A DNA stretch of 64,000 nucleotides, taken from IMG/VR virus record IMGVR_UViG_3300037249_001405, positions 128,001 through 192,000 of that record. One strand, 5' to 3'. Below, piece by piece: positions 1 through 64,000 of this stretch. Source of the DNA: a virus (taxonomy: Duplodnaviria > Caudoviricetes). Position 1 is the first letter of the stretch. Every line of letters starts with the position of its first letter. The notes under the pieces are model-generated. The model was not told where the DNA came from and searched no databases. It was given only the letters and a program-made list of their open reading frames with translations. Position numbers and translations under genes: made by a program.

Positions 1-457
1 AACTAGGTACAATATCTACTACTACTTTAAAATAAAAATAGGATGTAATTAACCTAATTCTCTCATCTGGCAAAAGACTGCTAAATTTGTCCTCCAAAGA
101 TCCACGAATAGGTTCATCTACTTCAGGATCCCATGAAAATCCATTTCCATATTCATATTGATATCTACTTCTAATAAAATCATATGAACATTTTTGGTTA
201 ACCAATCGTACTTCTTTGTTGAAGTCATGAGATTCCTTTATAACAAATTCATTAAAATATTTTTTAATAGATTCATGATTGAAGGGCATCTCCCCTAACT
301 GATTAACTAATTGCTTAGCCTTTTTTATAGCATAATTTAATTCTCTCTTATATTCCTCTTCATCTAAAATAGCTTTCGGACGATTACGTCGAGTAACATA
401 CTCATTTTCAGCACTCTGAACAGGAATAGGAACTACTGTTGTTTTGAGTTTTGGCAT
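1..457 (-). CDS. hypothetical protein (partial, runs off window start)
   Basis: ATG at 457 (MPKLKTTVVPIP...), open frame to window edge, promoter-like motif at ~488-508. Confidence 0.7.
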   Translation of the reverse strand, partial: MPKLKTTVVPIPVQSAENEYVTRRNRPKAILDEEEYKRELNYAIKKAKQLVNQLGEMPFNHESIKKYFNEFVIKESHDFNKEVRLVNQKCSYDFIRSRYQYEYGNGFSWDPEVDEPIRGSLEDKFSSLLPDERIRLITSYFYFKVVVDIVPS

Positions 458-571
458 ATAAATCTGTTTTAATTATTATTTATATTCTTCATAACTTAGA
501 ATTTGAAGGTGTAAAATAAAAAGAGTATTGAATATATTTTTAATTTATTTCTATATTCAATACTCATCTAA

Positions 572-1003
572 TTAGTTAACTAAATAACATCTACCTAACT
601 CTTCAATTGAAGTATAATAATTCTTCTTATCTGCTTCGTTAAGATCAACTTTATCCTCTGGAATTCGAGCATTTTTTGAATGTATATACTTCAAAAATGA
701 TGCTTCAACAAAATCAATTCCTGGTGTATTTGTTAATACGTAAATACACTTTCCATAACCTCCCATAGTAATTTTAAAGAGCATGTATGGAATAATGCTT
801 GCTGCAGAAACATTATTCTTAGTAGTTAAATCCAACACTTCAACTGGTCCAATACAGTCCTTCTTCTTAATTGTACCATGAGTTGGTGAAATGTTATAAT
901 TAATGTTCAAAGATGAATCACTTAACGCATACACCTTTGATACAATAGGCTTCTCGTCAGCTGAGTTATTAGCCCTTTCGCAAGTTAATTTAAATAGTTT
1001 CAT
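572..1003 (-). CDS. hypothetical protein
   Basis: 143 aa ORF with upstream promoter-like motif and downstream hairpin (523-566). Confidence 0.7.
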   Translation of the reverse strand: MKLFKLTCERANNSADEKPIVSKVYALSDSSLNINYNISPTHGTIKKKDCIGPVEVLDLTTKNNVSAASIIPYMLFKITMGGYGKCIYVLTNTPGIDFVEASFLKYIHSKNARIPEDKVDLNEADKKNYYTSIEELGRCYLVN

Positions 1004-1103
1004 TTTATTGTGTTTTTAATTAATATTTAACGTAGATAAGATTTTTAGTGCGTATAAAATCCTAAACTCTTATTACTGATTAACTAAAATATATAAAAAT
1101 ATC

Positions 1104-1316
1104 ATGAATAAACTAATTCAATTCTTGTTTGCAATAGTAAAAACAATACAACTTTTATTTGTATTGTTACTTACCTCCATATTGTATCTCATTTGCTTAA
1201 ATAATGCAGATTTTAATCAACGATGGCAATTTGAGTCTTGTAATTTTTCGGATTTATATCCAGAAGGTGATAAAAACATCCTTGAAACTATAAAAAAATT
1301 TTGGAGGTTTCAATAA
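1104..1316 (+). CDS. small hypothetical membrane protein
   Basis: 70 aa, hydrophobic N-terminus, promoter motif aaactcttattactga upstream. Confidence 0.55.
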   Translation: MNKLIQFLFAIVKTIQLLFVLLLTSILYLICLNNADFNQRWQFESCNFSDLYPEGDKNILETIKKFWRFQ

Positions 1317-1437
1317 GCTCAAATCCTTGATATTGAGAGAGTAATAATGTATAAAAGCATTGTTACTCTCTATATTTTCTTTGCTAACAAAACACAATTA
1401 ATTAACAATTTTTAATTTTTTAAAAAACTATAAAAAA

Positions 1438-1866
1438 ATGGCAACACCAAAAAACACAGCTGCTGAAGAAGCAGCAAAGAAGGCAGCAGTAGAGGCAGCT
1501 GCCGCAGCAGCAGCAACAACACAAGCACAAAACGCAGCAGCTTCCACAGCAGCTCCAGTAGCAGTAGCAACAACCACACCCGCTACCCCTGCAGCTCCTG
1601 CAGAACCAGCTAAGAAGGCCCCGTTCTACAAACGACCTGGCTTTTGGCTCGGAGTCACTGGCGTAGTAGCCATCGCAACCGCTTTTGGTGCTGGTTACAA
1701 GCGCGGCGTAAAAGCTGGCCGCGAGGCAGCCAACGCAGAGGAGGAGGAAGACAAGATCGCCAGCGCAATTGGCGCAGGCATCGCCTGCGCCAATGACCAC
1801 AACAGTGGTAATGGTGGCAACTCCAACTCTGGCATCAACAGCCGTGACAACAACCGTCGCGGTTAA
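1438..1866 (+). CDS. Ala/Pro-rich single-TM protein
   Basis: low-complexity N-terminus, KRPGFWLGVTGVVAIATAFGAG hydrophobic segment, GC-richer biased codons, own leader and terminator. Confidence 0.8.
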   Translation: MATPKNTAAEEAAKKAAVEAAAAAAATTQAQNAAASTAAPVAVATTTPATPAAPAEPAKKAPFYKRPGFWLGVTGVVAIATAFGAGYKRGVKAGREAANAEEEEDKIASAIGAGIACANDHNSGNGGNSNSGINSRDNNRRG

Positions 1867-1892
1867 CACAACAACAACATTTAACCTCTAAG

Positions 1893-1933
1893 AAAAAAAA
1901 TCAGATACTATTAAAAAGTATCTGATTTTTTTT
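1893..1933. terminator. bidirectional intrinsic terminator
   Basis: A-tract + tcagatact/agtatctga hairpin + T-tract between convergent genes. Confidence 0.8.
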
Positions 1934-1944
1934 ATTTCCTAAAA

Positions 1945-2565
1945 TTAGCTCAATTTAGTCCAATCATCTTCAACAAGCTGATCGGAATATTTCTTAATTA
2001 GCTCCTTTTGAGCATCTTTAGGATTCTTTTGTAATATGCAGTAAACGGCTGCATATTCATCCTTATTTTCAACTGGATCTATGATCTTAATATCAAATTT
2101 ACATGTACCAGTTTGAGGGTTGATGCTCAAATACTGATCATAATTCTTTATTAAGATAAATCTGCGATTGGCTTGTAACGCTGCTGTAGATTCCTTTTTC
2201 AAATTCTCAAAGGAATAACCTTCAAGTGGAATAAATTCTGAATGAGCCATCATGTACCCAACCGCTGTAGATTGAAAATCCTGCAAGAAAGTTAGTAACA
2301 CGTTCGCAACTTCTTGGCACATAGCCTGAAGATTTTCCTCAGAATATCTATCACCATAGGATAATTTAACCTCGATAAAATCATTACTACCGAGCATTGG
2401 TGAAGATGCTATAGGAAAATCCTCTACAGTTAATGTCGGATTATCAATTTTAGATAAAACTTTCGTCTTAGCTAAATTAATGAAATTCTTTTTAAATTTT
2501 TCAAATATTGAATTTCTCTTAAGATACATGGATATTACTCCATTTTTTACCGCAATTGTTATCAT
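1945..2565 (-). CDS. hypothetical protein
   Basis: 206 aa ORF. Confidence 0.75.
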   Translation of the reverse strand: MITIAVKNGVISMYLKRNSIFEKFKKNFINLAKTKVLSKIDNPTLTVEDFPIASSPMLGSNDFIEVKLSYGDRYSEENLQAMCQEVANVLLTFLQDFQSTAVGYMMAHSEFIPLEGYSFENLKKESTAALQANRRFILIKNYDQYLSINPQTGTCKFDIKIIDPVENKDEYAAVYCILQKNPKDAQKELIKKYSDQLVEDDWTKLS

Positions 2566-2689
2566 AGTTTATAAGTAATTATTGATTCTTTTTATATAAA
2601 AATATAATCCTTTATTTTTCAAGTTTAAGATTTTTGGGGGTATTTAATTCCTTAAATGTGCACTGAAAATAATTAAATAACAGAAAATT

Positions 2690-3190
2690 ATGTCTTTATA
2701 TCTAATTAGAACATTTGGAAGAAGCGCTAAGAAAACAGCATTAAAAGTTGGCTATACTAGCGATTTAAAAAATAGAATTGATTCTTATAAATACCACAAC
2801 CCATTCTCAGAATTGATTTCTACAAGAGAGGGTAGTAATTTAGATGAAGTAAGGGTTCATTCATACCTTAATTCATTAGGCTATAAGTTAGATGTACTTA
2901 ATGAATGGTTTAAAGATGTTGATGATGTCATTCAACTATTTCACAAGCCTTTTGAAACAATGAATGGTGTAATTTGGAGAAATAGAGATAACTTATTCAC
3001 TATAAACGATTTTAAAAGTGAGAATATAATGAATAAGTTATATGAAGAGTTGAAATTAATACAGAATCCGGTTGAGGGTTGGAAAGATATTTTTCATTTT
3101 CCAAAATCAAAAGTGGATAAAGATTGGAGTTTAATTCAATTCAATCGTTGTGTTAGAAATTTTAAACTAACAGACGAAATTGATTTATAA
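2690..3190 (+). CDS. GIY-YIG superfamily (T5orf172/MUG113-like) domain protein
   Basis: LYLI...LKVGYT..L..R...Y..HNP, E..VH..L, EWF motifs; paralogue of 55940-56323. Confidence 0.7.
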   Translation: MSLYLIRTFGRSAKKTALKVGYTSDLKNRIDSYKYHNPFSELISTREGSNLDEVRVHSYLNSLGYKLDVLNEWFKDVDDVIQLFHKPFETMNGVIWRNRDNLFTINDFKSENIMNKLYEELKLIQNPVEGWKDIFHFPKSKVDKDWSLIQFNRCVRNFKLTDEIDL

Positions 3191-3191
3191 G

Positions 3192-3238
3192 AAAAAAAAA
3201 AAATACACATTGACGTAAAAAATCAATGTGTATTTTTT
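3192..3238. terminator. bidirectional intrinsic terminator
   Basis: A-tract + tacacattga/tcaatgtgta hairpin + T-tract between convergent genes. Confidence 0.8.
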
Positions 3239-3244
3239 GTTGCA

Positions 3245-3961
3245 TTAAAAACCTGCATTTTTCAATGCAACAAACAGAGGATTACTTTCATGTTTAATTC
3301 TCTGTTCTTCTTTTTGCTTCTTCTTTTCTGATTCTTTAAAGCAAAAAGACCAAACATCTTTCTTCTTTTTAAGAAAGAATAATATTACTTCTTCAGTAAT
3401 ATTCCCTTTATGACCATAACAGTCATCCCAGATTTCTCTATGCTGTTTTTGCAGCCATAGTAAATCTGAGCAAACTTTCAGTATGTTCTGAAAGGGACTC
3501 CATACCCTCGAAAGCTCTCTCAAGGATATTTCTGATTGGCAATATCTCCAACCTTTTGAATCAGGTTCAGATGGAGATAATGCTTTACACATGGTCGGTC
3601 TATCCTCCCAAGAGAGAAGACAACCTGTGTCTGTCCAATGACAACAACTCTTATCGCCAGGTGCTGGTAATATTACTTTATTACAACACCAGTCATGGTC
3701 GGCTAACTCTTCTTCTGAGAGTGGATCATACTCTCCAAAGAAGTTGTAACTGCTCGGTTTTCCAATACCTTCAAGTATTCGGTATTTAGTTTCCATGCAG
3801 TTTGGAAATAACGCAGCCAAAATTTTTGCGTTATTTTCATCTTGGCCCTCTTTCAAGCCAAGCTGCTCAGGGAAATAAGCCCCGGGCATACGGAGGCAAC
3901 ATTCACCCCCACAACGAGCACAAATACTCTTGCACTCATTGTTTTTAATTTCTTTTGCCAT
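3245..3961 (-). CDS. YkgJ/CxxCxxCC-type Cys-cluster (putative Fe-S or Zn) protein
   Basis: CARCGGECC near N-terminus; C..W....C.L....RP..C later. Confidence 0.65.
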   Translation of the reverse strand: MAKEIKNNECKSICARCGGECCLRMPGAYFPEQLGLKEGQDENNAKILAALFPNCMETKYRILEGIGKPSSYNFFGEYDPLSEEELADHDWCCNKVILPAPGDKSCCHWTDTGCLLSWEDRPTMCKALSPSEPDSKGWRYCQSEISLRELSRVWSPFQNILKVCSDLLWLQKQHREIWDDCYGHKGNITEEVILFFLKKKKDVWSFCFKESEKKKQKEEQRIKHESNPLFVALKNAGF

Positions 3962-4138
3962 AATATATTTTTTATATTATTGTTAATGATTTGAAAAATA
4001 AAAAAGAAGATAGCAAAGCACGCTTATCTTCTTCAATAATAAGGGTTTAAAGGAAAAAGGAATGGGAGGAAGAAAAAAAAATCGTAACCTTTTGGGTTAC
4101 GATTTTTTTAATTAGAGTTGTGTGTGTGTCGTTGCGAA

Positions 4139-4549
4139 TTAGAAGCGCTTTACGTAGCGCCTTACCGACTTCTTTTGCAACTTAAGACCCGAGATCTCTG
4201 ACTTGAGATCTTCGATCTTAGAGTCGATGTCTGCGTTTTCAGCTTCTGCGGCAGCAGCCTCAGCCTTGGCTTCTGCCTCTGCCTTGGCTTCGCTCTCCTC
4301 CTTGTCGGCCTCGTAGAGGTCAACAAGAGATTTGCCGAAGTCAGCGAAGTTGTTGAGAATTGGCCTCAGAGGGATCTGGGCTACCAACTTACCCTCGGAA
4401 GAGTAAGTCTTGATGTTGCCCTTTCCGTCTGCAGTTACGCTGCCGTCGAAGATTACGTACTCGTTCTCGTCTGCACATACATCGTTGCCGCATGCTGCGA
4501 CAACGTTCTTGAACGCGTCAATCGCGTTCTTAATCAATTCAGTATTCAT
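4139..4549 (-). CDS. hypothetical protein with Ala/Glu-rich coiled coil
   Basis: 136 aa, GC-richer biased codons, two tandem promoter motifs upstream, terminator 4073-4108. Confidence 0.8.
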   Translation of the reverse strand: MNTELIKNAIDAFKNVVAACGNDVCADENEYVIFDGSVTADGKGNIKTYSSEGKLVAQIPLRPILNNFADFGKSLVDLYEADKEESEAKAEAEAKAEAAAAEAENADIDSKIEDLKSEISGLKLQKKSVRRYVKRF

Positions 4550-4754
4550 AATTGTAGTTTTTTATGGTTTGTATTTATTTTATTTGTGTTCATATATAAG
4601 GGTATCAGGCATTTATGGACGTATTTTTCATATATCCAAAATATGGCCATTTTTACCCTTATTTTTGTTTTTTTTTATATATATTTTCGTTCATATATAA
4701 GGCTATTAAGCATCTATAGGTGTAATTTTCATATACTTATAGATGCTTAATATT

Positions 4755-5150
4755 TTAACCCATTTTTATGATTAATTTATCTAAATCAGCAATAGGTAAA
4801 ATTACTACCGTATCTGAATTTTTATCTATTCTAATAGATTCAGAAAAGTTAGATCTGTAAATAAACAATTGATCTGTGGATTCTTTTACATAAAATCTAA
4901 CTAGATAAGGAACACATTCGGGACTATTATCGTCATCTCGAATAATATAATCGTCTATAAAAACATTGGGAGTATTATAAATATTCTTATCATAAGAAAC
5001 TATAATACGACCCTCATCATCTGAATCTAAATTTATTCCAAATTTATCAGATAAATAATGTAAATCTACAATATTACTATGACAATTAGCAAATTTACAC
5101 GGGCCGAGGAATTCCATTTTAGGCCCCTCTACCCAGTCTCTTTTTATCAT
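4755..5150 (-). CDS. hypothetical protein
   Basis: 131 aa ORF. Confidence 0.65.
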   Translation of the reverse strand: MIKRDWVEGPKMEFLGPCKFANCHSNIVDLHYLSDKFGINLDSDDEGRIIVSYDKNIYNTPNVFIDDYIIRDDDNSPECVPYLVRFYVKESTDQLFIYRSNFSESIRIDKNSDTVVILPIADLDKLIIKMG

Positions 5151-5220
5151 TTCTTTTCTTTATTACAGCCGATTATTAGAATAGTAATCGCTATTATAGC
5201 GGCAATAAATAGTACTACAA

Positions 5221-5946
5221 TCATTTTAACGATACTTTGAATTCACCATTAGAATAATCAATAGTTACTTCATTCACTCTAGAACTATCGAAAGGATTTT
5301 CGTATCCTAGAATCTTTTCTACGAATTTATATATATCAGTGGAATATACTATAGATGTGCTTAGAAGCTTTTCCAAGTGAGAACTTATATTCTTTATACG
5401 TTCTTCCTTGGTTACGTTAGGCTCTGGGCATAAATAATTATCACTGTAATAAACCGATTTATTTAAGTCAGTTAAATAATTTCGTCTCTCAAATAATTTA
5501 TGATTATCTAACAGTTCCACGGGATGTTTATTATCCCCATCACAAATTAATACCTCAACCTTAGAACAGTTGGTTTTTACTTTTGTAATAGAGATACTCA
5601 TAGTAACATTACCTCTTGTTGAGTCGAATGTTATTATTTCAGTACGATCAGTTGATTTTGCCCCTAGTTTACTTTTTTTGAACTTAACCTTGTGATCTAT
5701 AGATCTGGTAAGCAACTCATCTGTATTTAACCCGCCTAATTTATTTATTGTATTCAATAAACGTTTAGCGTTAAATCTAGCTCCATCAGCTTCTGTATAC
5801 CAGGAAACATTTATAAGAAAATAATCTAATATATCCTTACAAATGTCAAAATCATCTTTATCCTGTTTATGCTCGGATCTTAATGATTCAATGTCTTGTC
5901 GTGCTTTGTAAACACTATCAGTTGCTATTATTGTTATTTTGCTCAT
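5221..5946 (-). CDS. hypothetical protein (weak paralogue of the two upstream genes)
   Basis: GNVTMSI..KV segment resembles GNVNLSI..KV of 6789-7682. Confidence 0.7.
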   Translation of the reverse strand: MSKITIIATDSVYKARQDIESLRSEHKQDKDDFDICKDILDYFLINVSWYTEADGARFNAKRLLNTINKLGGLNTDELLTRSIDHKVKFKKSKLGAKSTDRTEIITFDSTRGNVTMSISITKVKTNCSKVEVLICDGDNKHPVELLDNHKLFERRNYLTDLNKSVYYSDNYLCPEPNVTKEERIKNISSHLEKLLSTSIVYSTDIYKFVEKILGYENPFDSSRVNEVTIDYSNGEFKVSLK

Positions 5947-5952
5947 GATTAT

Positions 5953-6798
5953 TTATATTTTTATCATTTTAGGATTATTATTCTCAATTATAAACGCATA
6001 TTTTGTATTTATTATGCTAAGCACCCTAGCTACCATTCCGAATGCATCTATAAAGAATCCTGAATCAATATTCAAAAGAGTCCAATGTTCAAAAAGATCA
6101 TTAATCTGTTTTAACTCTCTTTCTTTTAACTCATAGGATACAGGCTCTCTCTTAATTCTCTCCAAATCAATACTAGTTTCTAGAGTTCTCATGGATGAAG
6201 TTATAGATCTAAAGTAATCATGAATTGGTGAAACAACATTATCTACCTTCTCAATCCAATCATCTTTAGAACTTATCTGTATTGAATTAGAAAAATTCGA
6301 TAAATCCTGTATTTCTATAATCGGAAAGTATTCAGAATCTAACTTAATTCTTAATACCAATGAACCGATAGAACCAACTATACCGAGTGAACCCTTACCT
6401 GATATAGAATCAAACTCATCACATTCTATGAATTCATCGAATAATGGTTCATTTACGTATGGGGTGTAATATTTATCACCTTCCTGGAAAAGATTCTTGC
6501 TATTTATTTTATTGATATTTAGCATTTCTAGGTGATAACTACATATCCCAAAATATTGATCCTCTTTTTCTCTTTCAGAAAATGAATCATAACTTGGATA
6601 GAGTGAGCTGAACGATTGTCCCTCACTTCCAAATTCCTCTGAAAGAGTTTTAATTACTTGATCCCTTACAAATTTATTTCTATTCTCCTCTTTTAATTTG
6701 AGCAGAATAGGCAATAAGCTATTCATAAATTGTCCGAAATTCGTACTATCGTACTTTCTATCGTAATTAGGCGTAATAATTATAGGTACTACTTCCAT
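5953..6798 (-). CDS. hypothetical protein
   Basis: 281 aa; FPIIEI...SKDDW resembles YPSFDI...TKDNW of neighbour. Confidence 0.75.
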   Translation of the reverse strand: MEVVPIIITPNYDRKYDSTNFGQFMNSLLPILLKLKEENRNKFVRDQVIKTLSEEFGSEGQSFSSLYPSYDSFSEREKEDQYFGICSYHLEMLNINKINSKNLFQEGDKYYTPYVNEPLFDEFIECDEFDSISGKGSLGIVGSIGSLVLRIKLDSEYFPIIEIQDLSNFSNSIQISSKDDWIEKVDNVVSPIHDYFRSITSSMRTLETSIDLERIKREPVSYELKERELKQINDLFEHWTLLNIDSGFFIDAFGMVARVLSIINTKYAFIIENNNPKMIKI

Positions 6799-7682
6799 TC
6801 GAATATTATATTATCGTTATTATCAATACCAAACGTTAGAGTTGGTAAAGAGTTAGTTACACTCTTTATTGTATTTATCGCTAAGTAAATCAAATCATTT
6901 AATCTATTTAATAGATAAATATACTCCTCTGAATAAAAAATTCTAGTTTGATAATTTTTCATTAAATCATTTATACTATTTTCAATAACTTGAAGATACT
7001 TCTGATAATCTTTTGTAGCGTCTACAGCACCACCCCAATCCAAACTATAACCGAAAGTAAATCCAAGTTGTTCTAACTCACTTTTCCAGTTATCTTTTGT
7101 AAGACAGATGGATTTGTTCTTCCCTGAATTATCCACTAATAGAATGTCAAAACTTGGGTATTTAATGCCATTAACTTTACACATGTCAATAGATAAATTA
7201 ACATTTCCTATCTTCCACATACCATTAATTATATTTTTATTCCAGAAAGTGTGAGGATCACGAAAATAATTCTTAAGATTATCTTCATTCTTTCTATAAC
7301 TAATTAACGATACTTTTGCTTCTTTAAAGAATGTGTCAGAAACCGTATCTAATTTCCTTGCTGTAAATGGGTCTCTTTTTGTATACGTTGGTATGTGATA
7401 ATTAAATTTATTAAATTCAGTTTTAAAGTACGTATAAATTTCAGGATTATAAATAACCTGTTCATTCGCATAAAAACCAAATTTAATAAAAAATCTATCT
7501 ATAAAAGCTAATGCTTTATAGAAATCGTTTTTGAAATATTTAGTTTTCTTAAATAGTTCATTAAATACTCTCCAAATTTCTCCAATTCTTGCATTTTGTA
7601 ATGCTTTATCAGGATTCTTTGTAGGGTATTTTAGAGATGACTCATTCTCGTAAACTTTTAAGTTTATTTGATCTCTAATCAT
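6789..7682 (-). CDS. hypothetical protein
   Basis: 297 aa ORF, first of a minus-strand operon. Confidence 0.75.
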   Translation of the reverse strand: MIRDQINLKVYENESSLKYPTKNPDKALQNARIGEIWRVFNELFKKTKYFKNDFYKALAFIDRFFIKFGFYANEQVIYNPEIYTYFKTEFNKFNYHIPTYTKRDPFTARKLDTVSDTFFKEAKVSLISYRKNEDNLKNYFRDPHTFWNKNIINGMWKIGNVNLSIDMCKVNGIKYPSFDILLVDNSGKNKSICLTKDNWKSELEQLGFTFGYSLDWGGAVDATKDYQKYLQVIENSINDLMKNYQTRIFYSEEYIYLLNRLNDLIYLAINTIKSVTNSLPTLTFGIDNNDNIIFEWK

Positions 7683-7809
7683 ATTTAGTTAATTTTATTT
7701 AATTAATATTCAGTAATAAAGAAATCACCGGTCCTTGAAATTACAAAAATGGAGTTGAATAATGACAAAAGTCTTAAAGATAGAATCGTAAAATATAAAT
7801 ATAAATATT

Positions 7810-8385
7810 ATGCAAAATTTAAATGATAGAATAATGGTTCTTTATCCTGGGGATCAATTACCTCAGATGACAACAGATGCAATTAAAATATATTTAGCTG
7901 GTACGATGGATTTTGGATCACAAGAAAACGATTGGCAGACAAAATTTGCCAATGGTGTAGTTCAGCTAACTGACCCAATTAAGGGTATATTAATGTACAA
8001 AACTACAAGATTTGTAATTTTTAATCCCCACGTACCACCACAGAACCAAGAAGCACCAGATTTGAATAATCCAGAATTTGTTCAAACAATGCAATGGAGA
8101 ATGCAAATGCAGGATATGGCTGATATTGTTTTTGTCAATATCATGAATAAATCAAAATCTCCTGTTCCTATTCTTGAATTTGGATCTAATTTGAGATCCG
8201 GTAAAATGATTGTTAGATGTGGAGAACAGCATATAATGTATTCTCAAATTCGTCTGTATTGTGAGAAATATAATGTTCCCCTCTTAAACGGAACAGCAAA
8301 TGTTAAGGATATTTTGTTGATGATGGGTAGTTTCGTATCTAAATTCCAACAAGATAATCCACAAAATCCAGGATTACCAAGTTAA
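7810..8385 (+). CDS. nucleoside 2-deoxyribosyltransferase-like protein
   Basis: KIYLAGT...DWQ, IFNP, W......AD, SP...LEFG pattern. Confidence 0.7.
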   Translation: MQNLNDRIMVLYPGDQLPQMTTDAIKIYLAGTMDFGSQENDWQTKFANGVVQLTDPIKGILMYKTTRFVIFNPHVPPQNQEAPDLNNPEFVQTMQWRMQMQDMADIVFVNIMNKSKSPVPILEFGSNLRSGKMIVRCGEQHIMYSQIRLYCEKYNVPLLNGTANVKDILLMMGSFVSKFQQDNPQNPGLPS

Positions 8386-8409
8386 TAATAATTAAAAACA
8401 TAAAATAAA

Positions 8410-8994
8410 ATGGAATTAATAAAATACATATTTAGGTTGCTTTGGAGAAAAATAAAGTCTATATTTGAAATTGAACCGGAAAGTAAATCACCTGAGATAG
8501 TCAATGGAGCTATAGATCCTGTTTCCCCAGAAGCGATAAATTCATCACTATCCTTTGTAGATCCAGAAAATCCTGTTTTCGTGAATTTAAAAAAGATAGT
8601 TACAGAGTCCGGTATTAACAATTTAACGGATTTGGTTAATTTCTTCACAATTTGTTACGAAAATAGACTAAAACCTAACTGGTGTGAAGAAACGATTTTA
8701 GAATTAAAAGATAATAATAGAAAATTAAACACAGCTGGAAAAATGAATTTTATATTGTTTAATCAAGCATTAGAAGCATTTTTCTTAAATATGGGCTGTA
8801 AAATCGACCAAACAGAGAAGGGTAAAAGTGATTTAGAGAAGGCTGTTATTTGGACTATATCAGAAATGACAGCTAAGTGGATTAATTTTATCTCACGTGA
8901 AACACTAGCTGATGCTGTTAGTTTAATTTTCAAAGAAAGAGATAAAAGAGAATGGGAAGTTTTCGACTTAAAAGAAAAACATTTGGGTTTTTAA
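8410..8994 (+). CDS. hypothetical protein (paralogue of 9464-9859)
   Basis: GINNLTDLVNFF / DAVSLIF vs GVTNLTDLIDLF / DACSLIF. Confidence 0.75.
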   Translation: MELIKYIFRLLWRKIKSIFEIEPESKSPEIVNGAIDPVSPEAINSSLSFVDPENPVFVNLKKIVTESGINNLTDLVNFFTICYENRLKPNWCEETILELKDNNRKLNTAGKMNFILFNQALEAFFLNMGCKIDQTEKGKSDLEKAVIWTISEMTAKWINFISRETLADAVSLIFKERDKREWEVFDLKEKHLGF

Positions 8995-9323
8995 ATGAGG
9001 CTGCGAATGCCAAAAGCGATAATTGGGAGATAACCAAAGATATCTTTAAGAACGAAGGCGTAGGGGCTGGTATAAAATCTATGTTCTGGAAAAATAAGGA
9101 TGATCTACAAAGATCTGCGAACCGATTAGCAGCTAATGGTAAAAGTGATGTAGCAGAAAGACTAGTATCCAGACAAAATAGACTTGGTATAGGAGGAAAG
9201 ATAAGCTTAAATCAGCCTCAACCAACTCGTACCGGAGTACCCTCTACAAACGCATCTATAGCTATGGGTGCACCTGCAGGTCCTAGCATTGGTGGAACTG
9301 GAGCAGGTGTCGGTGGCTACTAA
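8952..9323 (+). CDS. hypothetical protein, Gly-rich C-terminus
   Basis: 123 aa ORF overlapping the upstream stop; terminator 9379-9414. Confidence 0.65.
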   Translation: MGSFRLKRKTFGFLNEAANAKSDNWEITKDIFKNEGVGAGIKSMFWKNKDDLQRSANRLAANGKSDVAERLVSRQNRLGIGGKISLNQPQPTRTGVPSTNASIAMGAPAGPSIGGTGAGVGGY

Positions 9324-9463
9324 ATAATATTGAATCCTTACCGGTTTTTTATGTGTTTTTTACCGGACGGATTCCTTTGATGGACAGGATGCGCACCTGT
9401 CCATCTATTTTTTTACTCCTTCAAACCCTAATTAACGATATTAACTAAAAAACTATTTATATC

Positions 9464-9859
9464 ATGAAATTATACAACATATTCAAGTCATGCGGGGTTA
9501 CTAACCTTACAGACTTGATCGATTTATTTAATCTGATATACCTGAATAGAAAAGGTACGTCAGAAAGCATCATTATAGATCGATATAATGATGACAGAAA
9601 GGTTGAAGATATGATATCTCAACCTGAGGAGGAACACTCAATTAAGCCAAGACTCCTCTACAAAATACTGAGAACTTTCTTCCAAGGAAAAGGATTGAAA
9701 GTTCACAGTACAGATTACGGCACAAAGACTCCGGAAATGGATGACCAAGATTTGGATTCTGCCATAAACTACCTATTTACCACTCTTAGTGATAAATGGG
9801 AAGAGTTTTCTAACACAGAAAATCACAGAGATGCTTGTTCATTGATTTTCCCAATGTAA
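9464..9859 (+). CDS. hypothetical protein (paralogue of 8410-8994)
   Basis: shared motifs; own promoter motif at ~9422-9438. Confidence 0.75.
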   Translation: MKLYNIFKSCGVTNLTDLIDLFNLIYLNRKGTSESIIIDRYNDDRKVEDMISQPEEEHSIKPRLLYKILRTFFQGKGLKVHSTDYGTKTPEMDDQDLDSAINYLFTTLSDKWEEFSNTENHRDACSLIFPM

Positions 9860-9865
9860 CAAGCT

Positions 9866-9940
9866 AAAAACCTTAATATTGAAGAAAATATAGATGCTAA
9901 AAAATCTATATTTTCTTCATTTATTTTTCTAGATATTAAT
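9866..9940 (+). promoter_or_regulatory. promoter + leader hairpin + U-tract + conserved box (representative of ~14 copies)
   Basis: aaaaaccttaatatt-GAAGAAAATATAGA...TCTATATTTTCTTC-atttatttttctagatattaa. Confidence 0.75.
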
Positions 9941-9964
9941 TAACTTTAACTAAAATTGATTATT

Positions 9965-11155
9965 ATGGCAACAAAATTCCAAGCCAAGAACATCACGTTC
10001 AAGGCTAAAAGTATCAACAGCCACGTCAACAAAGACTACGTGGCTGAGATGGCATTAGCGGCAGCTAATGACTACGTTTCTGATCCCAACAACATTGTTG
10101 ATGTCAGAAAGCATAATTTCTTCGTCATTCAAAACGAAGAAATTCCCGTTCAACGTTACATGCTGAACGAACTCAAAGATCCTGAAGCTATTGAGCTCAG
10201 AATCCGTCAGGGACATAATGGCAAGGTTTCTCTTCTTACAAGGAAGAGCAACGTTAAAACCGTTATGACTACAAAGAGGGTTAGAATAACCTGGATGTTT
10301 GACAAAAACAGCCAGTTTAAGTCTATCCTTGTCATTAACGCTCAGCCTGAGCGTGAAGACAACCCTCAACTTTATTATTCGGAATTCTGTCCGAATAAAG
10401 AAGTAGAGGATGAGAATGGCTATAAAACAATGCCATATTTGACCTGGGAAAAGGATCAGATAATGGCATGGTTTATGGATACCACCAAGAACCGCGGATG
10501 TGTACTTGCGGTATCGGACGAGGAGTTCGATAAGTCAGCACCGTGGATTCGCGGAGATGAATTTTTCTATCCTGAAGCGAAAAAGGAGGAGAAGAACGAG
10601 TGGAAGGAGCATAGTATAGCCCAGTTCATGGCTTATAGGGATATTACTGATGATATTAGTAATCTCATTCAATATCTTTATGAATACGAAATAGACAAAA
10701 ACGAACAAGCGCCATTCTTACTTAACAGAAGTAAGCGCGAAATTGAATCAGTTTTGTCTATCAAAGCGGATCCTGATAACCTTGATGACATTCTTAAGAT
10801 GTACCCGTACATTGGGGAAGGTTGTTCGCAAAGATCAATTGAAGTTATTAAATTAAACAAGGAAGCTTTCCTTGATTTGGTTAATAATGTCGATCACATT
10901 GTCACGAAGGCCGTAGAGGCGGCTTATAACAATCCTCACTGCTGGGGAGAGCCGTTCGATGACGAGGACGAAGAGGAAGCATTCCAAGAATGCGGCCCTG
11001 AACTCGACTTTGAGACTGAATTTGATAATTGGAAATCCTCTGACGAGGGTGAAAAGTACTCCCCAAAGTACAAAACTCTCGTCAAATTGATCATAGAGGG
11101 ATTTTCTGAGAACGAACTCTTCTCTGAGAGTTGGATGGACTGGATCGAAGAGTAA
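9965..11155 (+). CDS. hypothetical protein
   Basis: long ORF; ATG at 9965 preferred over the upstream TTG. Confidence 0.8.
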   Translation: MATKFQAKNITFKAKSINSHVNKDYVAEMALAAANDYVSDPNNIVDVRKHNFFVIQNEEIPVQRYMLNELKDPEAIELRIRQGHNGKVSLLTRKSNVKTVMTTKRVRITWMFDKNSQFKSILVINAQPEREDNPQLYYSEFCPNKEVEDENGYKTMPYLTWEKDQIMAWFMDTTKNRGCVLAVSDEEFDKSAPWIRGDEFFYPEAKKEEKNEWKEHSIAQFMAYRDITDDISNLIQYLYEYEIDKNEQAPFLLNRSKREIESVLSIKADPDNLDDILKMYPYIGEGCSQRSIEVIKLNKEAFLDLVNNVDHIVTKAVEAAYNNPHCWGEPFDDEDEEEAFQECGPELDFETEFDNWKSSDEGEKYSPKYKTLVKLIIEGFSENELFSESWMDWIEE

Positions 11156-11159
11156 ATTT

Positions 11160-11522
11160 ATGGAAGAACTTCTTAAATTTTACGAAGCGATGATGAAACA
11201 TCGCTTCGGAACTGGCTTTTCAGCCTGGGTTATTACAATCGCTTGTAATAACTGTGGTTATAATGTCATTGAGACAAATGATCTCAAAGAGGACATTAAC
11301 CAAGCAACAGCGTTTATCAAAACTCCCTCCGGACATATCGGAGTGCGAGTTCATAACGCACAGTCATTTACAGCAAGGTTCATTCCGAGTAAATGCTGCT
11401 ACCCTGGCAAACATGATGAATATGAAGTATCATATTCACTCAAACCGGGACAGATAGTAGAAGCCGCTGACAGAAATAGCGGAATCGTAATAAATACTAA
11501 TACTACACCCTTTCTCAACTAA
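11160..11522 (+). CDS. hypothetical protein
   Basis: 120 aa, coupled to previous gene; terminator 11546-11581. Confidence 0.7.
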   Translation: MEELLKFYEAMMKHRFGTGFSAWVITIACNNCGYNVIETNDLKEDINQATAFIKTPSGHIGVRVHNAQSFTARFIPSKCCYPGKHDEYEVSYSLKPGQIVEAADRNSGIVINTNTTPFLN

Positions 11523-11704
11523 TAGAAGGGAGTAGTATTACCAAAATATAGAAAGCTTTTTGAGCTTTCTATATTTTTTTTGCTCCCTCTAAATTAATGA
11601 AAGAGAATAAGGTAAGGTTGAATTTCTTATAACTGAACTTGACAGATCAGCTTTATAGCTGATTAATAATATAGAATTTTCATTAATAACTACATAATTT
11701 AAAT

Positions 11705-13057
11705 ATGGCTAAAAAGAAAAAAGTTGATTTAACACCAACACAAGTTGTTGATAACCCTCCTATTGATGTTGCAGTAGGAGAGTTAATGGCTAGGAACTTT
11801 AATGAGTTTAGTAGATATGCTATTAATCACAGGGCGGTTCCTGTTTTGTATGATGGCTGTAAAGATTCTTATAGAAGATTGTTATGGGCAGCTATATTAA
11901 TGTATAAAGCTGGAACACTTTCACCAGCAGAAACTCTTGTAAAATCTGTAGCAAGATGGCATCCTCACTCAGTAGATGGTTTGGATGGTACTATGGCATT
12001 ATTTGTTCATTCAGGAGTTTTTGTTGGAGAAGGAGCTTTTGGTGGTGTAAATATAGCAGACGGTGAAATGGATCCTTGTGCTGCTCTTAGGTACCTCCAT
12101 ATTGGGTTATCCCCAACCTATCATAAGTTGTTGGCAGATTTAATGAAGGAAGTACCAATGGTTGAGTCACCTGTTGGTGAACCAGAACCTCTATTTATAC
12201 CTTTCCCTCTACCTTTATCCTGTTGTTTGAAGTCTGATGTTATGGGTCTATCTTCTGTAAGAACGGTTATTCCATCGTTTGAACCTTGGTCTTTGTATCA
12301 GGCTTATGTTAATGATGATCCTAACTTACTGAAGGTTAACTCGAATATTAATATTGATTATGCTAACAGTAATCTAAATGATATTTGGGAAAAAGGTAAA
12401 GGAAAGATTACGTATTATTATAACGTAACTCCAGTGAATAATGGAGTATTATTCGAGGGAGATACTTGGAAGTTCGTTCCGAACTGGAACAATGAAAAAT
12501 ATCAGAGATTATTAGAGGATGGTAAAATCTATCAACAGGATTTAACTGATATTAATGGACCTAAAGCTTTTATTGGAGTTGTTCCTGGAGCTAGAGGTAT
12601 AACTCAAAACGATGTAATAGATTTGGCTAAGGAAATGTACTTTACTACAATCAATTACCAAATTATGATTACATCCGATGAGTCAGCTAAGCCCATTCCA
12701 CTGAAGAAATGGGTTGATATAGTTTTCAGGAACTATGTTGATTTGTTAATAAAAGCAAACAACAGAAAGATTGAAGAGTGTAAGTTTGACATTAGTGTTC
12801 AAGAGGCTATTCCAGATTTCAGTAATTATGTTCTTAATGTTAACCCAAAAGCAACCGATCAAGAAATTGCTAAAGCAATGGGTTATACTCCTGAAATGAT
12901 AAAAGCTCTAAATGGCAAAACATTAGCTACATTAAGGAAGAACTCAGAGAACAAGGAAATGATGAAATCAATCATGGATAGTTTGCAAAAGAGATTAAAT
13001 AATTTAATGTCATTTGATCCAATAAAAACAGCGGAAGAAATTATAAAACAGATGTAA
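11705..13057 (+). CDS. type IIA DNA topoisomerase subunit A (GyrA/ParC/T4 gp52-like, no CTD)
   Basis: RAVP..YDGCK..YRR, WHPH and catalytic AALRY motifs. Confidence 0.88.
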   Translation: MAKKKKVDLTPTQVVDNPPIDVAVGELMARNFNEFSRYAINHRAVPVLYDGCKDSYRRLLWAAILMYKAGTLSPAETLVKSVARWHPHSVDGLDGTMALFVHSGVFVGEGAFGGVNIADGEMDPCAALRYLHIGLSPTYHKLLADLMKEVPMVESPVGEPEPLFIPFPLPLSCCLKSDVMGLSSVRTVIPSFEPWSLYQAYVNDDPNLLKVNSNINIDYANSNLNDIWEKGKGKITYYYNVTPVNNGVLFEGDTWKFVPNWNNEKYQRLLEDGKIYQQDLTDINGPKAFIGVVPGARGITQNDVIDLAKEMYFTTINYQIMITSDESAKPIPLKKWVDIVFRNYVDLLIKANNRKIEECKFDISVQEAIPDFSNYVLNVNPKATDQEIAKAMGYTPEMIKALNGKTLATLRKNSENKEMMKSIMDSLQKRLNNLMSFDPIKTAEEIIKQM

Positions 13058-13059
13058 TT

Positions 13060-13596
13060 ATGATTTATTTAAGTGGATTAGACTCAATCATAGAATCAAT
13101 ATATCTCAGTGATTTGATAAGTACTCAAATTGGTAAGGCACAGATTTTTGTTAATCCCAACCAGAGATTAAAGTACTTAACCAACAAAACTATTATAATA
13201 ACAAATAATGATTATTCGGTTGATTACATTAATCAATTAGTGGATGGTGGTAATAAAGTTATATCTAGAGTTTATTTTAATACGGATAAGGTTGAAATTC
13301 AGCCATATATTATCCGTATTAATGATAAAATTAGGTTTAATGGTAGAGAAATTACTGAAGATAGTATAGAAAAGATAGATGATATCCTTCTAAAAGGATA
13401 CGGAGAGTATGACGAGAAAGAAAAGAGATTATACTTTCCAAAAATAAAAATAATGGATAAAGAGACTGATCCATATATGGATCAGTATAATAATCTAACG
13501 GGTCTAGGTTGGGCACTTCATCAAGTTGGCGTTAATATGAAAGATGGACCGCTTGTTAATTTAGACCTTCTGAAATTAAAAAAGGTTATCATTTAA
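13060..13596 (+). CDS. hypothetical protein
   Basis: 178 aa, coupled to the topoisomerase gene. Confidence 0.75.
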   Translation: MIYLSGLDSIIESIYLSDLISTQIGKAQIFVNPNQRLKYLTNKTIIITNNDYSVDYINQLVDGGNKVISRVYFNTDKVEIQPYIIRINDKIRFNGREITEDSIEKIDDILLKGYGEYDEKEKRLYFPKIKIMDKETDPYMDQYNNLTGLGWALHQVGVNMKDGPLVNLDLLKLKKVII

Positions 13597-13691
13597 GGTA
13601 GTCAAATTCTCAATACAGAATATAAAGAGAGGAATTACCTCTCATACAGTTAATTTTTATTATTTAATTATTTTTAATACTTATCAACTAA

Positions 13692-14978
13692 ATGGAAAAT
13701 TTAACAGATGTAATGAGTAGGCTAAGCCAGCTCGAGGTACAAGCTCAGAAGAAAGGAGCAACAACTCAAAAGGATGCATCTCGCGGTAAAGTCGAGTATG
13801 TTCACTTTGGTGATTCAAATCAGCAAGGTAGTTATTTGATTGTTCCTTTGCCAAATCCTGTAACTGGAGCGCTTCCTTATGTGCTCTTGAAGGATGTAAA
13901 GCAGTTTAAGGTAAATAAACAATTCGGTGATAAAACTTATCAATATACGAGAAAGATATTGCCTGCTACTGCTTTCGATATTTACGATCCTAATACAGGA
14001 AGAGTTATCTCGCCGTTGACTAATGATGACTTAAATCTGATTCAGGAGGCTACTAAACTGTGGAGTGATCTCTACAGAAAGCTTGGTGGTTATAAGAAAC
14101 AAGCTGATAGAACTCCGGATGAGCAAAGAATTCTTATGGACAGCAATAGTCCTAAGAATAAAAACTACACAATCTTTAATGGTTATGTAATTAATCGTTA
14201 TGAAGGTAATAACTTGAGGAAAGTTATTAAGTCTAATTATGGTGCGCTTATTGTAGTACCGTCAGCTGCTATGATTGACTCAGTAAATGAGAATATTTCT
14301 CAGACTTCTACAATCACTTATGGTGGTAAGAATGATTGGGTTAATGATATCTATAACTTTGACCTTGAGCATCGAAAAGGTAGCATTATGCTAACTGTAA
14401 ATCGTCAGCTAGGTTATAAGATTACCGTAGCTCATAATGTATCAGCCACAGTAATTGATATTAATATGTCAGATGAAGAGAAAGCTCTCATGTCTAACAA
14501 TCCTGTAGAGAACTTTATTGGTTTGAGCAATATTCCTCAGGAGGAACTTAGTAAAGCTCCTGGTCAGAGAAAGTTGTTCAATCCTGATTACTACTTAGAT
14601 ATGATTAGTGAGCTTAGGACATTGAACGCTGAGTTCGATGGTGGTATGCAAAGCGCTGGACCTGCAGCTGAACCTCAGAGAGGTCCAATTCAAGGTAGCA
14701 TTGATCCATTCTTAGCTGCTAATCCGAAAGCAGAAGTACAGCAGCAACCAGTTCCTGGTGCTACAGCAGTACAGAACGCATTCTCTCAGGCACAGCAACA
14801 GGCAACTCACATAGATCCAATGGCTAATAACGGCGGAAATATGTTTGGTGGTTTCGGACAGCAACCTCAAGCACAACCACAACCAGCTTCAACACCTTTC
14901 CCTAATCCGTTCGCTAATGTACAGCAACAAGTGAACAACGTACAGCAAGGTGGAAATGGTAATAACCTTCCCTTCTAA
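13692..14978 (+). CDS. putative single-stranded DNA-binding protein
   Basis: Q/P/N-rich disordered tail ending NNLPF (SSB-Ct-like), position in the replication block. Confidence 0.55.
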   Translation: MENLTDVMSRLSQLEVQAQKKGATTQKDASRGKVEYVHFGDSNQQGSYLIVPLPNPVTGALPYVLLKDVKQFKVNKQFGDKTYQYTRKILPATAFDIYDPNTGRVISPLTNDDLNLIQEATKLWSDLYRKLGGYKKQADRTPDEQRILMDSNSPKNKNYTIFNGYVINRYEGNNLRKVIKSNYGALIVVPSAAMIDSVNENISQTSTITYGGKNDWVNDIYNFDLEHRKGSIMLTVNRQLGYKITVAHNVSATVIDINMSDEEKALMSNNPVENFIGLSNIPQEELSKAPGQRKLFNPDYYLDMISELRTLNAEFDGGMQSAGPAAEPQRGPIQGSIDPFLAANPKAEVQQQPVPGATAVQNAFSQAQQQATHIDPMANNGGNMFGGFGQQPQAQPQPASTPFPNPFANVQQQVNNVQQGGNGNNLPF

Positions 14979-15057
14979 ACGAAGTTGATTAGTTGAATTT
15001 ATTGATAGGTAAGACAATGCGCTCTTACCTATCTTTTATTTTTAATAAAATTAATAA

Positions 15058-16101
15058 ATGAATAGATATAAATATGCTCTGGTTGATATGTCTTACATTC
15101 TTGTAAGAAATCTAAAAGCAATATCAGCTGGTAAGCAAGTTGGAGAGTATAATGAGGGTGAAGTATTAAGAATAACAATACAAACCATAAAAAAGATAGT
15201 AAGAGAATATGGAATAACCGCGGATAAATATATATTCATTTATGATAAATGGGATAAAGAAATAAACGGTTATTATAGAACATACTGTCTAAAGGATTTT
15301 GTAGCATATAAAGGTTCAAGAGTTTATGTAAATGAAGCTTACGTAAGAAGACTAGAACAAGAATTAGCTAACATAGATCCGGCAAATACAGAAGAGATAG
15401 AAAAGAAAAAGAAAGAAATAGAAACAGCGAAAAAGGAAGCTTATGAAAATCAGGTAAAATATAACGCTAAAGTGGCTATGATTAATGATTTTCCAAAAAT
15501 AGGTCTCCCTTGTCTGGGTCTAGAAGGTTGGGAATTTGATGATTTAGCTTGGTTATCAACATGTTTGTTGTTTAGTGAGACTGATAATAGGACTAGTATA
15601 ATTATAACAAAAGATACGGATCTCCAGTACTCATTATCTCCAAAGATGGATTATTTCAAAATTCCAACAGGAAAAAGTACACCAAAAATTATTACATACG
15701 AAGAGATGATTAAAACCATCCCACAATCAATTTCAAGTAGAGGAGTAACTTTATATAATTATAAAGCATACTTAGATTCACTTGGTACAGGTCACAATGA
15801 TATGAAACCTACTGTTATTTCAAAGAATTCTATAGAAGATATCATACTTCACATACTTGATGGTGATTACAGCGATGTAAATAAAGAACAGTTCTTAGCA
15901 CAATTTAACTCATTTGATCTTCATAATTTTCCAAGATTAGATCAAGCATTCAATATAATAAATAACGACTACAAGTCTTACGGCCATTTGGGTGATATTA
16001 ATCAATTCCATGAATTCTGTAATAAATATAACATCAATTCAATCAGAGATCAATATTACCTCGAATTAATTCAAGGTTTTAATCCCTTACTTTTCTCATA
16101 G
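15058..16101 (+). CDS. 5'-3' exonuclease / T4 RNase H-like (FEN/PIN fold)
   Basis: LVD, YKGSR, EFDD, TKDTDLQ, GHND acidic motifs. Confidence 0.85.
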   Translation: MNRYKYALVDMSYILVRNLKAISAGKQVGEYNEGEVLRITIQTIKKIVREYGITADKYIFIYDKWDKEINGYYRTYCLKDFVAYKGSRVYVNEAYVRRLEQELANIDPANTEEIEKKKKEIETAKKEAYENQVKYNAKVAMINDFPKIGLPCLGLEGWEFDDLAWLSTCLLFSETDNRTSIIITKDTDLQYSLSPKMDYFKIPTGKSTPKIITYEEMIKTIPQSISSRGVTLYNYKAYLDSLGTGHNDMKPTVISKNSIEDIILHILDGDYSDVNKEQFLAQFNSFDLHNFPRLDQAFNIINNDYKSYGHLGDINQFHEFCNKYNINSIRDQYYLELIQGFNPLLFS

Positions 16102-16133
16102 ATAGTAAGAAACATTAATTAAAATTAACAAAT

Positions 16134-16376
16134 ATGGCAGCAGACGTAATTCAAATCTCCAGTGACAAGGGTCTATTTGCATATGACCCTTCCACTGAGA
16201 GAATTTTTAGGGACAATCAATTAATGCCAACCGATGAGGCTACACCAGTTTATGCCTATTTTGGTAAAAAACATTTACCTCAATTTGCTGGTATTTATTT
16301 GAGAAGTCTTAATGTAGTATTAACCCTCTCTGGTAATGCACAAACAATAACCGGAGATGAAAATCTAATCCAATAA
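16134..16376 (+). CDS. hypothetical protein
   Basis: 80 aa ORF in operon. Confidence 0.7.
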   Translation: MAADVIQISSDKGLFAYDPSTERIFRDNQLMPTDEATPVYAYFGKKHLPQFAGIYLRSLNVVLTLSGNAQTITGDENLIQ

Positions 16377-16867
16377 TGTTAACGTTATCTGATATTCAAG
16401 GAATGTCTGAACAAGCAAGACAAGAAAAAGCTCAAGCTTGTTCAGTGAACTTAGTTCAGACTTATCACACGCTTGTTGATAAGCCGATTGATGATAGATT
16501 CAAGTCAATGTTTTCTGGAAAGAATACACTTCTAACTTATTTATTAACATTTAAGTTTGAAGTAAAGTCGGCTGAATCTAAGAAGATCCACAAGGTATTT
16601 ATTCAAGTAAACCCAGATTTTGATATAAAATATTGGGAAGGTAATAAGTGTAAAATAGCTTGTGATTGTGAAGACTTTAAGTATCACGCAGTATTCTATC
16701 TAAAGCAATATGATAGTTTATTTACTACTGATAAGTTGAAGGTAACTTATGCACAATCACTAAACAAAGCTCCTGCAAGTACGGCGTCTACAATTTCTTG
16801 TAAGCATTGTATTGCGGCATTGAATTACTTGATTAATAATTATCAACAATTAATGAGAACCCTTTAA
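16376..16867 (+). CDS. SWIM zinc-finger protein
   Basis: CDCEDF...CKH motif. Confidence 0.75.
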   Translation: MLTLSDIQGMSEQARQEKAQACSVNLVQTYHTLVDKPIDDRFKSMFSGKNTLLTYLLTFKFEVKSAESKKIHKVFIQVNPDFDIKYWEGNKCKIACDCEDFKYHAVFYLKQYDSLFTTDKLKVTYAQSLNKAPASTASTISCKHCIAALNYLINNYQQLMRTL

Positions 16868-16883
16868 AAAAGTATACATAAAT

Positions 16884-19718
16884 ATGATCATTGGAATAGT
16901 TTCAGACATTCATATTCATGCATACCCAAACAGGAACCCTGAGAACAATCTTTATAGGTTGCTCCAGGGTTCTCGTCTTGTGTCTCAGAATATTATAGAA
17001 GTCTTTAAACAAAATGGATGTGAGGCAGTTATATTTGCCGGTGATATAGTTGAGAAATCAATTATACGTCCTTATGTTCAAGCGGAAATAAAATATTTTC
17101 TAGATACAATTATGTCCAATTTCAGAGGAGGTTGGATTATTTGGGGAAATCATGATTTGGATAGTAAGAGTGCAGTACAAACCGTAACGGATTCGGTTTT
17201 AGGTGTTATATTACCACCTAATTTGATATATGCACACCAACAGATTGTTAATATAAATGGAACAACCTTAGCATTTTCTAACTGGCAACCTGAGTTTGAT
17301 CTAAGTTGGATTCAAAACCCAGTAGATTTTCTTATAACCCATGCCAGAATAAATTATTCGAATGCTAGTAATTTCCAGCCACAACAGTTAGACGAAAGTA
17401 AATTTAATTTAGCTATATGTGGTGATATACATTATCCCGGTACAAAGGGGAAGTTTGTTTCTATAGGTGTTCCTCAAATGTGTAAATTATCAGATAGTCC
17501 TGACTCAACTGGAGTTATCTTGAACACAGATACAAAGGAATGGAAATGGGTTGATTTAAATCCTCACAAAAATCTTCTTAAATTTGTTAGCACAGATAAG
17601 CTAGATTGGGATAACAAATGGGATAAATCAACACTTACATACTACATTTATAGTAAACCTACTGTCATAGATCCTAATACAGGTATTAATGTTTCTGTGC
17701 CTGTATGGTCTGATATACAAGTCTTAATAGACTCTTCTATTGTTTCTAATAGTTTAGAAAACGTTCATAACGAAGTACTAAAATATATAGACAGGTTTGA
17801 TTATCAGGATGTGGATTTTAATTTTACATTAACTAAATTCTCCTGTAAAAATTGGAGAAGTATAGATGACTGTACTTTATATTTTGATGAAGGGGATAAA
17901 ATATTAATTCAAGGGGCTAACGGTAGCGGAAAAAGTAGTTTATTATCCGCTATTAAATACGCTTTTGTTGATGTTTCTGATACAAAGGGATTATCTTCTC
18001 TAAAGCCATTTATTCAATTTGGTACGAAAGATTGTTGGACAGAAGTAGAGTTTATTTACCAGAATAACATTTGTCGAATAAGGAGAGGTACAAAAGAATT
18101 TGGACTATGGATAAATAACGAACAAATGAAATATAATGATAAAAAATCATTTGAAGCAGATGTTCGTATGAGATTTCCGTTTATTAAATTTATGGATATA
18201 TTTTTCTTAGATGCTGACCATAATCAGCTTATAGGCAGTATGTCTGTAGAGAAAAAATCCCAAGTTATTTCTGGAGTATTAAAATTATCCAAAATTGACG
18301 TATATAATAATATAGCTGCTAATTTGCTTGATGGTGTGAAGAAAAATGGAACAGAATTAAATAACCAAATAAAGCAAATTAATAAAGTTCTTGAATTTAT
18401 TAATGATAAATTAGCTAGTCCAATGTATACTCAGTTACCCAGCATTAGTTATAATCAATTAGTAAATCTTAGAAATGAAGGATTGAAAATTGAACAAGAT
18501 AATAATGCGTGGGTGGAGTATCAAAAACTAGTACAGCCTCTTCAAGAAAAGGTTAATGTACTAAAGGCTGAATTAAAAAAGCTAAATGCTGAAAAGAAAA
18601 AATTCAGACCAGAAGTAGATATTAATAATGAAATTGCTAATTACCAGAATCAAATTAGTAATTTACAAAATCAAATTATTGAGTTAAGCAATTTAAAAAC
18701 CCAAATTGAGTACAAAGAGGCTGAACTTAATAAATTGAAAAACGAGGGAAACCAAGCATATATCGATGCTAATAATATAACAATGAATAGCAGATGTAAG
18801 ACTTGTGGTCAACCTATAACTACCTCTGATACTTTAATGGCTCATAAGAATGAGTTATTGAGAAAAGTAGAAGAAATTAGGCAGATTGTAGTACCTCTCT
18901 CTGAAGAAATCAATAATTTAAAAGCTAGTTGGGCACAATCAGAAAACATTTATAACCAGCTAACGAATAATATTAATGATTTCAATACTAAAATATCTGA
19001 ATTAAGAGCAGAACTTTTAAATCAAGGTAAGGTTGAAAAATCCCTTGAAAAGAATGATAAAGATTTAAAGAAGTGTCAGCAACAAATTCAGCAAATACCA
19101 GTAGTTAAACAGGTAGATCTTCCTGATGATTTCCGTGCTAAAATGGAAAAAATTAAGGATGATATTATAATCTGGGAAAACTATGAGGGTCTTGTTCAAG
19201 ATAAAACAAGAAATACTAATGATATTAACAATATCAAACAAGATCTTGATAAATTATCTGTTATAGCAAACGAATTAGAACGCTATATAAAATTAACAGG
19301 TCCTGCTGGTGATATTTATAGTGCTATTTTGAACAAATTAGCAAATGAATTTTCAGATAATCAGGTCAAGTATGAAGTTAGAAAGTACAACAATAGAGGA
19401 GAACATTTAAATCTAGAATCTATGTACTATAATAACGGAAACTGGGTTGATTATGAGGCATGTAGTAGTGGTCAAAAGACTGTTCTTGATGTTCACTTCC
19501 TCCAGAAAATTATACCACGAATTGGTGTATTAATTATGGATGAATTCTTTAAACATCTTGATCCAGAAAACCACGATGCTTGTATAGAAGCTTTAAGTAA
19601 TATGAATATTGGATGTACTATGATAAGTTCTCACATGGAATCTATAGCTGCTTTCAATAATAAATCATGTAAATTATCACTTAATGCGAGTGGTTTAACC
19701 CAAATAGAGTACAAGTAA
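16884..19718 (+). CDS. Mre11/SbcD nuclease - Rad50/SbcC ATPase fusion
   Basis: DIH, GD, GNHD, GDIH phosphoesterase motifs; GANGSGKS Walker A, CKTC Zn hook in coiled coil, SSGQ signature, IMDE Walker B, SH. Confidence 0.92.
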   Translation: MIIGIVSDIHIHAYPNRNPENNLYRLLQGSRLVSQNIIEVFKQNGCEAVIFAGDIVEKSIIRPYVQAEIKYFLDTIMSNFRGGWIIWGNHDLDSKSAVQTVTDSVLGVILPPNLIYAHQQIVNINGTTLAFSNWQPEFDLSWIQNPVDFLITHARINYSNASNFQPQQLDESKFNLAICGDIHYPGTKGKFVSIGVPQMCKLSDSPDSTGVILNTDTKEWKWVDLNPHKNLLKFVSTDKLDWDNKWDKSTLTYYIYSKPTVIDPNTGINVSVPVWSDIQVLIDSSIVSNSLENVHNEVLKYIDRFDYQDVDFNFTLTKFSCKNWRSIDDCTLYFDEGDKILIQGANGSGKSSLLSAIKYAFVDVSDTKGLSSLKPFIQFGTKDCWTEVEFIYQNNICRIRRGTKEFGLWINNEQMKYNDKKSFEADVRMRFPFIKFMDIFFLDADHNQLIGSMSVEKKSQVISGVLKLSKIDVYNNIAANLLDGVKKNGTELNNQIKQINKVLEFINDKLASPMYTQLPSISYNQLVNLRNEGLKIEQDNNAWVEYQKLVQPLQEKVNVLKAELKKLNAEKKKFRPEVDINNEIANYQNQISNLQNQIIELSNLKTQIEYKEAELNKLKNEGNQAYIDANNITMNSRCKTCGQPITTSDTLMAHKNELLRKVEEIRQIVVPLSEEINNLKASWAQSENIYNQLTNNINDFNTKISELRAELLNQGKVEKSLEKNDKDLKKCQQQIQQIPVVKQVDLPDDFRAKMEKIKDDIIIWENYEGLVQDKTRNTNDINNIKQDLDKLSVIANELERYIKLTGPAGDIYSAILNKLANEFSDNQVKYEVRKYNNRGEHLNLESMYYNNGNWVDYEACSSGQKTVLDVHFLQKIIPRIGVLIMDEFFKHLDPENHDACIEALSNMNIGCTMISSHMESIAAFNNKSCKLSLNASGLTQIEYK

Positions 19719-19801
19719 AAAATATGATAACCAAGTAACTAAAATTACTTGGTTATCTTTTTATACCCATTAAATCCTAATAACTGAAATAAATTAACTA
19801 A

Positions 19802-21814
<2,013 letters not shown>

Positions 21815-21820
21815 TCGCTT

Positions 21821-21911
21821 GAGACTCTTATATATGAAGAAATATTCAGAGCCAATTTTGGCCGCCCATGAACCGCAGTGATGCGCCGGGCGGCTTTTAT
21901 TTTTTTTTTTC
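21821..21911 (+). ncRNA. candidate small RNA unit (promoter + GC-rich hairpin + T-tract)
   Basis: gagactcttatatatgaa promoter motif followed within ~25 nt by gccgccc..cgca-gtga-tgcg..gggcggc and a long T-tract. Confidence 0.4.
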
Positions 21912-22008
21912 TTTCCTTCAAACCCTTATTTATGAAGAAAGTATAAATGTAATTATATTTTCTTCAATTTATTTTTCAAGATATTAATTAAGTAAAAAAC
22001 TATTTATT

Positions 22009-22611
22009 ATGGCAGAAAAAATATTAAATGAGGAAGAACTTCCCTTCCCCAAATTCATGAAGAATGCTGTTTTCGGTGAACAGTTTCTCATGAAAGAACC
22101 TTACTACGGGGTAGCCACATACCTTGAGTCTGTAGTAAGGCACGGGTATTACACATTTAGGTTTGCACCTGTCTATGTAGACCCTTTTAGAGAACGGATT
22201 AGTAGAGGATTTATAACCGATTTCGTAACGAAATCAGAAAAAGAAATCCTTATTAATCCGGATCACGGACAAGAAATAATTGGAAAATTGAATGGTACGT
22301 TCAATTTTCAGAAAATGTATGAGCTTCACGCCATTAGTGTCATTCTGAGCAACCATACGGATTGCCTAGACAGGACCGAAACTGACGTGGAAATACATGG
22401 CTTCTTTTCTCACATCCGACCCGAAATTCTCGGAGTTCTTGAGAAAAAGAGCAAACTGGCTAAAGAATTTATAGCCAGACTTTCTGAAAGAGAAAGAAAT
22501 TGCTGCTTCAGCAGACAAGACGCTGAATGGAAAGCCTTTAGCAGTGTAGACTGGAAGAAGGAACTCCAGAACTGTGGCTTAGATCTTTCAGAATATTTAA
22601 CTATCTTTTAA
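22009..22611 (+). CDS. hypothetical protein
   Basis: 200 aa, leader element at 21918-21988. Confidence 0.75.
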   Translation: MAEKILNEEELPFPKFMKNAVFGEQFLMKEPYYGVATYLESVVRHGYYTFRFAPVYVDPFRERISRGFITDFVTKSEKEILINPDHGQEIIGKLNGTFNFQKMYELHAISVILSNHTDCLDRTETDVEIHGFFSHIRPEILGVLEKKSKLAKEFIARLSERERNCCFSRQDAEWKAFSSVDWKKELQNCGLDLSEYLTIF

Positions 22612-22623
22612 ACTGACATAAGA

Positions 22624-23016
22624 ATGAAAAGTTTAAAAAAGTACAACCGAAAAAACCCTTGGCTTGAGGTAGGTCAGGGTGAATACACGGTATTCAGAAA
22701 TTACGTAAAATTTGCGGAAAATGATGCCGATGATTTTTATGGATATTCAGTAAATCCATTTTACTGTTATATTCTGCCTTTAACAAAATTTAAGACTCCT
22801 TACTGGAATACAACACATTTTTGTATTTCTAGTGTAGATGATTGGGGTATTCATGCCACATTCAATTACGCTATGACCAGAGAGGAAGCTACGAAACTTT
22901 GTAGGGAGTTCATTAGAAGTTTCAAAAGAACCTCTAGAAGTTTCGGTGGTCTTACACAAGACCACTTTGAAGAATTCTTCAGAGAAAAAGGAGCTGATGA
23001 GATATCCCGAGGGTAG
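22624..23016 (+). CDS. hypothetical protein
   Basis: 130 aa ORF. Confidence 0.75.
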   Translation: MKSLKKYNRKNPWLEVGQGEYTVFRNYVKFAENDADDFYGYSVNPFYCYILPLTKFKTPYWNTTHFCISSVDDWGIHATFNYAMTREEATKLCREFIRSFKRTSRSFGGLTQDHFEEFFREKGADEISRG

Positions 23017-23035
23017 TCTCATCAGTCATTAAGAT

Positions 23036-23250
23036 AAAACCTCACGTAATCGGTTGAAAGTCCTATATGGATACCCCGGTTCGAACCCGATGAAAACTTG
23101 CACGTAACCCCAGGCGTGTATTGTAAGTAGTTCCGAGTCCCTGAAAAAAGGAGGGCTGCGTCGTGTGAAAAGGACAGTCAGTGAGAAACTCTCACTGGTG
23201 CGGCGTGGCTAGAGATAGTTGGTAAATTCGGGCTGATCTATGTGAGTTTT
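23036..23250 (+). ncRNA. candidate ~215 nt structured RNA
   Basis: GC-richer intergenic island; 5'/3' ends pair (AAAAC-CUCACGUA..AUCGGU with GCUGAU..UAUGUGAGUUUU), G.U-containing helices on + strand, T-loop-like CGG-UUCGAAC-CCG, CAGUGAG/CUCACUG hairpin. Confidence 0.55.
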
Positions 23251-23338
23251 TTAAGAAAAAAAAAATAAAGACATTTAATCTAAAATTAATTAGGTTATTT
23301 GTCTTTATTTTTTTTTTTATTTTTCTGGTCTATTTTTA

Positions 23339-25057
23339 TTAGAGAAAACTTCTGTCTTTAGACCAGAATATATTTATTGATGGGGTGGTGTTAATATCCA
23401 CCTTATCACAATCCAAATTATAAATCCAGAAGTCTCCGTTAACTAAGTTGATTAATGGAGAATTCTCAGATTTATCGAGAACCACCCGAGAAAGCGGAAT
23501 AGAAAGTTGAGGTTCTCTATCTACGCTGATTTTTTCAGCGGGGTAGATATAGAAAGCTCCGGTAGGAATGGTAAGATCTTTTACATCATCCTTATGAAGG
23601 ATGGTCGGTACAATCCGATCCATCAGAGCTTTTTTCTGCTCTTCGGCTTCTTTATGATTGTAAAAAGCCTCCTCACGGCAATAATCAGCGCTACCAATTC
23701 TTTGGGAGACTCTTGAGATTACATCACTTACAAGAAGGTTATAAACTACCTCGTAAGTGATATAAACTTTATCAGTAAACATTGTTTCCAAGGTTTTTCT
23801 GATATTTACGTCAGAAGATTTCTCAACGTAACTATCCTTCAAAGCAAGGATAGGTTTATCTACATGGAGCTTCTTACCAATAATAGACTTCATGTAGGTA
23901 GTGAGATAGTATGGCTTAAGGTAGCTGTAGCCACCGTCATCACACAACTCATTTAAATCACTGACGGTGATCTTATCTTGTCCGCCAAGTAATTTAATTA
24001 ATCTTTTAGCTTTTTCAGGCATGTTGTAGTCTTCAAAAGCTTTCTCAATGATTTCATAGTATTTTTCCAGATAGTTTATTTCAGTACCGTCCGGCATTGT
24101 TGTTACCATAGAATCATCAATAAACTTAGGTTTATCCTCGTATTCACCAGTGTCCTTGTAAACGGAAGAACTGATAAACCAGAAATAAACTGTAATATTC
24201 TTGAGCGTAGTGTTATTTTTTACCACGAAATAGTGGTAATCAACATCGCTACTATTCTCATCTTCGTCTTCGTTAATGACACCTGCTCTTATAACAAGCA
24301 TATTGCCATTAGCAAATTTGATATTATACACCTCTCTCGAGAGGTTATCGTACTTTGTTATAAAAGAAGGTATTCCCATCATCTCAGGAGAACCATTCTC
24401 GTCTTTGCCAGTTGAAAGAACTAACTCATCAACGAATTTAACAAGTTCACCAGTTTTCATGTTAATACCTACTTTTATATCATAAGAATCATCCTCGTAA
24501 CAATGATCATCATAGTCGCAGAGATAACATTCAGGTTCTTCTATACCGAAGAAATTGTAACGAAGCGTTTTGCTGCTTGTTTCAAAATTATCCTCCGTTA
24601 CAGATTTTATGATATAGTAATCATCTGTCTTAAAGTTACAGATAAGCTTAGGACACCCATTTTCAGTGTTGCTAAGGTCTATAACTGTAAGACTGTTATC
24701 ATCCCTGAGGATATAAAATTCGTTCCACCTGAATGGATCAAAGTTAATATCCTGTATAGTTCTGAAAAATTCGGTTACCGAATTCTCGCTTACTTTGTAA
24801 TTTACATCACAAAGATAATTTATCGATTCAAATAAGAGATGCTCTTTCAAATATCCCTCATTTGTTTGGGAATCGAATCCTTTTTCGATTCTTTTGATAA
24901 TACATTTCAAAATTTTCTGAAACGTATTAACAAAGCTTTTATTGTTCCTCTTTGAAGGAAATTCAACGGAACAATAAAATTCAATGAGATCTGCTTTCTG
25001 CAAATCAACATTAAGACCCTCCTCAACAGGCTTGGGTCTTTTCAAAAGAAATTCCAT
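23339..25057 (-). CDS. hypothetical protein
   Basis: 572 aa ORF, leader element at 25078-25155. Confidence 0.8.
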   Translation of the reverse strand: MEFLLKRPKPVEEGLNVDLQKADLIEFYCSVEFPSKRNNKSFVNTFQKILKCIIKRIEKGFDSQTNEGYLKEHLLFESINYLCDVNYKVSENSVTEFFRTIQDINFDPFRWNEFYILRDDNSLTVIDLSNTENGCPKLICNFKTDDYYIIKSVTEDNFETSSKTLRYNFFGIEEPECYLCDYDDHCYEDDSYDIKVGINMKTGELVKFVDELVLSTGKDENGSPEMMGIPSFITKYDNLSREVYNIKFANGNMLVIRAGVINEDEDENSSDVDYHYFVVKNNTTLKNITVYFWFISSSVYKDTGEYEDKPKFIDDSMVTTMPDGTEINYLEKYYEIIEKAFEDYNMPEKAKRLIKLLGGQDKITVSDLNELCDDGGYSYLKPYYLTTYMKSIIGKKLHVDKPILALKDSYVEKSSDVNIRKTLETMFTDKVYITYEVVYNLLVSDVISRVSQRIGSADYCREEAFYNHKEAEEQKKALMDRIVPTILHKDDVKDLTIPTGAFYIYPAEKISVDREPQLSIPLSRVVLDKSENSPLINLVNGDFWIYNLDCDKVDINTTPSINIFWSKDRSFL

Positions 25058-25167
25058 AATAAAGTAGTTTTTATGTGTTAATAAATCGTGAAAAATAAAA
25101 AGAAGAAAATATAGACTCTTTACATCTATATTTTCTTCATATATAAGAGTTTAAAGGAATTAGAATA

Positions 25168-26706
25168 TTAATTGTTTTTCTCCATTCCCTCTTTATCCTT
25201 CCAATTAATGGCAGGATAATATCTTTCTATTTCATTTACTGTATTACCAAAGATCACATCTTCTATCTCGAGTGTATCTTTGTATGCCATAGGTGACTCA
25301 TCGATGGTCTTTTTTGTTACTGATGTAGTCACAATACCCTCCATCTCTTTCTCGAATGAAGACATGGAGAACTTAAGAATTTCATTAATCTCGTCATCTG
25401 AGAGATTACCAAAATCCTTTTCATACTTAGCCAATATGGTTAAGTTCTCATCGGAGAAGTCCAAATCAGATTCGTACTCCTCCTTTAATTTGAGGTATTC
25501 TTGGAGTTGTTCTGCCAACTCCAACCTCCTGTCGGCTTCCTTTCTGGACATGATACGTCCGGCACCATGTGGCGCCGAATTACCCCATTCAGGATTACCT
25601 AGACCTTCAGCTATTACAACACCATCCTTCATTGAGAACGGGATAATAACTATTTCGCCCTGTCTTGCTCTGATAGAAGACTTCCTCAATGTTCTATCCT
25701 CAAGATCAACGAAATTATGTGTAGTAAATATAGTATCAACAACGCGGACACTATACTTACTTAAAATATCCGTTATGATCTTTTGAACAGTTATGTGATT
25801 GTACCTTGCATAAAGCTGTGCAAAGCACATATCCTGGAGATAACCTTTCATATTATCTCCCTTCAGATAACCATTCATGAATCCTTCTTCAAGCTTCTCG
25901 AACTCTGCCGAGAGATACTTGTTTAATTCATCCTTAAAGAACTTCATGTCCTTTCCTTCGGCCTTATATTTAGCCTTGAAAGAATCAGTAAGTTCCTTTT
26001 CTTTCTCTTTCCTTTCTTTCTTAGAAAGAGGGTTATTTGAAATGTTCTTCCAGTAAGTAGCTACAGCAAGACCAAATCTTCTTGATCCAAAGTGAAGGAA
26101 GAAAGCAGCTTTCTTCTTATCCTTTGTCAAATCATACTCCAGAAAGTGGTTTCCGCCACCTACTGTTCCGAGTGATTTCCAAAAGACACCTGGATCAAAG
26201 TTATTAATACGTTTAAGAAACGCATTAATCCAGTCTTCCGATACACGTACAGGAAGATCACCTAACATTTCAGGCCAAAGTTGCCTGTATTTGTTAAATT
26301 CCTTTGTTATGAATTTACAAAATTCATCAGTTTTCACCTTTGAATTTTCATGAAGGTGAAATCCCATAGGTACCTGTTGAGATACCTTATGTTCAAACTC
26401 GATAAGCTTGTCTTCAGAGACAGGTTTATCGAGAATCATACCAGATACAGTACAACCTATATCTACTCCGATGTGGAGTGGGTTAATATAGTTGCCAATA
26501 GTTGCAGAAAGGCCACAAGGACCTGCTGCACCTACGTGAGCATCTGCCATAAGATAAACCGATTGGCCCTCAAAGGCTTTCGAGTTTATGATGTCGTCAA
26601 CCTGTTCCAGCACACCTGGGTCATAGGTCCTTATATACGCTTTACAAGTAGCGTATTTTCCCTTTTTTACGAGAGGGAGGGGACCATCGTAATATAAATT
26701 TGCCAT
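25168..26706 (-). CDS. rtcB: RtcB family RNA 2',3'-cyclic phosphate/5'-OH ligase
   Basis: DAH.G, GVDIGC, LGTVGGGNHF.E, HFGSR, HN, HGAGR, DESP.AYK. Confidence 0.95.
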   Translation of the reverse strand: MANLYYDGPLPLVKKGKYATCKAYIRTYDPGVLEQVDDIINSKAFEGQSVYLMADAHVGAAGPCGLSATIGNYINPLHIGVDIGCTVSGMILDKPVSEDKLIEFEHKVSQQVPMGFHLHENSKVKTDEFCKFITKEFNKYRQLWPEMLGDLPVRVSEDWINAFLKRINNFDPGVFWKSLGTVGGGNHFLEYDLTKDKKKAAFFLHFGSRRFGLAVATYWKNISNNPLSKKERKEKEKELTDSFKAKYKAEGKDMKFFKDELNKYLSAEFEKLEEGFMNGYLKGDNMKGYLQDMCFAQLYARYNHITVQKIITDILSKYSVRVVDTIFTTHNFVDLEDRTLRKSSIRARQGEIVIIPFSMKDGVVIAEGLGNPEWGNSAPHGAGRIMSRKEADRRLELAEQLQEYLKLKEEYESDLDFSDENLTILAKYEKDFGNLSDDEINEILKFSMSSFEKEMEGIVTTSVTKKTIDESPMAYKDTLEIEDVIFGNTVNEIERYYPAINWKDKEGMEKNN

Positions 26707-26708
26707 TA

Positions 26709-27152
26709 TTATATGGATGAATTAATAAACTCAACAATTTCGTCATAAGAATTGTTTTGCCAAAACTTCCTGACGTTCTCAAACGAAATATTCATCTTAT
26801 TACCATATTCATCGTAATAAGTCATTTCAATTTTGACAACCGAAGGACATGGTTCATAATCAGTCTGATAAGTACGAATTATGAAACCAGCTTCATCAAG
26901 GATATCGATAATATCATCAATATCTTCGTTTTCGTCCACATGACAGCCGAACTTAGGCTCGTCACCGTTATATGGGGTTGTAATATAAGCTAATACGTAA
27001 ATTAGCTTATCATTACCAAAGAATTCCTCAGGATTGATTTCGAATTCTTTTGTGATATAATCTGCATCACCCTGATCCCAAGTGTTTTTGACCAAGATGA
27101 CATTTTTGCGTTCCTTGTTAGCTGAAGGAACCAGTAGAATGTGTTTATCCAT
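26709..27152 (-). CDS. hypothetical protein (paralogue of 29242-29757)
   Basis: FF..DKLIYVLAYI and Y.DE.G.K..(I/V)SF motifs shared. Confidence 0.8.
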   Translation of the reverse strand: MDKHILLVPSANKERKNVILVKNTWDQGDADYITKEFEINPEEFFGNDKLIYVLAYITTPYNGDEPKFGCHVDENEDIDDIIDILDEAGFIIRTYQTDYEPCPSVVKIEMTYYDEYGNKMNISFENVRKFWQNNSYDEIVEFINSSI

Positions 27153-27346
27153 AATAAATATTTTATTTAAAAAATTAATATCTAGAAAAATAAAAAGAGA
27201 GTATAAAGCGGGATGCTTTATACTCTCGAGAAACAGAAAACAAAAATCAACCCAATAAATAAATTATGTCTTGAGTAATAATGGTTTAGAAAAATAAAAG
27301 ATAATATAAACTTTTTATCGTTTATATTATCTTCATGTATTAGGTT

Positions 27347-28174
27347 TTAATTGCTTTTCTTCCGTAAATTTTCTTGAATCTTTTTCCACACTTCAGGGCT
27401 ACATCCGGTATTTAAATTCGGAGGATCATAATCAATAAAAGAGTTATAAGTATCCTGTCCGAGTTTTGCCTCATCATGATAATGTTCAAGCATAGATGCT
27501 TTCTTACCATTAACTGTATATTTTTTCTTAGTAAGCTCTTCTGTCGGTATTCCTGATTTTAACCAAGCATTCATAACTTGACTCCTATTACCAGATTTTT
27601 CATATTGAAGTAAGTAATTAGAATAATCTAAAATCTCATTAGGGTTTCTTAAATTAACAGCATCACCTTGTTTTAATTGATCTTCAAACTTCTTTCCATT
27701 AAAGTGCTTTCTAAAATCAACTAAATCTTTTTCATTTCGAGCTTCTAGGTGATCATATGCATGACCGGCTTCATGAGCAGCATCTGATCCAGAAACTTTA
27801 GGTAAGAGTATACCCTTAACTTTTCGTTTTGCTCCATCTAGGTATGACAATGTGATAGGAGCTGATACTTTTGGTGATGCAACCGTAGTTATTCCATCCT
27901 TACGAAGAGACTTTATAACTCCATGCCCAATATCTCTATCTTCTAGTATAGCATCTAAATCACCGTTCTCCTTACCAATTAAATAATCATTATATCTATT
28001 AACGGAGCTCAATGATCTGTTGTCTTGCTTTCTCCTAAGATCTCTATAAAAATCAGCCTTCTCATTCTTTATAAGTTTTCTGAAAATAAGATTTAATTCC
28101 TGATTTTTTTTCAATTTCCTTACACGATCGGCATGAGAAGCTATTCCATATAAATTTGTTCTATATATAATCAT
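27347..28174 (-). CDS. hypothetical protein with HExxH (AAHEAGH) motif, possible metallopeptidase
   Basis: HEAGH motif; start MIIYRT at 28174 preferred. Confidence 0.6.
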   Translation of the reverse strand: MIIYRTNLYGIASHADRVRKLKKNQELNLIFRKLIKNEKADFYRDLRRKQDNRSLSSVNRYNDYLIGKENGDLDAILEDRDIGHGVIKSLRKDGITTVASPKVSAPITLSYLDGAKRKVKGILLPKVSGSDAAHEAGHAYDHLEARNEKDLVDFRKHFNGKKFEDQLKQGDAVNLRNPNEILDYSNYLLQYEKSGNRSQVMNAWLKSGIPTEELTKKKYTVNGKKASMLEHYHDEAKLGQDTYNSFIDYDPPNLNTGCSPEVWKKIQENLRKKSN

Positions 28175-28275
28175 AATAAATAATCTTCTTTTACATATAA
28201 GATAAAAGGAGAAAAAAGAAAGAAACACATATATCTAATTTTTTGTATTTTAGATATATGTGTTTTATATTTTGA

Positions 28276-29235
28276 CTACTCTTCCTCTTCGTCATCCTCA
28301 GAACGAGGATCTACGTCAAGGGGATTGAAGTAGTATTGGTTACAGTAAGGGCAATAAATGCTCTCTCCGTTTTTCATAAGGTAAGTCTGGCTACCACACT
28401 GTGGACACTTACACTTATCCTCTGTAGTAAGAGTGGTTAAATCCTCCGGCATAGGGGCCAAAGGTTCATTGTACTCTTCCTCACCAAATCGGTTATTAGG
28501 ATCAAAAGCCTTGAACCGACTGATTGTAATAGCATCTCTACAATCCTCCTTTTTCTCTTCAACGAGGGTTCGAAGTTCTTCATCTTCAGGAAGAAGATCC
28601 ATCGGGATTGTTATAAATGCTTCTTTAATATTTTGATATGCACCCATACCAATAGTGAATGACTTCATAAAGCCCGATTCACGATCGAGGTAAGTTACAT
28701 TCAAATTTTTCCTTGGCAAATCATTAGAAGATATCTGATTTGAGATAGTTGCAATAAGGATCAACTTATCCAAATCACCTACTTCAATAATTTTGCCAGT
28801 CCTCCAATCCTCTACCTTAGCCTTAGTAAATACCTTAATAGGTACATCTGCTCCAGTAAGATAAAGAGCTCCTGTGTGAATTTCGTTCCTTTCTTCCTCT
28901 TCTTCCGTATCAGGATGGAAAATATGAGAAAGATAGGTTACATTATGGAACTTATCTCCATAGACTTGTTTAATCTCTTCGATCAACTCCTCTATTTCTT
29001 TAAGTTCATCGGGATTGGTTTTAGCGTAACCTAAAACCAAAGCATCACCGTCCTTAAAAGCTTCCGGAAGCTCGTCTTTGAGAGTGATGTTTTTCTTCTT
29101 AAACTCATCTACTTTGTTTAAGATTGCGGCGACTTCTTCGTCGTACTCAAGACTCTGATTGAATCTTGGGTCTTTTTCACAAATGAGGTCAATGTACTTA
29201 ACCCCATCTCGAGTGTTTACCTCTGTCCTGTACAT
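28276..29235 (-). CDS. hypothetical protein with C-terminal zinc ribbon
   Basis: CPQC...CPYC. Confidence 0.75.
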   Translation of the reverse strand: MYRTEVNTRDGVKYIDLICEKDPRFNQSLEYDEEVAAILNKVDEFKKKNITLKDELPEAFKDGDALVLGYAKTNPDELKEIEELIEEIKQVYGDKFHNVTYLSHIFHPDTEEEEERNEIHTGALYLTGADVPIKVFTKAKVEDWRTGKIIEVGDLDKLILIATISNQISSNDLPRKNLNVTYLDRESGFMKSFTIGMGAYQNIKEAFITIPMDLLPEDEELRTLVEEKKEDCRDAITISRFKAFDPNNRFGEEEYNEPLAPMPEDLTTLTTEDKCKCPQCGSQTYLMKNGESIYCPYCNQYYFNPLDVDPRSEDDEEEE

Positions 29236-29241
29236 AAAAAA

Positions 29242-29757
29242 CTAGTTTTTTGTAAATTTATTATATTTTTCCAGAAACTCCGGAAAATTTTCTTCAAATT
29301 CAATTTGATTAATGAAATCTGTGATTTCATCACGGGTTTTATCTTTCCAAATAATTTCAATTATCTGGTCAAATGAAACCAACCACTTCTTGCCTTTTTC
29401 GTCAAAATAAACTATTTTTAATTCATTGACAGAATGGCAAATGGAGGAACAATTGCCTTTATAGCTGTATGTATGAAGGTTATGGTAACATAGAAAAGGA
29501 GTAATATATTTAATATCCTCTTTTTCTATAATATCCCTATTGAGATATTTTTGGATATAAGCTAATACGTAAATTAGCTTATCATCCTCAAAGAATGTTC
29601 TTGCATCCTTCTTAATTGGGTAAGAATTGTAACATTTGGCATAATTATCGAACATGTCATTCCAAATGATTGTAATTTCAACAAGGTTCTTTGGCTTGTC
29701 GTCTTGAGGGATTTCTTTGATAAGAAGACCCCTGTTATATTCATATTTTGTAATCAT
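29242..29757 (-). CDS. hypothetical protein (paralogue of 26709-27152)
   Basis: shared motifs; leader element at 29783-29853. Confidence 0.8.
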   Translation of the reverse strand: MITKYEYNRGLLIKEIPQDDKPKNLVEITIIWNDMFDNYAKCYNSYPIKKDARTFFEDDKLIYVLAYIQKYLNRDIIEKEDIKYITPFLCYHNLHTYSYKGNCSSICHSVNELKIVYFDEKGKKWLVSFDQIIEIIWKDKTRDEITDFINQIEFEENFPEFLEKYNKFTKN

Positions 29758-29859
29758 AAATATAATAAGTAGTTTTTATTAATTAATATCTAGAAAAATA
29801 AAAAGAAGAAGATATAAACTAATTTATATCTTCTTCTTCATTAAGAGTTACAGGGATTG

Positions 29860-30522
29860 TTACATGTACTCTGATTCAGTTCTACGATACCTTCTTAGAC
29901 GGTAGTTTGATGCAACGAGCTCTTCAAATGAAGATTCCTTGTACTCAATGTACACAGAATTAGGACCATGTTGCTCTTTCCATTCCAAGATTCTAAGTTG
30001 TTGTTCATCCCACTTCTTTTTTCTCTCCAACCATTCTGGAGTGAAATTACCGTCTTCTGGGAATTCAGGCATTTCAAGAAGAGGTTCACCATTAGGTGCA
30101 TACTCAATCTTCTTTTCTGGCTCTTCATTTACAGGTTCCGGCTCTACTACCTTCTGTGAACGTTGCTTAGCTTCCTGCTTCTGAATTCTTTTCTCCTGTT
30201 CAATTCGTTTCTGATAAGAGGCCTCTGTTGAATCAACGGTTACCTCATTAGCAATCTGTGGTGCACTCTTATCTCCTCTAAGGAGGAGGTAGACTAGAAG
30301 ACCACCGAGAGCCACTATCAAGAAGATAAGAACCCAAAGTCCTTTCATCTTCTTTGTCTTCCTATGTCCTTCTCCTGTAGCTCCACCAATTGGACCATAG
30401 GTATCAGAATAGCTCCTTTCTTTCGAGACAGATTTGTCACTTACTCTGTGGCTACCTGTGCCGTTGTAATCAATCACCGCCTTCTTATTGGCGGCATTTG
30501 CTCTTGATCTTGCTCCTGCCAT
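29860..30522 (-). CDS. single-pass membrane protein
   Basis: LWVLIFLIVALGGLLVYLLL hydrophobic segment. Confidence 0.75.
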   Translation of the reverse strand: MAGARSRANAANKKAVIDYNGTGSHRVSDKSVSKERSYSDTYGPIGGATGEGHRKTKKMKGLWVLIFLIVALGGLLVYLLLRGDKSAPQIANEVTVDSTEASYQKRIEQEKRIQKQEAKQRSQKVVEPEPVNEEPEKKIEYAPNGEPLLEMPEFPEDGNFTPEWLERKKKWDEQQLRILEWKEQHGPNSVYIEYKESSFEELVASNYRLRRYRRTESEYM

Positions 30523-30566
30523 TTTTCTTTGTTTTTTTTTAATTAATAGTTATTATGTTTATTTAT

Positions 30567-31403
30567 TTATTCAGCAACGACAACACCAGAATCACTTCCA
30601 ATGAAATCATCACCAATTGGTTTATTTTCTATTGTAAAACCAGCTCTTATATCCAAATCTTTCAAATCAGACTCAGACATACCAAGGAGATTCATAATGA
30701 ATGAATTTAGAGTTTTCTTATCTAACTCAATATGATCACGATTATGAATACCACTTTCAAACTTAATAATAAGGGTTATTTCATATTTCCCCTCTTTTCG
30801 AGATCCATTATTACCACGAAGCAATACACCAATCTCATCTTTTGAATCTAAGATTAGACCGTTGTTATCACTGTTAACGTTAATATCGTACCTCAAAATA
30901 CTTGACTGTAAAATTTTTTCTCTTACACAAGTATTCAATAGCGTATTAAAGTATTTCGGGATAATATACTTTAACATAGCCTCCACTTCTCTTTCATCAT
31001 CAACCCATTTATCTGTTTCAATAAAATTTGGAGTTGACTCAGAATAGTTGTAGCGTAAAGCTTTAACCTTAATAGCTTCTGTCATTATTTTAATGACATC
31101 TGGGTCATTCATATATGTATTAGTGAAATAAATTGGATTACTCAACAAATACATAAGAAAATCTATATTCGAAGAATCAGCTAACTCGACATAAGAGGTA
31201 ATTTGAGGATATATTCTTCTATAATCTTCCTCATTTTCTCCTTTTGTTGTAGATTTAAATGAGTAAGATTCAACAAATATTGATTGATAATTATCGGAGT
31301 TGACTTTACTCAAAACAGATTTCATAATAGACTCAGAAACATTTTCTAATTCTATTTCCACGGATCTTGTAATCCGTAATGTAGGAATTGTTCCTTCTTC
31401 CAT
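30567..31403 (-). CDS. hypothetical protein (paralogue of 33401-34228)
   Basis: ESY.F.S, DF.....P.YF, PNF, P.(Y/W)FN shared. Confidence 0.75.
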   Translation of the reverse strand: MEEGTIPTLRITRSVEIELENVSESIMKSVLSKVNSDNYQSIFVESYSFKSTTKGENEEDYRRIYPQITSYVELADSSNIDFLMYLLSNPIYFTNTYMNDPDVIKIMTEAIKVKALRYNYSESTPNFIETDKWVDDEREVEAMLKYIIPKYFNTLLNTCVREKILQSSILRYDINVNSDNNGLILDSKDEIGVLLRGNNGSRKEGKYEITLIIKFESGIHNRDHIELDKKTLNSFIMNLLGMSESDLKDLDIRAGFTIENKPIGDDFIGSDSGVVVAE

Positions 31404-31503
31404 TTTTTTTCATATTTAGTTAATATCGTGAAAAATAAAAAGAGAAAGTGAGTGTATGAATATAGAAACGTACACTCACTTTCTCAGTGATTAGATTTTG
31501 AGA

Positions 31504-33375
31504 CTATTTCAAATTCTCAGCAAATTCTCTAATTACGCTGGCATCCTCATCAGAGAAGTCAGCATAATCTACTATTTTTTCTTTTATCAATTTTAGAATA
31601 ATAGTAAGAGATTCATCGTCAAACTGAGGCTCATCATAATCTTCCTCATCCTCTGGATCTACATAAGAGAGAACCCATTCAATATGGTCTGTGTCTCTTG
31701 TTTCAAACCATACATCTCTTGCGAGACATTTAGTTTTGGTAAGTTTAATTACCTCACGATACATAAACTTACCATTTCTCAAGTCCTCCGGAGTAACGTT
31801 TGGAAGATTTGAAATTAAATTAAGATCAATCAATACTCCATTAGAAGGCATTTGATAATCAACTTCAATCTTAGAAAGACTAGAATTTAACCAACCTTTC
31901 TTATTCTTCAATGAATCAAGAACCTTTTCATCACGGAAAATAATCCTCTCTAATTCACTGTAATCAAGATTCATATATTTACCGTACAAAGAATACAAAG
32001 AGTCTTCTTTGTAATAGATAATACGAGAATCAGATTTAGCTGAAAAATCAAAATCTACACCCTTGAATGCTTCTGGGATAGGAGTTAAACTACCACTCCT
32101 AACCACTTGCTGAAGAAGCTGTTGATTTCCTACTACCCCTTCGCAATCTGGTTCAAATAAATCATTTAAGCTCAAATGATTATCGCTTAGAGCGAGTGGA
32201 ATGCTCTCGAATATAGAGATATGACCTTCCCAAAGCTCAAGTACAAGATTAATTTCATCAAGACAAGCCTTATATGAATTATACATGTTTAACGCTTTGG
32301 ATCCAAATTTCATATCACCAAGATTATCAATCATAGTATTAACCCAGGTATATTCACCCATCAAGATAGACTTAGCCATAGAAATCTTCTCACCTAAGTC
32401 ATATTCTTCTATTGATCCTGTATTTTGGTCAATACTTTTATAAAGATTCACTTTAATAAATCCATGATCATAGGTAATATAACCTTTCGATTGCGGATTT
32501 ATTATGATGAAACCAGAAGCAGGTGTAGTCTTGTCAATCATATAATTATAGCGATTAACTCCACCTTCAATAACATAAGTTGGGAAATAAAGCCATTTAC
32601 TCCAACCTCTATCATTGAGAGCTTCTCTATATACCCAGAGAGATTCTAATGCTTTGGTATTAGCTGTAAGACTTTCTCTCCAATCGAGACGATCAATGTC
32701 AGGAAATCTCATTACTGGACAATGATTATCCTCACCAGGATGATTTGTGAACATAAACGAGTCAATTCGACCCCTGTATGGATCAAACATACCAATACCA
32801 GGGAGGAATTTACCTGATGTTCTCATAGCGATGACCCACTTCTTCAATAGATCAAATATTCGATCATCAGTTGGTGTTTCATCAAATTTGATTTTATCAA
32901 AATCAGCTTTAAATGTTGGATTGTCTCCTTCATAATCAAGCCAACTTTCTTCATCGAAAAATCCCGATTCTACAAAATCATAATTCAACGAAGTTCCACC
33001 TATTTCAGATTCACCAGGACCAACCGCATGAATCTGATTAGGAACATACACGTAGTCCCTACCATTTTTAAACCTAAGAATGATAGGCTGTTTGCTTTCT
33101 TTATCCTTAACACAAATATTCTTTGAGATCCGCGTTACTGGATATTGAAGGTAGTGATCAACTACCTTAGCCGCATCATATTGGTCAGGAATATTATTCT
33201 CTTTACAGAGAATATCTTTCATCCAACCTTCACCCTTCAACTCTGTTTGAATTGAGGAGTAAAGCTCTTTCTTCTCATTATCTGAAGTAATCATGAAAGA
33301 GAGAGCTGTAATCGAGGGTATTAAATACCCAACATATGCTCTGGACTCTTCTACGTCCACGTGTTTTGTTGCCAT
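31504..33375 (-). CDS. hypothetical protein
   Basis: 623 aa ORF. Confidence 0.8.
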   Translation of the reverse strand: MATKHVDVEESRAYVGYLIPSITALSFMITSDNEKKELYSSIQTELKGEGWMKDILCKENNIPDQYDAAKVVDHYLQYPVTRISKNICVKDKESKQPIILRFKNGRDYVYVPNQIHAVGPGESEIGGTSLNYDFVESGFFDEESWLDYEGDNPTFKADFDKIKFDETPTDDRIFDLLKKWVIAMRTSGKFLPGIGMFDPYRGRIDSFMFTNHPGEDNHCPVMRFPDIDRLDWRESLTANTKALESLWVYREALNDRGWSKWLYFPTYVIEGGVNRYNYMIDKTTPASGFIIINPQSKGYITYDHGFIKVNLYKSIDQNTGSIEEYDLGEKISMAKSILMGEYTWVNTMIDNLGDMKFGSKALNMYNSYKACLDEINLVLELWEGHISIFESIPLALSDNHLSLNDLFEPDCEGVVGNQQLLQQVVRSGSLTPIPEAFKGVDFDFSAKSDSRIIYYKEDSLYSLYGKYMNLDYSELERIIFRDEKVLDSLKNKKGWLNSSLSKIEVDYQMPSNGVLIDLNLISNLPNVTPEDLRNGKFMYREVIKLTKTKCLARDVWFETRDTDHIEWVLSYVDPEDEEDYDEPQFDDESLTIILKLIKEKIVDYADFSDEDASVIREFAENLK

Positions 33376-33400
33376 AATTATTAATTGTTGTGTTTTTTTT

Positions 33401-34228
33401 TTATTTATTATTTCTATAAATTAAAGCTGAAAATCCGGAATAATCTACCATTACAGCAGGATTGTAATCAGTACCTGCTAATTCTTTATCTTGAATTCCA
33501 AGATACTCCTCAAATATAATTTTATACAAATCATTAATATCGAGGCTGATTTTATCAAGAACTTCAAGTTCAACAAAAAGAGAAGATCGGTTGTTGTTTC
33601 CTCTTTTCTTTTCATTGGACGAGAACATTGCTCTATTCTCACCTAGTATTCCAGAATGGATAACGTGATTCAAATTCTTGAATACTACACTTGAAGTTTG
33701 ATTATCTTCAACTCTAGCATAATTTTTTGACATAGAATTGAACCACATAGGAAGTTTCTCGTTTAAGAACTTATGAATAACCTCATCTTTCTCGTATTTT
33801 GTATCCAAAACAGGGAAATTAGGCTCCAAAAGTCTGAACCAGTAAGTCAAAGATTCTATTTTCATAGCTGCTTCAACTTTTTCATCCCACCTACGCCAGT
33901 TATTAACTCCTACTCCAAAATAATATGGAGTATAAAGGAAATGCTGAATAAAATCAGTGCGATCTTTGTAATCAATTGAACCACAAGCATTCAAGAACTC
34001 ATCCACGTTCAAGTCTGCGCTCAACCTAACCATCCTTGATTGTCTATTTGAATCAATAGACTCGAATAGGTATGATTCTGTAGTAGACAGTTTAGTTAGT
34101 TTACTACAACGAAACAGATGCTGAATTCCTGCTTCAGCCTGTTCTCGATCGAGTTTGTTTACAAAAACTCGAATCAAATCGCCTTTGTTTACGTTTACGG
34201 CGATATTTGTCATTTTTTCTGATGACAT
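33401..34228 (-). CDS. hypothetical protein (paralogue of 30567-31403)
   Basis: shared motifs. Confidence 0.75.
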   Translation of the reverse strand: MSSEKMTNIAVNVNKGDLIRVFVNKLDREQAEAGIQHLFRCSKLTKLSTTESYLFESIDSNRQSRMVRLSADLNVDEFLNACGSIDYKDRTDFIQHFLYTPYYFGVGVNNWRRWDEKVEAAMKIESLTYWFRLLEPNFPVLDTKYEKDEVIHKFLNEKLPMWFNSMSKNYARVEDNQTSSVVFKNLNHVIHSGILGENRAMFSSNEKKRGNNNRSSLFVELEVLDKISLDINDLYKIIFEEYLGIQDKELAGTDYNPAVMVDYSGFSALIYRNNK

Positions 34229-34345
34229 AATTGATAAGTGTTTAGTTAATAATGATAATTTATTTTTTTTGTTCTTTTATTAGATTTTGAAGGGACAAAA
34301 AAAGTAACTGATAATTAGATTTTTTTCTAATTATCAGTTAATCTA

Positions 34346-34528
34346 CTACTCTTTTGTTGGGGTAGTAGTTTTCTTAGCTCGGCTGTAGAGATCATTTACG
34401 TGAGCTTGCGCACGCTCTCTGATAGCTTTGCTAATTTCTTCCTCACTTGGTGAAGAAGGATGTCCAATTGCACTTACTTTAGGTTTAGGTGTAATTGGAG
34501 TAGTTCTTTTCATTAAATATTTTTCCAT
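34346..34528 (-). CDS. small hypothetical protein
   Basis: 60 aa with own promoter motif (34567-34589) and terminator (34297-34340). Confidence 0.6.
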   Translation of the reverse strand: MEKYLMKRTTPITPKPKVSAIGHPSSPSEEEISKAIRERAQAHVNDLYSRAKKTTTPTKE

Positions 34529-34597
34529 TTTAATAATTTTTTATTTATTATTAATAAAGATTTTAATTCATTTATTAGGTTTTTAAGGGAGCAAAAA

Positions 34598-34710
34598 AAA
34601 TATTACCAATAACCACTTAAGCTACCGACGCTTTTCAGGGCATCAGGTCCGAGTTGAACGGACTACTCTCGTTTTTCACGCGAGCGCTTCACCGATTATT
34701 GGTAATATTT
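34598..34710 (-). tRNA. circularly permuted tRNA(GAA)-like gene, break in the D-loop
   Basis: 3' half 34693-34639 (GGUG AAGC G, anticodon arm with U-GAA-AA, T arm GUCCG-UUCAACU-CGGAC, CUGAUGC C) precedes 5' half 34631-34615 (GCGUCGG UA GCUU AAGU); flanks form a 17-bp helix. Confidence 0.75.
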
Positions 34711-34916
34711 CTCTCACGGAGGCATCGATACCTCATCAAATACGTAGCATAAGCTAGTTATGATCTCTTGCGTGAAATTTTCTCATTTTTGTTTCGGATA
34801 TTATTTGATTTATCCAGGCAGTATCAGAGAACAATCACTCTGCCTTTAATTTTTTTTTTTGATTTTTGCAAACCCGCGGTTCATCACCGCGGGTTAATCA
34901 AAATGATACCCACTCA

Positions 34917-35261
34917 CTACTCCAGGCGCATCTTTACCCAGAGGCATTCTGCCTCCTTGGGCAGCTCTGTAGTGCCATTAGGCAATCTAACGGGAGTCGG
35001 AGGAACGAACTGGTATACCCAGAACTCGTCCCCCCTTTGGGGTCGGAACTGACGGCGTGCCGTATCACACGGCACGCCTGCTCTTGCTGCGGTGTCGGGG
35101 TGGCCGACATAACTGTCGACCTCATCGTCCTCACCAAAAGGACGGTGATCTCCAGGCTTAACCTCAAGAGGTTTAAAAACTGGAATCTGATCAGCCCCTA
35201 CCAGCTCCTTCAAAGGGAGCATATTGAGGCTGATCGAATTTACTATTACGATCTTTGACAT
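34917..35261 (-). CDS. acrIII-1: AcrIII-1 / DUF1874 (STIV B116-like) viral ring nuclease
   Basis: 114 aa; NSISLNML, SYVGHPDTA (catalytic GH), R......GD...V.Q and RLPNG motifs match the DUF1874 pattern. Confidence 0.78.
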   Translation of the reverse strand: MSKIVIVNSISLNMLPLKELVGADQIPVFKPLEVKPGDHRPFGEDDEVDSYVGHPDTAARAGVPCDTARRQFRPQRGDEFWVYQFVPPTPVRLPNGTTELPKEAECLWVKMRLE

Positions 35262-35424
35262 AGTGTAGTTTTTTTAAAGTTAATAAAAAAATTATTTGTA
35301 TTCAATAATAAGGCTTTTAAGAATTCTTATGCGGAATTTCCATTATCGCAAAAAAAAAGAAAAGACGATATTTAAATATCGTCTTTTCCAATTAACTACA
35401 TGTTTGAGGGCATATTGTAATTAA

Positions 35425-38058
35425 CTAATTATTCATTGATTTTATAGCTTCATCGGCTACTTTGTTAATGGCCTCGACTGCAGCAACAGCTTTCTCATCA
35501 ATTGCATAATCATCTACCTGAATATTATTATTCCTCTTATAAAAATCCTCCATACAAGCTGGAGGAACAAACATAAAACTATTCATTAAAACATAATCTT
35601 TAATTGAATTTTTATTGTTTGTATCCTTGTCATTTCTATCACATATTTGATACTGAAGTGCTGCTTTTGTAAAATCAAACCCACTTGCATAAAAATCAGG
35701 AACAACGGGCTTAACTCCGGCCTCTTCAAAGAGGTGAGTTGAACATTTCCATTGTTCAAAAACTGATGGAGTAATTTCAAATTCAGTATAATTATCTATG
35801 TCCAGGATTCTGTAAATATTATTAATTACTTCACCTAGGTTAATGTAAAGATATGCTTCATTATTACTCAACTTACTAACCTGTTCCTCTCGATAAATAT
35901 AATATTTAGTAACACCATTCTTGATATCATCGAGTGTTACCTTATATTTACCATATGTTTTAATAGCATCATAAACCCTTTGCCAATTATTATAATAAAG
36001 CGTATTAATCAAATCAGTGTCAAAGTTTAACCTTGATTTATGAACCTTATTATAAAATTCTGTTACGCCCCAGCTCGGTGAAGGAACATAAGCATATTTA
36101 ATGAGATAATTAGCTATAACACATTCACATGTTCCTCTAGGATCATCAAGAGCTCGTTTAACTAAGTTATGAAGTTCTTCTGCCCATGTAACTGAGTTAA
36201 CCTGATCTATATCGTTCAAAGTGAATTTAACCCCGAATAATCGATACCTTCTATACTCATTTATGTATTCAGCGGACTCTGCATCAATATCGAAAAGATC
36301 TTTTAATAGTTTATTATATACCTCTACAGTATTACAAACATAAACCTCTTCCGTGCTTAAACGTCCTCCTTTTACATAATTATAAACATTAAAGTAATAT
36401 TTATCGGATACTATATCTCGGACTTTCATCCAATTTTCTTTATAGTTTTCCGTAAAATACTCCTTTATCTTGTCTAAGAATTTATCACAGAAATTCCAGA
36501 TACAATCATCTCCATACTTTTCATAAAAATCCTTCATAGATTTTCCGATAATTTTGGATCTTTTTGTATTAGTATCGGATAGAGTTACTTGATCATACGC
36601 CCCTTTAATAATAGTATCAATATTACCTGAGAGTGTCCAGTTTGATTCTTCCTTCTGATCACACATAGCTGATTTTAAATAATCATCTATATTAAGAGGT
36701 GGTGCAAACATGAGGGTATGTATTAAGTCTGTAGTCTTAATATCACTACCATCCATTGGAATAGGCGTAGGATCATTACCAGCCTCTAACCACTCTCGCT
36801 CTATCTTACCCCAAATTTCAAAATCTGTAGGAGTAATGGTTCTCTTTGAGAAATGCTCATCAAAATAGTCAAAATAATAGCTATAACCTTTTGATGGCTT
36901 TTCCAATGCACAATTAGCAAAAGCTAAATCAGATGGTGTAATGACATAACTATGAGTCTTCATCTTCATAGCTGTTTCCACAACTTCCCACTTTTTCTTA
37001 AAAAGATCAGAAGCTTTGATCATTCTTAATTTAGTCTTGGTAAATTCAAGATCATCTTTGGAAGGTGTTTTTTCTTTCTCTCTCTTTTCATACTCTTCCA
37101 TACTCATTCCAGTCTTTCCAAGATAGTTCAAGAAATCATCAAGCTCATTTCTGTGTGGATTTAAAGGTTCTGGTTCTGGAGTATCTTCTACCTTAGTAAT
37201 TGTTTTAGTGAGAGAATCATTAGAATAAATCCTGGATTTAATATCCATTGGATTTTCAAACTCCTTAATATAATTAACCCTAGCTGTATTAACGTCATTA
37301 AACCACGTAATAGTTTTGCTATAGTTAGCTATATCATCATCTGTTAATTTAAATCCGATATTAGTAATAGCCGTAAATATCTTCTCTAAATAAACTGGTT
37401 TAAATTTTTCTAAATCATCAGTAACATCAATATCAAACTCAAATACAGCATTAACGTCCTTATCATCCTCCTTAATAAAATACCAATCACATGTAATATC
37501 AGAATCCAAAGAATAGAAATGGAGCTTACGTGTATTTGTATATTTTAATACTGTAGAATATTCATTCATAAAATGAATATAGCTTGAAATTTTTCTAGTA
37601 GACGACCACAGACCAGAGGGCATACTTAGCTTTCTAGTATGATCATCAAACCAGTTAGGTACTGTTTCTGGATTAAATATACAAGTAACCGGTAAGAATT
37701 GCTGAGATTGATCCCTTAAGTACTCGTATTCAATCTGCTTAATTTCTATACCACCATCTTTTTGCAGAGTTGATGCACTATCCTCATGAAGCGAAAAAAT
37801 AGATTTATAGTCTATTTTATTATTCACAAAGAACCTAATCACATCCTTAACCTTTTGTTCGTCTGTGCTACCCTCTTTAAGTTTGTCAGAAAATGTAGTA
37901 GTAACATTCAGAGTAACTAAACTACCATTCTCCTTGTAATCAAAAGTTTCCTTTAATGTAATAGGAAACTCATTCACTTTCGTAAAGCTAGTAAAAAATA
38001 CATTAACTAATGTATCAAGCTCCACCTTAGGAATAGTTAATCTTGCTTTTCTAATCAT
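35425..38058 (-). CDS. large hypothetical protein with internal duplication
   Basis: 877 aa; two copies of W..V..A.K...ITP..FE.W......EAG..P...MF.PP. Confidence 0.8.
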   Translation of the reverse strand: MIRKARLTIPKVELDTLVNVFFTSFTKVNEFPITLKETFDYKENGSLVTLNVTTTFSDKLKEGSTDEQKVKDVIRFFVNNKIDYKSIFSLHEDSASTLQKDGGIEIKQIEYEYLRDQSQQFLPVTCIFNPETVPNWFDDHTRKLSMPSGLWSSTRKISSYIHFMNEYSTVLKYTNTRKLHFYSLDSDITCDWYFIKEDDKDVNAVFEFDIDVTDDLEKFKPVYLEKIFTAITNIGFKLTDDDIANYSKTITWFNDVNTARVNYIKEFENPMDIKSRIYSNDSLTKTITKVEDTPEPEPLNPHRNELDDFLNYLGKTGMSMEEYEKREKEKTPSKDDLEFTKTKLRMIKASDLFKKKWEVVETAMKMKTHSYVITPSDLAFANCALEKPSKGYSYYFDYFDEHFSKRTITPTDFEIWGKIEREWLEAGNDPTPIPMDGSDIKTTDLIHTLMFAPPLNIDDYLKSAMCDQKEESNWTLSGNIDTIIKGAYDQVTLSDTNTKRSKIIGKSMKDFYEKYGDDCIWNFCDKFLDKIKEYFTENYKENWMKVRDIVSDKYYFNVYNYVKGGRLSTEEVYVCNTVEVYNKLLKDLFDIDAESAEYINEYRRYRLFGVKFTLNDIDQVNSVTWAEELHNLVKRALDDPRGTCECVIANYLIKYAYVPSPSWGVTEFYNKVHKSRLNFDTDLINTLYYNNWQRVYDAIKTYGKYKVTLDDIKNGVTKYYIYREEQVSKLSNNEAYLYINLGEVINNIYRILDIDNYTEFEITPSVFEQWKCSTHLFEEAGVKPVVPDFYASGFDFTKAALQYQICDRNDKDTNNKNSIKDYVLMNSFMFVPPACMEDFYKRNNNIQVDDYAIDEKAVAAVEAINKVADEAIKSMNN

Positions 38059-38156
38059 ATTAAATCATGTTTTTTATTATACTTTCAATAATAATAGTTT
38101 TAGACCACTAATAGCGTGAAAGTCTTAGTTACGAACACTAAAAATAAAACACTAAT

Positions 38157-38891
38157 ATGGATAGACTTCTTATGTTTTGCGGTGATGTACATGGTTATAT
38201 CACTGCATTAGTCAATCGACTATGTTGTGAAATGCAACTAAATCACGTTGATTGTATAGTCTGTGGAGATTTTGGTATCGGCTTTGACAAAAGCTGGGAG
38301 AATCTCTACAACAAAATTGAACCTAAGCTTAAAAAAGCGGATGTTCATATTTGGGTTGTAAGGGGCAACCACGATAATCCTGAATATTTTGAAGATGAAA
38401 CAAGATATTCAAAAGATTATGTAACTTTTATGGAGGATTATAAACTCTATAAAATTGCAGAAAAAGAAATACTTCCCGTCGGAGGAGCTACTTCTGTTGA
38501 CAAAAAGTTGAGGGAAGAAGGCAAAAACTGGTGGCCTGGTGAAAAAATTAAGAGGGTAGATATAAAGACATTACCTACAAAGGTTGATGTAATTGTATCA
38601 CATCAATGCCCATTGATTTTTGACCCAATTACAGTTAAATTGGATGACGATGATGATATTTATGAGGAAGTTACAGAGGAACGTAACTATCTTAACGAAA
38701 TCGCATTCAATGTAAAAGCTGAATACTGGTATTATGGTCATCACCATACACATTATTCTGGAGAATATAAAGACATGAAATGGATATGTCTTGGTATTTC
38801 TAATCGTAGGGATCTTCGACCTGAACTTGACTATTATAAAGAAAGAGAAGATTTCGAGCCGAATCCTCAAGGGGAAGACTCAAAACCTTAA
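38157..38891 (+). CDS. calcineurin-like metallophosphoesterase
   Basis: GDVHG, GDFG, GNHD, SH..P, GHHH. Confidence 0.9.
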   Translation: MDRLLMFCGDVHGYITALVNRLCCEMQLNHVDCIVCGDFGIGFDKSWENLYNKIEPKLKKADVHIWVVRGNHDNPEYFEDETRYSKDYVTFMEDYKLYKIAEKEILPVGGATSVDKKLREEGKNWWPGEKIKRVDIKTLPTKVDVIVSHQCPLIFDPITVKLDDDDDIYEEVTEERNYLNEIAFNVKAEYWYYGHHHTHYSGEYKDMKWICLGISNRRDLRPELDYYKEREDFEPNPQGEDSKP

Positions 38892-38988
38892 TAATGAAAT
38901 AATGAAGATATAAATATAAATGTATCTTCATTATTTCTTTTTCTTTTACTATCTAAACATATTATTAACAAAAAAAAACTATTCAATT

Positions 38989-39309
38989 ATGAAATATTTG
39001 AGACATATTTTGAATATTTTCCTGCTGTTTATTACATTACCGTGTAGAGCAGCAGGATTAATACTGGCAGTTCGCATGCCAGTAGGATATAACAAACTCA
39101 CACAAGAGTTTGTTTACCTTCATAGATGGTTTGACTTTACAGGTCTCATTTATGAAGCTTTAGATCTTCTTCCTGAAGACGAGGATGGAGTATCCGCTCC
39201 TGTAACCCTCGTAGTTATCGATCTCAAAAAAATTGATAAGGAGAAGGTTAAAATCTACAAATCATTCGACGAATTTGTAGATGAAAATTGTAAACTTGAG
39301 TTGAAATAA
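38989..39309 (+). CDS. hypothetical protein
   Basis: start MKYLRH at 38989 preferred; the upstream ATG lies inside the leader hairpin. Confidence 0.65.
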   Translation: MKYLRHILNIFLLFITLPCRAAGLILAVRMPVGYNKLTQEFVYLHRWFDFTGLIYEALDLLPEDEDGVSAPVTLVVIDLKKIDKEKVKIYKSFDEFVDENCKLELK

Positions 39310-39312
39310 GCT

Positions 39313-39606
39313 ATGTCTGAATTTAAACTTGATTTTACATTACCAGCTGTTGAGCCGGTTACGATAATTGGTCCTGACGGTAATGATATCATTACTACGT
39401 CGGATGAATTATTGTGGCTTTACATTCGTAAACAGCTTCTTAAAGAGAAGCAGTGGATGAATTATAAAGTTAAATATAAGGGAGAAATTTATGAGTTTGA
39501 GAAGAATGGACAATTCCATTCTCCAGACGATGATTTCTTCCCTCTCTTCTGCCAATTGGCGGAGGACGTAATCTTTTACACTCCAGAAGATGGAAGAGAA
39601 GATTAA
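39313..39606 (+). CDS. hypothetical protein
   Basis: 97 aa in operon. Confidence 0.7.
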   Translation: MSEFKLDFTLPAVEPVTIIGPDGNDIITTSDELLWLYIRKQLLKEKQWMNYKVKYKGEIYEFEKNGQFHSPDDDFFPLFCQLAEDVIFYTPEDGRED

Positions 39607-39865
39607 AACCTATGAGGATGGTATAAACTTTATCAATGGTAGTTTCCCTCCACTCACGTCAGAAGAACAAGAACTGGCTGAGTCAGGAGATACACCCACT
39701 GATATATCAATACCACTCCTTAGAAGGAGTCTTGTTAATGCTAAACTCATTACAGAGTTTGATAGTTGCATTAAGGAGGGTCTTCCTGTATTAGATGCTT
39801 TCTATAAAGCATTTCATACAAGCAGATTGTATATTGAAGAACTTGAAGAAAACTTCAATAAATAA
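39590..39865 (+). CDS. hypothetical protein
   Basis: 91 aa in operon. Confidence 0.7.
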   Translation: MEEKIKTYEDGINFINGSFPPLTSEEQELAESGDTPTDISIPLLRRSLVNAKLITEFDSCIKEGLPVLDAFYKAFHTSRLYIEELEENFNK

Positions 39866-39900
39866 TCTAAAATAGACAAAAAAATTAAAAAACTACAGAA

Positions 39901-40680
39901 ATGAATACGAATACAGATTATAAAGCCGTTTATACAAGCATTATAAAAGAAACGGCTGATAAAATTAACAACCAGCTTCACAACTGGTTTGTTAAGAAGG
40001 AAAGTAAGTGGAATAAAAAGTATCCTACTTACCCCTACGCTGGAGACAGAAAAGTAATCTTCTTGGGCTTTAATGTTGAGCTCAAGGAAGATGAAGATCT
40101 CAGCAATAAATATCCTACCGCCATTATTAACGTGACGGTTAGAACAAGAAGAACTTATCGTGGAGATTCTCTCTTCGAAGAGAAACACTTTCCGGCCACT
40201 CAGATTGAGTTCAATTTGAAGTCTGGTTTAGGAGGTCTTCACAATAAGTTGATCCATATTTTTGGTATTGGCCCAAATTGCCGATTGTTAAAAAATATGG
40301 AAAAATACAAGAATATTAACAATGACATAAAAAATTTGAAGGAGAAGATAGAGGATCTTGAACAAGCAATCAAGATTGCTGATAATCCCGAATTTAAGAG
40401 TGATTGTTATCGAAATTATTTCCATAATTTCGAAGAAAACATTATTCATACGATGTATAACTGTGAAACTGTTGAGGAAGCAGTTCGTCTCTATAAAAGA
40501 GGCTACTTCGACGGTCAACAAATGATGAAGGATAATGACTTTATCATCCTGACTATTGAGAATCTTTTCTCAGTAACAGATGGTGATAAATTTAATCAAG
40601 ATCGAGCTTTCTTCTGGAAAGAACTCCAAGAATCCAGAAGAGAATTCAAATTTTTACAATCAATAATAGACACATTTTAG
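39901..40680 (+). CDS. hypothetical protein
   Basis: 259 aa in operon. Confidence 0.75.
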   Translation: MNTNTDYKAVYTSIIKETADKINNQLHNWFVKKESKWNKKYPTYPYAGDRKVIFLGFNVELKEDEDLSNKYPTAIINVTVRTRRTYRGDSLFEEKHFPATQIEFNLKSGLGGLHNKLIHIFGIGPNCRLLKNMEKYKNINNDIKNLKEKIEDLEQAIKIADNPEFKSDCYRNYFHNFEENIIHTMYNCETVEEAVRLYKRGYFDGQQMMKDNDFIILTIENLFSVTDGDKFNQDRAFFWKELQESRREFKFLQSIIDTF

Positions 40681-40681
40681 T

Positions 40682-40975
40682 ATGCCTTTTATTGACGAAC
40701 CCGAAGATGAATACTTGGATTATCTCACATACAGAGAAGTTCCAGGTGATCATACGGACCAAGACGAAAATTATATTCCTGATTTTGGCCCACACGGGGA
40801 ATGCGATATTCCCGCCATTCAAAGAGGGGAATATGTAAAGTTTTTCAATGCAGCCTTAAAGGTTCAACAGGGCCTTCAAGAGCTCGTTGAAAAACACGGC
40901 TTAGAACTTATTCAAGACGGAGACGCAATTCGTCTTGTTGATAAATCCAAACGTTGGATGACTGACGTTTGGTAA
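40682..40975 (+). CDS. hypothetical protein
   Basis: 97 aa in operon. Confidence 0.7.
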   Translation: MPFIDEPEDEYLDYLTYREVPGDHTDQDENYIPDFGPHGECDIPAIQRGEYVKFFNAALKVQQGLQELVEKHGLELIQDGDAIRLVDKSKRWMTDVW

Positions 40976-40978
40976 TAT

Positions 40979-41029
40979 AAAAAAAAATTAAACACACATA
41001 CTAACTAAAAATTAGTATGTGTGTTTTTT
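40979..41029. terminator. bidirectional intrinsic terminator
   Basis: aaacacacatactaa/ttagtatgtgtgttt hairpin with A- and T-tracts, convergent genes. Confidence 0.8.
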
Positions 41030-41040
41030 ATTTGGTCAGG

Positions 41041-42057
41041 CTAAAGACATAATTTGTCTAAAGCCTGCTCGTATTCTTCGATATATTTATCAATTACTGA
41101 CAAGTCTTTGGAGACCCTCAATCCTTGCCTATTAAAAGATTTAACAGGATCAAGTGAGGTAAATCCCTCCAGCTGACATGTATCGTAATTAAAGATTCGT
41201 GTATAATTCCACGCATCCGTGGAAAGATAGATGTGATTATTGGTCCAACCTTTAGCTGAAGACTGTAATACAGCCGACAGATTATTGTTGTTATTATCAA
41301 TAATCAATGTTCCAACAACCGTAAGTGACGGAACTGAATCTTCTAGTTCACCTGGATTGGGTTGAAACATTTTACCGCTATGCAAACAAAGCTGCATAAG
41401 CTGCTTTGCCTTAAACCTAAGACCTCCGGGACCTAAGTCACCACCAGTCATAGTATCATTAGCAAAGGCTACAAGACGTGAAAGACCATCAAATAATAGT
41501 AAGACGTCCTTACGCTTGTTATATACCAAATCTTGAGCACAAGCTATGATTTGGCATGCGTTATCTATACTGTCTGTATAGAAATCGTCCAAACATGCTA
41601 CCCTAATATCGATATCAGGATGAGCATTCTTGAAACAGGAGACAAAGCCTCCCCTTTCAGACCACATTTCATAATCCCTTTCACCAAATGAGATTACGAA
41701 AATATAGTCAAACTTTTTGCCAGTGGAGTTCACGTAGGGTCTACACCAGCCACTTGCCATAGTCATAAGCGTGGAAGTTTTACCACAGCCTGCCTCGGCA
41801 ATGATGTGAACTGACTGTCCAAAATGGATGTCAAATTCACGATCTATATAACGCGATCTTGCGCGTTGTATAGCGGTATCCCCAGCAGCACATACACGTG
41901 CATGATACTGATCAGGGATTTCACCGTGAGCTTTTCTATAGTCACGGTTAATGCGCTCCCTTTCTACAGGATTCGCATAGAACTGGATCAGTTTCTCTAC
42001 CTGATCCGTAGGTGTTTCCGTCGGTGACGGAAAATAAAACTCTTTGTATTTGTACAT
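41041..42057 (-). CDS. divergent transcription termination factor Rho-like ATPase, N-terminally truncated
   Basis: GQ..HI.AEAGCGKT, GER..E, DVLLLFDGLSRL...N, GG, SLTVVGT.IID, KG..N..IYLS in Rho order. Confidence 0.78.
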   Translation of the reverse strand: MYKYKEFYFPSPTETPTDQVEKLIQFYANPVERERINRDYRKAHGEIPDQYHARVCAAGDTAIQRARSRYIDREFDIHFGQSVHIIAEAGCGKTSTLMTMASGWCRPYVNSTGKKFDYIFVISFGERDYEMWSERGGFVSCFKNAHPDIDIRVACLDDFYTDSIDNACQIIACAQDLVYNKRKDVLLLFDGLSRLVAFANDTMTGGDLGPGGLRFKAKQLMQLCLHSGKMFQPNPGELEDSVPSLTVVGTLIIDNNNNNLSAVLQSSAKGWTNNHIYLSTDAWNYTRIFNYDTCQLEGFTSLDPVKSFNRQGLRVSKDLSVIDKYIEEYEQALDKLCL

Positions 42058-42180
42058 TTATTTAATATAATAAATTTTGTTAATAATCACGAAAGAATTA
42101 AAGCCGAAAATTAAAAGATAGATGGATTATAACTCCACCTATCTTTTATTCTTTCATATATAAGGGTTTCAGACGACTGA

Positions 42181-42987
42181 TTAACCAACTATAAACTCAT
42201 CCATCCAGTGGAGTTCATTGAGGTATTCGTTTCTTTTAGAAACTAATACGGAATCGTCATCGCTAATATCAATATCAAGATCAAGATTATCAGTATACAG
42301 CACAAAAGTGTCGCCTAATTTAACCTTTTCCAAGGTTTTACTAGATATTTCAGATTCCTCTATTTTATTGAAATAGGTTATATTTAAAAAGAAATCTGGT
42401 TTTGTAGATTCTATACAAATATATCTACCCTCAGTTGATGGCTCCCGATATAATGTTATAAATGTGATCCCAAGTTCCTCCTTACGATCGGTAGAAACCT
42501 CCCAAAGCTGATTATAGACTTTATTAAATCGACCTCTCAATTCACGGTTATATTTCCAACGCTTCTCTAAGTCGTCGTCATATGACCACTTATTCTGGGC
42601 ATTGTGAATATTAGTAACATCATACCAATATTTTTTAGGAATTTTGATAAAATCATTTCCATGCTCATTAACTCCATCAGCTAATTCGAAATACCCTAAT
42701 GTAGCTTCCTTCTTTAGGTTTTCTATCTCTGATTCAGGTATCCAAAAGGTATCATCAGCTTCATCATCGTACTCCTCAGAGTTTGGACATAATTTCGAGA
42801 CTTTATCACTTAACCATTCTGGTATATTAGTGCCTCCATAATACATTACCTCGCCATTATGTTCATCAATTCTAAACCAATTCTCAGGAAGAACCATATA
42901 TGTTTCCCCAAAAACTAATTTACCATTGATACGACGGAATCTATTATCCTCGTTTGTTTTGTCTTTGATTATTGCAAATTCTTTCAT
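42181..42987 (-). CDS. hypothetical protein
   Basis: 268 aa ORF. Confidence 0.75.
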   Translation of the reverse strand: MKEFAIIKDKTNEDNRFRRINGKLVFGETYMVLPENWFRIDEHNGEVMYYGGTNIPEWLSDKVSKLCPNSEEYDDEADDTFWIPESEIENLKKEATLGYFELADGVNEHGNDFIKIPKKYWYDVTNIHNAQNKWSYDDDLEKRWKYNRELRGRFNKVYNQLWEVSTDRKEELGITFITLYREPSTEGRYICIESTKPDFFLNITYFNKIEESEISSKTLEKVKLGDTFVLYTDNLDLDIDISDDDSVLVSKRNEYLNELHWMDEFIVG

Positions 42988-42995
42988 TTTTTTAA

Positions 42996-43769
42996 TTATA
43001 TTTTATTATAAATATTTTCAAAATTATTTAAGCCATTTATAATCTCTGTTTTATCCCTAAAAACGGAGTCAATAGCTTCCTTATAATAACTATCCTTCTT
43101 TAACTCTTCAATCGTCTTTACTAATTTTAAACAATTGAAATTAAAATAAATTTCAAAAGTCATATCAGTAGATTGAGATTGGTAGTCTCTAGGAAGATCA
43201 ATTTTTACTGAATATAGTCCCAATGAAAACGGAAAAGTGAGAGCTATATCTGCTTTTATTTTAAGATAGATATACTCATTTTCCTCATCTATCTCACAAA
43301 AATTAAGATAACCTGTAGTAGGATCAACTACAGAACCACCCTTACCAAAAATCCATCGATAAGGATAAATAGGATCTTCACAATAACCTCCTATTGCGTC
43401 GTCATCTTGACCTACCTGTGCTCCACTAAATGGGAAATCAGGGTCTAGTATTGCTATCTGTTTTTCGGTAAAGTCACCCTGACGATTAAAATACTCATCA
43501 AAGTATTTAACCATTATACGTGGATCTGTACTATTACCGTCCTCATTAATTACTTCCATAATTAACTCAGTTGATTGTGATAATCTCTTACACAAAGGTA
43601 AAGTAGCCACTAAGGCTTTGCCTTTACGTGAGTTACAATCAATTAAATATCTATGAATTTCTGGATGATTTGGAATATCATCAAGGCTTTCTAGATTAAA
43701 TAACTCAGCATAGGCTTCTTGAAAAGCCATCTCAAACTGTTTTGGAATAGCTAATGAATTTTTATCCAT
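42996..43769 (-). CDS. hypothetical protein (tandem paralogue)
   Basis: MDKNSLAIP, GKAL..TLPLCKR, AILDP, RWIF shared with next gene. Confidence 0.8.
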   Translation of the reverse strand: MDKNSLAIPKQFEMAFQEAYAELFNLESLDDIPNHPEIHRYLIDCNSRKGKALVATLPLCKRLSQSTELIMEVINEDGNSTDPRIMVKYFDEYFNRQGDFTEKQIAILDPDFPFSGAQVGQDDDAIGGYCEDPIYPYRWIFGKGGSVVDPTTGYLNFCEIDEENEYIYLKIKADIALTFPFSLGLYSVKIDLPRDYQSQSTDMTFEIYFNFNCLKLVKTIEELKKDSYYKEAIDSVFRDKTEIINGLNNFENIYNKI

Positions 43770-43832
43770 AAATAAAAATAATAAGTGTTTTATTAATTAA
43801 ATCATTATAAATAATGATTTCAGGGAATGTTA

Positions 43833-44570
43833 TTATATGTGATATAACTTATTAAAGTTATTCAAATTAGTATACAATTCTGAAATCCTACTCAATATCG
43901 ATTCTATAGCTTTGTCATCAAATGATTCTTTCTTAAAATCATCTATTGATTTTACAAGATTCAAACTGCTAAAACCAAGTGGTAACTCAATTACGTCAAT
44001 GTTCGGTAAATCTATAGTTACGGGAGTATTTTCAGATATTAACTCTGGAATGATGAAACTAATTAATGGACTTATCTCAAAATGTAGAAGTTTACTATAG
44101 TCATCCACTTCAACGGATTTTACTTTACAGAATATCCATCTCTCACTATAAGGGATATTCTTTCTATTCCAATAATCCCCATCATCACTGGCAATCGCTT
44201 TGTAATACGGATAATTAGGATCTAGGATAGCAACTATTTCTTCATCAGTAACTTTGAATTGATTATTAAAATACTCCTCGAAATACTTGGAAATCAACTC
44301 AAGAGATAAGTCGTCATCTAGACAACATTTACCTCTAAACATGACTAGTAATATCAGATCTACTGAATCATCAAACCTCTTACAAAGAGGTAATGTGTTA
44401 ATAAGAGCCTTTCCTATTGGGTTATTACAGTTTACATTTTCTGCAATAATCCAGCAAGATTGTTGTTTTGGGATATCATCAAGCGTGTCTACTCCATAAA
44501 AAGCTCTGTTAAATGCTGCTTGAAATTCCTTCTCGTATTGAGAAGGAATTCCTAATGAAAATTTATCCAT
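43833..44570 (-). CDS. hypothetical protein (tandem paralogue)
   Basis: MDKFSLGIP, GKAL..TLPLCKR, AILDP, RWIF. Confidence 0.8.
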   Translation of the reverse strand: MDKFSLGIPSQYEKEFQAAFNRAFYGVDTLDDIPKQQSCWIIAENVNCNNPIGKALINTLPLCKRFDDSVDLILLVMFRGKCCLDDDLSLELISKYFEEYFNNQFKVTDEEIVAILDPNYPYYKAIASDDGDYWNRKNIPYSERWIFCKVKSVEVDDYSKLLHFEISPLISFIIPELISENTPVTIDLPNIDVIELPLGFSSLNLVKSIDDFKKESFDDKAIESILSRISELYTNLNNFNKLYHI

Positions 44571-44677
44571 AATAAATAAAGATTAGTGTTTTATTAATTA
44601 AATTATCATAAATAATGATTTCAAGGAAACAAAAAAAAATACACAGAAAACCGTGAAAGTATTCTGTGTATTTTTAA

Positions 44678-45427
44678 TTACCTTTTGACATCATATTCGA
44701 GCCAGAGATAATTATTCTTTAATGGTTTAACTCGAGTTAACTCGAGTACCATTAATTTATTAAGTTCCTTTGAACTTGTTAAGGATTCTCCATCGACTAA
44801 AGTCGGTGTATCCTTACCTCCTACAATCAACGGAGCTATAACAATGCTCACTTTATCAATGAGTTTTTCCCTTACAAACAAAGCGTTCATTGAGCCTCCC
44901 GATTGAAGCGTAAGTCTATCACAACCCCTATCAACGAGATCCTTGAGAACTTTACGAAGATCTAATTGATCGTAGTAAAGAACCTCCAAACCATCAAGAT
45001 TCAATTTTAATGCTGGATGGTTTTTATTGGTAGTTACAATATACAACTTTCCTACCCAATTGCAGAGATTATTCAAACCTTGCTCATTAAGATGAGGTTT
45101 GTTGTCTATTATAACAAACTTGAGAATATCGATTTTATTCCTCTTGAACGAAGAAGAATTTACACCGATTTTCTCCATTACTCTTCCAGTATTAAGTGAC
45201 CATTCATCTGTTTCTTTTTCAAGGTCATAATACTGATAAAGCCCTTCTTTTACTCCAGCAATGCGAGAAAAGTCAGCATCAGCGTCCATATTATCTGAAC
45301 TACCTGAGCTAATTTTTCCGTCAAGTGACTGAAGCAAAAACAAAGTTATAAAAGGCTTTGTTTTTATTTGTTGCCCAAAGTTCTTTTCTACTCCAACGGG
45401 AGTGGCTTTGGGCCGAAAAGTTGCCAT
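44678..45427 (-). CDS. RibD C-terminal / DHFR-like pyrimidine reductase
   Basis: SLDGKI, QSGGSMN..F....LID, IAPLIVGG..TPTL. Confidence 0.85.
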   Translation of the reverse strand: MATFRPKATPVGVEKNFGQQIKTKPFITLFLLQSLDGKISSGSSDNMDADADFSRIAGVKEGLYQYYDLEKETDEWSLNTGRVMEKIGVNSSSFKRNKIDILKFVIIDNKPHLNEQGLNNLCNWVGKLYIVTTNKNHPALKLNLDGLEVLYYDQLDLRKVLKDLVDRGCDRLTLQSGGSMNALFVREKLIDKVSIVIAPLIVGGKDTPTLVDGESLTSSKELNKLMVLELTRVKPLKNNYLWLEYDVKR

Positions 45428-45471
45428 ATAATGTAATACATATTAATTAAATTCATTATTAAGTAATTTGA

Positions 45472-46386
45472 TTACTTTTTATCTTCCTTCGGTCGGGTTT
45501 GTTTCCCCCTAAAGGAAGTTACCGTACTAAAGCCATAAGCGCGGATCTTCTCCACATCAGAAAGAGGTCTTGGTTCAACCTCTTTAGCTTTAGTTAAAAA
45601 TTCAGCTACTCTCTCTGGAATATCCCAGAAAGAATACATGAATTTCGGCGGTAAGGAAAGCTGGATAAAATTGGTTCTATGCTGAACCCGCACCTGCTTT
45701 CCATTTTCATTACCCCACTCCCATGAAGTGTCTAAATTAACTTTGATGTGGGATAATGTAGGATTACACAAGTAGTCCCAGAAACCCAAGTCCGTTACAA
45801 ATAACGGTGCTTGAAGCTGGTCAAACAATGTGTAAACATTACAGAGTTTGAAACACTCCTTTTCAGTGTCAAACTCAAAGCCAAGCTCATCAAGGAGCTT
45901 CGGGTATGCAATATGTCCGTAGATACTTTTGTAAGTATCACAGAAATATTTCCATTCCCATTTGTAGGGATGGCAGTCCCAGTATTTATACCGATCAGCA
46001 TAGAAGGGCCTTTTCTCCTCTTCTTTTTTGCTGGAATAAATACCTAGATCTTTAAGATACTTTACAGGTTTTTTGTAAAGTGTCTTAGACGAATATACCT
46101 CCTTACAAATTAAGTAATCGGTATATGTCGTTACCCCATTATCTCCTATTGGAAGGAAATACAAATCGGGGTAGATTCCTACAACCAACATAGTGTGATT
46201 GTGGAATTCTCTGATAGTTCTATGCTCATCTCTCTTTTGATCATAGATACTATCAATAATCTGCCTCAATTGAGGAGTAAGATTATCTTTTTTAATCTGA
46301 CAATATCTTTTGGTCTGATTATAGACCAAATTGTCAGACGAATCTGGCACAGGATGCCAGAAATCTGAAGCATATTTAACTTCCAT
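45472..46386 (-). CDS. hypothetical protein
   Basis: 304 aa, leader element at 46409-46478. Confidence 0.8.
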   Translation of the reverse strand: MEVKYASDFWHPVPDSSDNLVYNQTKRYCQIKKDNLTPQLRQIIDSIYDQKRDEHRTIREFHNHTMLVVGIYPDLYFLPIGDNGVTTYTDYLICKEVYSSKTLYKKPVKYLKDLGIYSSKKEEEKRPFYADRYKYWDCHPYKWEWKYFCDTYKSIYGHIAYPKLLDELGFEFDTEKECFKLCNVYTLFDQLQAPLFVTDLGFWDYLCNPTLSHIKVNLDTSWEWGNENGKQVRVQHRTNFIQLSLPPKFMYSFWDIPERVAEFLTKAKEVEPRPLSDVEKIRAYGFSTVTSFRGKQTRPKEDKK

Positions 46387-46579
46387 ATTATGTAGTTTTT
46401 TATTAATGTTAATAATCGTGAAAAATAAAAAGAAGATATAAAGTGCACTTATATCTTCTCAATATTAAGAGTTTTAGAGGAATAAAAAAAAAAATAATCC
46501 CAGCTAAATTAATAGTGAGATTATTTTTATATATTGATAGTTATCAGCCTCTGTTATGGCATATCGCTAATAACGTTTT

Positions 46580-47590
46580 TTATGACAATTTCTGGTAGTC
46601 GTGAGCGTCCTGTGAAGAGGCGAAGACATTAATCTTGTCATCGACAAGAAACATCTTCATCTCAGCGTTGAGGTCTTCATTATAGCAGGATCCAGACCAC
46701 TCCTGGTATACACCGACTGTGCAACCATTATGTGTTCCGGCCGCCATGAAGAACACGACGTTACCATTGAGAATAGTATAGTACTTTTCTCCGAATACCA
46801 TGCTATTCTTGTCAAGAACAAGGCTATCCTTGTCCACCTTGGAAAGCCTTTCAGCTTCCTTGGCTTCATAGGCCTTGATCCTTTTCTGACGCTCTGCCTC
46901 TAAGGCCTCATCCTCAGCGCGCTTTGCAGCGGCGCGTTTGGCTTGTATGGCCGACCAAGCGTCATTTGATAATTTCCTTAACTCATCGAAATTACCTTCA
47001 TTCACCTGTGCGGCGAATTTCTCAGCAATTTCTTTTGAATTAAAGAATATGCACGGCTTAGAGTAGTCCTCCAAGAAGTACACACCCTCACCGTTGGTGA
47101 AGATATTATCCTTGCGAATGTACTCATCAGTGCAGTATGTTGCATTTCCGGATGCAATATGATCTACGGATGTGCAACGAACGCAGTCATAAGCCTTGGT
47201 AGGCTCCACAACCACGGGTTTTTTATTATCCCTGCGGGAGAGATAATAAAAGTCTCCTTCGAGAGAGTATTCCTTCTCCTCGAAGTAATTGGATGCTCGA
47301 TCTGCCCAACGAAGAAGTTGAGCCCTAGAAAACATCCTCTTGTGATTTGCGCGGGCATCCTCCGGCTTTTGATAGCCAAAGTTGTCACAGTCGCAAGTCA
47401 CTGCGAATCCTTTTGGACGATTCTTGTAGATATCATCCACGAAGGATCTGAAATCAGCCTCGTGCTGTTCGCGGCTGATTGCTTCCATTTTACGATCCGC
47501 ACGGATGTAAAACGGAAAAGGACGATTTTCTTTTTCGAAGAAAATCGGAAACATCCTGTGTTCTACAGGACTAACCATCGTTACTTTCAT
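46580..47590 (-). CDS. hypothetical protein
   Basis: 336 aa, GC-richer codons. Confidence 0.8.
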   Translation of the reverse strand: MKVTMVSPVEHRMFPIFFEKENRPFPFYIRADRKMEAISREQHEADFRSFVDDIYKNRPKGFAVTCDCDNFGYQKPEDARANHKRMFSRAQLLRWADRASNYFEEKEYSLEGDFYYLSRRDNKKPVVVEPTKAYDCVRCTSVDHIASGNATYCTDEYIRKDNIFTNGEGVYFLEDYSKPCIFFNSKEIAEKFAAQVNEGNFDELRKLSNDAWSAIQAKRAAAKRAEDEALEAERQKRIKAYEAKEAERLSKVDKDSLVLDKNSMVFGEKYYTILNGNVVFFMAAGTHNGCTVGVYQEWSGSCYNEDLNAEMKMFLVDDKINVFASSQDAHDYQKLS

Positions 47591-47674
47591 AACGCAAACT
47601 TCTTATTAAACTGCCATTTCTGACAGACCCCCTACAGAATACTAACACTTGGAGGTTTTAATTTTATTTTTAAA

Positions 47675-48580
47675 TAAAAAAAAATGGGTCGCTTTGCAAC
47701 TGCTGCAACAGTATCGACCCACTGCCCTACCTTACGTCCACCACGTTAATTGCAGTTTCGTGGTGAGCCTGTAAGGTACAGTTCGAGGTAAAATCTAAAA
47801 ACCCTCGCATATATCTTGATTGCTTAGCAACCGAAGTTGCTTTTGTAGCCGTATTTTACCGAAGTATGGGACAGTCCTACCAACCCTACAATCAAGATAT
47901 ATTTTTAGTGAGTTACCCTAACTCCTGCACCCCGTGCAGTGTGTTAGTATGTTTTACGTTGCCCGCTCTCGACAACAACCCCCCTTTCACATTTAGGACT
48001 GGGGCTAATCCCGCTTTCATGACAAGAATTAAACTTTCTCAATATTGAGGTTTGTTCTCTTGCCACTATTGCAGTGGAGGTCTATCTTTTTACGAAAGAC
48101 AGACAAAAAACGTTTTCCTAAAAATATTTGCAAACGACCCAAGAAAGGCATTTCAGCCAATCAAAGTTTGGTGCGCCGACCAAGTGGGGGGACCCACTGA
48201 GGGACTCGAACTCCTCTACACCTTACACGTTTACAATATTTCCGAGGAGAATTATAGGTGGTTTAACCCATTTTAAAACCACTTTTATCTACTCAGATTT
48301 ATCCGCGCTTTACGCGGCCTTACTTTTCGGGGCTATAATTCTCTAGGAAAAACAGGCCTATGTTACGTACTCCTCACCTGAATTCCGGTATTTTCGACTT
48401 ACGAACAACCTCTTATATAAGAGGTAACCGGTAACCATTTCTTCCTCATGGACAAACTATCTAGTTTCTACCAGCAATATCCGTTTTCCTCTACTCGTAA
48501 TAACCAAATGTTTGGAAAGAACTCCTTTTTCGCCAACGGAAGCGTTAACTAGTTCTTTTTAAGCGTTTAAATTATATTTT
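47675..48580 (-). ncRNA. large (~0.9 kb) structured non-coding RNA
   Basis: no credible ORF; promoter motif at 48580-48600; more than 15 helices incl. two C(UUCG)G loops and G.U pairs on - strand; terminal hairpin + U-tract at 47675-47721. Confidence 0.75.
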
Positions 48581-48619
48581 ACTACATTTAAGGGTTTCAG
48601 AATTTCAAATAAGGTATTT

Positions 48620-49177
48620 TCATTCTGGCAATTTTACGAGAAAAATATGAAAAGTTACCTCAGGTCTAGTAAGAGCAAAGAACCAATCTTTGAAATCAGG
48701 TCTGTGATTTTGTTTTTCTTCTTTTTCCTCTACAATAAACCCTTCTTCTTTCAATATTTTCATTCTATCCTCTAGCATCTCATCTGAAATAATAATCGCC
48801 TGAGTAAGATTCCAATCAGTAATATCTAAATCTACCTTAGTAGTCCGGAGCAAATTATATCCACGAAGATACATTCTACCCTTTTCATAGAAAAAATTTG
48901 CTGTATTGATAAAGTCATCAACAGTAAGGTTTAAATTATACATTGTGGTTCCTTTATCGCGAACGTATTTATCTAGTAAATCCCCAATGGGTAGATTATG
49001 TAACTCTCTCAATAGAATAATTCGTCTATTACCTCTAAGATCGTATATCTTAGCCTCATGTTCGTCTTTCTGTCTTATAATCTTTCCTATATAATCTAAA
49101 AACAATTTTCTAGGTTGATGAATATGAAACTCATCCTCTTTTTCCTTAAGTTCTTTCTTTATTTCTTCTGCTAACAT
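48620..49177 (-). CDS. hypothetical protein
   Basis: start MLAEE at 49177 preferred. Confidence 0.7.
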   Translation of the reverse strand: MLAEEIKKELKEKEDEFHIHQPRKLFLDYIGKIIRQKDEHEAKIYDLRGNRRIILLRELHNLPIGDLLDKYVRDKGTTMYNLNLTVDDFINTANFFYEKGRMYLRGYNLLRTTKVDLDITDWNLTQAIIISDEMLEDRMKILKEEGFIVEEKEEKQNHRPDFKDWFFALTRPEVTFHIFLVKLPE

Positions 49178-49293
49178 AATATTTTTGTGTTTATTAATTA
49201 TACTCAATGATTAGATTAATAGAAGATTAAACGTGAGATTTTAATAATTTAAAACTCTAATAAATAAAGTTTAACTAGATAAAAACATTAATT

Positions 49294-49635
49294 ATGCTTA
49301 CAAAAGATGAATTTACTCAAGCGGTAATTGACAAGTCCTACGATTACTACTACGTAGACCACCCATACTCAAGGTGGGGACAGGCTATTTTCAACTCCAT
49401 GGAAGAGTTATTCGGATCAAAGATTTCCAGAACATCACAATTTGTTTATCGAGTTGATTGTTATTACCACGATGACAAAGTAGAAGACTTTCTCGACAAG
49501 TGCTACGATCTGTATGTAATTGACCAGAAAAAGCCAATTGATTACCAGAAAGTACTTAATTGGCGGAATACATCGCACGGAGAGAACAGAGAGAATTCAC
49601 GTTTGGAACTTATTAAATCAATAGAATGTGAATAA
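49294..49635 (+). CDS. hypothetical protein
   Basis: 113 aa, overlaps the helicase start. Confidence 0.7.
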   Translation: MLTKDEFTQAVIDKSYDYYYVDHPYSRWGQAIFNSMEELFGSKISRTSQFVYRVDCYYHDDKVEDFLDKCYDLYVIDQKKPIDYQKVLNWRNTSHGENRENSRLELIKSIECE

Positions 49636-51574
49636 GACAATACTGGATGTACCAGCTGGTGTCAGGTACATCTCTGATTGGGTAGATTTCGATCTACCCA
49701 ATTTTCCAGTAATTATAAATAAACAATTGCCTGGTTGTGGATTTACAGATTTTTGTATAAAGAATAAAAAGAACGTAATTCTTTGTAGTCCAAGGAAATT
49801 CCTATTGGAAAACAAGGCAGAACAGCATCCTAATCATGTTCTCTATATTAATCCTTCTTTAATTGGGTTAGAGAATCAGGAAGTTGATATGCTAGAAAGA
49901 ATTCCTCCAGAATATCCTACAATGATTCAACTTGGTAATCTACAGACACTAATTTATAATTACTTGGTAAAATGTAGAAAAAATCATAAATTTGCTAAAA
50001 TACTCGTTACATACGATTCATTTAAATACGTAAAACAGGTCTTAGCAAGTTTAAAAGAGAATCCAGATAATTATTATATTGTTGTTGATGAGTTTCAATC
50101 AGTATTTACTGACTCATCCTTCAAACCTGATACAGAATTGGAATTTATAAATGAGTTAAGGGGAATTAATAATGTCTGTTTTGTATCCGCTACTCCAATG
50201 ATGGAGGAGTATTTGGATAAAGTTGATATGTTTAGTGGCTTACCTTATTATGCTCTTGATTGGGAAAAGTTACAACCAATGAGAGTTAATAGACCGTGTA
50301 TCGCTACACACCCTGTTAGTTCTGTTATATCAGCAGGAGTTCATATCATAAATAAATTAAAATCAGGACAATTTGAAGAGGTTTATACAGGAGACGATCA
50401 AAATCCAACTCTTGTCAAAGCCAAAGAGGTTGTTATATATGTTAATTCTGTCGCTAATATTATTAAATTAATAAAGAAAACAGGATTAAAACCGGATGAA
50501 GTTAATATTCTCTGCGCAAGAACGAAACGTAATGAGGATATTCTTCAAAAGAATCTATCTGGCTGGTATAAAATTGGTCATATACCTTTGAAAGGTGAAT
50601 CAAGAAAAATGTTTACATTCTGTACAAGAACTACTTATTTTGGTGCAGATTTTTATTCAGATTGTGCTAAAACAGTTATTCTATCTGACGCTAACGTCGG
50701 TTGTACAGCTGTAGATATAGCTCTTGATATACCCCAGATTATGGGTAGACAAAGAATGAAAGAGAATCCTTGGAGAAATTTAGCGGATCTCTATTATGTT
50801 AAATCCCATAAAAAGTATACAGAAAAACAAATCAATGAAAAGGTTGATGAGAAAATAAAACAATCAAACCTCATTATTGATTCTTATAACAGTATTCATA
50901 ATCCGAATGCTGATATTGAGAATTATTTAAAAGATTTGATTAAAATTTCTGTATCCGCTAATGCGTATAAAAAAGATTATGTCGGATTGCAAGAGAATGA
51001 AGATGGCTCGGTTGATGTTATTTTCAATAATCTCGCTATGTATGCCGAACTTAGATCTTATAGTGTCGTTTTATCAGATTACACTAGCCCATTACAATTT
51101 TCAGAGGCTAATTTAACAGCTCATATTTCTAAAGTACCAGAGTTAATGACTAAATTAAGTCAAACTTCATACTTCGAAGATAAGTTAAAATTAGTTTGTG
51201 AATATAAATCTCAATTAACTGATCTTGAATGGAATGATGTGCTTGCGCACATTCCTGCTAGAATAACTAGTATAATAAAACAAGTCGGTGTAGATTTATG
51301 CACACAATGTGGTTATCGTGTAACTAGAATAAAAGAAGTAGCTGTCTTGAAAGACAGCAGAGATGTAATTGTAGATAAAATCAGAAATATGGTAAAACCA
51401 GGTGATGATTTTACTACATCTCAAGTAAAAGATATGCTTAAGAAAATTTATGATGAATTAAGTATCGTAAAAGATCCTAAAGCAGGCGATTTTGTTGAGT
51501 ATTTAAACGGAAAAGTTAGGGTTTATCGTAAACAAAATAATGGTAATCGGGAGATACGTTATAAAATACTTTAA
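49628..51574 (+). CDS. superfamily 2 helicase-like protein
   Basis: PGCGFT (variant Walker A), SPR, DEFQ, SATP, YVNS, GADF, QIMGRQR. Confidence 0.8.
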   Translation: MNKTILDVPAGVRYISDWVDFDLPNFPVIINKQLPGCGFTDFCIKNKKNVILCSPRKFLLENKAEQHPNHVLYINPSLIGLENQEVDMLERIPPEYPTMIQLGNLQTLIYNYLVKCRKNHKFAKILVTYDSFKYVKQVLASLKENPDNYYIVVDEFQSVFTDSSFKPDTELEFINELRGINNVCFVSATPMMEEYLDKVDMFSGLPYYALDWEKLQPMRVNRPCIATHPVSSVISAGVHIINKLKSGQFEEVYTGDDQNPTLVKAKEVVIYVNSVANIIKLIKKTGLKPDEVNILCARTKRNEDILQKNLSGWYKIGHIPLKGESRKMFTFCTRTTYFGADFYSDCAKTVILSDANVGCTAVDIALDIPQIMGRQRMKENPWRNLADLYYVKSHKKYTEKQINEKVDEKIKQSNLIIDSYNSIHNPNADIENYLKDLIKISVSANAYKKDYVGLQENEDGSVDVIFNNLAMYAELRSYSVVLSDYTSPLQFSEANLTAHISKVPELMTKLSQTSYFEDKLKLVCEYKSQLTDLEWNDVLAHIPARITSIIKQVGVDLCTQCGYRVTRIKEVAVLKDSRDVIVDKIRNMVKPGDDFTTSQVKDMLKKIYDELSIVKDPKAGDFVEYLNGKVRVYRKQNNGNREIRYKIL

Positions 51575-52040
51575 GTAAATTGGAATAATCTATTGAGTCT
51601 TAACGACTTAGTAGATTATTTCTTTTTCTTTCGAAAAGTTTCATTCGGGTCCGTACGTAAATGGTGGTAACTCTATATATTATATATTTATTATAAACGA
51701 AAAATTTTTATATTTTATATAAGGGAAGAAAAAAATCTTGAAAATCTCAGCCAAAAAAAAAGCCATTTCTGCCCTACAGGCTATTGTAGAGGGGGTAGTA
51801 AAAATTCTCTTTCGCAAATTTTGCTTAATTTTTTAAAATTTTAGCCAAAAAAATGTCCACTTTTTCTTTCCACCTACCCCAACCAACCAAATAAGTGTAT
51901 TCGGTCTTTCATCCCTCATACACTTATCCGCCTTCGGCGGAAAGAGTTATAAATCAGTATAATATTATTTCAAGTTAGAGAGTTTTTTATAGAATTATCC
52001 TTACGCCCGGAGCCAAATGAAACTTCTCAGATTCTTAGTT
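51575..52040. other. non-coding region with AT-rich tract, imperfect direct repeats and hairpins (possible origin or helicase-associated element)
   Basis: repeats 51741-51770 and 51835-51867; hairpins 51891-51927 and 51927-51941. Confidence 0.35.
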
Positions 52041-52081
52041 ATGAATTATGTAACTCATTAATTTATAATAAATTAACAAAA

Positions 52082-53206
52082 ATGACATCAAATAAGAGAA
52101 TTATGAACAGGGAACCAAGGGAGTTCATAGCTCCTACATTGGATTCTTATGATTGTGGTGATTATCCGATTGTGTACCAATCTGAGTTTTGTACAGGTAT
52201 TGGTATAACAATAAATGATGAATCACCAACCCCACCTAATAGATTCAATAAGGATGGATTTGTTGATCTATCAAAATATACAGCGGAATATGCGTTTTTT
52301 AAGAAACGTTGTAGTAAATGTAAAAGGAAACTAGTTGAATTAGCTGATCCAAAGACGAATTCTTCTGGAACTCCTGAAAAGACTGTAGAAAAATATAAAC
52401 CTTTTTACGATACCACAAGAGAAGGTAGATATGTTTCTGCTTGTACAAAAAGAGGTATTGCTACTATTCCCCCAGTAGAAATAACATGTCCTGATTGTAT
52501 CGCTACTAATGAATTAATGCCAGATGAATTGATTTTAGTAGAGAAAGATTTATTAAAATGTAATGAAAATCTGCCATCTGGTTTTAATAGTAGTAGAGAA
52601 TATTTCTTAGCATTTAAAAGAAACTATAATTTCTTCTTTAATCTAATTCCATTAAATGATCTTGAATTAATTTCTGATGTTAAGAAGGATTATTTAAGTA
52701 AGTTTGAGAAATATTCTTTTAAATTTTCTCAGGTTCGTTTAAAATCTAGTGATGACAATGTTAGTCCTACTAATAGAATTACAATCACTAAATTAGATGA
52801 TAGGGAACTACCACCATTATTAGCTGATATCAATGATGTGGATTGTTCTGTTTTACATGAAGCTTGGGTAGATCAGATGCCTCTTCAAGTGTTCATGAAA
52901 AGTATTTTAGACTATCTTTTTAATTCTGGCTTATCAACCGGAACTTATTCTTATAGTATTGATGATAAAATACTCCTAAATGTAAAAATCAATTATATAC
53001 CAAATGCATTTGGAGATGATTATGAGAGCTATAGAATGAAATCAATAGTAATATCTCCTAATGCTAATAACTATTCTTATACTAAATCATCAACTGGAGG
53101 AGCGCCTGAATTTGAAGTAACATGTCCCCCAGAAGAGGATGCATCAGAGAAAGTTTCTGTGGATAGTTATAGATATGATGTTGAATGTATTCAACTTTGT
53201 GAGTAG
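52082..53206 (+). CDS. hypothetical protein with CxxC pairs
   Basis: CSKC...CPDC. Confidence 0.75.
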   Translation: MTSNKRIMNREPREFIAPTLDSYDCGDYPIVYQSEFCTGIGITINDESPTPPNRFNKDGFVDLSKYTAEYAFFKKRCSKCKRKLVELADPKTNSSGTPEKTVEKYKPFYDTTREGRYVSACTKRGIATIPPVEITCPDCIATNELMPDELILVEKDLLKCNENLPSGFNSSREYFLAFKRNYNFFFNLIPLNDLELISDVKKDYLSKFEKYSFKFSQVRLKSSDDNVSPTNRITITKLDDRELPPLLADINDVDCSVLHEAWVDQMPLQVFMKSILDYLFNSGLSTGTYSYSIDDKILLNVKINYIPNAFGDDYESYRMKSIVISPNANNYSYTKSSTGGAPEFEVTCPPEEDASEKVSVDSYRYDVECIQLCE

Positions 53207-54070
53207 ATGAGATATTTTATAATAAAAAGAAGTAACTTCAATAAGATATTTTACTTTGAAAAAGAGTGGTATCCTATTGAAGTTATTGAAGTAGAATTAG
53301 ATGCTACCTTCACTCCATTAGCACATAGTAGTTATGTTAGATTATTAGATGATGAAGGTAATGTCTATACAAGATATTCATTTGAATTGTTTGATAGTAG
53401 GGAAGAAGCAGAGAATTTTACTGGAATTTATCAAGCTGTCGGTACTGATAGTTATCCTAATATCAAGGAAGAAAATAGTATAACTTCAAGTGAAATCCAT
53501 ATATCCGAAATTCAAATGAATGAGTTAGTTGGAATACCTAGTGGTTACTGTCCATTCGAAGAAAATACTATGTGCTGGAAATTAATGGGTATTCATAGAT
53601 TGATATTCATTAAAAAAGGAATGTTAAAAGAATTTCTTATCTGGTCTCTTCATGATAGTCCGGACCGCATCAAGGATAAATACTCTACTTGGTTTATTAA
53701 AGGAATGGGAGATCTAGAAGTAATTGAAGATTTCTTAAAGAATTTTATCAATCTTAAGTGTTTTCCTGTTCTGTTCTTTGAAGATAATTATGAGATTCGT
53801 GGAATGGATAAATTCGCCAAAATGAATTTTAAAGATTTACCAGTTTTTGCTATTGAACCCAAAATATTTGTTGGTGATAAGATCAATACAATGAGATTCA
53901 GTAATTATCATTGGGTAATAAAAGATTTTTCTAAAGAAGTAAATCTCTTTTATTGTGTGAATATTGAATGTGGAGGTTTTCATCAATTTCATGGAAGAGA
54001 TCTTTTCCTAAATGAAGATGATGCTGCGGAAGCTATCCTAAATAGAACTGAATTCACATACAATAAATAA
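53207..54070 (+). CDS. hypothetical protein
   Basis: 287 aa; ATG directly after the upstream TAG, same frame. Confidence 0.75.
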   Translation: MRYFIIKRSNFNKIFYFEKEWYPIEVIEVELDATFTPLAHSSYVRLLDDEGNVYTRYSFELFDSREEAENFTGIYQAVGTDSYPNIKEENSITSSEIHISEIQMNELVGIPSGYCPFEENTMCWKLMGIHRLIFIKKGMLKEFLIWSLHDSPDRIKDKYSTWFIKGMGDLEVIEDFLKNFINLKCFPVLFFEDNYEIRGMDKFAKMNFKDLPVFAIEPKIFVGDKINTMRFSNYHWVIKDFSKEVNLFYCVNIECGGFHQFHGRDLFLNEDDAAEAILNRTEFTYNK

Positions 54071-54071
54071 T

Positions 54072-54114
54072 AAAAAAAAGAACATATAGCATTAAAACTA
54101 TATGTTCTTTTTTT
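54072..54114. terminator. bidirectional intrinsic terminator
   Basis: aaaagaacatatag/ctatatgttctttt. Confidence 0.8.
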
Positions 54115-54116
54115 AT

Positions 54117-54962
54117 TTAGAATACCCATTCTTTTGGATATTTAACTCTTTTTAATGATCCGTCACTTAATACAGTATAAGTAACGGATGATACAATTGG
54201 TTGATCTTTCTTTTCTTCAACCAATTGTTTAACTTCTTCAAATACTAGTAGATTTGGTGATTTTAAATTCGTCCAATCTTTTGTTATAAATACTGGTATT
54301 TGACCGGGAGTGTTGTTATAGTAGAATGAATCGGTGTCAACTTCTCTTATTTTGGTTCCACCTATTTCGATTCTGTACTTTTCAGCACTCGACAAATCAC
54401 CACCTACAAAAACACTGTTGTAGATGTTTCTCATGCAAATCTCAAAATTAATATCCATAGATGGGAAGAGTTTTATTCTTCCCCTAGTTTGGAATTTTTT
54501 GAATTCTACGTTTGGTTCGTTACCTTTCTTAATAGTAACGTGTGGATTAATAAGATTGAAAATACCAGCCCTATCATTCCACAAAAGATCAGACGTTATT
54601 TCTATACTCATGATCAAATCACTTCCTATATCTTTTGTAAGATCAGAAATGATTAGAGTAATAGCTGTTCTGTCTAATCTAACCATTAAATAATAATCGC
54701 TTTTCTTTCCGGGTGTATACCCAAAAACAAGTATATTATTTACATTACATAACTTCCACTTTTTACCAGCTAATGTAATTAGCTCATCAGTAGAAGTCAT
54801 GTCAAATGGACTTCCTTGAAAAGTCTTTAATATTTCTGACTTCTCTTTGCCTTGCTTGAGACTCCAATTGTGAAATCTCTCATTCAAGTCAGAGAGAAAC
54901 CTATTAATCCAACTTTTCAGATATTCATAATCTGAAGCTGGTAATTTTTCGAATTTTATCAT
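54117..54962 (-). CDS. hypothetical protein
   Basis: 281 aa ORF. Confidence 0.75.
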   Translation of the reverse strand: MIKFEKLPASDYEYLKSWINRFLSDLNERFHNWSLKQGKEKSEILKTFQGSPFDMTSTDELITLAGKKWKLCNVNNILVFGYTPGKKSDYYLMVRLDRTAITLIISDLTKDIGSDLIMSIEITSDLLWNDRAGIFNLINPHVTIKKGNEPNVEFKKFQTRGRIKLFPSMDINFEICMRNIYNSVFVGGDLSSAEKYRIEIGGTKIREVDTDSFYYNNTPGQIPVFITKDWTNLKSPNLLVFEEVKQLVEEKKDQPIVSSVTYTVLSDGSLKRVKYPKEWVF

Positions 54963-54964
54963 TT

Positions 54965-55849
54965 TTACTTAAATTCAAACAATTTAGTAAATACGATATT
55001 TCCTCTGAGGTGATTTTGATTTTCACCATTAAGGAACGGCATAAGATTTTCTCCTATTGCATTTATTTGATCTTGTGTAGGAGAATCAAAATTCAATTTT
55101 TTGCATATATCACTTATGCAGAAAATTATACTATTAGGAGGACAGTTATAAATATCCTCCACCATAACCACAGAGTCTGGATTTACCCCAAGTCGTAATC
55201 CGGTTTTATCTGGATTATCATACAATAATTGAGTAAGTCCAAATCTTTCTAGGGGTTCTCTATCCAAGTAAATCATGGATACGATCCAGTTACCAACTCT
55301 AACAAACTGAAGTGTGGTAACTTTTGGTTCTTTAGGCTGTTGATCTTCTCTTTCTTCTTTGTAAGATGGATCAACAACAGGCGGATTATTTACGTCTCTA
55401 CCAAATGCATGTTCATTACTAAATTTGTGATAAAAAACGTGCATTTTAGTAACTCGATCGTAACTAAAACCAGCTCCTAAGAAATCAATTTCTTTATTGA
55501 GAAAATCGACGGTAATTTGATCAAATTTTTCTTCAATAAATTTTACTAAATGATCTTCTTCTTGTGAATTTGCCAATGGAAATTCACAAAAAGAGATACC
55601 TTTTCGAAGATCTCCAACCTTTTCGTTTCCTTTACCGTAAGGTTGAAGAACGACGAGATCTTGAAGATCTACCATCATTGGTAGAGCACACGTTAACCAA
55701 CCTAACGGTCCAGTTAACGAGTGATCATTTGCATGACCTTTATCTACTCCAATTGCGATGAGGTAAAGGTTATTTTCGTCCCTACCGATGTAGGTTCCAA
55801 ATCCGAGCTTTTCAAGCTCTTCGCATTGGTTTTTTATATTGTAGTTCAT
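54965..55849 (-). CDS. hypothetical protein
   Basis: 294 aa, leader element at 55872-55942. Confidence 0.75.
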   Translation of the reverse strand: MNYNIKNQCEELEKLGFGTYIGRDENNLYLIAIGVDKGHANDHSLTGPLGWLTCALPMMVDLQDLVVLQPYGKGNEKVGDLRKGISFCEFPLANSQEEDHLVKFIEEKFDQITVDFLNKEIDFLGAGFSYDRVTKMHVFYHKFSNEHAFGRDVNNPPVVDPSYKEEREDQQPKEPKVTTLQFVRVGNWIVSMIYLDREPLERFGLTQLLYDNPDKTGLRLGVNPDSVVMVEDIYNCPPNSIIFCISDICKKLNFDSPTQDQINAIGENLMPFLNGENQNHLRGNIVFTKLFEFK

Positions 55850-55939
55850 AATCTTATATAATTTTATTTAGTTAATAATCTAGAAAAAATAAAAGAAGAT
55901 ATAAACAATATTGTTTATATCTTCTCCTAATTAAGAGTT

Positions 55940-56323
55940 TTACCGTTTTTTACTCTTTCTCAATCTTTCTAGACGTTTATATAGATTTAGCCACGGAACA
56001 CTATTCTTTAGCTTAGCTTTTGAGAATACTGATTTCTTGTTTTCCCATAAGAAATCAGTTATTTCTTCCATTGGCAGGGAAAGGATATTCTCTACACACT
56101 TATCATTAACATACCATTCTTTCCTGTATTTTCCGAATCCTTTTAGATGTAGATAATCATGTATGCATCTCTCATCCACTCTACTACCTTTGGTAACCCT
56201 CACTAACTTACAACTCGGATTGTGTGCTAAGTATTGGGTTAATCTGGACTCTACATCATCTGCATAACCAATCTTATACAATTTATTTCCCTCTGAATCT
56301 AAACTTGTCAAGCAATATAACAT
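55940..56323 (-). CDS. GIY-YIG superfamily (T5orf172/MUG113-like) domain protein
   Basis: LYC...YKIGYA..V..R..QY..HNP, DE..IH..L, EWY. Confidence 0.7.
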   Translation of the reverse strand: MLYCLTSLDSEGNKLYKIGYADDVESRLTQYLAHNPSCKLVRVTKGSRVDERCIHDYLHLKGFGKYRKEWYVNDKCVENILSLPMEEITDFLWENKKSVFSKAKLKNSVPWLNLYKRLERLRKSKKR

Positions 56324-56519
56324 GATAATTTTATATTTATATTAAACATAATGAGTTTTTATTAATACGTATATTAGAATGGTAGTATATTGTTAGTGGA
56401 GTTTTCTTTATTTCAATCACTTTAAACCCTTAATAATGAGGAAGATATAGACAGTTAAGTTTATATCTTTCTTTTTTATTTTTCACGATTATATTAACAT
56501 TTAAAAAAACTACAATATT

Positions 56520-56984
56520 ATGGAAGTTATATTCCTGGTAGGCTTGCCTGGATCAGGTAAGTCCACAGTTGCAAGTATTGACCCCACTTACAAGGTGGTG
56601 TCAATGGACCGTATTCGTCAGGATATGGGCATCATCGGCTCTGATGGCAAAAAAGGCATCGGAAACAATGAGCAAGAAGCCGTTGTAAAGGCTAAAGAAA
56701 ATGAAACCATTGCCGATTGGGCTAAAGCCGGTTATGATTTCATAATTGATGATACTAATTTAAAATCCGGTAAAAGGATGATGCAAATTGATATCATTAA
56801 AAAAGCTAACCAAAATTACAAGATTAAGTATATTTTGGTTAAGACTCCGGTGGAGATTTGTATATCTCGCCGTCCTGAAATTCCCCAGGATATTATGCAT
56901 TCATTTAATGATGCAAGTAACTGGGTAATTTACAAAGAGGAGCTTCAACAGATTGATGCTCTTGAGGTAATAAGCAATAACTAA
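56520..56984 (+). CDS. AAA_33 / polynucleotide 5'-kinase domain protein
   Basis: GLPGSGKST, SMD.IR, IIDDTNL, P.E.C..R. Confidence 0.85.
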   Translation: MEVIFLVGLPGSGKSTVASIDPTYKVVSMDRIRQDMGIIGSDGKKGIGNNEQEAVVKAKENETIADWAKAGYDFIIDDTNLKSGKRMMQIDIIKKANQNYKIKYILVKTPVEICISRRPEIPQDIMHSFNDASNWVIYKEELQQIDALEVISNN

Positions 56985-56989
56985 TTATT

Positions 56990-57409
56990 ATGATTAAAAT
57001 TCTCGAAGAAGATTTGAGAGAATTTATCTGTGGGAAAATAGGTAAATTCTCTGACGATATTGAATTTCATCTTTCTAACTTTCCGAAAATACTCTTTAAA
57101 TCGGATAAAGACAAGGAAGGTGAGATTGTGATTTCCTACGGTGATCTGAAATTCACCCTTGAAGGAGGTTACGTAAACGCCGATACTGGCGATAATGTAA
57201 TCTTTCTTATAGTCACTCTAACTTATTTTGATAAAGAAAGTGAGCGACGTGGTAGAATTATATTCAGGTGCAAGTATCTGTTATATGATACTGATGGTAT
57301 CGTATATTGGGACAGTGACGGTCTCGATATCAAAACCGCGATAATCTCAATATTATCTGCACTTCAGATGAGTGATATGCAGATAATTGAATGTCCTATT
57401 GAAATTTAA
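56990..57409 (+). CDS. hypothetical protein (tandem paralogue)
   Basis: MIK.LE..L.EF, LS.FP, YGD.KF, IISILSA shared with next gene. Confidence 0.8.
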   Translation: MIKILEEDLREFICGKIGKFSDDIEFHLSNFPKILFKSDKDKEGEIVISYGDLKFTLEGGYVNADTGDNVIFLIVTLTYFDKESERRGRIIFRCKYLLYDTDGIVYWDSDGLDIKTAIISILSALQMSDMQIIECPIEI

Positions 57410-57423
57410 TTATTAACTGTATT

Positions 57424-57843
57424 ATGATTAAAGCATTAGAAAGGAACCTTAAAGAGTTCCTTGTGAATAACAGGACAGAATTTTTGCCTGAGGATATTAG
57501 GTTTAATTTAAGCCAATTCCCGGAAATTTCCTGGAGTAATCCTACAGAAAGAAATATTCATGTCGATTATGGTGACATGAAATTTCATCTTTCCTACGAG
57601 AGGATGAACGATACAGAAAATATCTATATCGTTTTGACCTTAATTCATCAAGAAAAAGGTAATGAATTCTGTATAGTAACCGATTGTAGGTGTCCTTACA
57701 AAGATGCTCACGGTTCTATAGGATATAATAATAACGGTACGCTCCGTTTACAAAACGGATTTAAACTCGAAGCCGTTATTATTTCAATATTATCTGCAAT
57801 CAATACTAACGAATTGGAGATAACGAGAACTACTATAGTATAA
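57424..57843 (+). CDS. hypothetical protein (tandem paralogue)
   Basis: same motifs as previous gene. Confidence 0.8.
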   Translation: MIKALERNLKEFLVNNRTEFLPEDIRFNLSQFPEISWSNPTERNIHVDYGDMKFHLSYERMNDTENIYIVLTLIHQEKGNEFCIVTDCRCPYKDAHGSIGYNNNGTLRLQNGFKLEAVIISILSAINTNELEITRTTIV

Positions 57844-57859
57844 GAAAGTTTACATAAGA

Positions 57860-58453
57860 ATGAATAATAATAATAGATTTAATTTTGGGGAGTGGTCTCT
57901 CACCGAGACCCGGAGTGTTATTGGTAAACTTATTATCAATAACAAGAATTATCCGGACGGTTTATTTGATACTGGATCACTCTACATTTTACTACCTGGT
58001 AAAACCCGCCGTCCTATTAGGGACATCTGGCATATTATCAGATATGTCTCCTGGGGTGTTATTCATATTTTCAGTCTCATTCGTGAGCTCAAAAAACTAA
58101 ATAACACATTCAGAAAAAATATAAATTCGCTCACTCTAGGCGATTTGTTATTGTACAAGGTATTCGAAAAATTTTGTTTCCTTGTGCATCTCGTTAGAGG
58201 AGCGAATAGAACAGGTATTATGTTGGGTTGGTCTGACTCATTGAAAAATGAGTATGATACACTCAACAATGATACTCATTTCGATGTTACTGTGAGGTGT
58301 TTTAATTCACCAAACAGTGATAACATTCAACATCTCATCTCTTCCGGACTTCTCAATGAAGCTGAGGATGATGAGGAGGTTACTCACATTGAGGTAACTA
58401 TTCAGAATTCAATTGGCGATTCTTTCGTCCTTGGAATTCTGAAAAAGAATTAA
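57860..58453 (+). CDS. hypothetical protein
   Basis: 197 aa ORF. Confidence 0.7.
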   Translation: MNNNNRFNFGEWSLTETRSVIGKLIINNKNYPDGLFDTGSLYILLPGKTRRPIRDIWHIIRYVSWGVIHIFSLIRELKKLNNTFRKNINSLTLGDLLLYKVFEKFCFLVHLVRGANRTGIMLGWSDSLKNEYDTLNNDTHFDVTVRCFNSPNSDNIQHLISSGLLNEAEDDEEVTHIEVTIQNSIGDSFVLGILKKN

Positions 58454-58506
58454 AAAAAAAACACATAGATTTATTTTTTTAGTATTTCTATGTGTTTTTT
58501 TTTTAT

Positions 58507-58575
58507 TAGTGGCTCATTGAGGATTCGAACCTCTTTCGGTATTATTTCCCGACGCTGCGCCTCGCCTTAGAGCCA
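58507..58575 (-). pseudogene. degenerate tRNA / tRNA-like RNA
   Basis: GGCUC/GAGCC acceptor, GAGG-UUCGAAU-CCUC T arm, UCGG/CCGA stem with 9-nt loop; own promoter (58702-58723) and terminator; no readable anticodon. Confidence 0.55.
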
Positions 58576-58810
58576 TGTATATAAACCCCCGCCAGATAAT
58601 AAAATCTTTGAAAGGGATTATAATTAAATAAACCCACCAACAACACTTATATTGGTGTTATTAGTGGGTGTGCTTCAGTTATTTATTTTTTTTTTTAATT
58701 GTTCATAAATAAGGGTTTTAAGGAATAAGAGGAAATAAAAAAAAACAAACTTAACTAGCTTTTTTGTTCTAATTAAGTTTGTTTTTCTCAATGCGTTAGT
58801 GTGGGTTCAG

Positions 58811-59284
58811 TTATCTCCATTCCCAGTCGGTCAACGACTGGTATACTCGACCCCCATCAAGTGTGGAGGGTCTGCGACTCTGTCTGTCGATCGGTACTGC
58901 TACCGACCGAACTACGGTGGCAGTTGCGCCACCGTAGCCTCCTGTGCGACCTGTGCGACGAACGGTCTCACCAAAGATCCCAGGCGTTACCGTCTCCTTG
59001 GAACCGTCGGAATAATACCGAACTACCGTATCCCCGTAAATACCCGGAGTCCGGGTCTCGGAGATCATGTGGATGGAGAGCGGCGATGTTGCAACAATCT
59101 GAGTACCGCCGAGGTACTTCTCAGCGTACTCCTTTGCTGCACCAGGATTGCTGAAACCAATGTTAGTGCCGCGAGGCACAAAAACGGTCTGCGGGCTATC
59201 CGATACAACTGCAGCGGTTGTTACTCCAACCGCAAGAGCTCCCAGGAATACGTCTCCCCAGGAGAAATCATTTTTCTTGCTCAT
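58811..59284 (-). CDS. hypothetical protein, hydrophobic N-terminal segment, TPGI(Y/F)G repeats
   Basis: 157 aa, GC-richer, own promoter (59324-59344) and terminator. Confidence 0.75.
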   Translation of the reverse strand: MSKKNDFSWGDVFLGALAVGVTTAAVVSDSPQTVFVPRGTNIGFSNPGAAKEYAEKYLGGTQIVATSPLSIHMISETRTPGIYGDTVVRYYSDGSKETVTPGIFGETVRRTGRTGGYGGATATVVRSVAVPIDRQSRRPSTLDGGRVYQSLTDWEWR

Positions 59285-59369
59285 GATCTAGTAGTTTTTT
59301 TAATTAATAAATTTTTGTTTGTGTTCAATAATAAGGCTTTGAAGAAGTCTTATACGTAAATTCTCAAAT

Positions 59370-59726
59370 CTATCTTTTCCTGTATTTATCGATAAATTCG
59401 AGAGCTTTTTTGAAATTATCTTCCGTTAATTCTATTGAATTCTGGTATAATAATTTCTCTGTTCCATCCACTTTTACTGTCTTAACGGAGAAAGAGAATG
59501 TTTCTGAATGAATTGTTATACTAACAACTTCATCTACTGACTCAAACACTACTCCTCCGTAATAACCGAAGACAGCGTATTTTTTATTATTAAATTCTTG
59601 TGGATACCTGTTTACGATATCTTTTGCATTATTGTAAACTTCTTGAGTAATTTTAGTAACTGTACCATCCTCTGATGATATATCTACTAATTCCTTCAAG
59701 TCATTAAGGTCTTCTATTAAACTCAT
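59370..59726 (-). CDS. hypothetical protein
   Basis: 118 aa ORF. Confidence 0.7.
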   Translation of the reverse strand: MSLIEDLNDLKELVDISSEDGTVTKITQEVYNNAKDIVNRYPQEFNNKKYAVFGYYGGVVFESVDEVVSITIHSETFSFSVKTVKVDGTEKLLYQNSIELTEDNFKKALEFIDKYRKR

Positions 59727-59728
59727 AA

Positions 59729-60622
59729 TTATTTAGTTATAAATCTAATATTATTTGAATTTAAGCCTAAAACATTAGGCCTAATTAATTCAATTTCATC
59801 CTCTTCGTATACAGAAAGGTCGTAGATTTTTCCATAACAACGAGGATTTTCTGGATGATTTCCATACCACAGACCTCTGAATCCGTATAGTCCTGGGCAT
59901 GAAGCATTCATACCTTTCTTAAGGTGTTTTTCTTTCACCTTAAGAACTACAACTCTATCTTTCCTGTTTTCTTCTTTATTATAGAGTTGGAGAATCATTC
60001 CAGGGCGTATATCTTCTTTCTTAATACGTCTTTGCTCTTTCACCCAATCTATCCTTGCCTTTATCTTAGGCAATTCTCTAATGCAATCGGGTTCTACAAG
60101 TTCCTGATTCTCCATTAATACTTTATACAGAAATTCACAAGCTTCCAACCAGTCTTCTGTTATGTCAACTGGAATAGTTGTGATATTACTGTATCCATCA
60201 GCTAAATGAAATATACCCCTTCTTGGTTTTGTTCCATTTATGCTGAGTTGATCTGCTCTTTTCAGTGTATAATCAAGAGTATGATCATTGACACGATTTT
60301 CGATATCTTTGATTATACTTACTTGCTCATCATACCATTCATTGTAGTTTGGTAATAATGTTATTTTTTTACCTTTAGCAAGATCTTTGAGAATTTTCTC
60401 ATGCTCAAGATCTTCTAGTCTTTCTTTTTCTACCCTCTCAAGAGCTTCCTCTATTGTGGGTACTCTGTTGGTTTTGTAATTTGGAGCCTCAATAAGTTCT
60501 CCAAATTCCCAACTAAAACCACCGCCTATTGTGAGTAGACACTGGTCTAACACGTCGATAACATTCTGTTGTATCGCCGGATAAAGGAGGATAGACCTCC
60601 TTATTGTATTTTTTACATTCAT
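59729..60622 (-). CDS. hypothetical protein
   Basis: 297 aa, leader element at 60640-60716. Confidence 0.75.
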   Translation of the reverse strand: MNVKNTIRRSILLYPAIQQNVIDVLDQCLLTIGGGFSWEFGELIEAPNYKTNRVPTIEEALERVEKERLEDLEHEKILKDLAKGKKITLLPNYNEWYDEQVSIIKDIENRVNDHTLDYTLKRADQLSINGTKPRRGIFHLADGYSNITTIPVDITEDWLEACEFLYKVLMENQELVEPDCIRELPKIKARIDWVKEQRRIKKEDIRPGMILQLYNKEENRKDRVVVLKVKEKHLKKGMNASCPGLYGFRGLWYGNHPENPRCYGKIYDLSVYEEDEIELIRPNVLGLNSNNIRFITK

Positions 60623-60788
60623 ATTTGATATAGTTTTTTGTTAATAATCATGAAAAATAAAGAAGGGAATATAAACTTTAATCGTTCATATTCCCTTCTT
60701 ATATAAAGGTTTTAGCTGGTTAGATATGCATAATCTAGAGAACCCTTAAATCTTTAGTATTGAATATAAATTATAATTAACAAAAAAA

Positions 60789-61019
60789 ATGACAAATAAC
60801 AGTGACGCTGTAGAATGTTCCTTCACATGGAACAAAAACAGTGATGCAAATAAGCCACCTATTAATCATTCTGTTCTTCTCATTACGAAAAATGGTGCAG
60901 CAGAAGGTGAATGGAAAGGTGAAAATTGGATCCAATACAGATGGAGTTGTACTGTGCAGGACAATGATGTATTGTATTGGACTGAATTATCTAATTTAAT
61001 GATTAAAAACAATGAATAA
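60789..61019 (+). CDS. DUF551-like small phage protein
   Basis: W......KP...VL...W...V.YW..L pattern. Confidence 0.5.
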   Translation: MTNNSDAVECSFTWNKNSDANKPPINHSVLLITKNGAAEGEWKGENWIQYRWSCTVQDNDVLYWTELSNLMIKNNE

Positions 61020-61890
61020 TAGAATATTAATACGTTCTACACAAAAATTAGAACAATATGAATCCCCAGTATTTTTTACCGGTAGAGAAATCATAACTAA
61101 ACTTGCGTCTAGAATTTATAAACTGGATATAAATCTTGACCAGGCTACTAAATTAGAAAAGAAGCGTTCTCAGCTTAATCGAGAGAATTTAACTGATGAA
61201 CGTTGCAGAGAAATCGCAGTAGAGCGTGAAGGAAGAGGTAACTATTTCTTGATAAAATTGAATGTAGATTTATTTGAGAAATTAAAGGGTTATCACTCCA
61301 GACTATTCTTTTTGAAAAATGTTTGTGATTCTAAAATCATTGACATACAGAGTAGCGCTTATTGGAGAGACTGCGTAAATCAGTATCTTAAAGATGTTGA
61401 TTACACACATAAGAATGCTATTCTCACTTATAATAATAAAAATTATTATAATTGCAAGAAAAGTTGTAATATGATCGTCTATCTTACGTCATATACTTGT
61501 TACAATCTATTCTTATCGTCTAAGGGTGATTATATTAGGCCGATTTCTGAAAAGGAATTCTTTAAGATTCCCCATGTAAAGTGGGACAAAGAATCAGATG
61601 ATTGGGATATGTTAGATTGTGATGACGAAGGCCCTAAGTTTCATATTTATTCTCGTAAATATTTACCAGGGGATTCTGTATATGGTTTCATCAGTAAAAC
61701 ATCATTTATAATTTCCGGCGGTGATGATTACAACCCTTCTGTTGATCTTCCTTACATGGAAGAGGAGAAAGCTATAGCTATTGGTAAAGAGTTTTTGGAT
61801 AATATGCCAAAAGACGGTATCAATAGGGATTATTTCGATGAGTTCTTTTATTCGAAAGGAGCTCTCGATGAAGACTTTGATTACAATTAA
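61012..61890 (+). CDS. tandem paralogue family protein 1
   Basis: EIITKLASRIYKL motif. Confidence 0.75.
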   Translation: MNNRILIRSTQKLEQYESPVFFTGREIITKLASRIYKLDINLDQATKLEKKRSQLNRENLTDERCREIAVEREGRGNYFLIKLNVDLFEKLKGYHSRLFFLKNVCDSKIIDIQSSAYWRDCVNQYLKDVDYTHKNAILTYNNKNYYNCKKSCNMIVYLTSYTCYNLFLSSKGDYIRPISEKEFFKIPHVKWDKESDDWDMLDCDDEGPKFHIYSRKYLPGDSVYGFISKTSFIISGGDDYNPSVDLPYMEEEKAIAIGKEFLDNMPKDGINRDYFDEFFYSKGALDEDFDYN

Positions 61891-61921
61891 TATTAATAAA
61901 TTAAAATAAAAAACTATAAAA

Positions 61922-62359
61922 ATGGCAAAGAAATTAGTAAAGGTTGAAGTAAAGGAAAATAAACTCCAACCCAATGCAATCTTACTCGAAGAGGATGAGA
62001 TTTTGTCAGCAACATGTGACATTTACAAGTTTAATCTTTCAAAGAAGAATAAACTTGGTCAGTTAGCTGCAAGAGATTTAGGTAGTTGCGAAGACTATGA
62101 AGAGGATGACTTTGATTTCTGCTTACTGAGAGTAAAAGACTCTCTATTAGAGAAATTAGAGAAAAGAGAAATTACACTACTATACAAATATGATATGTAT
62201 GATGAAACGGATGATGGTATTGCTGAAATAACATCACTTGATAGCTTATTAGAGTATATAGACGATTATATAACTAATAATGATGGAGAATTCCTTTTTG
62301 AGAGATTTAACAGAAAGGACCAAGTTTATTTCATCCCTTACCTAAATAGCATAATTTAA
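61922..62359 (+). CDS. tandem paralogue family protein 2
   Basis: EILSATCDIYKF. Confidence 0.8.
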   Translation: MAKKLVKVEVKENKLQPNAILLEEDEILSATCDIYKFNLSKKNKLGQLAARDLGSCEDYEEDDFDFCLLRVKDSLLEKLEKREITLLYKYDMYDETDDGIAEITSLDSLLEYIDDYITNNDGEFLFERFNRKDQVYFIPYLNSII

Positions 62360-62369
62360 GTACAAGATT

Positions 62370-62789
62370 ATGGAAAAGATTGAAATAAAAAATACCGATC
62401 TCACGTCAAATGCGATTGTGCTTGAAGACTCAGAAATCATCACAAAAACTTGTGATATTTATAAATTCAAGCTTTCAGATGAAAAGAAATGTGATCGACT
62501 TTTATCTGCTCGTATCTTTTTTGATCCTGATGAAGACGACATTGATGATTTTGACTTCTTTTTACTCAGAATAAAAGATGATATTATCTCTATTCTAGAG
62601 GAAAGAAAAACAGAGATCATTTACAAAGAAACGGACGATGATGGTGCTGAAGATGGTTATTACCCTATAAGATCTTTTTACAAATTAGTAGAAGATATCA
62701 ACTATTATCTTGAAAATAACTGTGGAAAACTAATAATGAGTAGAGTAGGTAATAGAGATATTATCTGCATTATTAACGGTTTTGTCTAA
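62370..62789 (+). CDS. tandem paralogue family protein 3
   Basis: EIITKTCDIYKF. Confidence 0.8.
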   Translation: MEKIEIKNTDLTSNAIVLEDSEIITKTCDIYKFKLSDEKKCDRLLSARIFFDPDEDDIDDFDFFLLRIKDDIISILEERKTEIIYKETDDDGAEDGYYPIRSFYKLVEDINYYLENNCGKLIMSRVGNRDIICIINGFV

Positions 62790-63270
62790 TATTATACGAA
62801 ACAGATTCAAAATGAGAAAACAAATTCAATTTAGTGATGTAGAAGAGAGAAGTTTCTATTTCTACAACTCTGATATTCTCAGTAAACTTAGCAAGGTTTA
62901 TAAGCTGGAGTTGAGTGAAGATCAGGTGAAATCTCTATGTCGTGGAATAAATTACACTTCTACTTTGGTAGAGAATCATGAGGGTAATTTTTACCTTGTT
63001 CAATTCTCTGATGAATATCTTAAGAAGAACGGAATAGGTACGAGGAGCACAGATTGTTGTTACTATCAAACAGACGATGAAAGTAGCACTAATTATATTG
63101 ATCCGAAATCAGAATGGAGTGATTATGTTAAGGAGTATCTTAAATACGAAGATTTCGGATATAATGAATTGATCTCAAAAAGTATATCTGAACATAATCA
63201 AATCTGGTTTATTAGCTCTAATACTATGAGAAAATTAAAGTTCAATAAAGAATTTAAATTAGACGAGTAA
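62782..63270 (+). CDS. tandem paralogue family protein 4
   Basis: DILSKLSKVYKL. Confidence 0.8.
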   Translation: MSNIIRNRFKMRKQIQFSDVEERSFYFYNSDILSKLSKVYKLELSEDQVKSLCRGINYTSTLVENHEGNFYLVQFSDEYLKKNGIGTRSTDCCYYQTDDESSTNYIDPKSEWSDYVKEYLKYEDFGYNELISKSISEHNQIWFISSNTMRKLKFNKEFKLDE

Positions 63271-63271
63271 A

Positions 63272-63754
63272 ATGGCAAGAGAAAAATTAAACTTTGAATC
63301 GTACGGTGATACGATTCTTCTTGAACATGAGGAGTTAATTACTTCAAATGTTTCTGAAGTATACAAACTTTCTCTCCCAGAGGAGAAAAAACGAAAAATA
63401 GTTGAAAAATACATAGAAAGTTTGCACATACTTTGTGAATATCATTCAGGGATTGTTGAATCTTATATGAATTTTTCAGACTTATACTTAATAAAGTATA
63501 ATGAAAAATTCATTGAAAAGGAGAAAGAAAAGTCCAGGTGGTATATGTACCCAGCCTATCTCATTGGTGATGACTGTCTCGAGGATAGTATTCGCAGCAT
63601 GAGTTTCGTTAAAAATTGGAGTGATTGCCTCGAAGAATTACTCGAACGTGAGGGAATTTGCGATGATAGGGGAAGTTTGATTTCTAAGTCTAATAACCTA
63701 AAAAATCAGATTTGGTTACTTCCACGAGAGATGATGATTTTTGAAGAGGAATAA
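63272..63754 (+). CDS. tandem paralogue family protein 5
   Basis: ELITSNVSEVYKL. Confidence 0.8.
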   Translation: MAREKLNFESYGDTILLEHEELITSNVSEVYKLSLPEEKKRKIVEKYIESLHILCEYHSGIVESYMNFSDLYLIKYNEKFIEKEKEKSRWYMYPAYLIGDDCLEDSIRSMSFVKNWSDCLEELLEREGICDDRGSLISKSNNLKNQIWLLPREMMIFEEE

Positions 63755-63762
63755 ACGATAAA

Positions 63763-64000
63763 ATGAAAAAGATAATTTTCGAAATTGATGATGAGCCTTC
63801 TGTTTTAATTTTTAAAGGCAGTGAAATTATTACAAAGGCTTGTGATGTTTACATCCCCTCTTTAACAGAGGAGCAAAAAGCTAAACATTATCTTCGTTGG
63901 CTTAACAGCGAGGGTGCTATTTATAATCCAAAGACTATAGAAGAGTTGGATGAGGATGATAGAGAATTCTATGAAGAATCTAATTTCTACGTTTTTAGAA
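63763..64000 (+). CDS. tandem paralogue family protein 6 (partial)
   Basis: MKKIIFEID...EIITKACDVYIP, open to window end. Confidence 0.7.
   Translation, partial: MKKIIFEIDDEPSVLIFKGSEIITKACDVYIPSLTEEQKAKHYLRWLNSEGAIYNPKTIEELDEDDREFYEESNFYVFR

Follow-up and report, generated by a model that had tools for sequence, protein, structure and literature searches.

Cassettes ahead of accessory genes

An uncultured giant phage of gut Bacteroidales carries a unit of about 85 bases ahead of approximately 27 unrelated accessory genes. The host is placed in the Bacteroidales because the phage ligase is 58 to 60% identical to those in Bacteroidales genomes and because phage genes have an A at -3 and no Shine-Dalgarno sequence. 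Coordinates refer to the window, the whole 64,000-nucleotide stretch analyzed (positions 128,001 to 192,000 of IMG/VR record IMGVR_UViG_3300037249_001405), unless the genome is named.

Each cassette consists of the main phage promoter motif, CTnAAAMYCTTA-N5-G, a 12- to 18-bp hairpin whose foot is the promoter's invariant G, and the sequence TTT(T)ATTTTTC followed by (W)NGAT(W)TTAAY. In most copies, including those with unrelated stem sequences, the hairpin starts exactly at this G. The box formed by the third part, TTTATTTTTCWNGAT, has 10 matches in the window at no more than one mismatch, compared with 0.89 expected from shuffles, and occurs exactly 18 times in the 210-kb phage record versus 0 in the reversed control. 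The four copies with degenerate boxes (Table 1) have retained the hairpin.

A covariance model, R1, recovered 27 cassettes and one promoter-less copy from the 210-kb record; three matches (genome 75687+, 104001+, and 118670-) lie outside the stretches read earlier. The 15 units in the window cover all 14 sites at which the first-pass annotation had placed a leader element. It had also assigned the promoter motif to every site, which holds for the cassettes but not for the second tandem copy at 27171-27244, where a hairpin and a perfect box are present and the motif search gave no match. Another sequence listed as part of the element, AAAAACTA, turned out to be a general leader motif found about 15 nt before many ATGs.

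Table 1. Cassettes and related elements of the window. G, invariant G of the promoter motif; bits, R1 score; PWM, promoter motif score; z, fold z score; scan, terminator-like site in the generic terminator scan; L083, L084, and L085, related phages.
Element	Position	Strand	Landmarks	Scores	Context
Cassette, degenerate box	1313..1391	+	Promoter motif 1313-1334, G 1335, hairpin 1336-1371, ATG 1438	36.6 bits; -20.2 kcal/mol, z -6.25	Orthologous to L084:2177-2260
Cassette	3979..4056	-	G 4034, ATG 3961	64.5 bits; z -3.18	238-aa ORFan; preceded by separate terminator at ~4081
Lone promoter motif	4591..4610	-		PWM 17.9	Conserved at L084:4838
Promoter motif without hairpin	9418..9437	+	G directly followed by ATATTAAC (box right half), ATG 27 nt further	PWM 19.1	Conserved at L083:2981, L084:9458, L085:99
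Cassette	9859..9943	+	G 9881, hairpin 9881-9918, tail and box 9919-9943, ATG 9965	75.4 bits; z -5.49	396-aa ORFan; conserved in L083, L084, L085
Ordinary terminator hairpin	15003..15058	+	TTTTATTTTT tail, next ATG 26 nt on		No promoter between
Lone promoter motif	19767..19786	+		PWM 13.8	Ahead of NAD-dependent DNA ligase gene (Pfam match)
Lone promoter motif	21817..21836	+	ORF-free RNA of ~60 nt	PWM 15.5	RNA ends at G+C-rich terminator, -19.5 kcal/mol
Cassette	21912..21991	+	G 21934, ATG 22009	74.3 bits; z -4.16	Behind terminator of small RNA gene
Cassette	25078..25160	-	G 25138, ATG 25057	76.7 bits; z -5.60	572-aa ORFan; abuts rtcB stop codon; scan
Promoter-less copy	27171..27244	-	Hairpin 27197-27227, perfect tail and box, ATG 27152	38.9 bits; -19.4 kcal/mol, z -7.85	Precedes first gene of rtcB operon; scan
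Cassette, first of tandem pair, degenerate box	27275..27356	-	G 27334	50 bits; z -7.28	Tail kept, right half of box degenerate
Cassette	29779..29858	-	G 29836, ATG 29757	78.6 bits; z -3.94	Scan
Cassette, different stem sequence (GAGAAAGUGAGUGUA...)	31416..31507	-	G 31485, ATG 31403	62.6 bits; -22.5 kcal/mol, z -8.63	
Lone promoter motif	34274..34293	-		PWM 18.1	Behind terminator (PeSL-like order, terminator then promoter)
Lone promoter motif	34569..34588	-		PWM 21.9	Behind terminator
Lone promoter motif	38086..38105	-	G to ATG 28 nt	PWM 15.2	Ahead of 877-aa gene
Cassette, degenerate tail and box	38874..38960	+	G 38896, ATG 38989	28.6 bits; PWM 22.1; z -7.47	
Cassette, degenerate box	42077..42177	-	G 42155, ATG 42057; core hairpin begins 8 nt past G, box displaced	30.3 bits; -21.7 kcal/mol, z -6.88	Ahead of Rho-like ATPase gene
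Cassette	46406..46482	-	G 46460, ATG 46386	72.4 bits; z -4.86	Separate terminator in front
Cassette	55869..55948	-	G 55926, ATG 55849	62.9 bits; z -5.23	
Cassette, divergent position	56416..56498	+	G 56438, ATG 56520	80 bits; z -5.88	AAA_33 kinase-like gene (Pfam AAA_33, 1.2e-14)
Lone promoter motif, top score	58704..58723	-		PWM 25.3	No downstream ORF; candidate non-coding RNA gene
Cassette, divergent position	60638..60720	-	G 60698, ATG 60622	74.3 bits; -21.7 kcal/mol, z -6.29	

Related rumen phages carry cassettes at the same genes. Between orthologues, the hairpin, tail, and box are 88 to 98% identical, compared with 58 to 93% for the flanking coding sequences. The cassette is a portable unit, placed ahead of unrelated ORFan genes. 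One relative, L084, lacks both the cassette at 3979-4056 and the gene behind it, with the breakpoint right after a shared terminator, and has swapped out the cassette-plus-gene module.

The hairpin as RNA and as terminator

All 15 hairpins in the window fold better than every one of 200 shuffles (z scores of -3.2 to -8.6). In the alignment, 88% of the cells in paired columns can pair, compared with 50 to 68% when the partners are slid, and compensatory changes are found in 9 of the 14 stem pairs, bearing out the earlier proposal that stem pairing is under selection. The stems contain 31 G.U pairs versus 3 A.C mismatches, and the sense strand is the more stable one in 18 of 24 copies (P = 0.002). 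Stem covariation, tolerance of G.U, avoidance of A.C, and the better fold of the sense strand indicate that the stems act as RNA; thus, the hairpin is under selection as a sense-strand RNA structure. At the Rho-like ATPase unit, for example, a G-C pair is replaced by A-U in the orthologues L086 and L087, a compensatory change that preserves the hairpin. Between orthologues, not only the pairing but also the sequence of the hairpins is conserved, which could point to an element recognized by a protein.

These pairing rules argue against a two-strand cruciform, and it is highly improbable that the element works at the DNA level, as a cruciform or single-strand hairpin serving as an N4-type promoter, an origin, or a recombination site. 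Such a role would account for an inverted repeat adjoining conserved sequence and for the module swap with its breakpoint at a cassette edge, and hairpin promoters are used by N4-like phages; the stems of 12 to 18 bp and loops of 4 to 10 nt are, however, unlike the N4 and LUZ7 hairpins.

The hairpin and U-tract match the approximately 70 gene-end terminators of the phage itself, so "promoter-proximal terminator/attenuator," as the element had been called, is a fair description. The U-tract directly after the stem is the most conserved part of the cassette, the TTTTATTTTT tail is common to many ordinary gene-end terminators, and cassette hairpins were picked up as terminator-like sites in a generic terminator scan. 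Taken whole, the cassette hairpins average -15.7 kcal/mol; the gene-end terminators average -11.4 kcal/mol in a scan that differs from the whole-hairpin measurement, and the rows labeled as cassettes in that scan, which include separate terminators just upstream of some cassettes, average -12.3 kcal/mol. At no fewer than 13 junctions genome-wide, a terminator is followed within 19 to 36 nt by an ATG with no promoter between, which suggests that read-through is a general need of this phage.

Roughly half of the cassettes directly adjoin the upstream gene's stop codon, so their hairpin would also be that gene's only terminator. No further terminator was seen in the interval separating 13 cassettes from the upstream stop codon, and the hairpins of these 13 are stronger than those located behind a separate terminator (-17.6 versus -11.7 kcal/mol, P = 1e-4). 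Divergent cassettes have hairpins as strong as those of the abutting ones, and the effect of context may therefore reflect subfamily history. The basal five pairs are retained alike in divergent (4.4 of 5), behind-terminator (4.2 of 5), and abutting (4.3 of 5) positions.

The box has two parts: on the left, the terminator tail; on the right, GATATTAAC, which recurs as a leader motif in many genes and, in a hairpin-less unit, directly follows the promoter G (position 9437). About 40% of the genes have ATTAAY at -30 to -21. Rather than forming a separate site for a protein, the box joins a terminator tail to a widely shared leader motif. The first-pass annotation had suggested that a phage antiterminator binds the box and releases the terminator, an idea that the near-invariance of the box and its retention in relatives would favor. 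Being located 3' of the termination point, however, the box would be unreadable as RNA before the decision is made; the copies with degenerate boxes keep their hairpins; and neither a Q-like nor a NusG-like antiterminator gene was found in the 210 kb of the record, which is about 56% complete. We consider such a protein to have very little chance of being the explanation. RNA upstream of the hairpin able to form an alternative, antiterminator structure is absent.

Promoter P_A and the fate of its transcripts

The upstream motif, first noted as an AAA.CYYWA promoter, behaves as a genuine promoter, which we named P_A. At a PWM score of at least 12, it has 54 sites versus 7 in the reversed control, and about half of the sites (n = 25) are stand-alone copies located 18 to 55 nt ahead of an ATG or before ORF-free RNA genes. 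In relatives, the stand-alone copies occupy conserved positions. As had been stated for replication genes, the promoter occurs without the leader at the ligase unit and the topoisomerase block. An 877-aa gene of unassigned function (35425-38058) likewise has the promoter without the leader.

Bacteroidota primary-sigma promoters carry a -7 box, TAHHTTTG (Baez et al. 2019, PMC6847099), and the TA-N5-G core of P_A has the same spacing. P_A also resembles these promoters in an A-rich block near -18 and in the avoidance of G at -10/-9 (2 of 102 positions), and it has T at -6 in 40 of 51 sites. Unlike them, it does not conserve the T's of the host consensus at -8 and -7, and it has a strongly conserved AAAMYC block directly upstream. 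Canonical host -7 boxes are not enriched in phage intergenic DNA (17 versus 53 in the control).

Whether P_A starts at the G or some 5 nt into the stem sets the extent of self-termination. With host-type spacing, in which the G is at -5, the start would fall 4 to 5 nt after the G and inside the stem; a truncation fold shows that the stem then loses its G-C-rich base and about half of its energy (-15.9 to -7.9 kcal/mol). P_A would then be a -7 box with a phage-specific upstream element, overlapping an insulator: only RNA coming from upstream would form the full hairpin and stop, and the promoter's own RNAs would mostly read on. The Bacteroidales host, the spacing with its T at -6 and shortage of G at -10/-9, and the stronger hairpins of the 13 cassettes lacking another terminator fit this arrangement, as does the finding of no sigma factor or RNA polymerase gene in the 210 kb searched (record ~56% complete). 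We regard it as possible but somewhat unlikely. The basal pairs covary and are kept alike in divergent and behind-terminator contexts, which have no incoming transcription. At 22 of the 25 stand-alone sites (counted by hand), the base after the G is an A, and the pair resembles a +1/+2 start dinucleotide; two units have a full hairpin well inside the leader. The unconserved T's at -8 and -7 and the lack of enrichment of canonical -7 boxes also count against a host-type start.

If transcription starts at the G, the mRNA would begin with the hairpin itself. Stabilizing hairpins, such as that of the Escherichia coli ompA leader, must sit within a few nucleotides of the 5' end, and stems that begin exactly at the invariant G whatever their sequence, selected as RNA on the sense strand, would suit a stem-loop that blocks 5'-end-dependent decay, with the U-rich stretch serving translation. 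This role is nevertheless doubtful, as the most conserved part of the cassette, the U-tract after the stem, is needless for a stabilizer and typical of a terminator, and the hairpins of the promoter-less copy at 27171-27244 and of the ATPase unit are not 5' terminal.

The best explanation, to which we give a probability of roughly 40%, is that the element is a portable promoter/attenuator/insulator cassette. P_A would read into a genuine intrinsic terminator, made of the 12- to 18-bp RNA hairpin with its 5' foot at the promoter's invariant G and the following UUU(U)AUUUUUC; the third part would be an ordinary A/U-rich, Shine-Dalgarno-free phage leader, GAUAUUAAY, often AAAAACUA, and then AUG. 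P_A transcripts would include the whole stem, reach the full-strength terminator after approximately 45 to 55 nt, and stop, leaving short 5' hairpin RNAs as a by-product. The approximately 27 accessory or ORFan units would thereby be kept at low or delayed expression, through leak or, if read-through is regulated, once the polymerase has become terminator resistant. The same hairpin would stop transcription from the upstream gene and so insulate each unit. A role for the cassette's own transcripts is suggested by the basal five pairs, kept alike in all three contexts, by the second full hairpin inside the rtcB operon leader, and by the ATPase unit, with its core hairpin 8 nt after the G; the insulator role is suggested by the 13 cassettes without another terminator and their stronger hairpins. 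On this reading, the accessory genes would each come with a built-in brake and insulator.

Comparison with known systems

Conserved hairpins at the starts of transcription units are also found in N4-like phages. The N4 and LUZ7 hairpins have stems of at least 4 bp (early) or at least 6 bp (middle) and a 3- to 4-nt loop, and LUZ7 transcription starts 13 to 15 bp downstream (Putzeys et al. 2022, PMC9163698). These DNA hairpins are short, whereas the stems described here are long, their loops are variable, and they follow RNA pairing rules.

5'-Terminal stem-loops stabilize mRNA in the E. coli ompA leader and in Bacillus subtilis and phage SP82 leaders. Like them, the cassette has its hairpin right at the putative 5' end of the mRNA; it differs in the conserved U-tract directly after the stem and in the copies that are not 5' terminal.

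At the lambdoid PR'-tR', a promoter is closely followed by an intrinsic terminator, and a short RNA results unless Q makes the polymerase terminator resistant. The order of promoter and close terminator is the same in the cassette. Lambdoid phages have one such unit per genome, compared with about 27 here, and their terminator lies approximately 190 nt downstream of the start, whereas that of the cassette begins at the putative start site. The phage also differs in that its 210 kb yielded no Q-like gene and that no Q-binding or pause element was identified.

Promoter-early stem-loops (PeSLs) of T4-type phages (Arbiol et al. 2010, PMC2839356; Comeau et al. 2014, PMC4122927) are likewise short composite cassettes of a promoter and a terminator stem-loop, repeated before many unrelated ORFan genes. 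Their stem-loop attenuates incoming transcription, and gene modules are gained and lost at the cassettes between related phages, for which we have one case. The PeSL stem-loop precedes a sigma70-type -35/-10 promoter; the present hairpin instead follows its promoter, beginning at the last conserved base of the promoter motif. This motif is phage specific and belongs to a Bacteroidales phage, and the tail and leader of the cassette are far more conserved than in PeSLs. If P_A starts inside the stem and overlaps an insulator, the cassette would perform the PeSL function in a more compact layout. The cassette is thus of a type related to known phage promoter/terminator cassettes, in a new layout.

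Copies and parts of the cassette

The leader element was found at all 14 sites at which the first-pass annotation had placed it. In the window, 10 copies of its box, TTTATTTTTCWNGAT, are found with at most one mismatch (0.89 expected); the whole record has 18, as opposed to none in the reversed control. A covariance model trained on 22 copies identified 27 cassettes in the record and one promoter-less copy, which is the second of two serial hairpins in the leader of the rtcB operon. When the copies were aligned on the hairpin, an upstream motif became apparent, CTnAAAMYCTTA-N5-G, whose last G is common to all copies and, in most of them, opens the stem. Stems have a 5' arm rich in purines and are 12-18 pairs long, the loop is variable (4-10 nt), and the stem is followed immediately by TTT(T)ATTTTTC and then by (W)NGAT(W)TTAAY. 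Conserved TATA(A/G)A within the stems was considered as a -10 element and rejected, since its spacing to the upstream motif varies. Several of the leaders carry TTAACTTTA, which resembles 'epsilon', a translational enhancer in the leader of T7 gene 10.

At the Rfam gathering score, tRNAs and a single group I intron were all that was matched in 124 kb including the window, and no family matched at the cassettes. The box pattern returned 29 matches in IMG/VR, all of them by chance and with neither hairpin nor promoter motif. Among the at least 120 stretches of metagenome contigs listed for this pattern, two were true cassettes; they come from two further relatives, L169 and L171.

A weight matrix for the upstream motif detected 54 sites with a score of at least 12, as opposed to 7 in the reversed control. 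Twenty-six motif sites belong to cassettes and 25 stand alone, with no hairpin. The stand-alone sites are located 18-55 nt upstream of an ATG or ahead of ORF-free stretches that resemble RNA genes, they serve the ligase gene, an 877-aa gene and others, and they are found at the same positions in related phages. By these signs, the motif is the predicted main promoter of the phage.

The record comprises 210,316 bp with 31-38% G+C and an estimated completeness of 56%. No cultured phage is close to it, and most of its large proteins belong to no Pfam or PHROG family. Its NAD-dependent ligase shares 58-60% identity with the enzymes of rumen and hindgut Bacteroidales genomes. Translation starts lack a Shine-Dalgarno signal and carry an A at -3 together with an A-rich block at -12 to -16, as described for gene starts of Bacteroidota (PMC6847099). 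Matches to sigma70-type promoters are at chance level (42 versus 43 expected). Given the ligase identity, the start-site context and the chance-level sigma70-type matches, the phage very probably infects a Bacteroidales bacterium of the herbivore gut. The record also encodes a 944-aa protein in which an Mre11/SbcD-type phosphoesterase is fused to an SbcC/Rad50-type ATPase, and one of its regions contains 17 arrayed tRNA genes as well as a group I intron (62.5 bits for Rfam RF00028).

Coordinates of features in the window and in the whole record (genome)
Feature	Coordinates	Strand	Remarks
Terminator-to-ATG junction	window 15003-15058	+	example
Terminator-to-ATG junction	genome 19210	-	example
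Terminator-to-ATG junction	genome 92308	+	example
Terminator-to-ATG junction	genome 97372	+	example
Terminator-to-ATG junction	genome 194612	+	example
Candidate small RNA gene	window 21817-21910	+	motif, about 60 nt without ORF, G+C-rich terminator (-19.5 kcal/mol); directly upstream of a cassette
Likely non-coding RNA gene	window 58600-58723	-	top-scoring motif, no ORF within 140 nt downstream, no Rfam family
Likely non-coding RNA gene	genome 56034	+	as preceding row
Likely non-coding RNA gene	genome 93515	+	as preceding row
Likely non-coding RNA gene	genome 110259	+	as preceding row
Leader with TTAACTTTA	window 9944-9955		example
Promoter G without hairpin	window 9437		
Cassette and 238-aa gene	window 3245-4056		swapped in L084
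Two adjacent genes	window 3245-4560		versus L084:4000-4840
338-aa P-loop ATPase	window 41041-42057	-	
944-aa fusion protein	window 16884-19718	+	
tRNA array (L047)	genome 87000-97400		

The hairpin, its tail and the box

All 15 hairpins in the window are more stable than their shuffled versions, with z-scores of -3.2 to -8.6. Their stems contain 31 G.U pairs versus 3 A.C mismatches, and 18 of 24 copies fold more stably on the sense than on the antisense strand (p=0.002). Pairing is kept in 88% of the alignment cells, as opposed to 50-68% with slid partners, and changes on both sides are seen at 9 of the 14 pairs. In orthologous cassettes of related phages, one G-C pair has become A-U. The pattern of substitutions and the strand preference argue that the hairpin works as RNA, on the sense strand; a DNA-level element is highly improbable.

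No alternative antiterminator pairing was found in the leader. The share of the minimum-energy hairpin in the ensemble ranges from 14 to 93%, with a median of about 0.5, and ensemble folding produced a second, weak helix in one copy only. The stem begins at the promoter G, and there is no RNA upstream of it to form a switch partner.

The cassette hairpins have energies of -10 to -23 kcal/mol, and TTT(T)ATTTTT lies flush with the stem, so that a stable hairpin is joined to a U-rich tract within the 0-2 nt expected of a terminator. A generic terminator scan included them among its terminator-like sites. About 70 gene-end sites with a hairpin and a T-tract average -11.4 kcal/mol, and many have the same TTTTATTTTT tail. 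The group labeled as cassettes in that scan, which includes separate terminators just upstream of some cassettes, averages -12.3 kcal/mol; cassette hairpins taken whole average -15.7 kcal/mol. Judged by sequence and folding, the hairpin and its tail are a predicted terminator of the phage's own type. The tail TATTTTTC was also evaluated as a host -7 box and rejected because the nearly invariant G is missing.

The box is a composite, with the terminator tail as its left half and a leader motif of many genes as its right half. About 40% of genes have ATTAAY at its peak position of -30 to -21, AAACTAY peaks at -15, and in one hairpin-less case the promoter G directly abuts ATATTAAC. The two halves and this case argue against a separate protein site. 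The first-pass annotation had proposed an attenuator regulon released by a phage antiterminator that binds the box. This binding role found no support, since the box combines a terminator tail with a common leader motif and is located beyond the point where termination would happen; there is hardly any room left for a box-binding antiterminator. The right half, or ATTAAY, was rejected as a second promoter, being 1-9 nt from the ATG in several junctions.

Putative start and proposed regulation of the units

At 13 cassettes, no other terminator was found in the stretch that separates the cassette from the stop codon upstream, and thus the hairpin looks like the sole terminator of the upstream gene. 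Seven cassettes are located behind a separate terminator and four or five in divergent positions. Hairpins that abut the upstream gene are stronger than those behind a terminator (-17.6 versus -11.7 kcal/mol, p=1e-4). The hairpins of divergent copies are likewise strong, and no context stands out in how well the basal five pairs are kept. We consider the cassette, with a probability of about 40%, to be a promoter fused to a real terminator, which would attenuate its own transcripts and insulate the unit from upstream.

The Bacteroidota -7 box, TAHHTTTG, has nearly invariant T-12, A-11, T-8, T-7, T-6 and G-5, and transcription starts 4-5 nt past the G (PMC6847099). A start set by this geometry would fall within the 5' arm, 5 nt from its beginning, and would reduce the stem energy by half (-15.9 to -7.9 kcal/mol), making the cassette mainly an insulator. 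The phage core TA-N5-G has the spacing of the -7 box, G-5 is found in all 51 phage sites and T-6 in 78% of them, and TA at -12/-11 are the majority letters in 23 cassette copies. G is almost absent from -10/-9, as H demands, and -8 and -7 are A or T. The spacing and the near absence of G speak for a start inside the stem. However, T at -8/-7 is unconserved, A follows the G in 22 of 25 stand-alone sites, canonical host boxes are not enriched (17 intergenic TAHHTTTG versus 53 in the reversed control), and the basal pairs covary even without incoming upstream transcription. Such a start is somewhat unlikely. As a separate observation, intergenic TAHHTTTG is rarer in the record than in the control, as if plain host promoters were being avoided.

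A hairpin 0-4 nt from the 5' end of an mRNA would qualify as a stabilizer. In most copies of the cassette, the foot of the hairpin is the invariant G, the 5' end itself being putative, and we regard a stabilizing role as quite doubtful.

At least 13 junctions genome-wide have a strong terminator followed, after 19-36 nt, by a same-strand ATG with no intervening promoter. The genes past these junctions must depend on read-through, which would make it a routine need in this phage. It is conceivable, if unlikely, that about half of the phage's promoters start 'switched off' and yield only 45-55-nt 5'-triphosphate hairpin RNAs until a phage factor makes polymerase terminator-resistant; the factor would then switch on an accessory regulon of ~27 units and open the at least 13 promoter-less junctions. 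If true, this would be a genome-wide antitermination program of a kind undescribed for Bacteroidota phages.

Such a factor might be an ORFan product or be encoded in the 44% of the genome that the record lacks. In the record, which is about 56% complete, Pfam searches detected no Rpb2, Rpb1, sigma70 region 2 or 4, or NusG, and no match to the Q family (PF06530) in its 210 kb. T7-type RNA polymerase had no Pfam match in the record either, a weak negative as the T7-type control was also unmatched, and a scan of all ORFs for DxDGD/DFDID motifs revealed no convincing polymerase.

A Pfam scan covered 22 of the 26 first genes downstream of cassettes. Only one or two of the 22 matched at or above the family's own cutoff, including an AAA_33 kinase-like protein, and a single pair of downstream proteins is homologous. 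Thus, the cassette is attached to unrelated genes. The 338-aa P-loop ATPase, which is also encoded directly downstream of a cassette, has only sub-threshold Pfam matches; among solved structures, its best relatives are Rho ATPase domains (residues 157-281, E about 0.003). The protein lacks the Rho N-terminal domain, and Rho_N was unmatched in a Pfam search of the record. For a phage so rich in terminators, a Rho-like motor is intriguing.

Relatives and known systems

Proteins 46-93% identical to the 396-aa product of a cassette gene come from rumen-type metagenomes, and three syntenic contigs of related phages have the cassette in the same place. These phages are contained in the JGI samples 3300031867, 3300031992 and 3300031760, and one contig of 344 kb carries protein P0005. 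Among these contigs, hairpin, tail and box are 88-98% identical and the promoter motif 64-83%, with 58-93% for the upstream and 70-83% for the downstream coding sequence. The presence or absence of the hairpin agrees at every orthologous promoter compared. In one of the few relatives sampled (contig L084), the cassette and its 238-aa gene are swapped for an unrelated gene, with the breakpoint just past the shared terminator; this is the single case of module replacement at a cassette. The locus is a hyperplastic spot, where two adjacent genes have given way to unrelated ones but the intervening terminator has been retained. Unusually for this phage, the replacement gene carries a Shine-Dalgarno-like AAGGAGG. 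Searches for relatives via a 572-aa protein, and via protein P0005 in IMG/VR, found none, and two contigs with RtcB relatives (33% identity) are without the cassette.

The element provides a ready map of transcription units for an uncultured lineage of giant Bacteroidales phages from herbivore guts: a dominant promoter motif (at least 51 sites), a terminator style and ~27 accessory genes marked by a promoter-fused terminator. To our knowledge, phage gene control is almost unknown in Bacteroidota. If each terminator works on the promoter to which it is fused, the cassettes would form a compact genome-wide attenuation/antitermination regulon; if not, they would be overlapping terminator/promoter insulators, reusable as a Bacteroides genetic part.

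The N4-type hairpin promoter (PMC9163698) has a short stem, a 3-nt loop and a downstream start at a fixed distance, whereas the stems here have 12-18 bp and the loops 4-10 nt. The lambda Q-type late cassette has a promoter-proximal terminator that yields a short RNA; the layout found here would be a putative counterpart, but a Q-family gene was not found in the 210 kb. Of the known classes, the PeSL cassettes of T4-type phages come closest (PMC2839356, PMC4122927); they likewise place a composite of promoter and stem-loop ahead of unrelated ORFan genes, here in 27 copies. Close relatives among T4-type phages also differ by insertion, loss or replacement of gene modules at PeSLs, which the one case in L084 may resemble. 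The two differ in part order, promoter type and host: the PeSL stem-loop is upstream of a sigma70-type promoter, whereas the hairpin described here is downstream of the promoter motif. Whether or not the terminator acts on its own promoter, the idea of a portable promoter/terminator cassette now reaches beyond T4-like coliphages, to a phage and a host that are very different.

Follow-up and report, generated by a model that had tools for sequence, protein, structure and literature searches.

Does the 1029-nt gap between two protein-coding genes of a rumen phage (47591-48619) harbor a gene for a structured RNA and, if so, of which class? The gap lies in the window analyzed here, a stretch of 64,000 nt that corresponds to positions 128,001-192,000 of a 210,316-bp IMG/VR virus record with a GC content of 33.8% and a CheckV completeness of 56%. 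The record is a fragment of the genome of an uncultivated jumbo phage from rumen samples, and the contigs of its relatives stem from rumen assemblies of cattle, sheep, and goat (STEW19, Ga0247610/611, and Ga0310694). The genes in the window include those for an Mre11/Rad50-like fusion protein, an NAD-dependent ligase, RtcB, and a topoisomerase subunit, while most of the others were assigned to no family. To our knowledge, the large ornate RNAs of phages, namely GOLLD and ROOL, are few and have no known function. We consider it rather likely that the region 47676-48565 is an accessory gene for a separately transcribed, trans-acting, and modular structured non-coding RNA (ncRNA) of ~890 nt, which would belong to an uncatalogued class.

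The gap is bounded by two minus-strand open reading frames (ORFs), 48620-49207 (195 aa) and 46580-47590 (336 aa), and its GC content is 0.40 (rising to 0.44) against 0.337 for the window. The earlier note on this DNA had described ~900 nt with no credible ORF, and we agree with this description: each of the six frames is interrupted by 11-28 stop codons, and no conserved reading frame was found across the four variants of the RNA described below, which are separated from each other by 1-nt indels. All three types of stop codon occur in five of the six frames, and TAA and TAG in the sixth. As every frame combines TAA with one or two further stop types, a single recoding opens no frame in the gap. 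A protein gene read through an alternative genetic code was considered and rejected on account of the multiple stop types in each frame, and no hidden small ORF in the gap was accepted after a search.

The features of the locus are the following (positions in the window).

48571..48600, minus strand: promoter-like site P1 (CTGAAA, 18-nt spacer, TATAAT), containing the phage motif CTGAAACCCTTAAATGT
48566..48572, minus strand: direct repeat ATTTAAA (7 nt), left copy, flanking the cassette
47676..48565, minus strand: predicted RNA of ~890 nt, starting just past the TATAAT box and ending with the U-tract of the terminator
48352..48565, minus strand: 5' domain, the constant core of every RNA-bearing variant
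48425-48408, minus strand: hairpin ACCUCUUA/UAAGAGGU, coordinates confirmed
48247..48343, minus strand: branch with an 11-bp stem, GAGAAUUAUAG/CUAUAAUUCUC, carrying four short hairpins
47909..48246, minus strand: central domain, missing in L017 and L020/21/22 and present in L023/24/25
48170..48222, minus strand: T-loop module, with a GGUGU/GCACC closing helix, a UUCGAGU-loop hairpin, an AGUGGG/CCCACU hairpin, and a GG-containing single strand
48104-48080, minus strand: hairpin GUCUGUCUUU/AAAGAUAGAC, coordinates confirmed
47809..47902, minus strand: 14-bp helix enclosing two C(UUCG)G hairpins, the enclosed sequence being variable
47726..47808, minus strand: 3' domain, with a hairpin CGAGG/CCUCG and a long hairpin UACCUUAC/GUAAGGUA that includes CACCACG/CGUGGUG
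47676..47722, minus strand: hairpin resembling an intrinsic terminator, in which GGGUCG ... CGACCC enclose a smaller UUGCA/UGCAA hairpin, with A and nine U behind it
47669-47675: direct repeat ATTTAAA (7 nt), right copy, flanking the cassette
47591..47661, minus strand: promoter-like P2 and the leader of the 336-aa gene (TTAAAACCTCC AAGTGTTAGTATTCTGTAGGGGG ...), outside the RNA and resembling P1

P1 (CTGAAA-N18-TATAAT) scores 10/12 as a sigma-70-type site. Its motif, CTGAAACCCTTA-AT, recurs before several genes of the same genome, and relatives of the motif precede at least five other genes of the 210-kb record. The copies of CT(G/A)AAAC(C/T)CTTATATATG are located at 4592-4608, 42156-42172, and 60699-60715 on the minus strand of the window and at genome positions 56017 and 58044 on the plus strand; they lie 50-100 nt upstream of genes, and behind several of them a hairpin and a U-tract were found. 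This motif probably represents a promoter class of the phage's own. P1 is 94-98% identical in the RNA-bearing relatives and was kept even in a relative (L014) in which the RNA is absent. The earlier note had credited the RNA with its own promoter; a promoter-like site is indeed in place, but it lies outside the cassette affected by the indel and survives at the empty site of L014. We infer that P1 functions as a promoter, and its geometry would place the start of the RNA at ~48564-48575.

At the opposite end, GGGUCG (47720-47715) pairs with CGACCC (47691-47686) and the hairpin is followed by A and nine U, so that the reading of this end as a hairpin plus a U-tract was borne out. The terminator is kept in L017 through two changes from U-A to U.G. 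L017 also bears ~75 extra nucleotides after the RNA terminator (L017:1651-1725), for which the window has no equivalent; a C10 stretch is found in this segment along with a CCCC.../GGGG hairpin and a second hairpin, a small one with a U-tract. In place of the pair of ATTTAAA repeats flanking the cassette, the empty site of L014 has a single ATTTAAG. The repeat at the borders would fit either a deletion by microhomology or a target-site duplication.

Homologues of the RNA, which the earlier note had proposed to collect, do exist in relatives of the phage, as reduced forms. The relatives were found via the flanking proteins (59-92% identity), together with one metagenome contig found via a 20-mer (L020). 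Among the phages of which the flanks are 84-92% identical, five states of the locus were compared.

State A, this window: 5' domain, central domain including the 84-nt branch, 14-bp-helix domain, 3' domain, and terminator
State B, L017 and L020 = L021 = L022: the central ~440 nt absent
State C, L023 = L024 = L025: 5' and central domains, the stem of the branch bearing a short loop in place of the 84-nt tip
State D, L014: 48566-47669 (898 nt) absent, P1 abutting the leader of the 336-aa gene
State E, L026 and L027: neither the RNA nor the 336-aa gene

The deletion in state C extends from just past the 14-bp-helix domain into the 336-aa gene, and the 3' end of the RNA is lost with it. In L023 and L024, the 336-aa gene is reduced to a C-terminal ORF of 105 aa (L023:4782-5099), and the locus is a deletion hot spot among the close relatives. 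As P1 survives at the empty site of L014, loss of the RNA in L014 appears likelier than gain elsewhere. Since close relatives lack the RNA wholly or partly, it is dispensable in nature. The variants amount to only four distinct sequences, all from one subclade of rumen phages. Neither blastn nor nhmmer detected a paralogue of the RNA in the phage's own 210 kb, and blastn found no match to it in 50,697 GenBank phage records. A search of viral contigs with the 336-aa protein recovered no related locus, and one with the 648-aa and 944-aa proteins recovered nothing but distantly related phages (39-45% identity), which lacked synteny and had no DNA that matched the RNA. Exact scans with conserved stretches of 19-32 nt gave no match in viral contigs and only chance matches in genome contigs. 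A goat-rumen contig of Bacteroidaceae, which emerged from an exact-motif scan, proved unrelated and was rejected.

The six helices named in the earlier note were all located in the window where it had placed them, and the variants allow us to see how these and other helices change. In the branch, GAGAAUUAUAG (48343-48333) pairs with CUAUAAUUCUC (48257-48247), and in L023 the GAGAAU/AUUCUC stem is retained and bears a short loop instead of the 84-nt tip with its four hairpins. In the 14-bp helix, AUAUAUCUUGAUUG (47902-47889) pairs with CAAUCAAGAUAUAU (47822-47809), and L017, L021, and L023 maintain this helix despite a changed sequence (CUUGAUUG/CAAUCAAG versus UAUCAAUG/CAUUGAUG), while CCGCAU/AUGCGG of a hairpin inside it changes to CCGCAC/GUGCGG. 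The G.U pair in the hairpin at 48080-48104 was claimed to work on the minus strand only, and L023 has A-U at this position, which fits minus-strand pairing only. The stem of the T-loop hairpin changes from GAGG/CCUC to GCAG/CUGC in L023, amounting to two compensatory pairs. In the 5' domain, there is one compensatory pair, and a small hairpin, CCAAA-CA-UUUGG, is present or absent among the variants. The pairs in the 3' domain (47726-47808), of which the long hairpin spans 47778-47728, are invariant across the variants and hence silent on covariation. Altogether, the indels swap or shorten the tips of helices while the bases of stems persist, and the contents of the 14-bp helix are exchanged; in the alignments, the indels of the predicted RNA behave as in structured RNAs.

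The same tendency was examined with RNAalifold. One of the 53 predicted pairs was kept through a double change in the 5' domain (four sequences), four of 103 in the central domain (two sequences), and six of 68 in the 3' alignment including the 14-bp helix (three sequences). Thus, 11 predicted pairs keep pairing through two-sided changes, with only 2-4 distinct sequences per domain and with structures fitted to the same few sequences that were used for the counts. A further 13 pairs of the central domain changed on one side, all of them wobble-compatible on the minus strand, and none was broken. When the partners in the central domain were slid by 1-3 columns as a control, no double change was found and pairing was 40-51%. 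In a weak test that took the minimum free energy (MFE) fold of a single sequence as the structure, changes kept 11 and broke eight pairs in the central domain, and kept none and broke 10 in the 5' domain. Taken together, the local helices appear well supported on these few sequences, and the global fold does not.

The MFE of the full-length sequence gave a z of -5.0 for the minus strand and -7.4 for the plus strand (20 shuffles each). For the alignments with shuffled columns, z was -4.7 (sense) and -1.9 (antisense) in the central domain, -6.4 (sense) and -6.8 (antisense) in the 3' domain, and -0.9/-1.7 in the 5' domain, which is no better than the shuffles. The difference between sense and antisense in the central domain settles the strand as minus. 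The conserved 5' core may work through its sequence or through non-nested contacts.

The degree of conservation differs among the domains. The 5' domain is 96-97% identical to those of L017, L021, and L023, and the 3' domain is ~98% identical to those of L017 and L021. The central domain is 87.7% identical to that of L023, and the 14-bp-helix domain is ~77-80% identical over the part that can be aligned. Identity in the flanking genes amounts to 62-86% for third and 84-96% for second codon positions. As the identities in the 5' and 3' domains exceed those at the flanking codon positions, these two modules of the RNA are more constrained than the adjacent protein-coding positions. The high identity could stem partly from recent recombinational exchange.

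The plasticity of the locus invites another explanation, namely that the cassette is a functionless insertion, either selfish or in decay, for example the relic of a mobile element or of an intron, or a gene that has eroded, and that its high identity reflects recent spread. The clean presence or absence of the cassette with the 7-nt direct repeat at its borders, the several different deletions in the relatives, and the loss or truncation of the neighboring gene in some of them are all expected from such an insertion. However, the cassette is not conserved evenly: between the same two phages, identity is 96.6% in the 5' domain and 87.7% in the central domain, and a simple recent transfer of the whole cassette fails to explain this. 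In addition, indels and substitutions preserve the helices, neither terminal inverted repeats nor a residual reading frame was found, and no intron or ribozyme model matched the cassette although a group I intron was found elsewhere in the genome. We thus regard a decaying insertion as unlikely.

If the locus is an accessory ncRNA gene as we prefer, transcription would start at P1, just downstream of the 195-aa gene. The minus-strand transcript would pass through the 5' core, the central domain with the T-loop module, and the 3' domain, and would stop at the intrinsic terminator, shortly before P2 of the 336-aa gene. The folded RNA is then expected to act in trans, most likely as a scaffold or decoy during infection, by analogy only with GOLLD and ROOL, for which such a role is suspected. 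Both of these RNAs are phage-borne and non-essential (PMC12286853). Transcription, the ends of the RNA, its action in trans, and any role as a scaffold, as a decoy, or in assembly are all put forward here as predictions. The modules of the RNA could be lost singly, and the T-loop/closed-acceptor module may present a surface like the tRNA elbow to tRNA-binding factors.

The position of the RNA raises a second alternative, in which it serves the 336-aa gene as a long structured leader or attenuator and would be a cis-acting sensor, with the gene reached from P1 only by read-through of the terminator. P1, the RNA, and the gene follow one another on one strand, the terminator being 85 nt before the start codon, and P1 is directly before the leader of the 336-aa gene in L014. 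Moreover, the apical loop of the 3' hairpin, CUGCAA, is complementary to UUGCAG within the terminator, which likewise favors this reading. Nevertheless, the 336-aa gene has a promoter-like leader, P2, of its own. The P2 leader (TAAAACCYCCGAGTGTTAGTATTCTGTAGGGGG...) is nearly invariant in L014, L015, L016, L018, and L019, including relatives with the protein only 60-70% identical; in those distant relatives, the RNA is never present and the P2 leader is kept. The leader is more conserved than the gene behind it, and two hairpins occur in it, CCYCC ... GGGGG and CUGUC/GGCAG. As P2 is deeply conserved and belongs to the 336-aa gene, the RNA is a separate unit between P1 and P2. Furthermore, the gene is intact with or without the RNA, L023 retains the RNA next to a truncated copy of the gene, and L014, L015, L016, and L019 have the gene and not the RNA. 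Rfam gave no match to a riboswitch or T-box. A role as a leader acting in cis is therefore improbable in our view. The 336-aa protein itself belongs to no Pfam or PHROG family and has no counterpart in the protein atlas, and its AlphaFold model (pLDDT of 73) matched no PDB entry.

To which class would a separate ncRNA then belong? Rfam 15 gave no match over the whole window at the gathering score, and at E<=10 it gave nothing beyond chance on 1.7 kb around the RNA, on the 481-nt central domain, or on the short variant of L017. Among the families named as candidates in the earlier note, GOLLD, ROOL, OLE, HEARO, group I and II introns, tmRNA, and RNase P all gave no match. As the same search detected a GOLLD-like RNA, a group I intron, and a tRNA array elsewhere in the genome, the negative result is meaningful. 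For group I introns (RF00028), the insertion site is also outside genes, between the promoter and the leader, and for group II introns, there is no ORF inside the RNA. The RNA was not described in any paper that our literature searches turned up. Large ornate phage RNAs of unassigned function are a known kind of molecule, and on the model searches the predicted RNA of 47676-48565 falls outside the catalogued families.

The other RNA loci of the genome were located as follows. The GOLLD-like RNA is at L004:365-797 on the minus strand (genome 119864-120296), ~7.7 kb before the start of the window, and sits in an ORF-free gap of 809 nt with a GC content of 0.40; it matches RF02032 over the full span of the model with 88.2 bits (E of 3e-22), below the gathering score of 150. 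The group I intron is at L002:236-477 (genome 87735-87976), matching RF00028 above the gathering score with 62.5 bits, and its 1061-nt gap, with a GC content of 0.43, is followed by two tRNA genes. A second ORF-free gap, L003:3200-3945 (genome ~96503-97244), lies between the tRNA array and another tRNA; it has no Rfam match at E<=0.1 and no sequence likeness to the RNA of 47676-48565.

GOLLD is phage-encoded, exceeds 800 nt, and is ornate, with a conserved part beside a variable part and, at times, embedded tRNA-related elements (PMC12286853). ROOL is of rumen origin, is encoded by phages or prophages, and is ~600 nt long with many hairpins and non-essential (PMC12286853; PMC5737381). Both were recently shown to form RNA-only cages (PMC12286853). 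The RNA described here resembles GOLLD in being large, phage-encoded, and composed of a conserved part beside a variable part, and resembles ROOL in its rumen phage origin, its many hairpins, and its dispensability. Could it be a very divergent member of either family that the Rfam models missed? The shared setting in a rumen phage, the size of 0.6-0.9 kb with many hairpins, the juxtaposition of a variable and a conserved part, which has been described for GOLLD (PMC12286853), and the GOLLD-like RNA in the same genome are in line with this idea. On the other hand, neither the GOLLD model (RF02032, which represents the conserved 3' region; gathering score or E<=10) nor the ROOL model (RF03087; E<=10, in the RNA, in the central domain alone, and in L017) matched, even when only 481-1701 nt were searched. 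In contrast, the GOLLD model scores 88 bits on the separate locus of the same genome, to which the RNA shows no likeness by nhmmer and blastn. Unlike GOLLD, the RNA is not beside the tRNA array, and its constant part is at the 5' end with the 3' part conserved as well. We thus regard membership in GOLLD or ROOL as very unlikely.

A likeness of another sort was found in the T-loop module (48170-48222). The module may be arranged like a tRNA elbow without the D arm, and neither ARAGORN nor Rfam predicted a tRNA or tmRNA there or in the window. As in the tRNA-like domain of YrlA, a T-loop hairpin, a closed acceptor-like hairpin, and a GG-containing strand lie inside a closing helix, and the phage also encodes RtcB, as in the setting of bacterial Y RNAs. 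In contrast to YrlA, there is no Rfam match to YrlA or Y RNA, no Ro/TROVE protein (PF05731) was found in the 210-kb record (~56% complete), and the module, which makes up only a small portion of a far larger RNA, is missing in the short variants. The module may bind factors that recognize tRNA or may only make an internal tertiary contact.

Phage morons are independent cassettes of promoter, gene, and terminator that are present in one phage and absent from its relatives. The ncRNA gene proposed here is likewise self-contained between two genes, has its own terminator, and is absent from a close relative at the exact site, but its predicted cargo is a non-coding RNA instead of a protein gene, and the promoter is retained at the empty site.

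The suggestion that the RNA is a new class is plausible, being consistent with the lack of an Rfam 15 match, the non-coding nature, the homologues, and the compensatory changes, and falls short of being established. With four sequences from one subclade, we rate a new class as promising but unproven. More tentatively, the RNA might represent a third giant ornate RNA class of phages, uncatalogued and carried by the same jumbo phage as the GOLLD-like RNA, with exchangeable modules and a central mimic of the D-arm-less tRNA elbow that engages tRNA-binding factors of the host or phage or a higher-order RNA assembly; we hold this fuller picture to be possible and rather doubtful.

Stop-codon recoding occurs in some large phages, yet a hidden protein-coding gene (through an alternative genetic code or frameshifts) is effectively refuted by the neighboring genes, which are open under the standard code, by the number and types of the stops in every frame, and by the 1-nt indels that leave no frame conserved between the variants.

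If the accessory ncRNA gene is real, a second large RNA unrelated to the GOLLD-like one would suggest that RNAs of this kind form a toolkit of phages that extends beyond two families. The natural variants mark the borders of the modules without mutagenesis and are ready-made constructs for probing, assembly, and cryo-EM. Should the locus turn out to be untranscribed or devoid of covariation, it would exemplify a plastic hot spot between genes.

Two further genes of these phages touch on RNA metabolism. RtcB, an RNA ligase, is encoded at 25168-26706 on the minus strand of the window, and a protein like the CCA-adding enzyme (PolyA_pol and HD domains) is encoded in a relative at L015:7158-8855, directly after the counterpart of the 336-aa gene in L015. 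Both genes, along with the tRNA array, suggest a heavy investment in tRNA and RNA repair.
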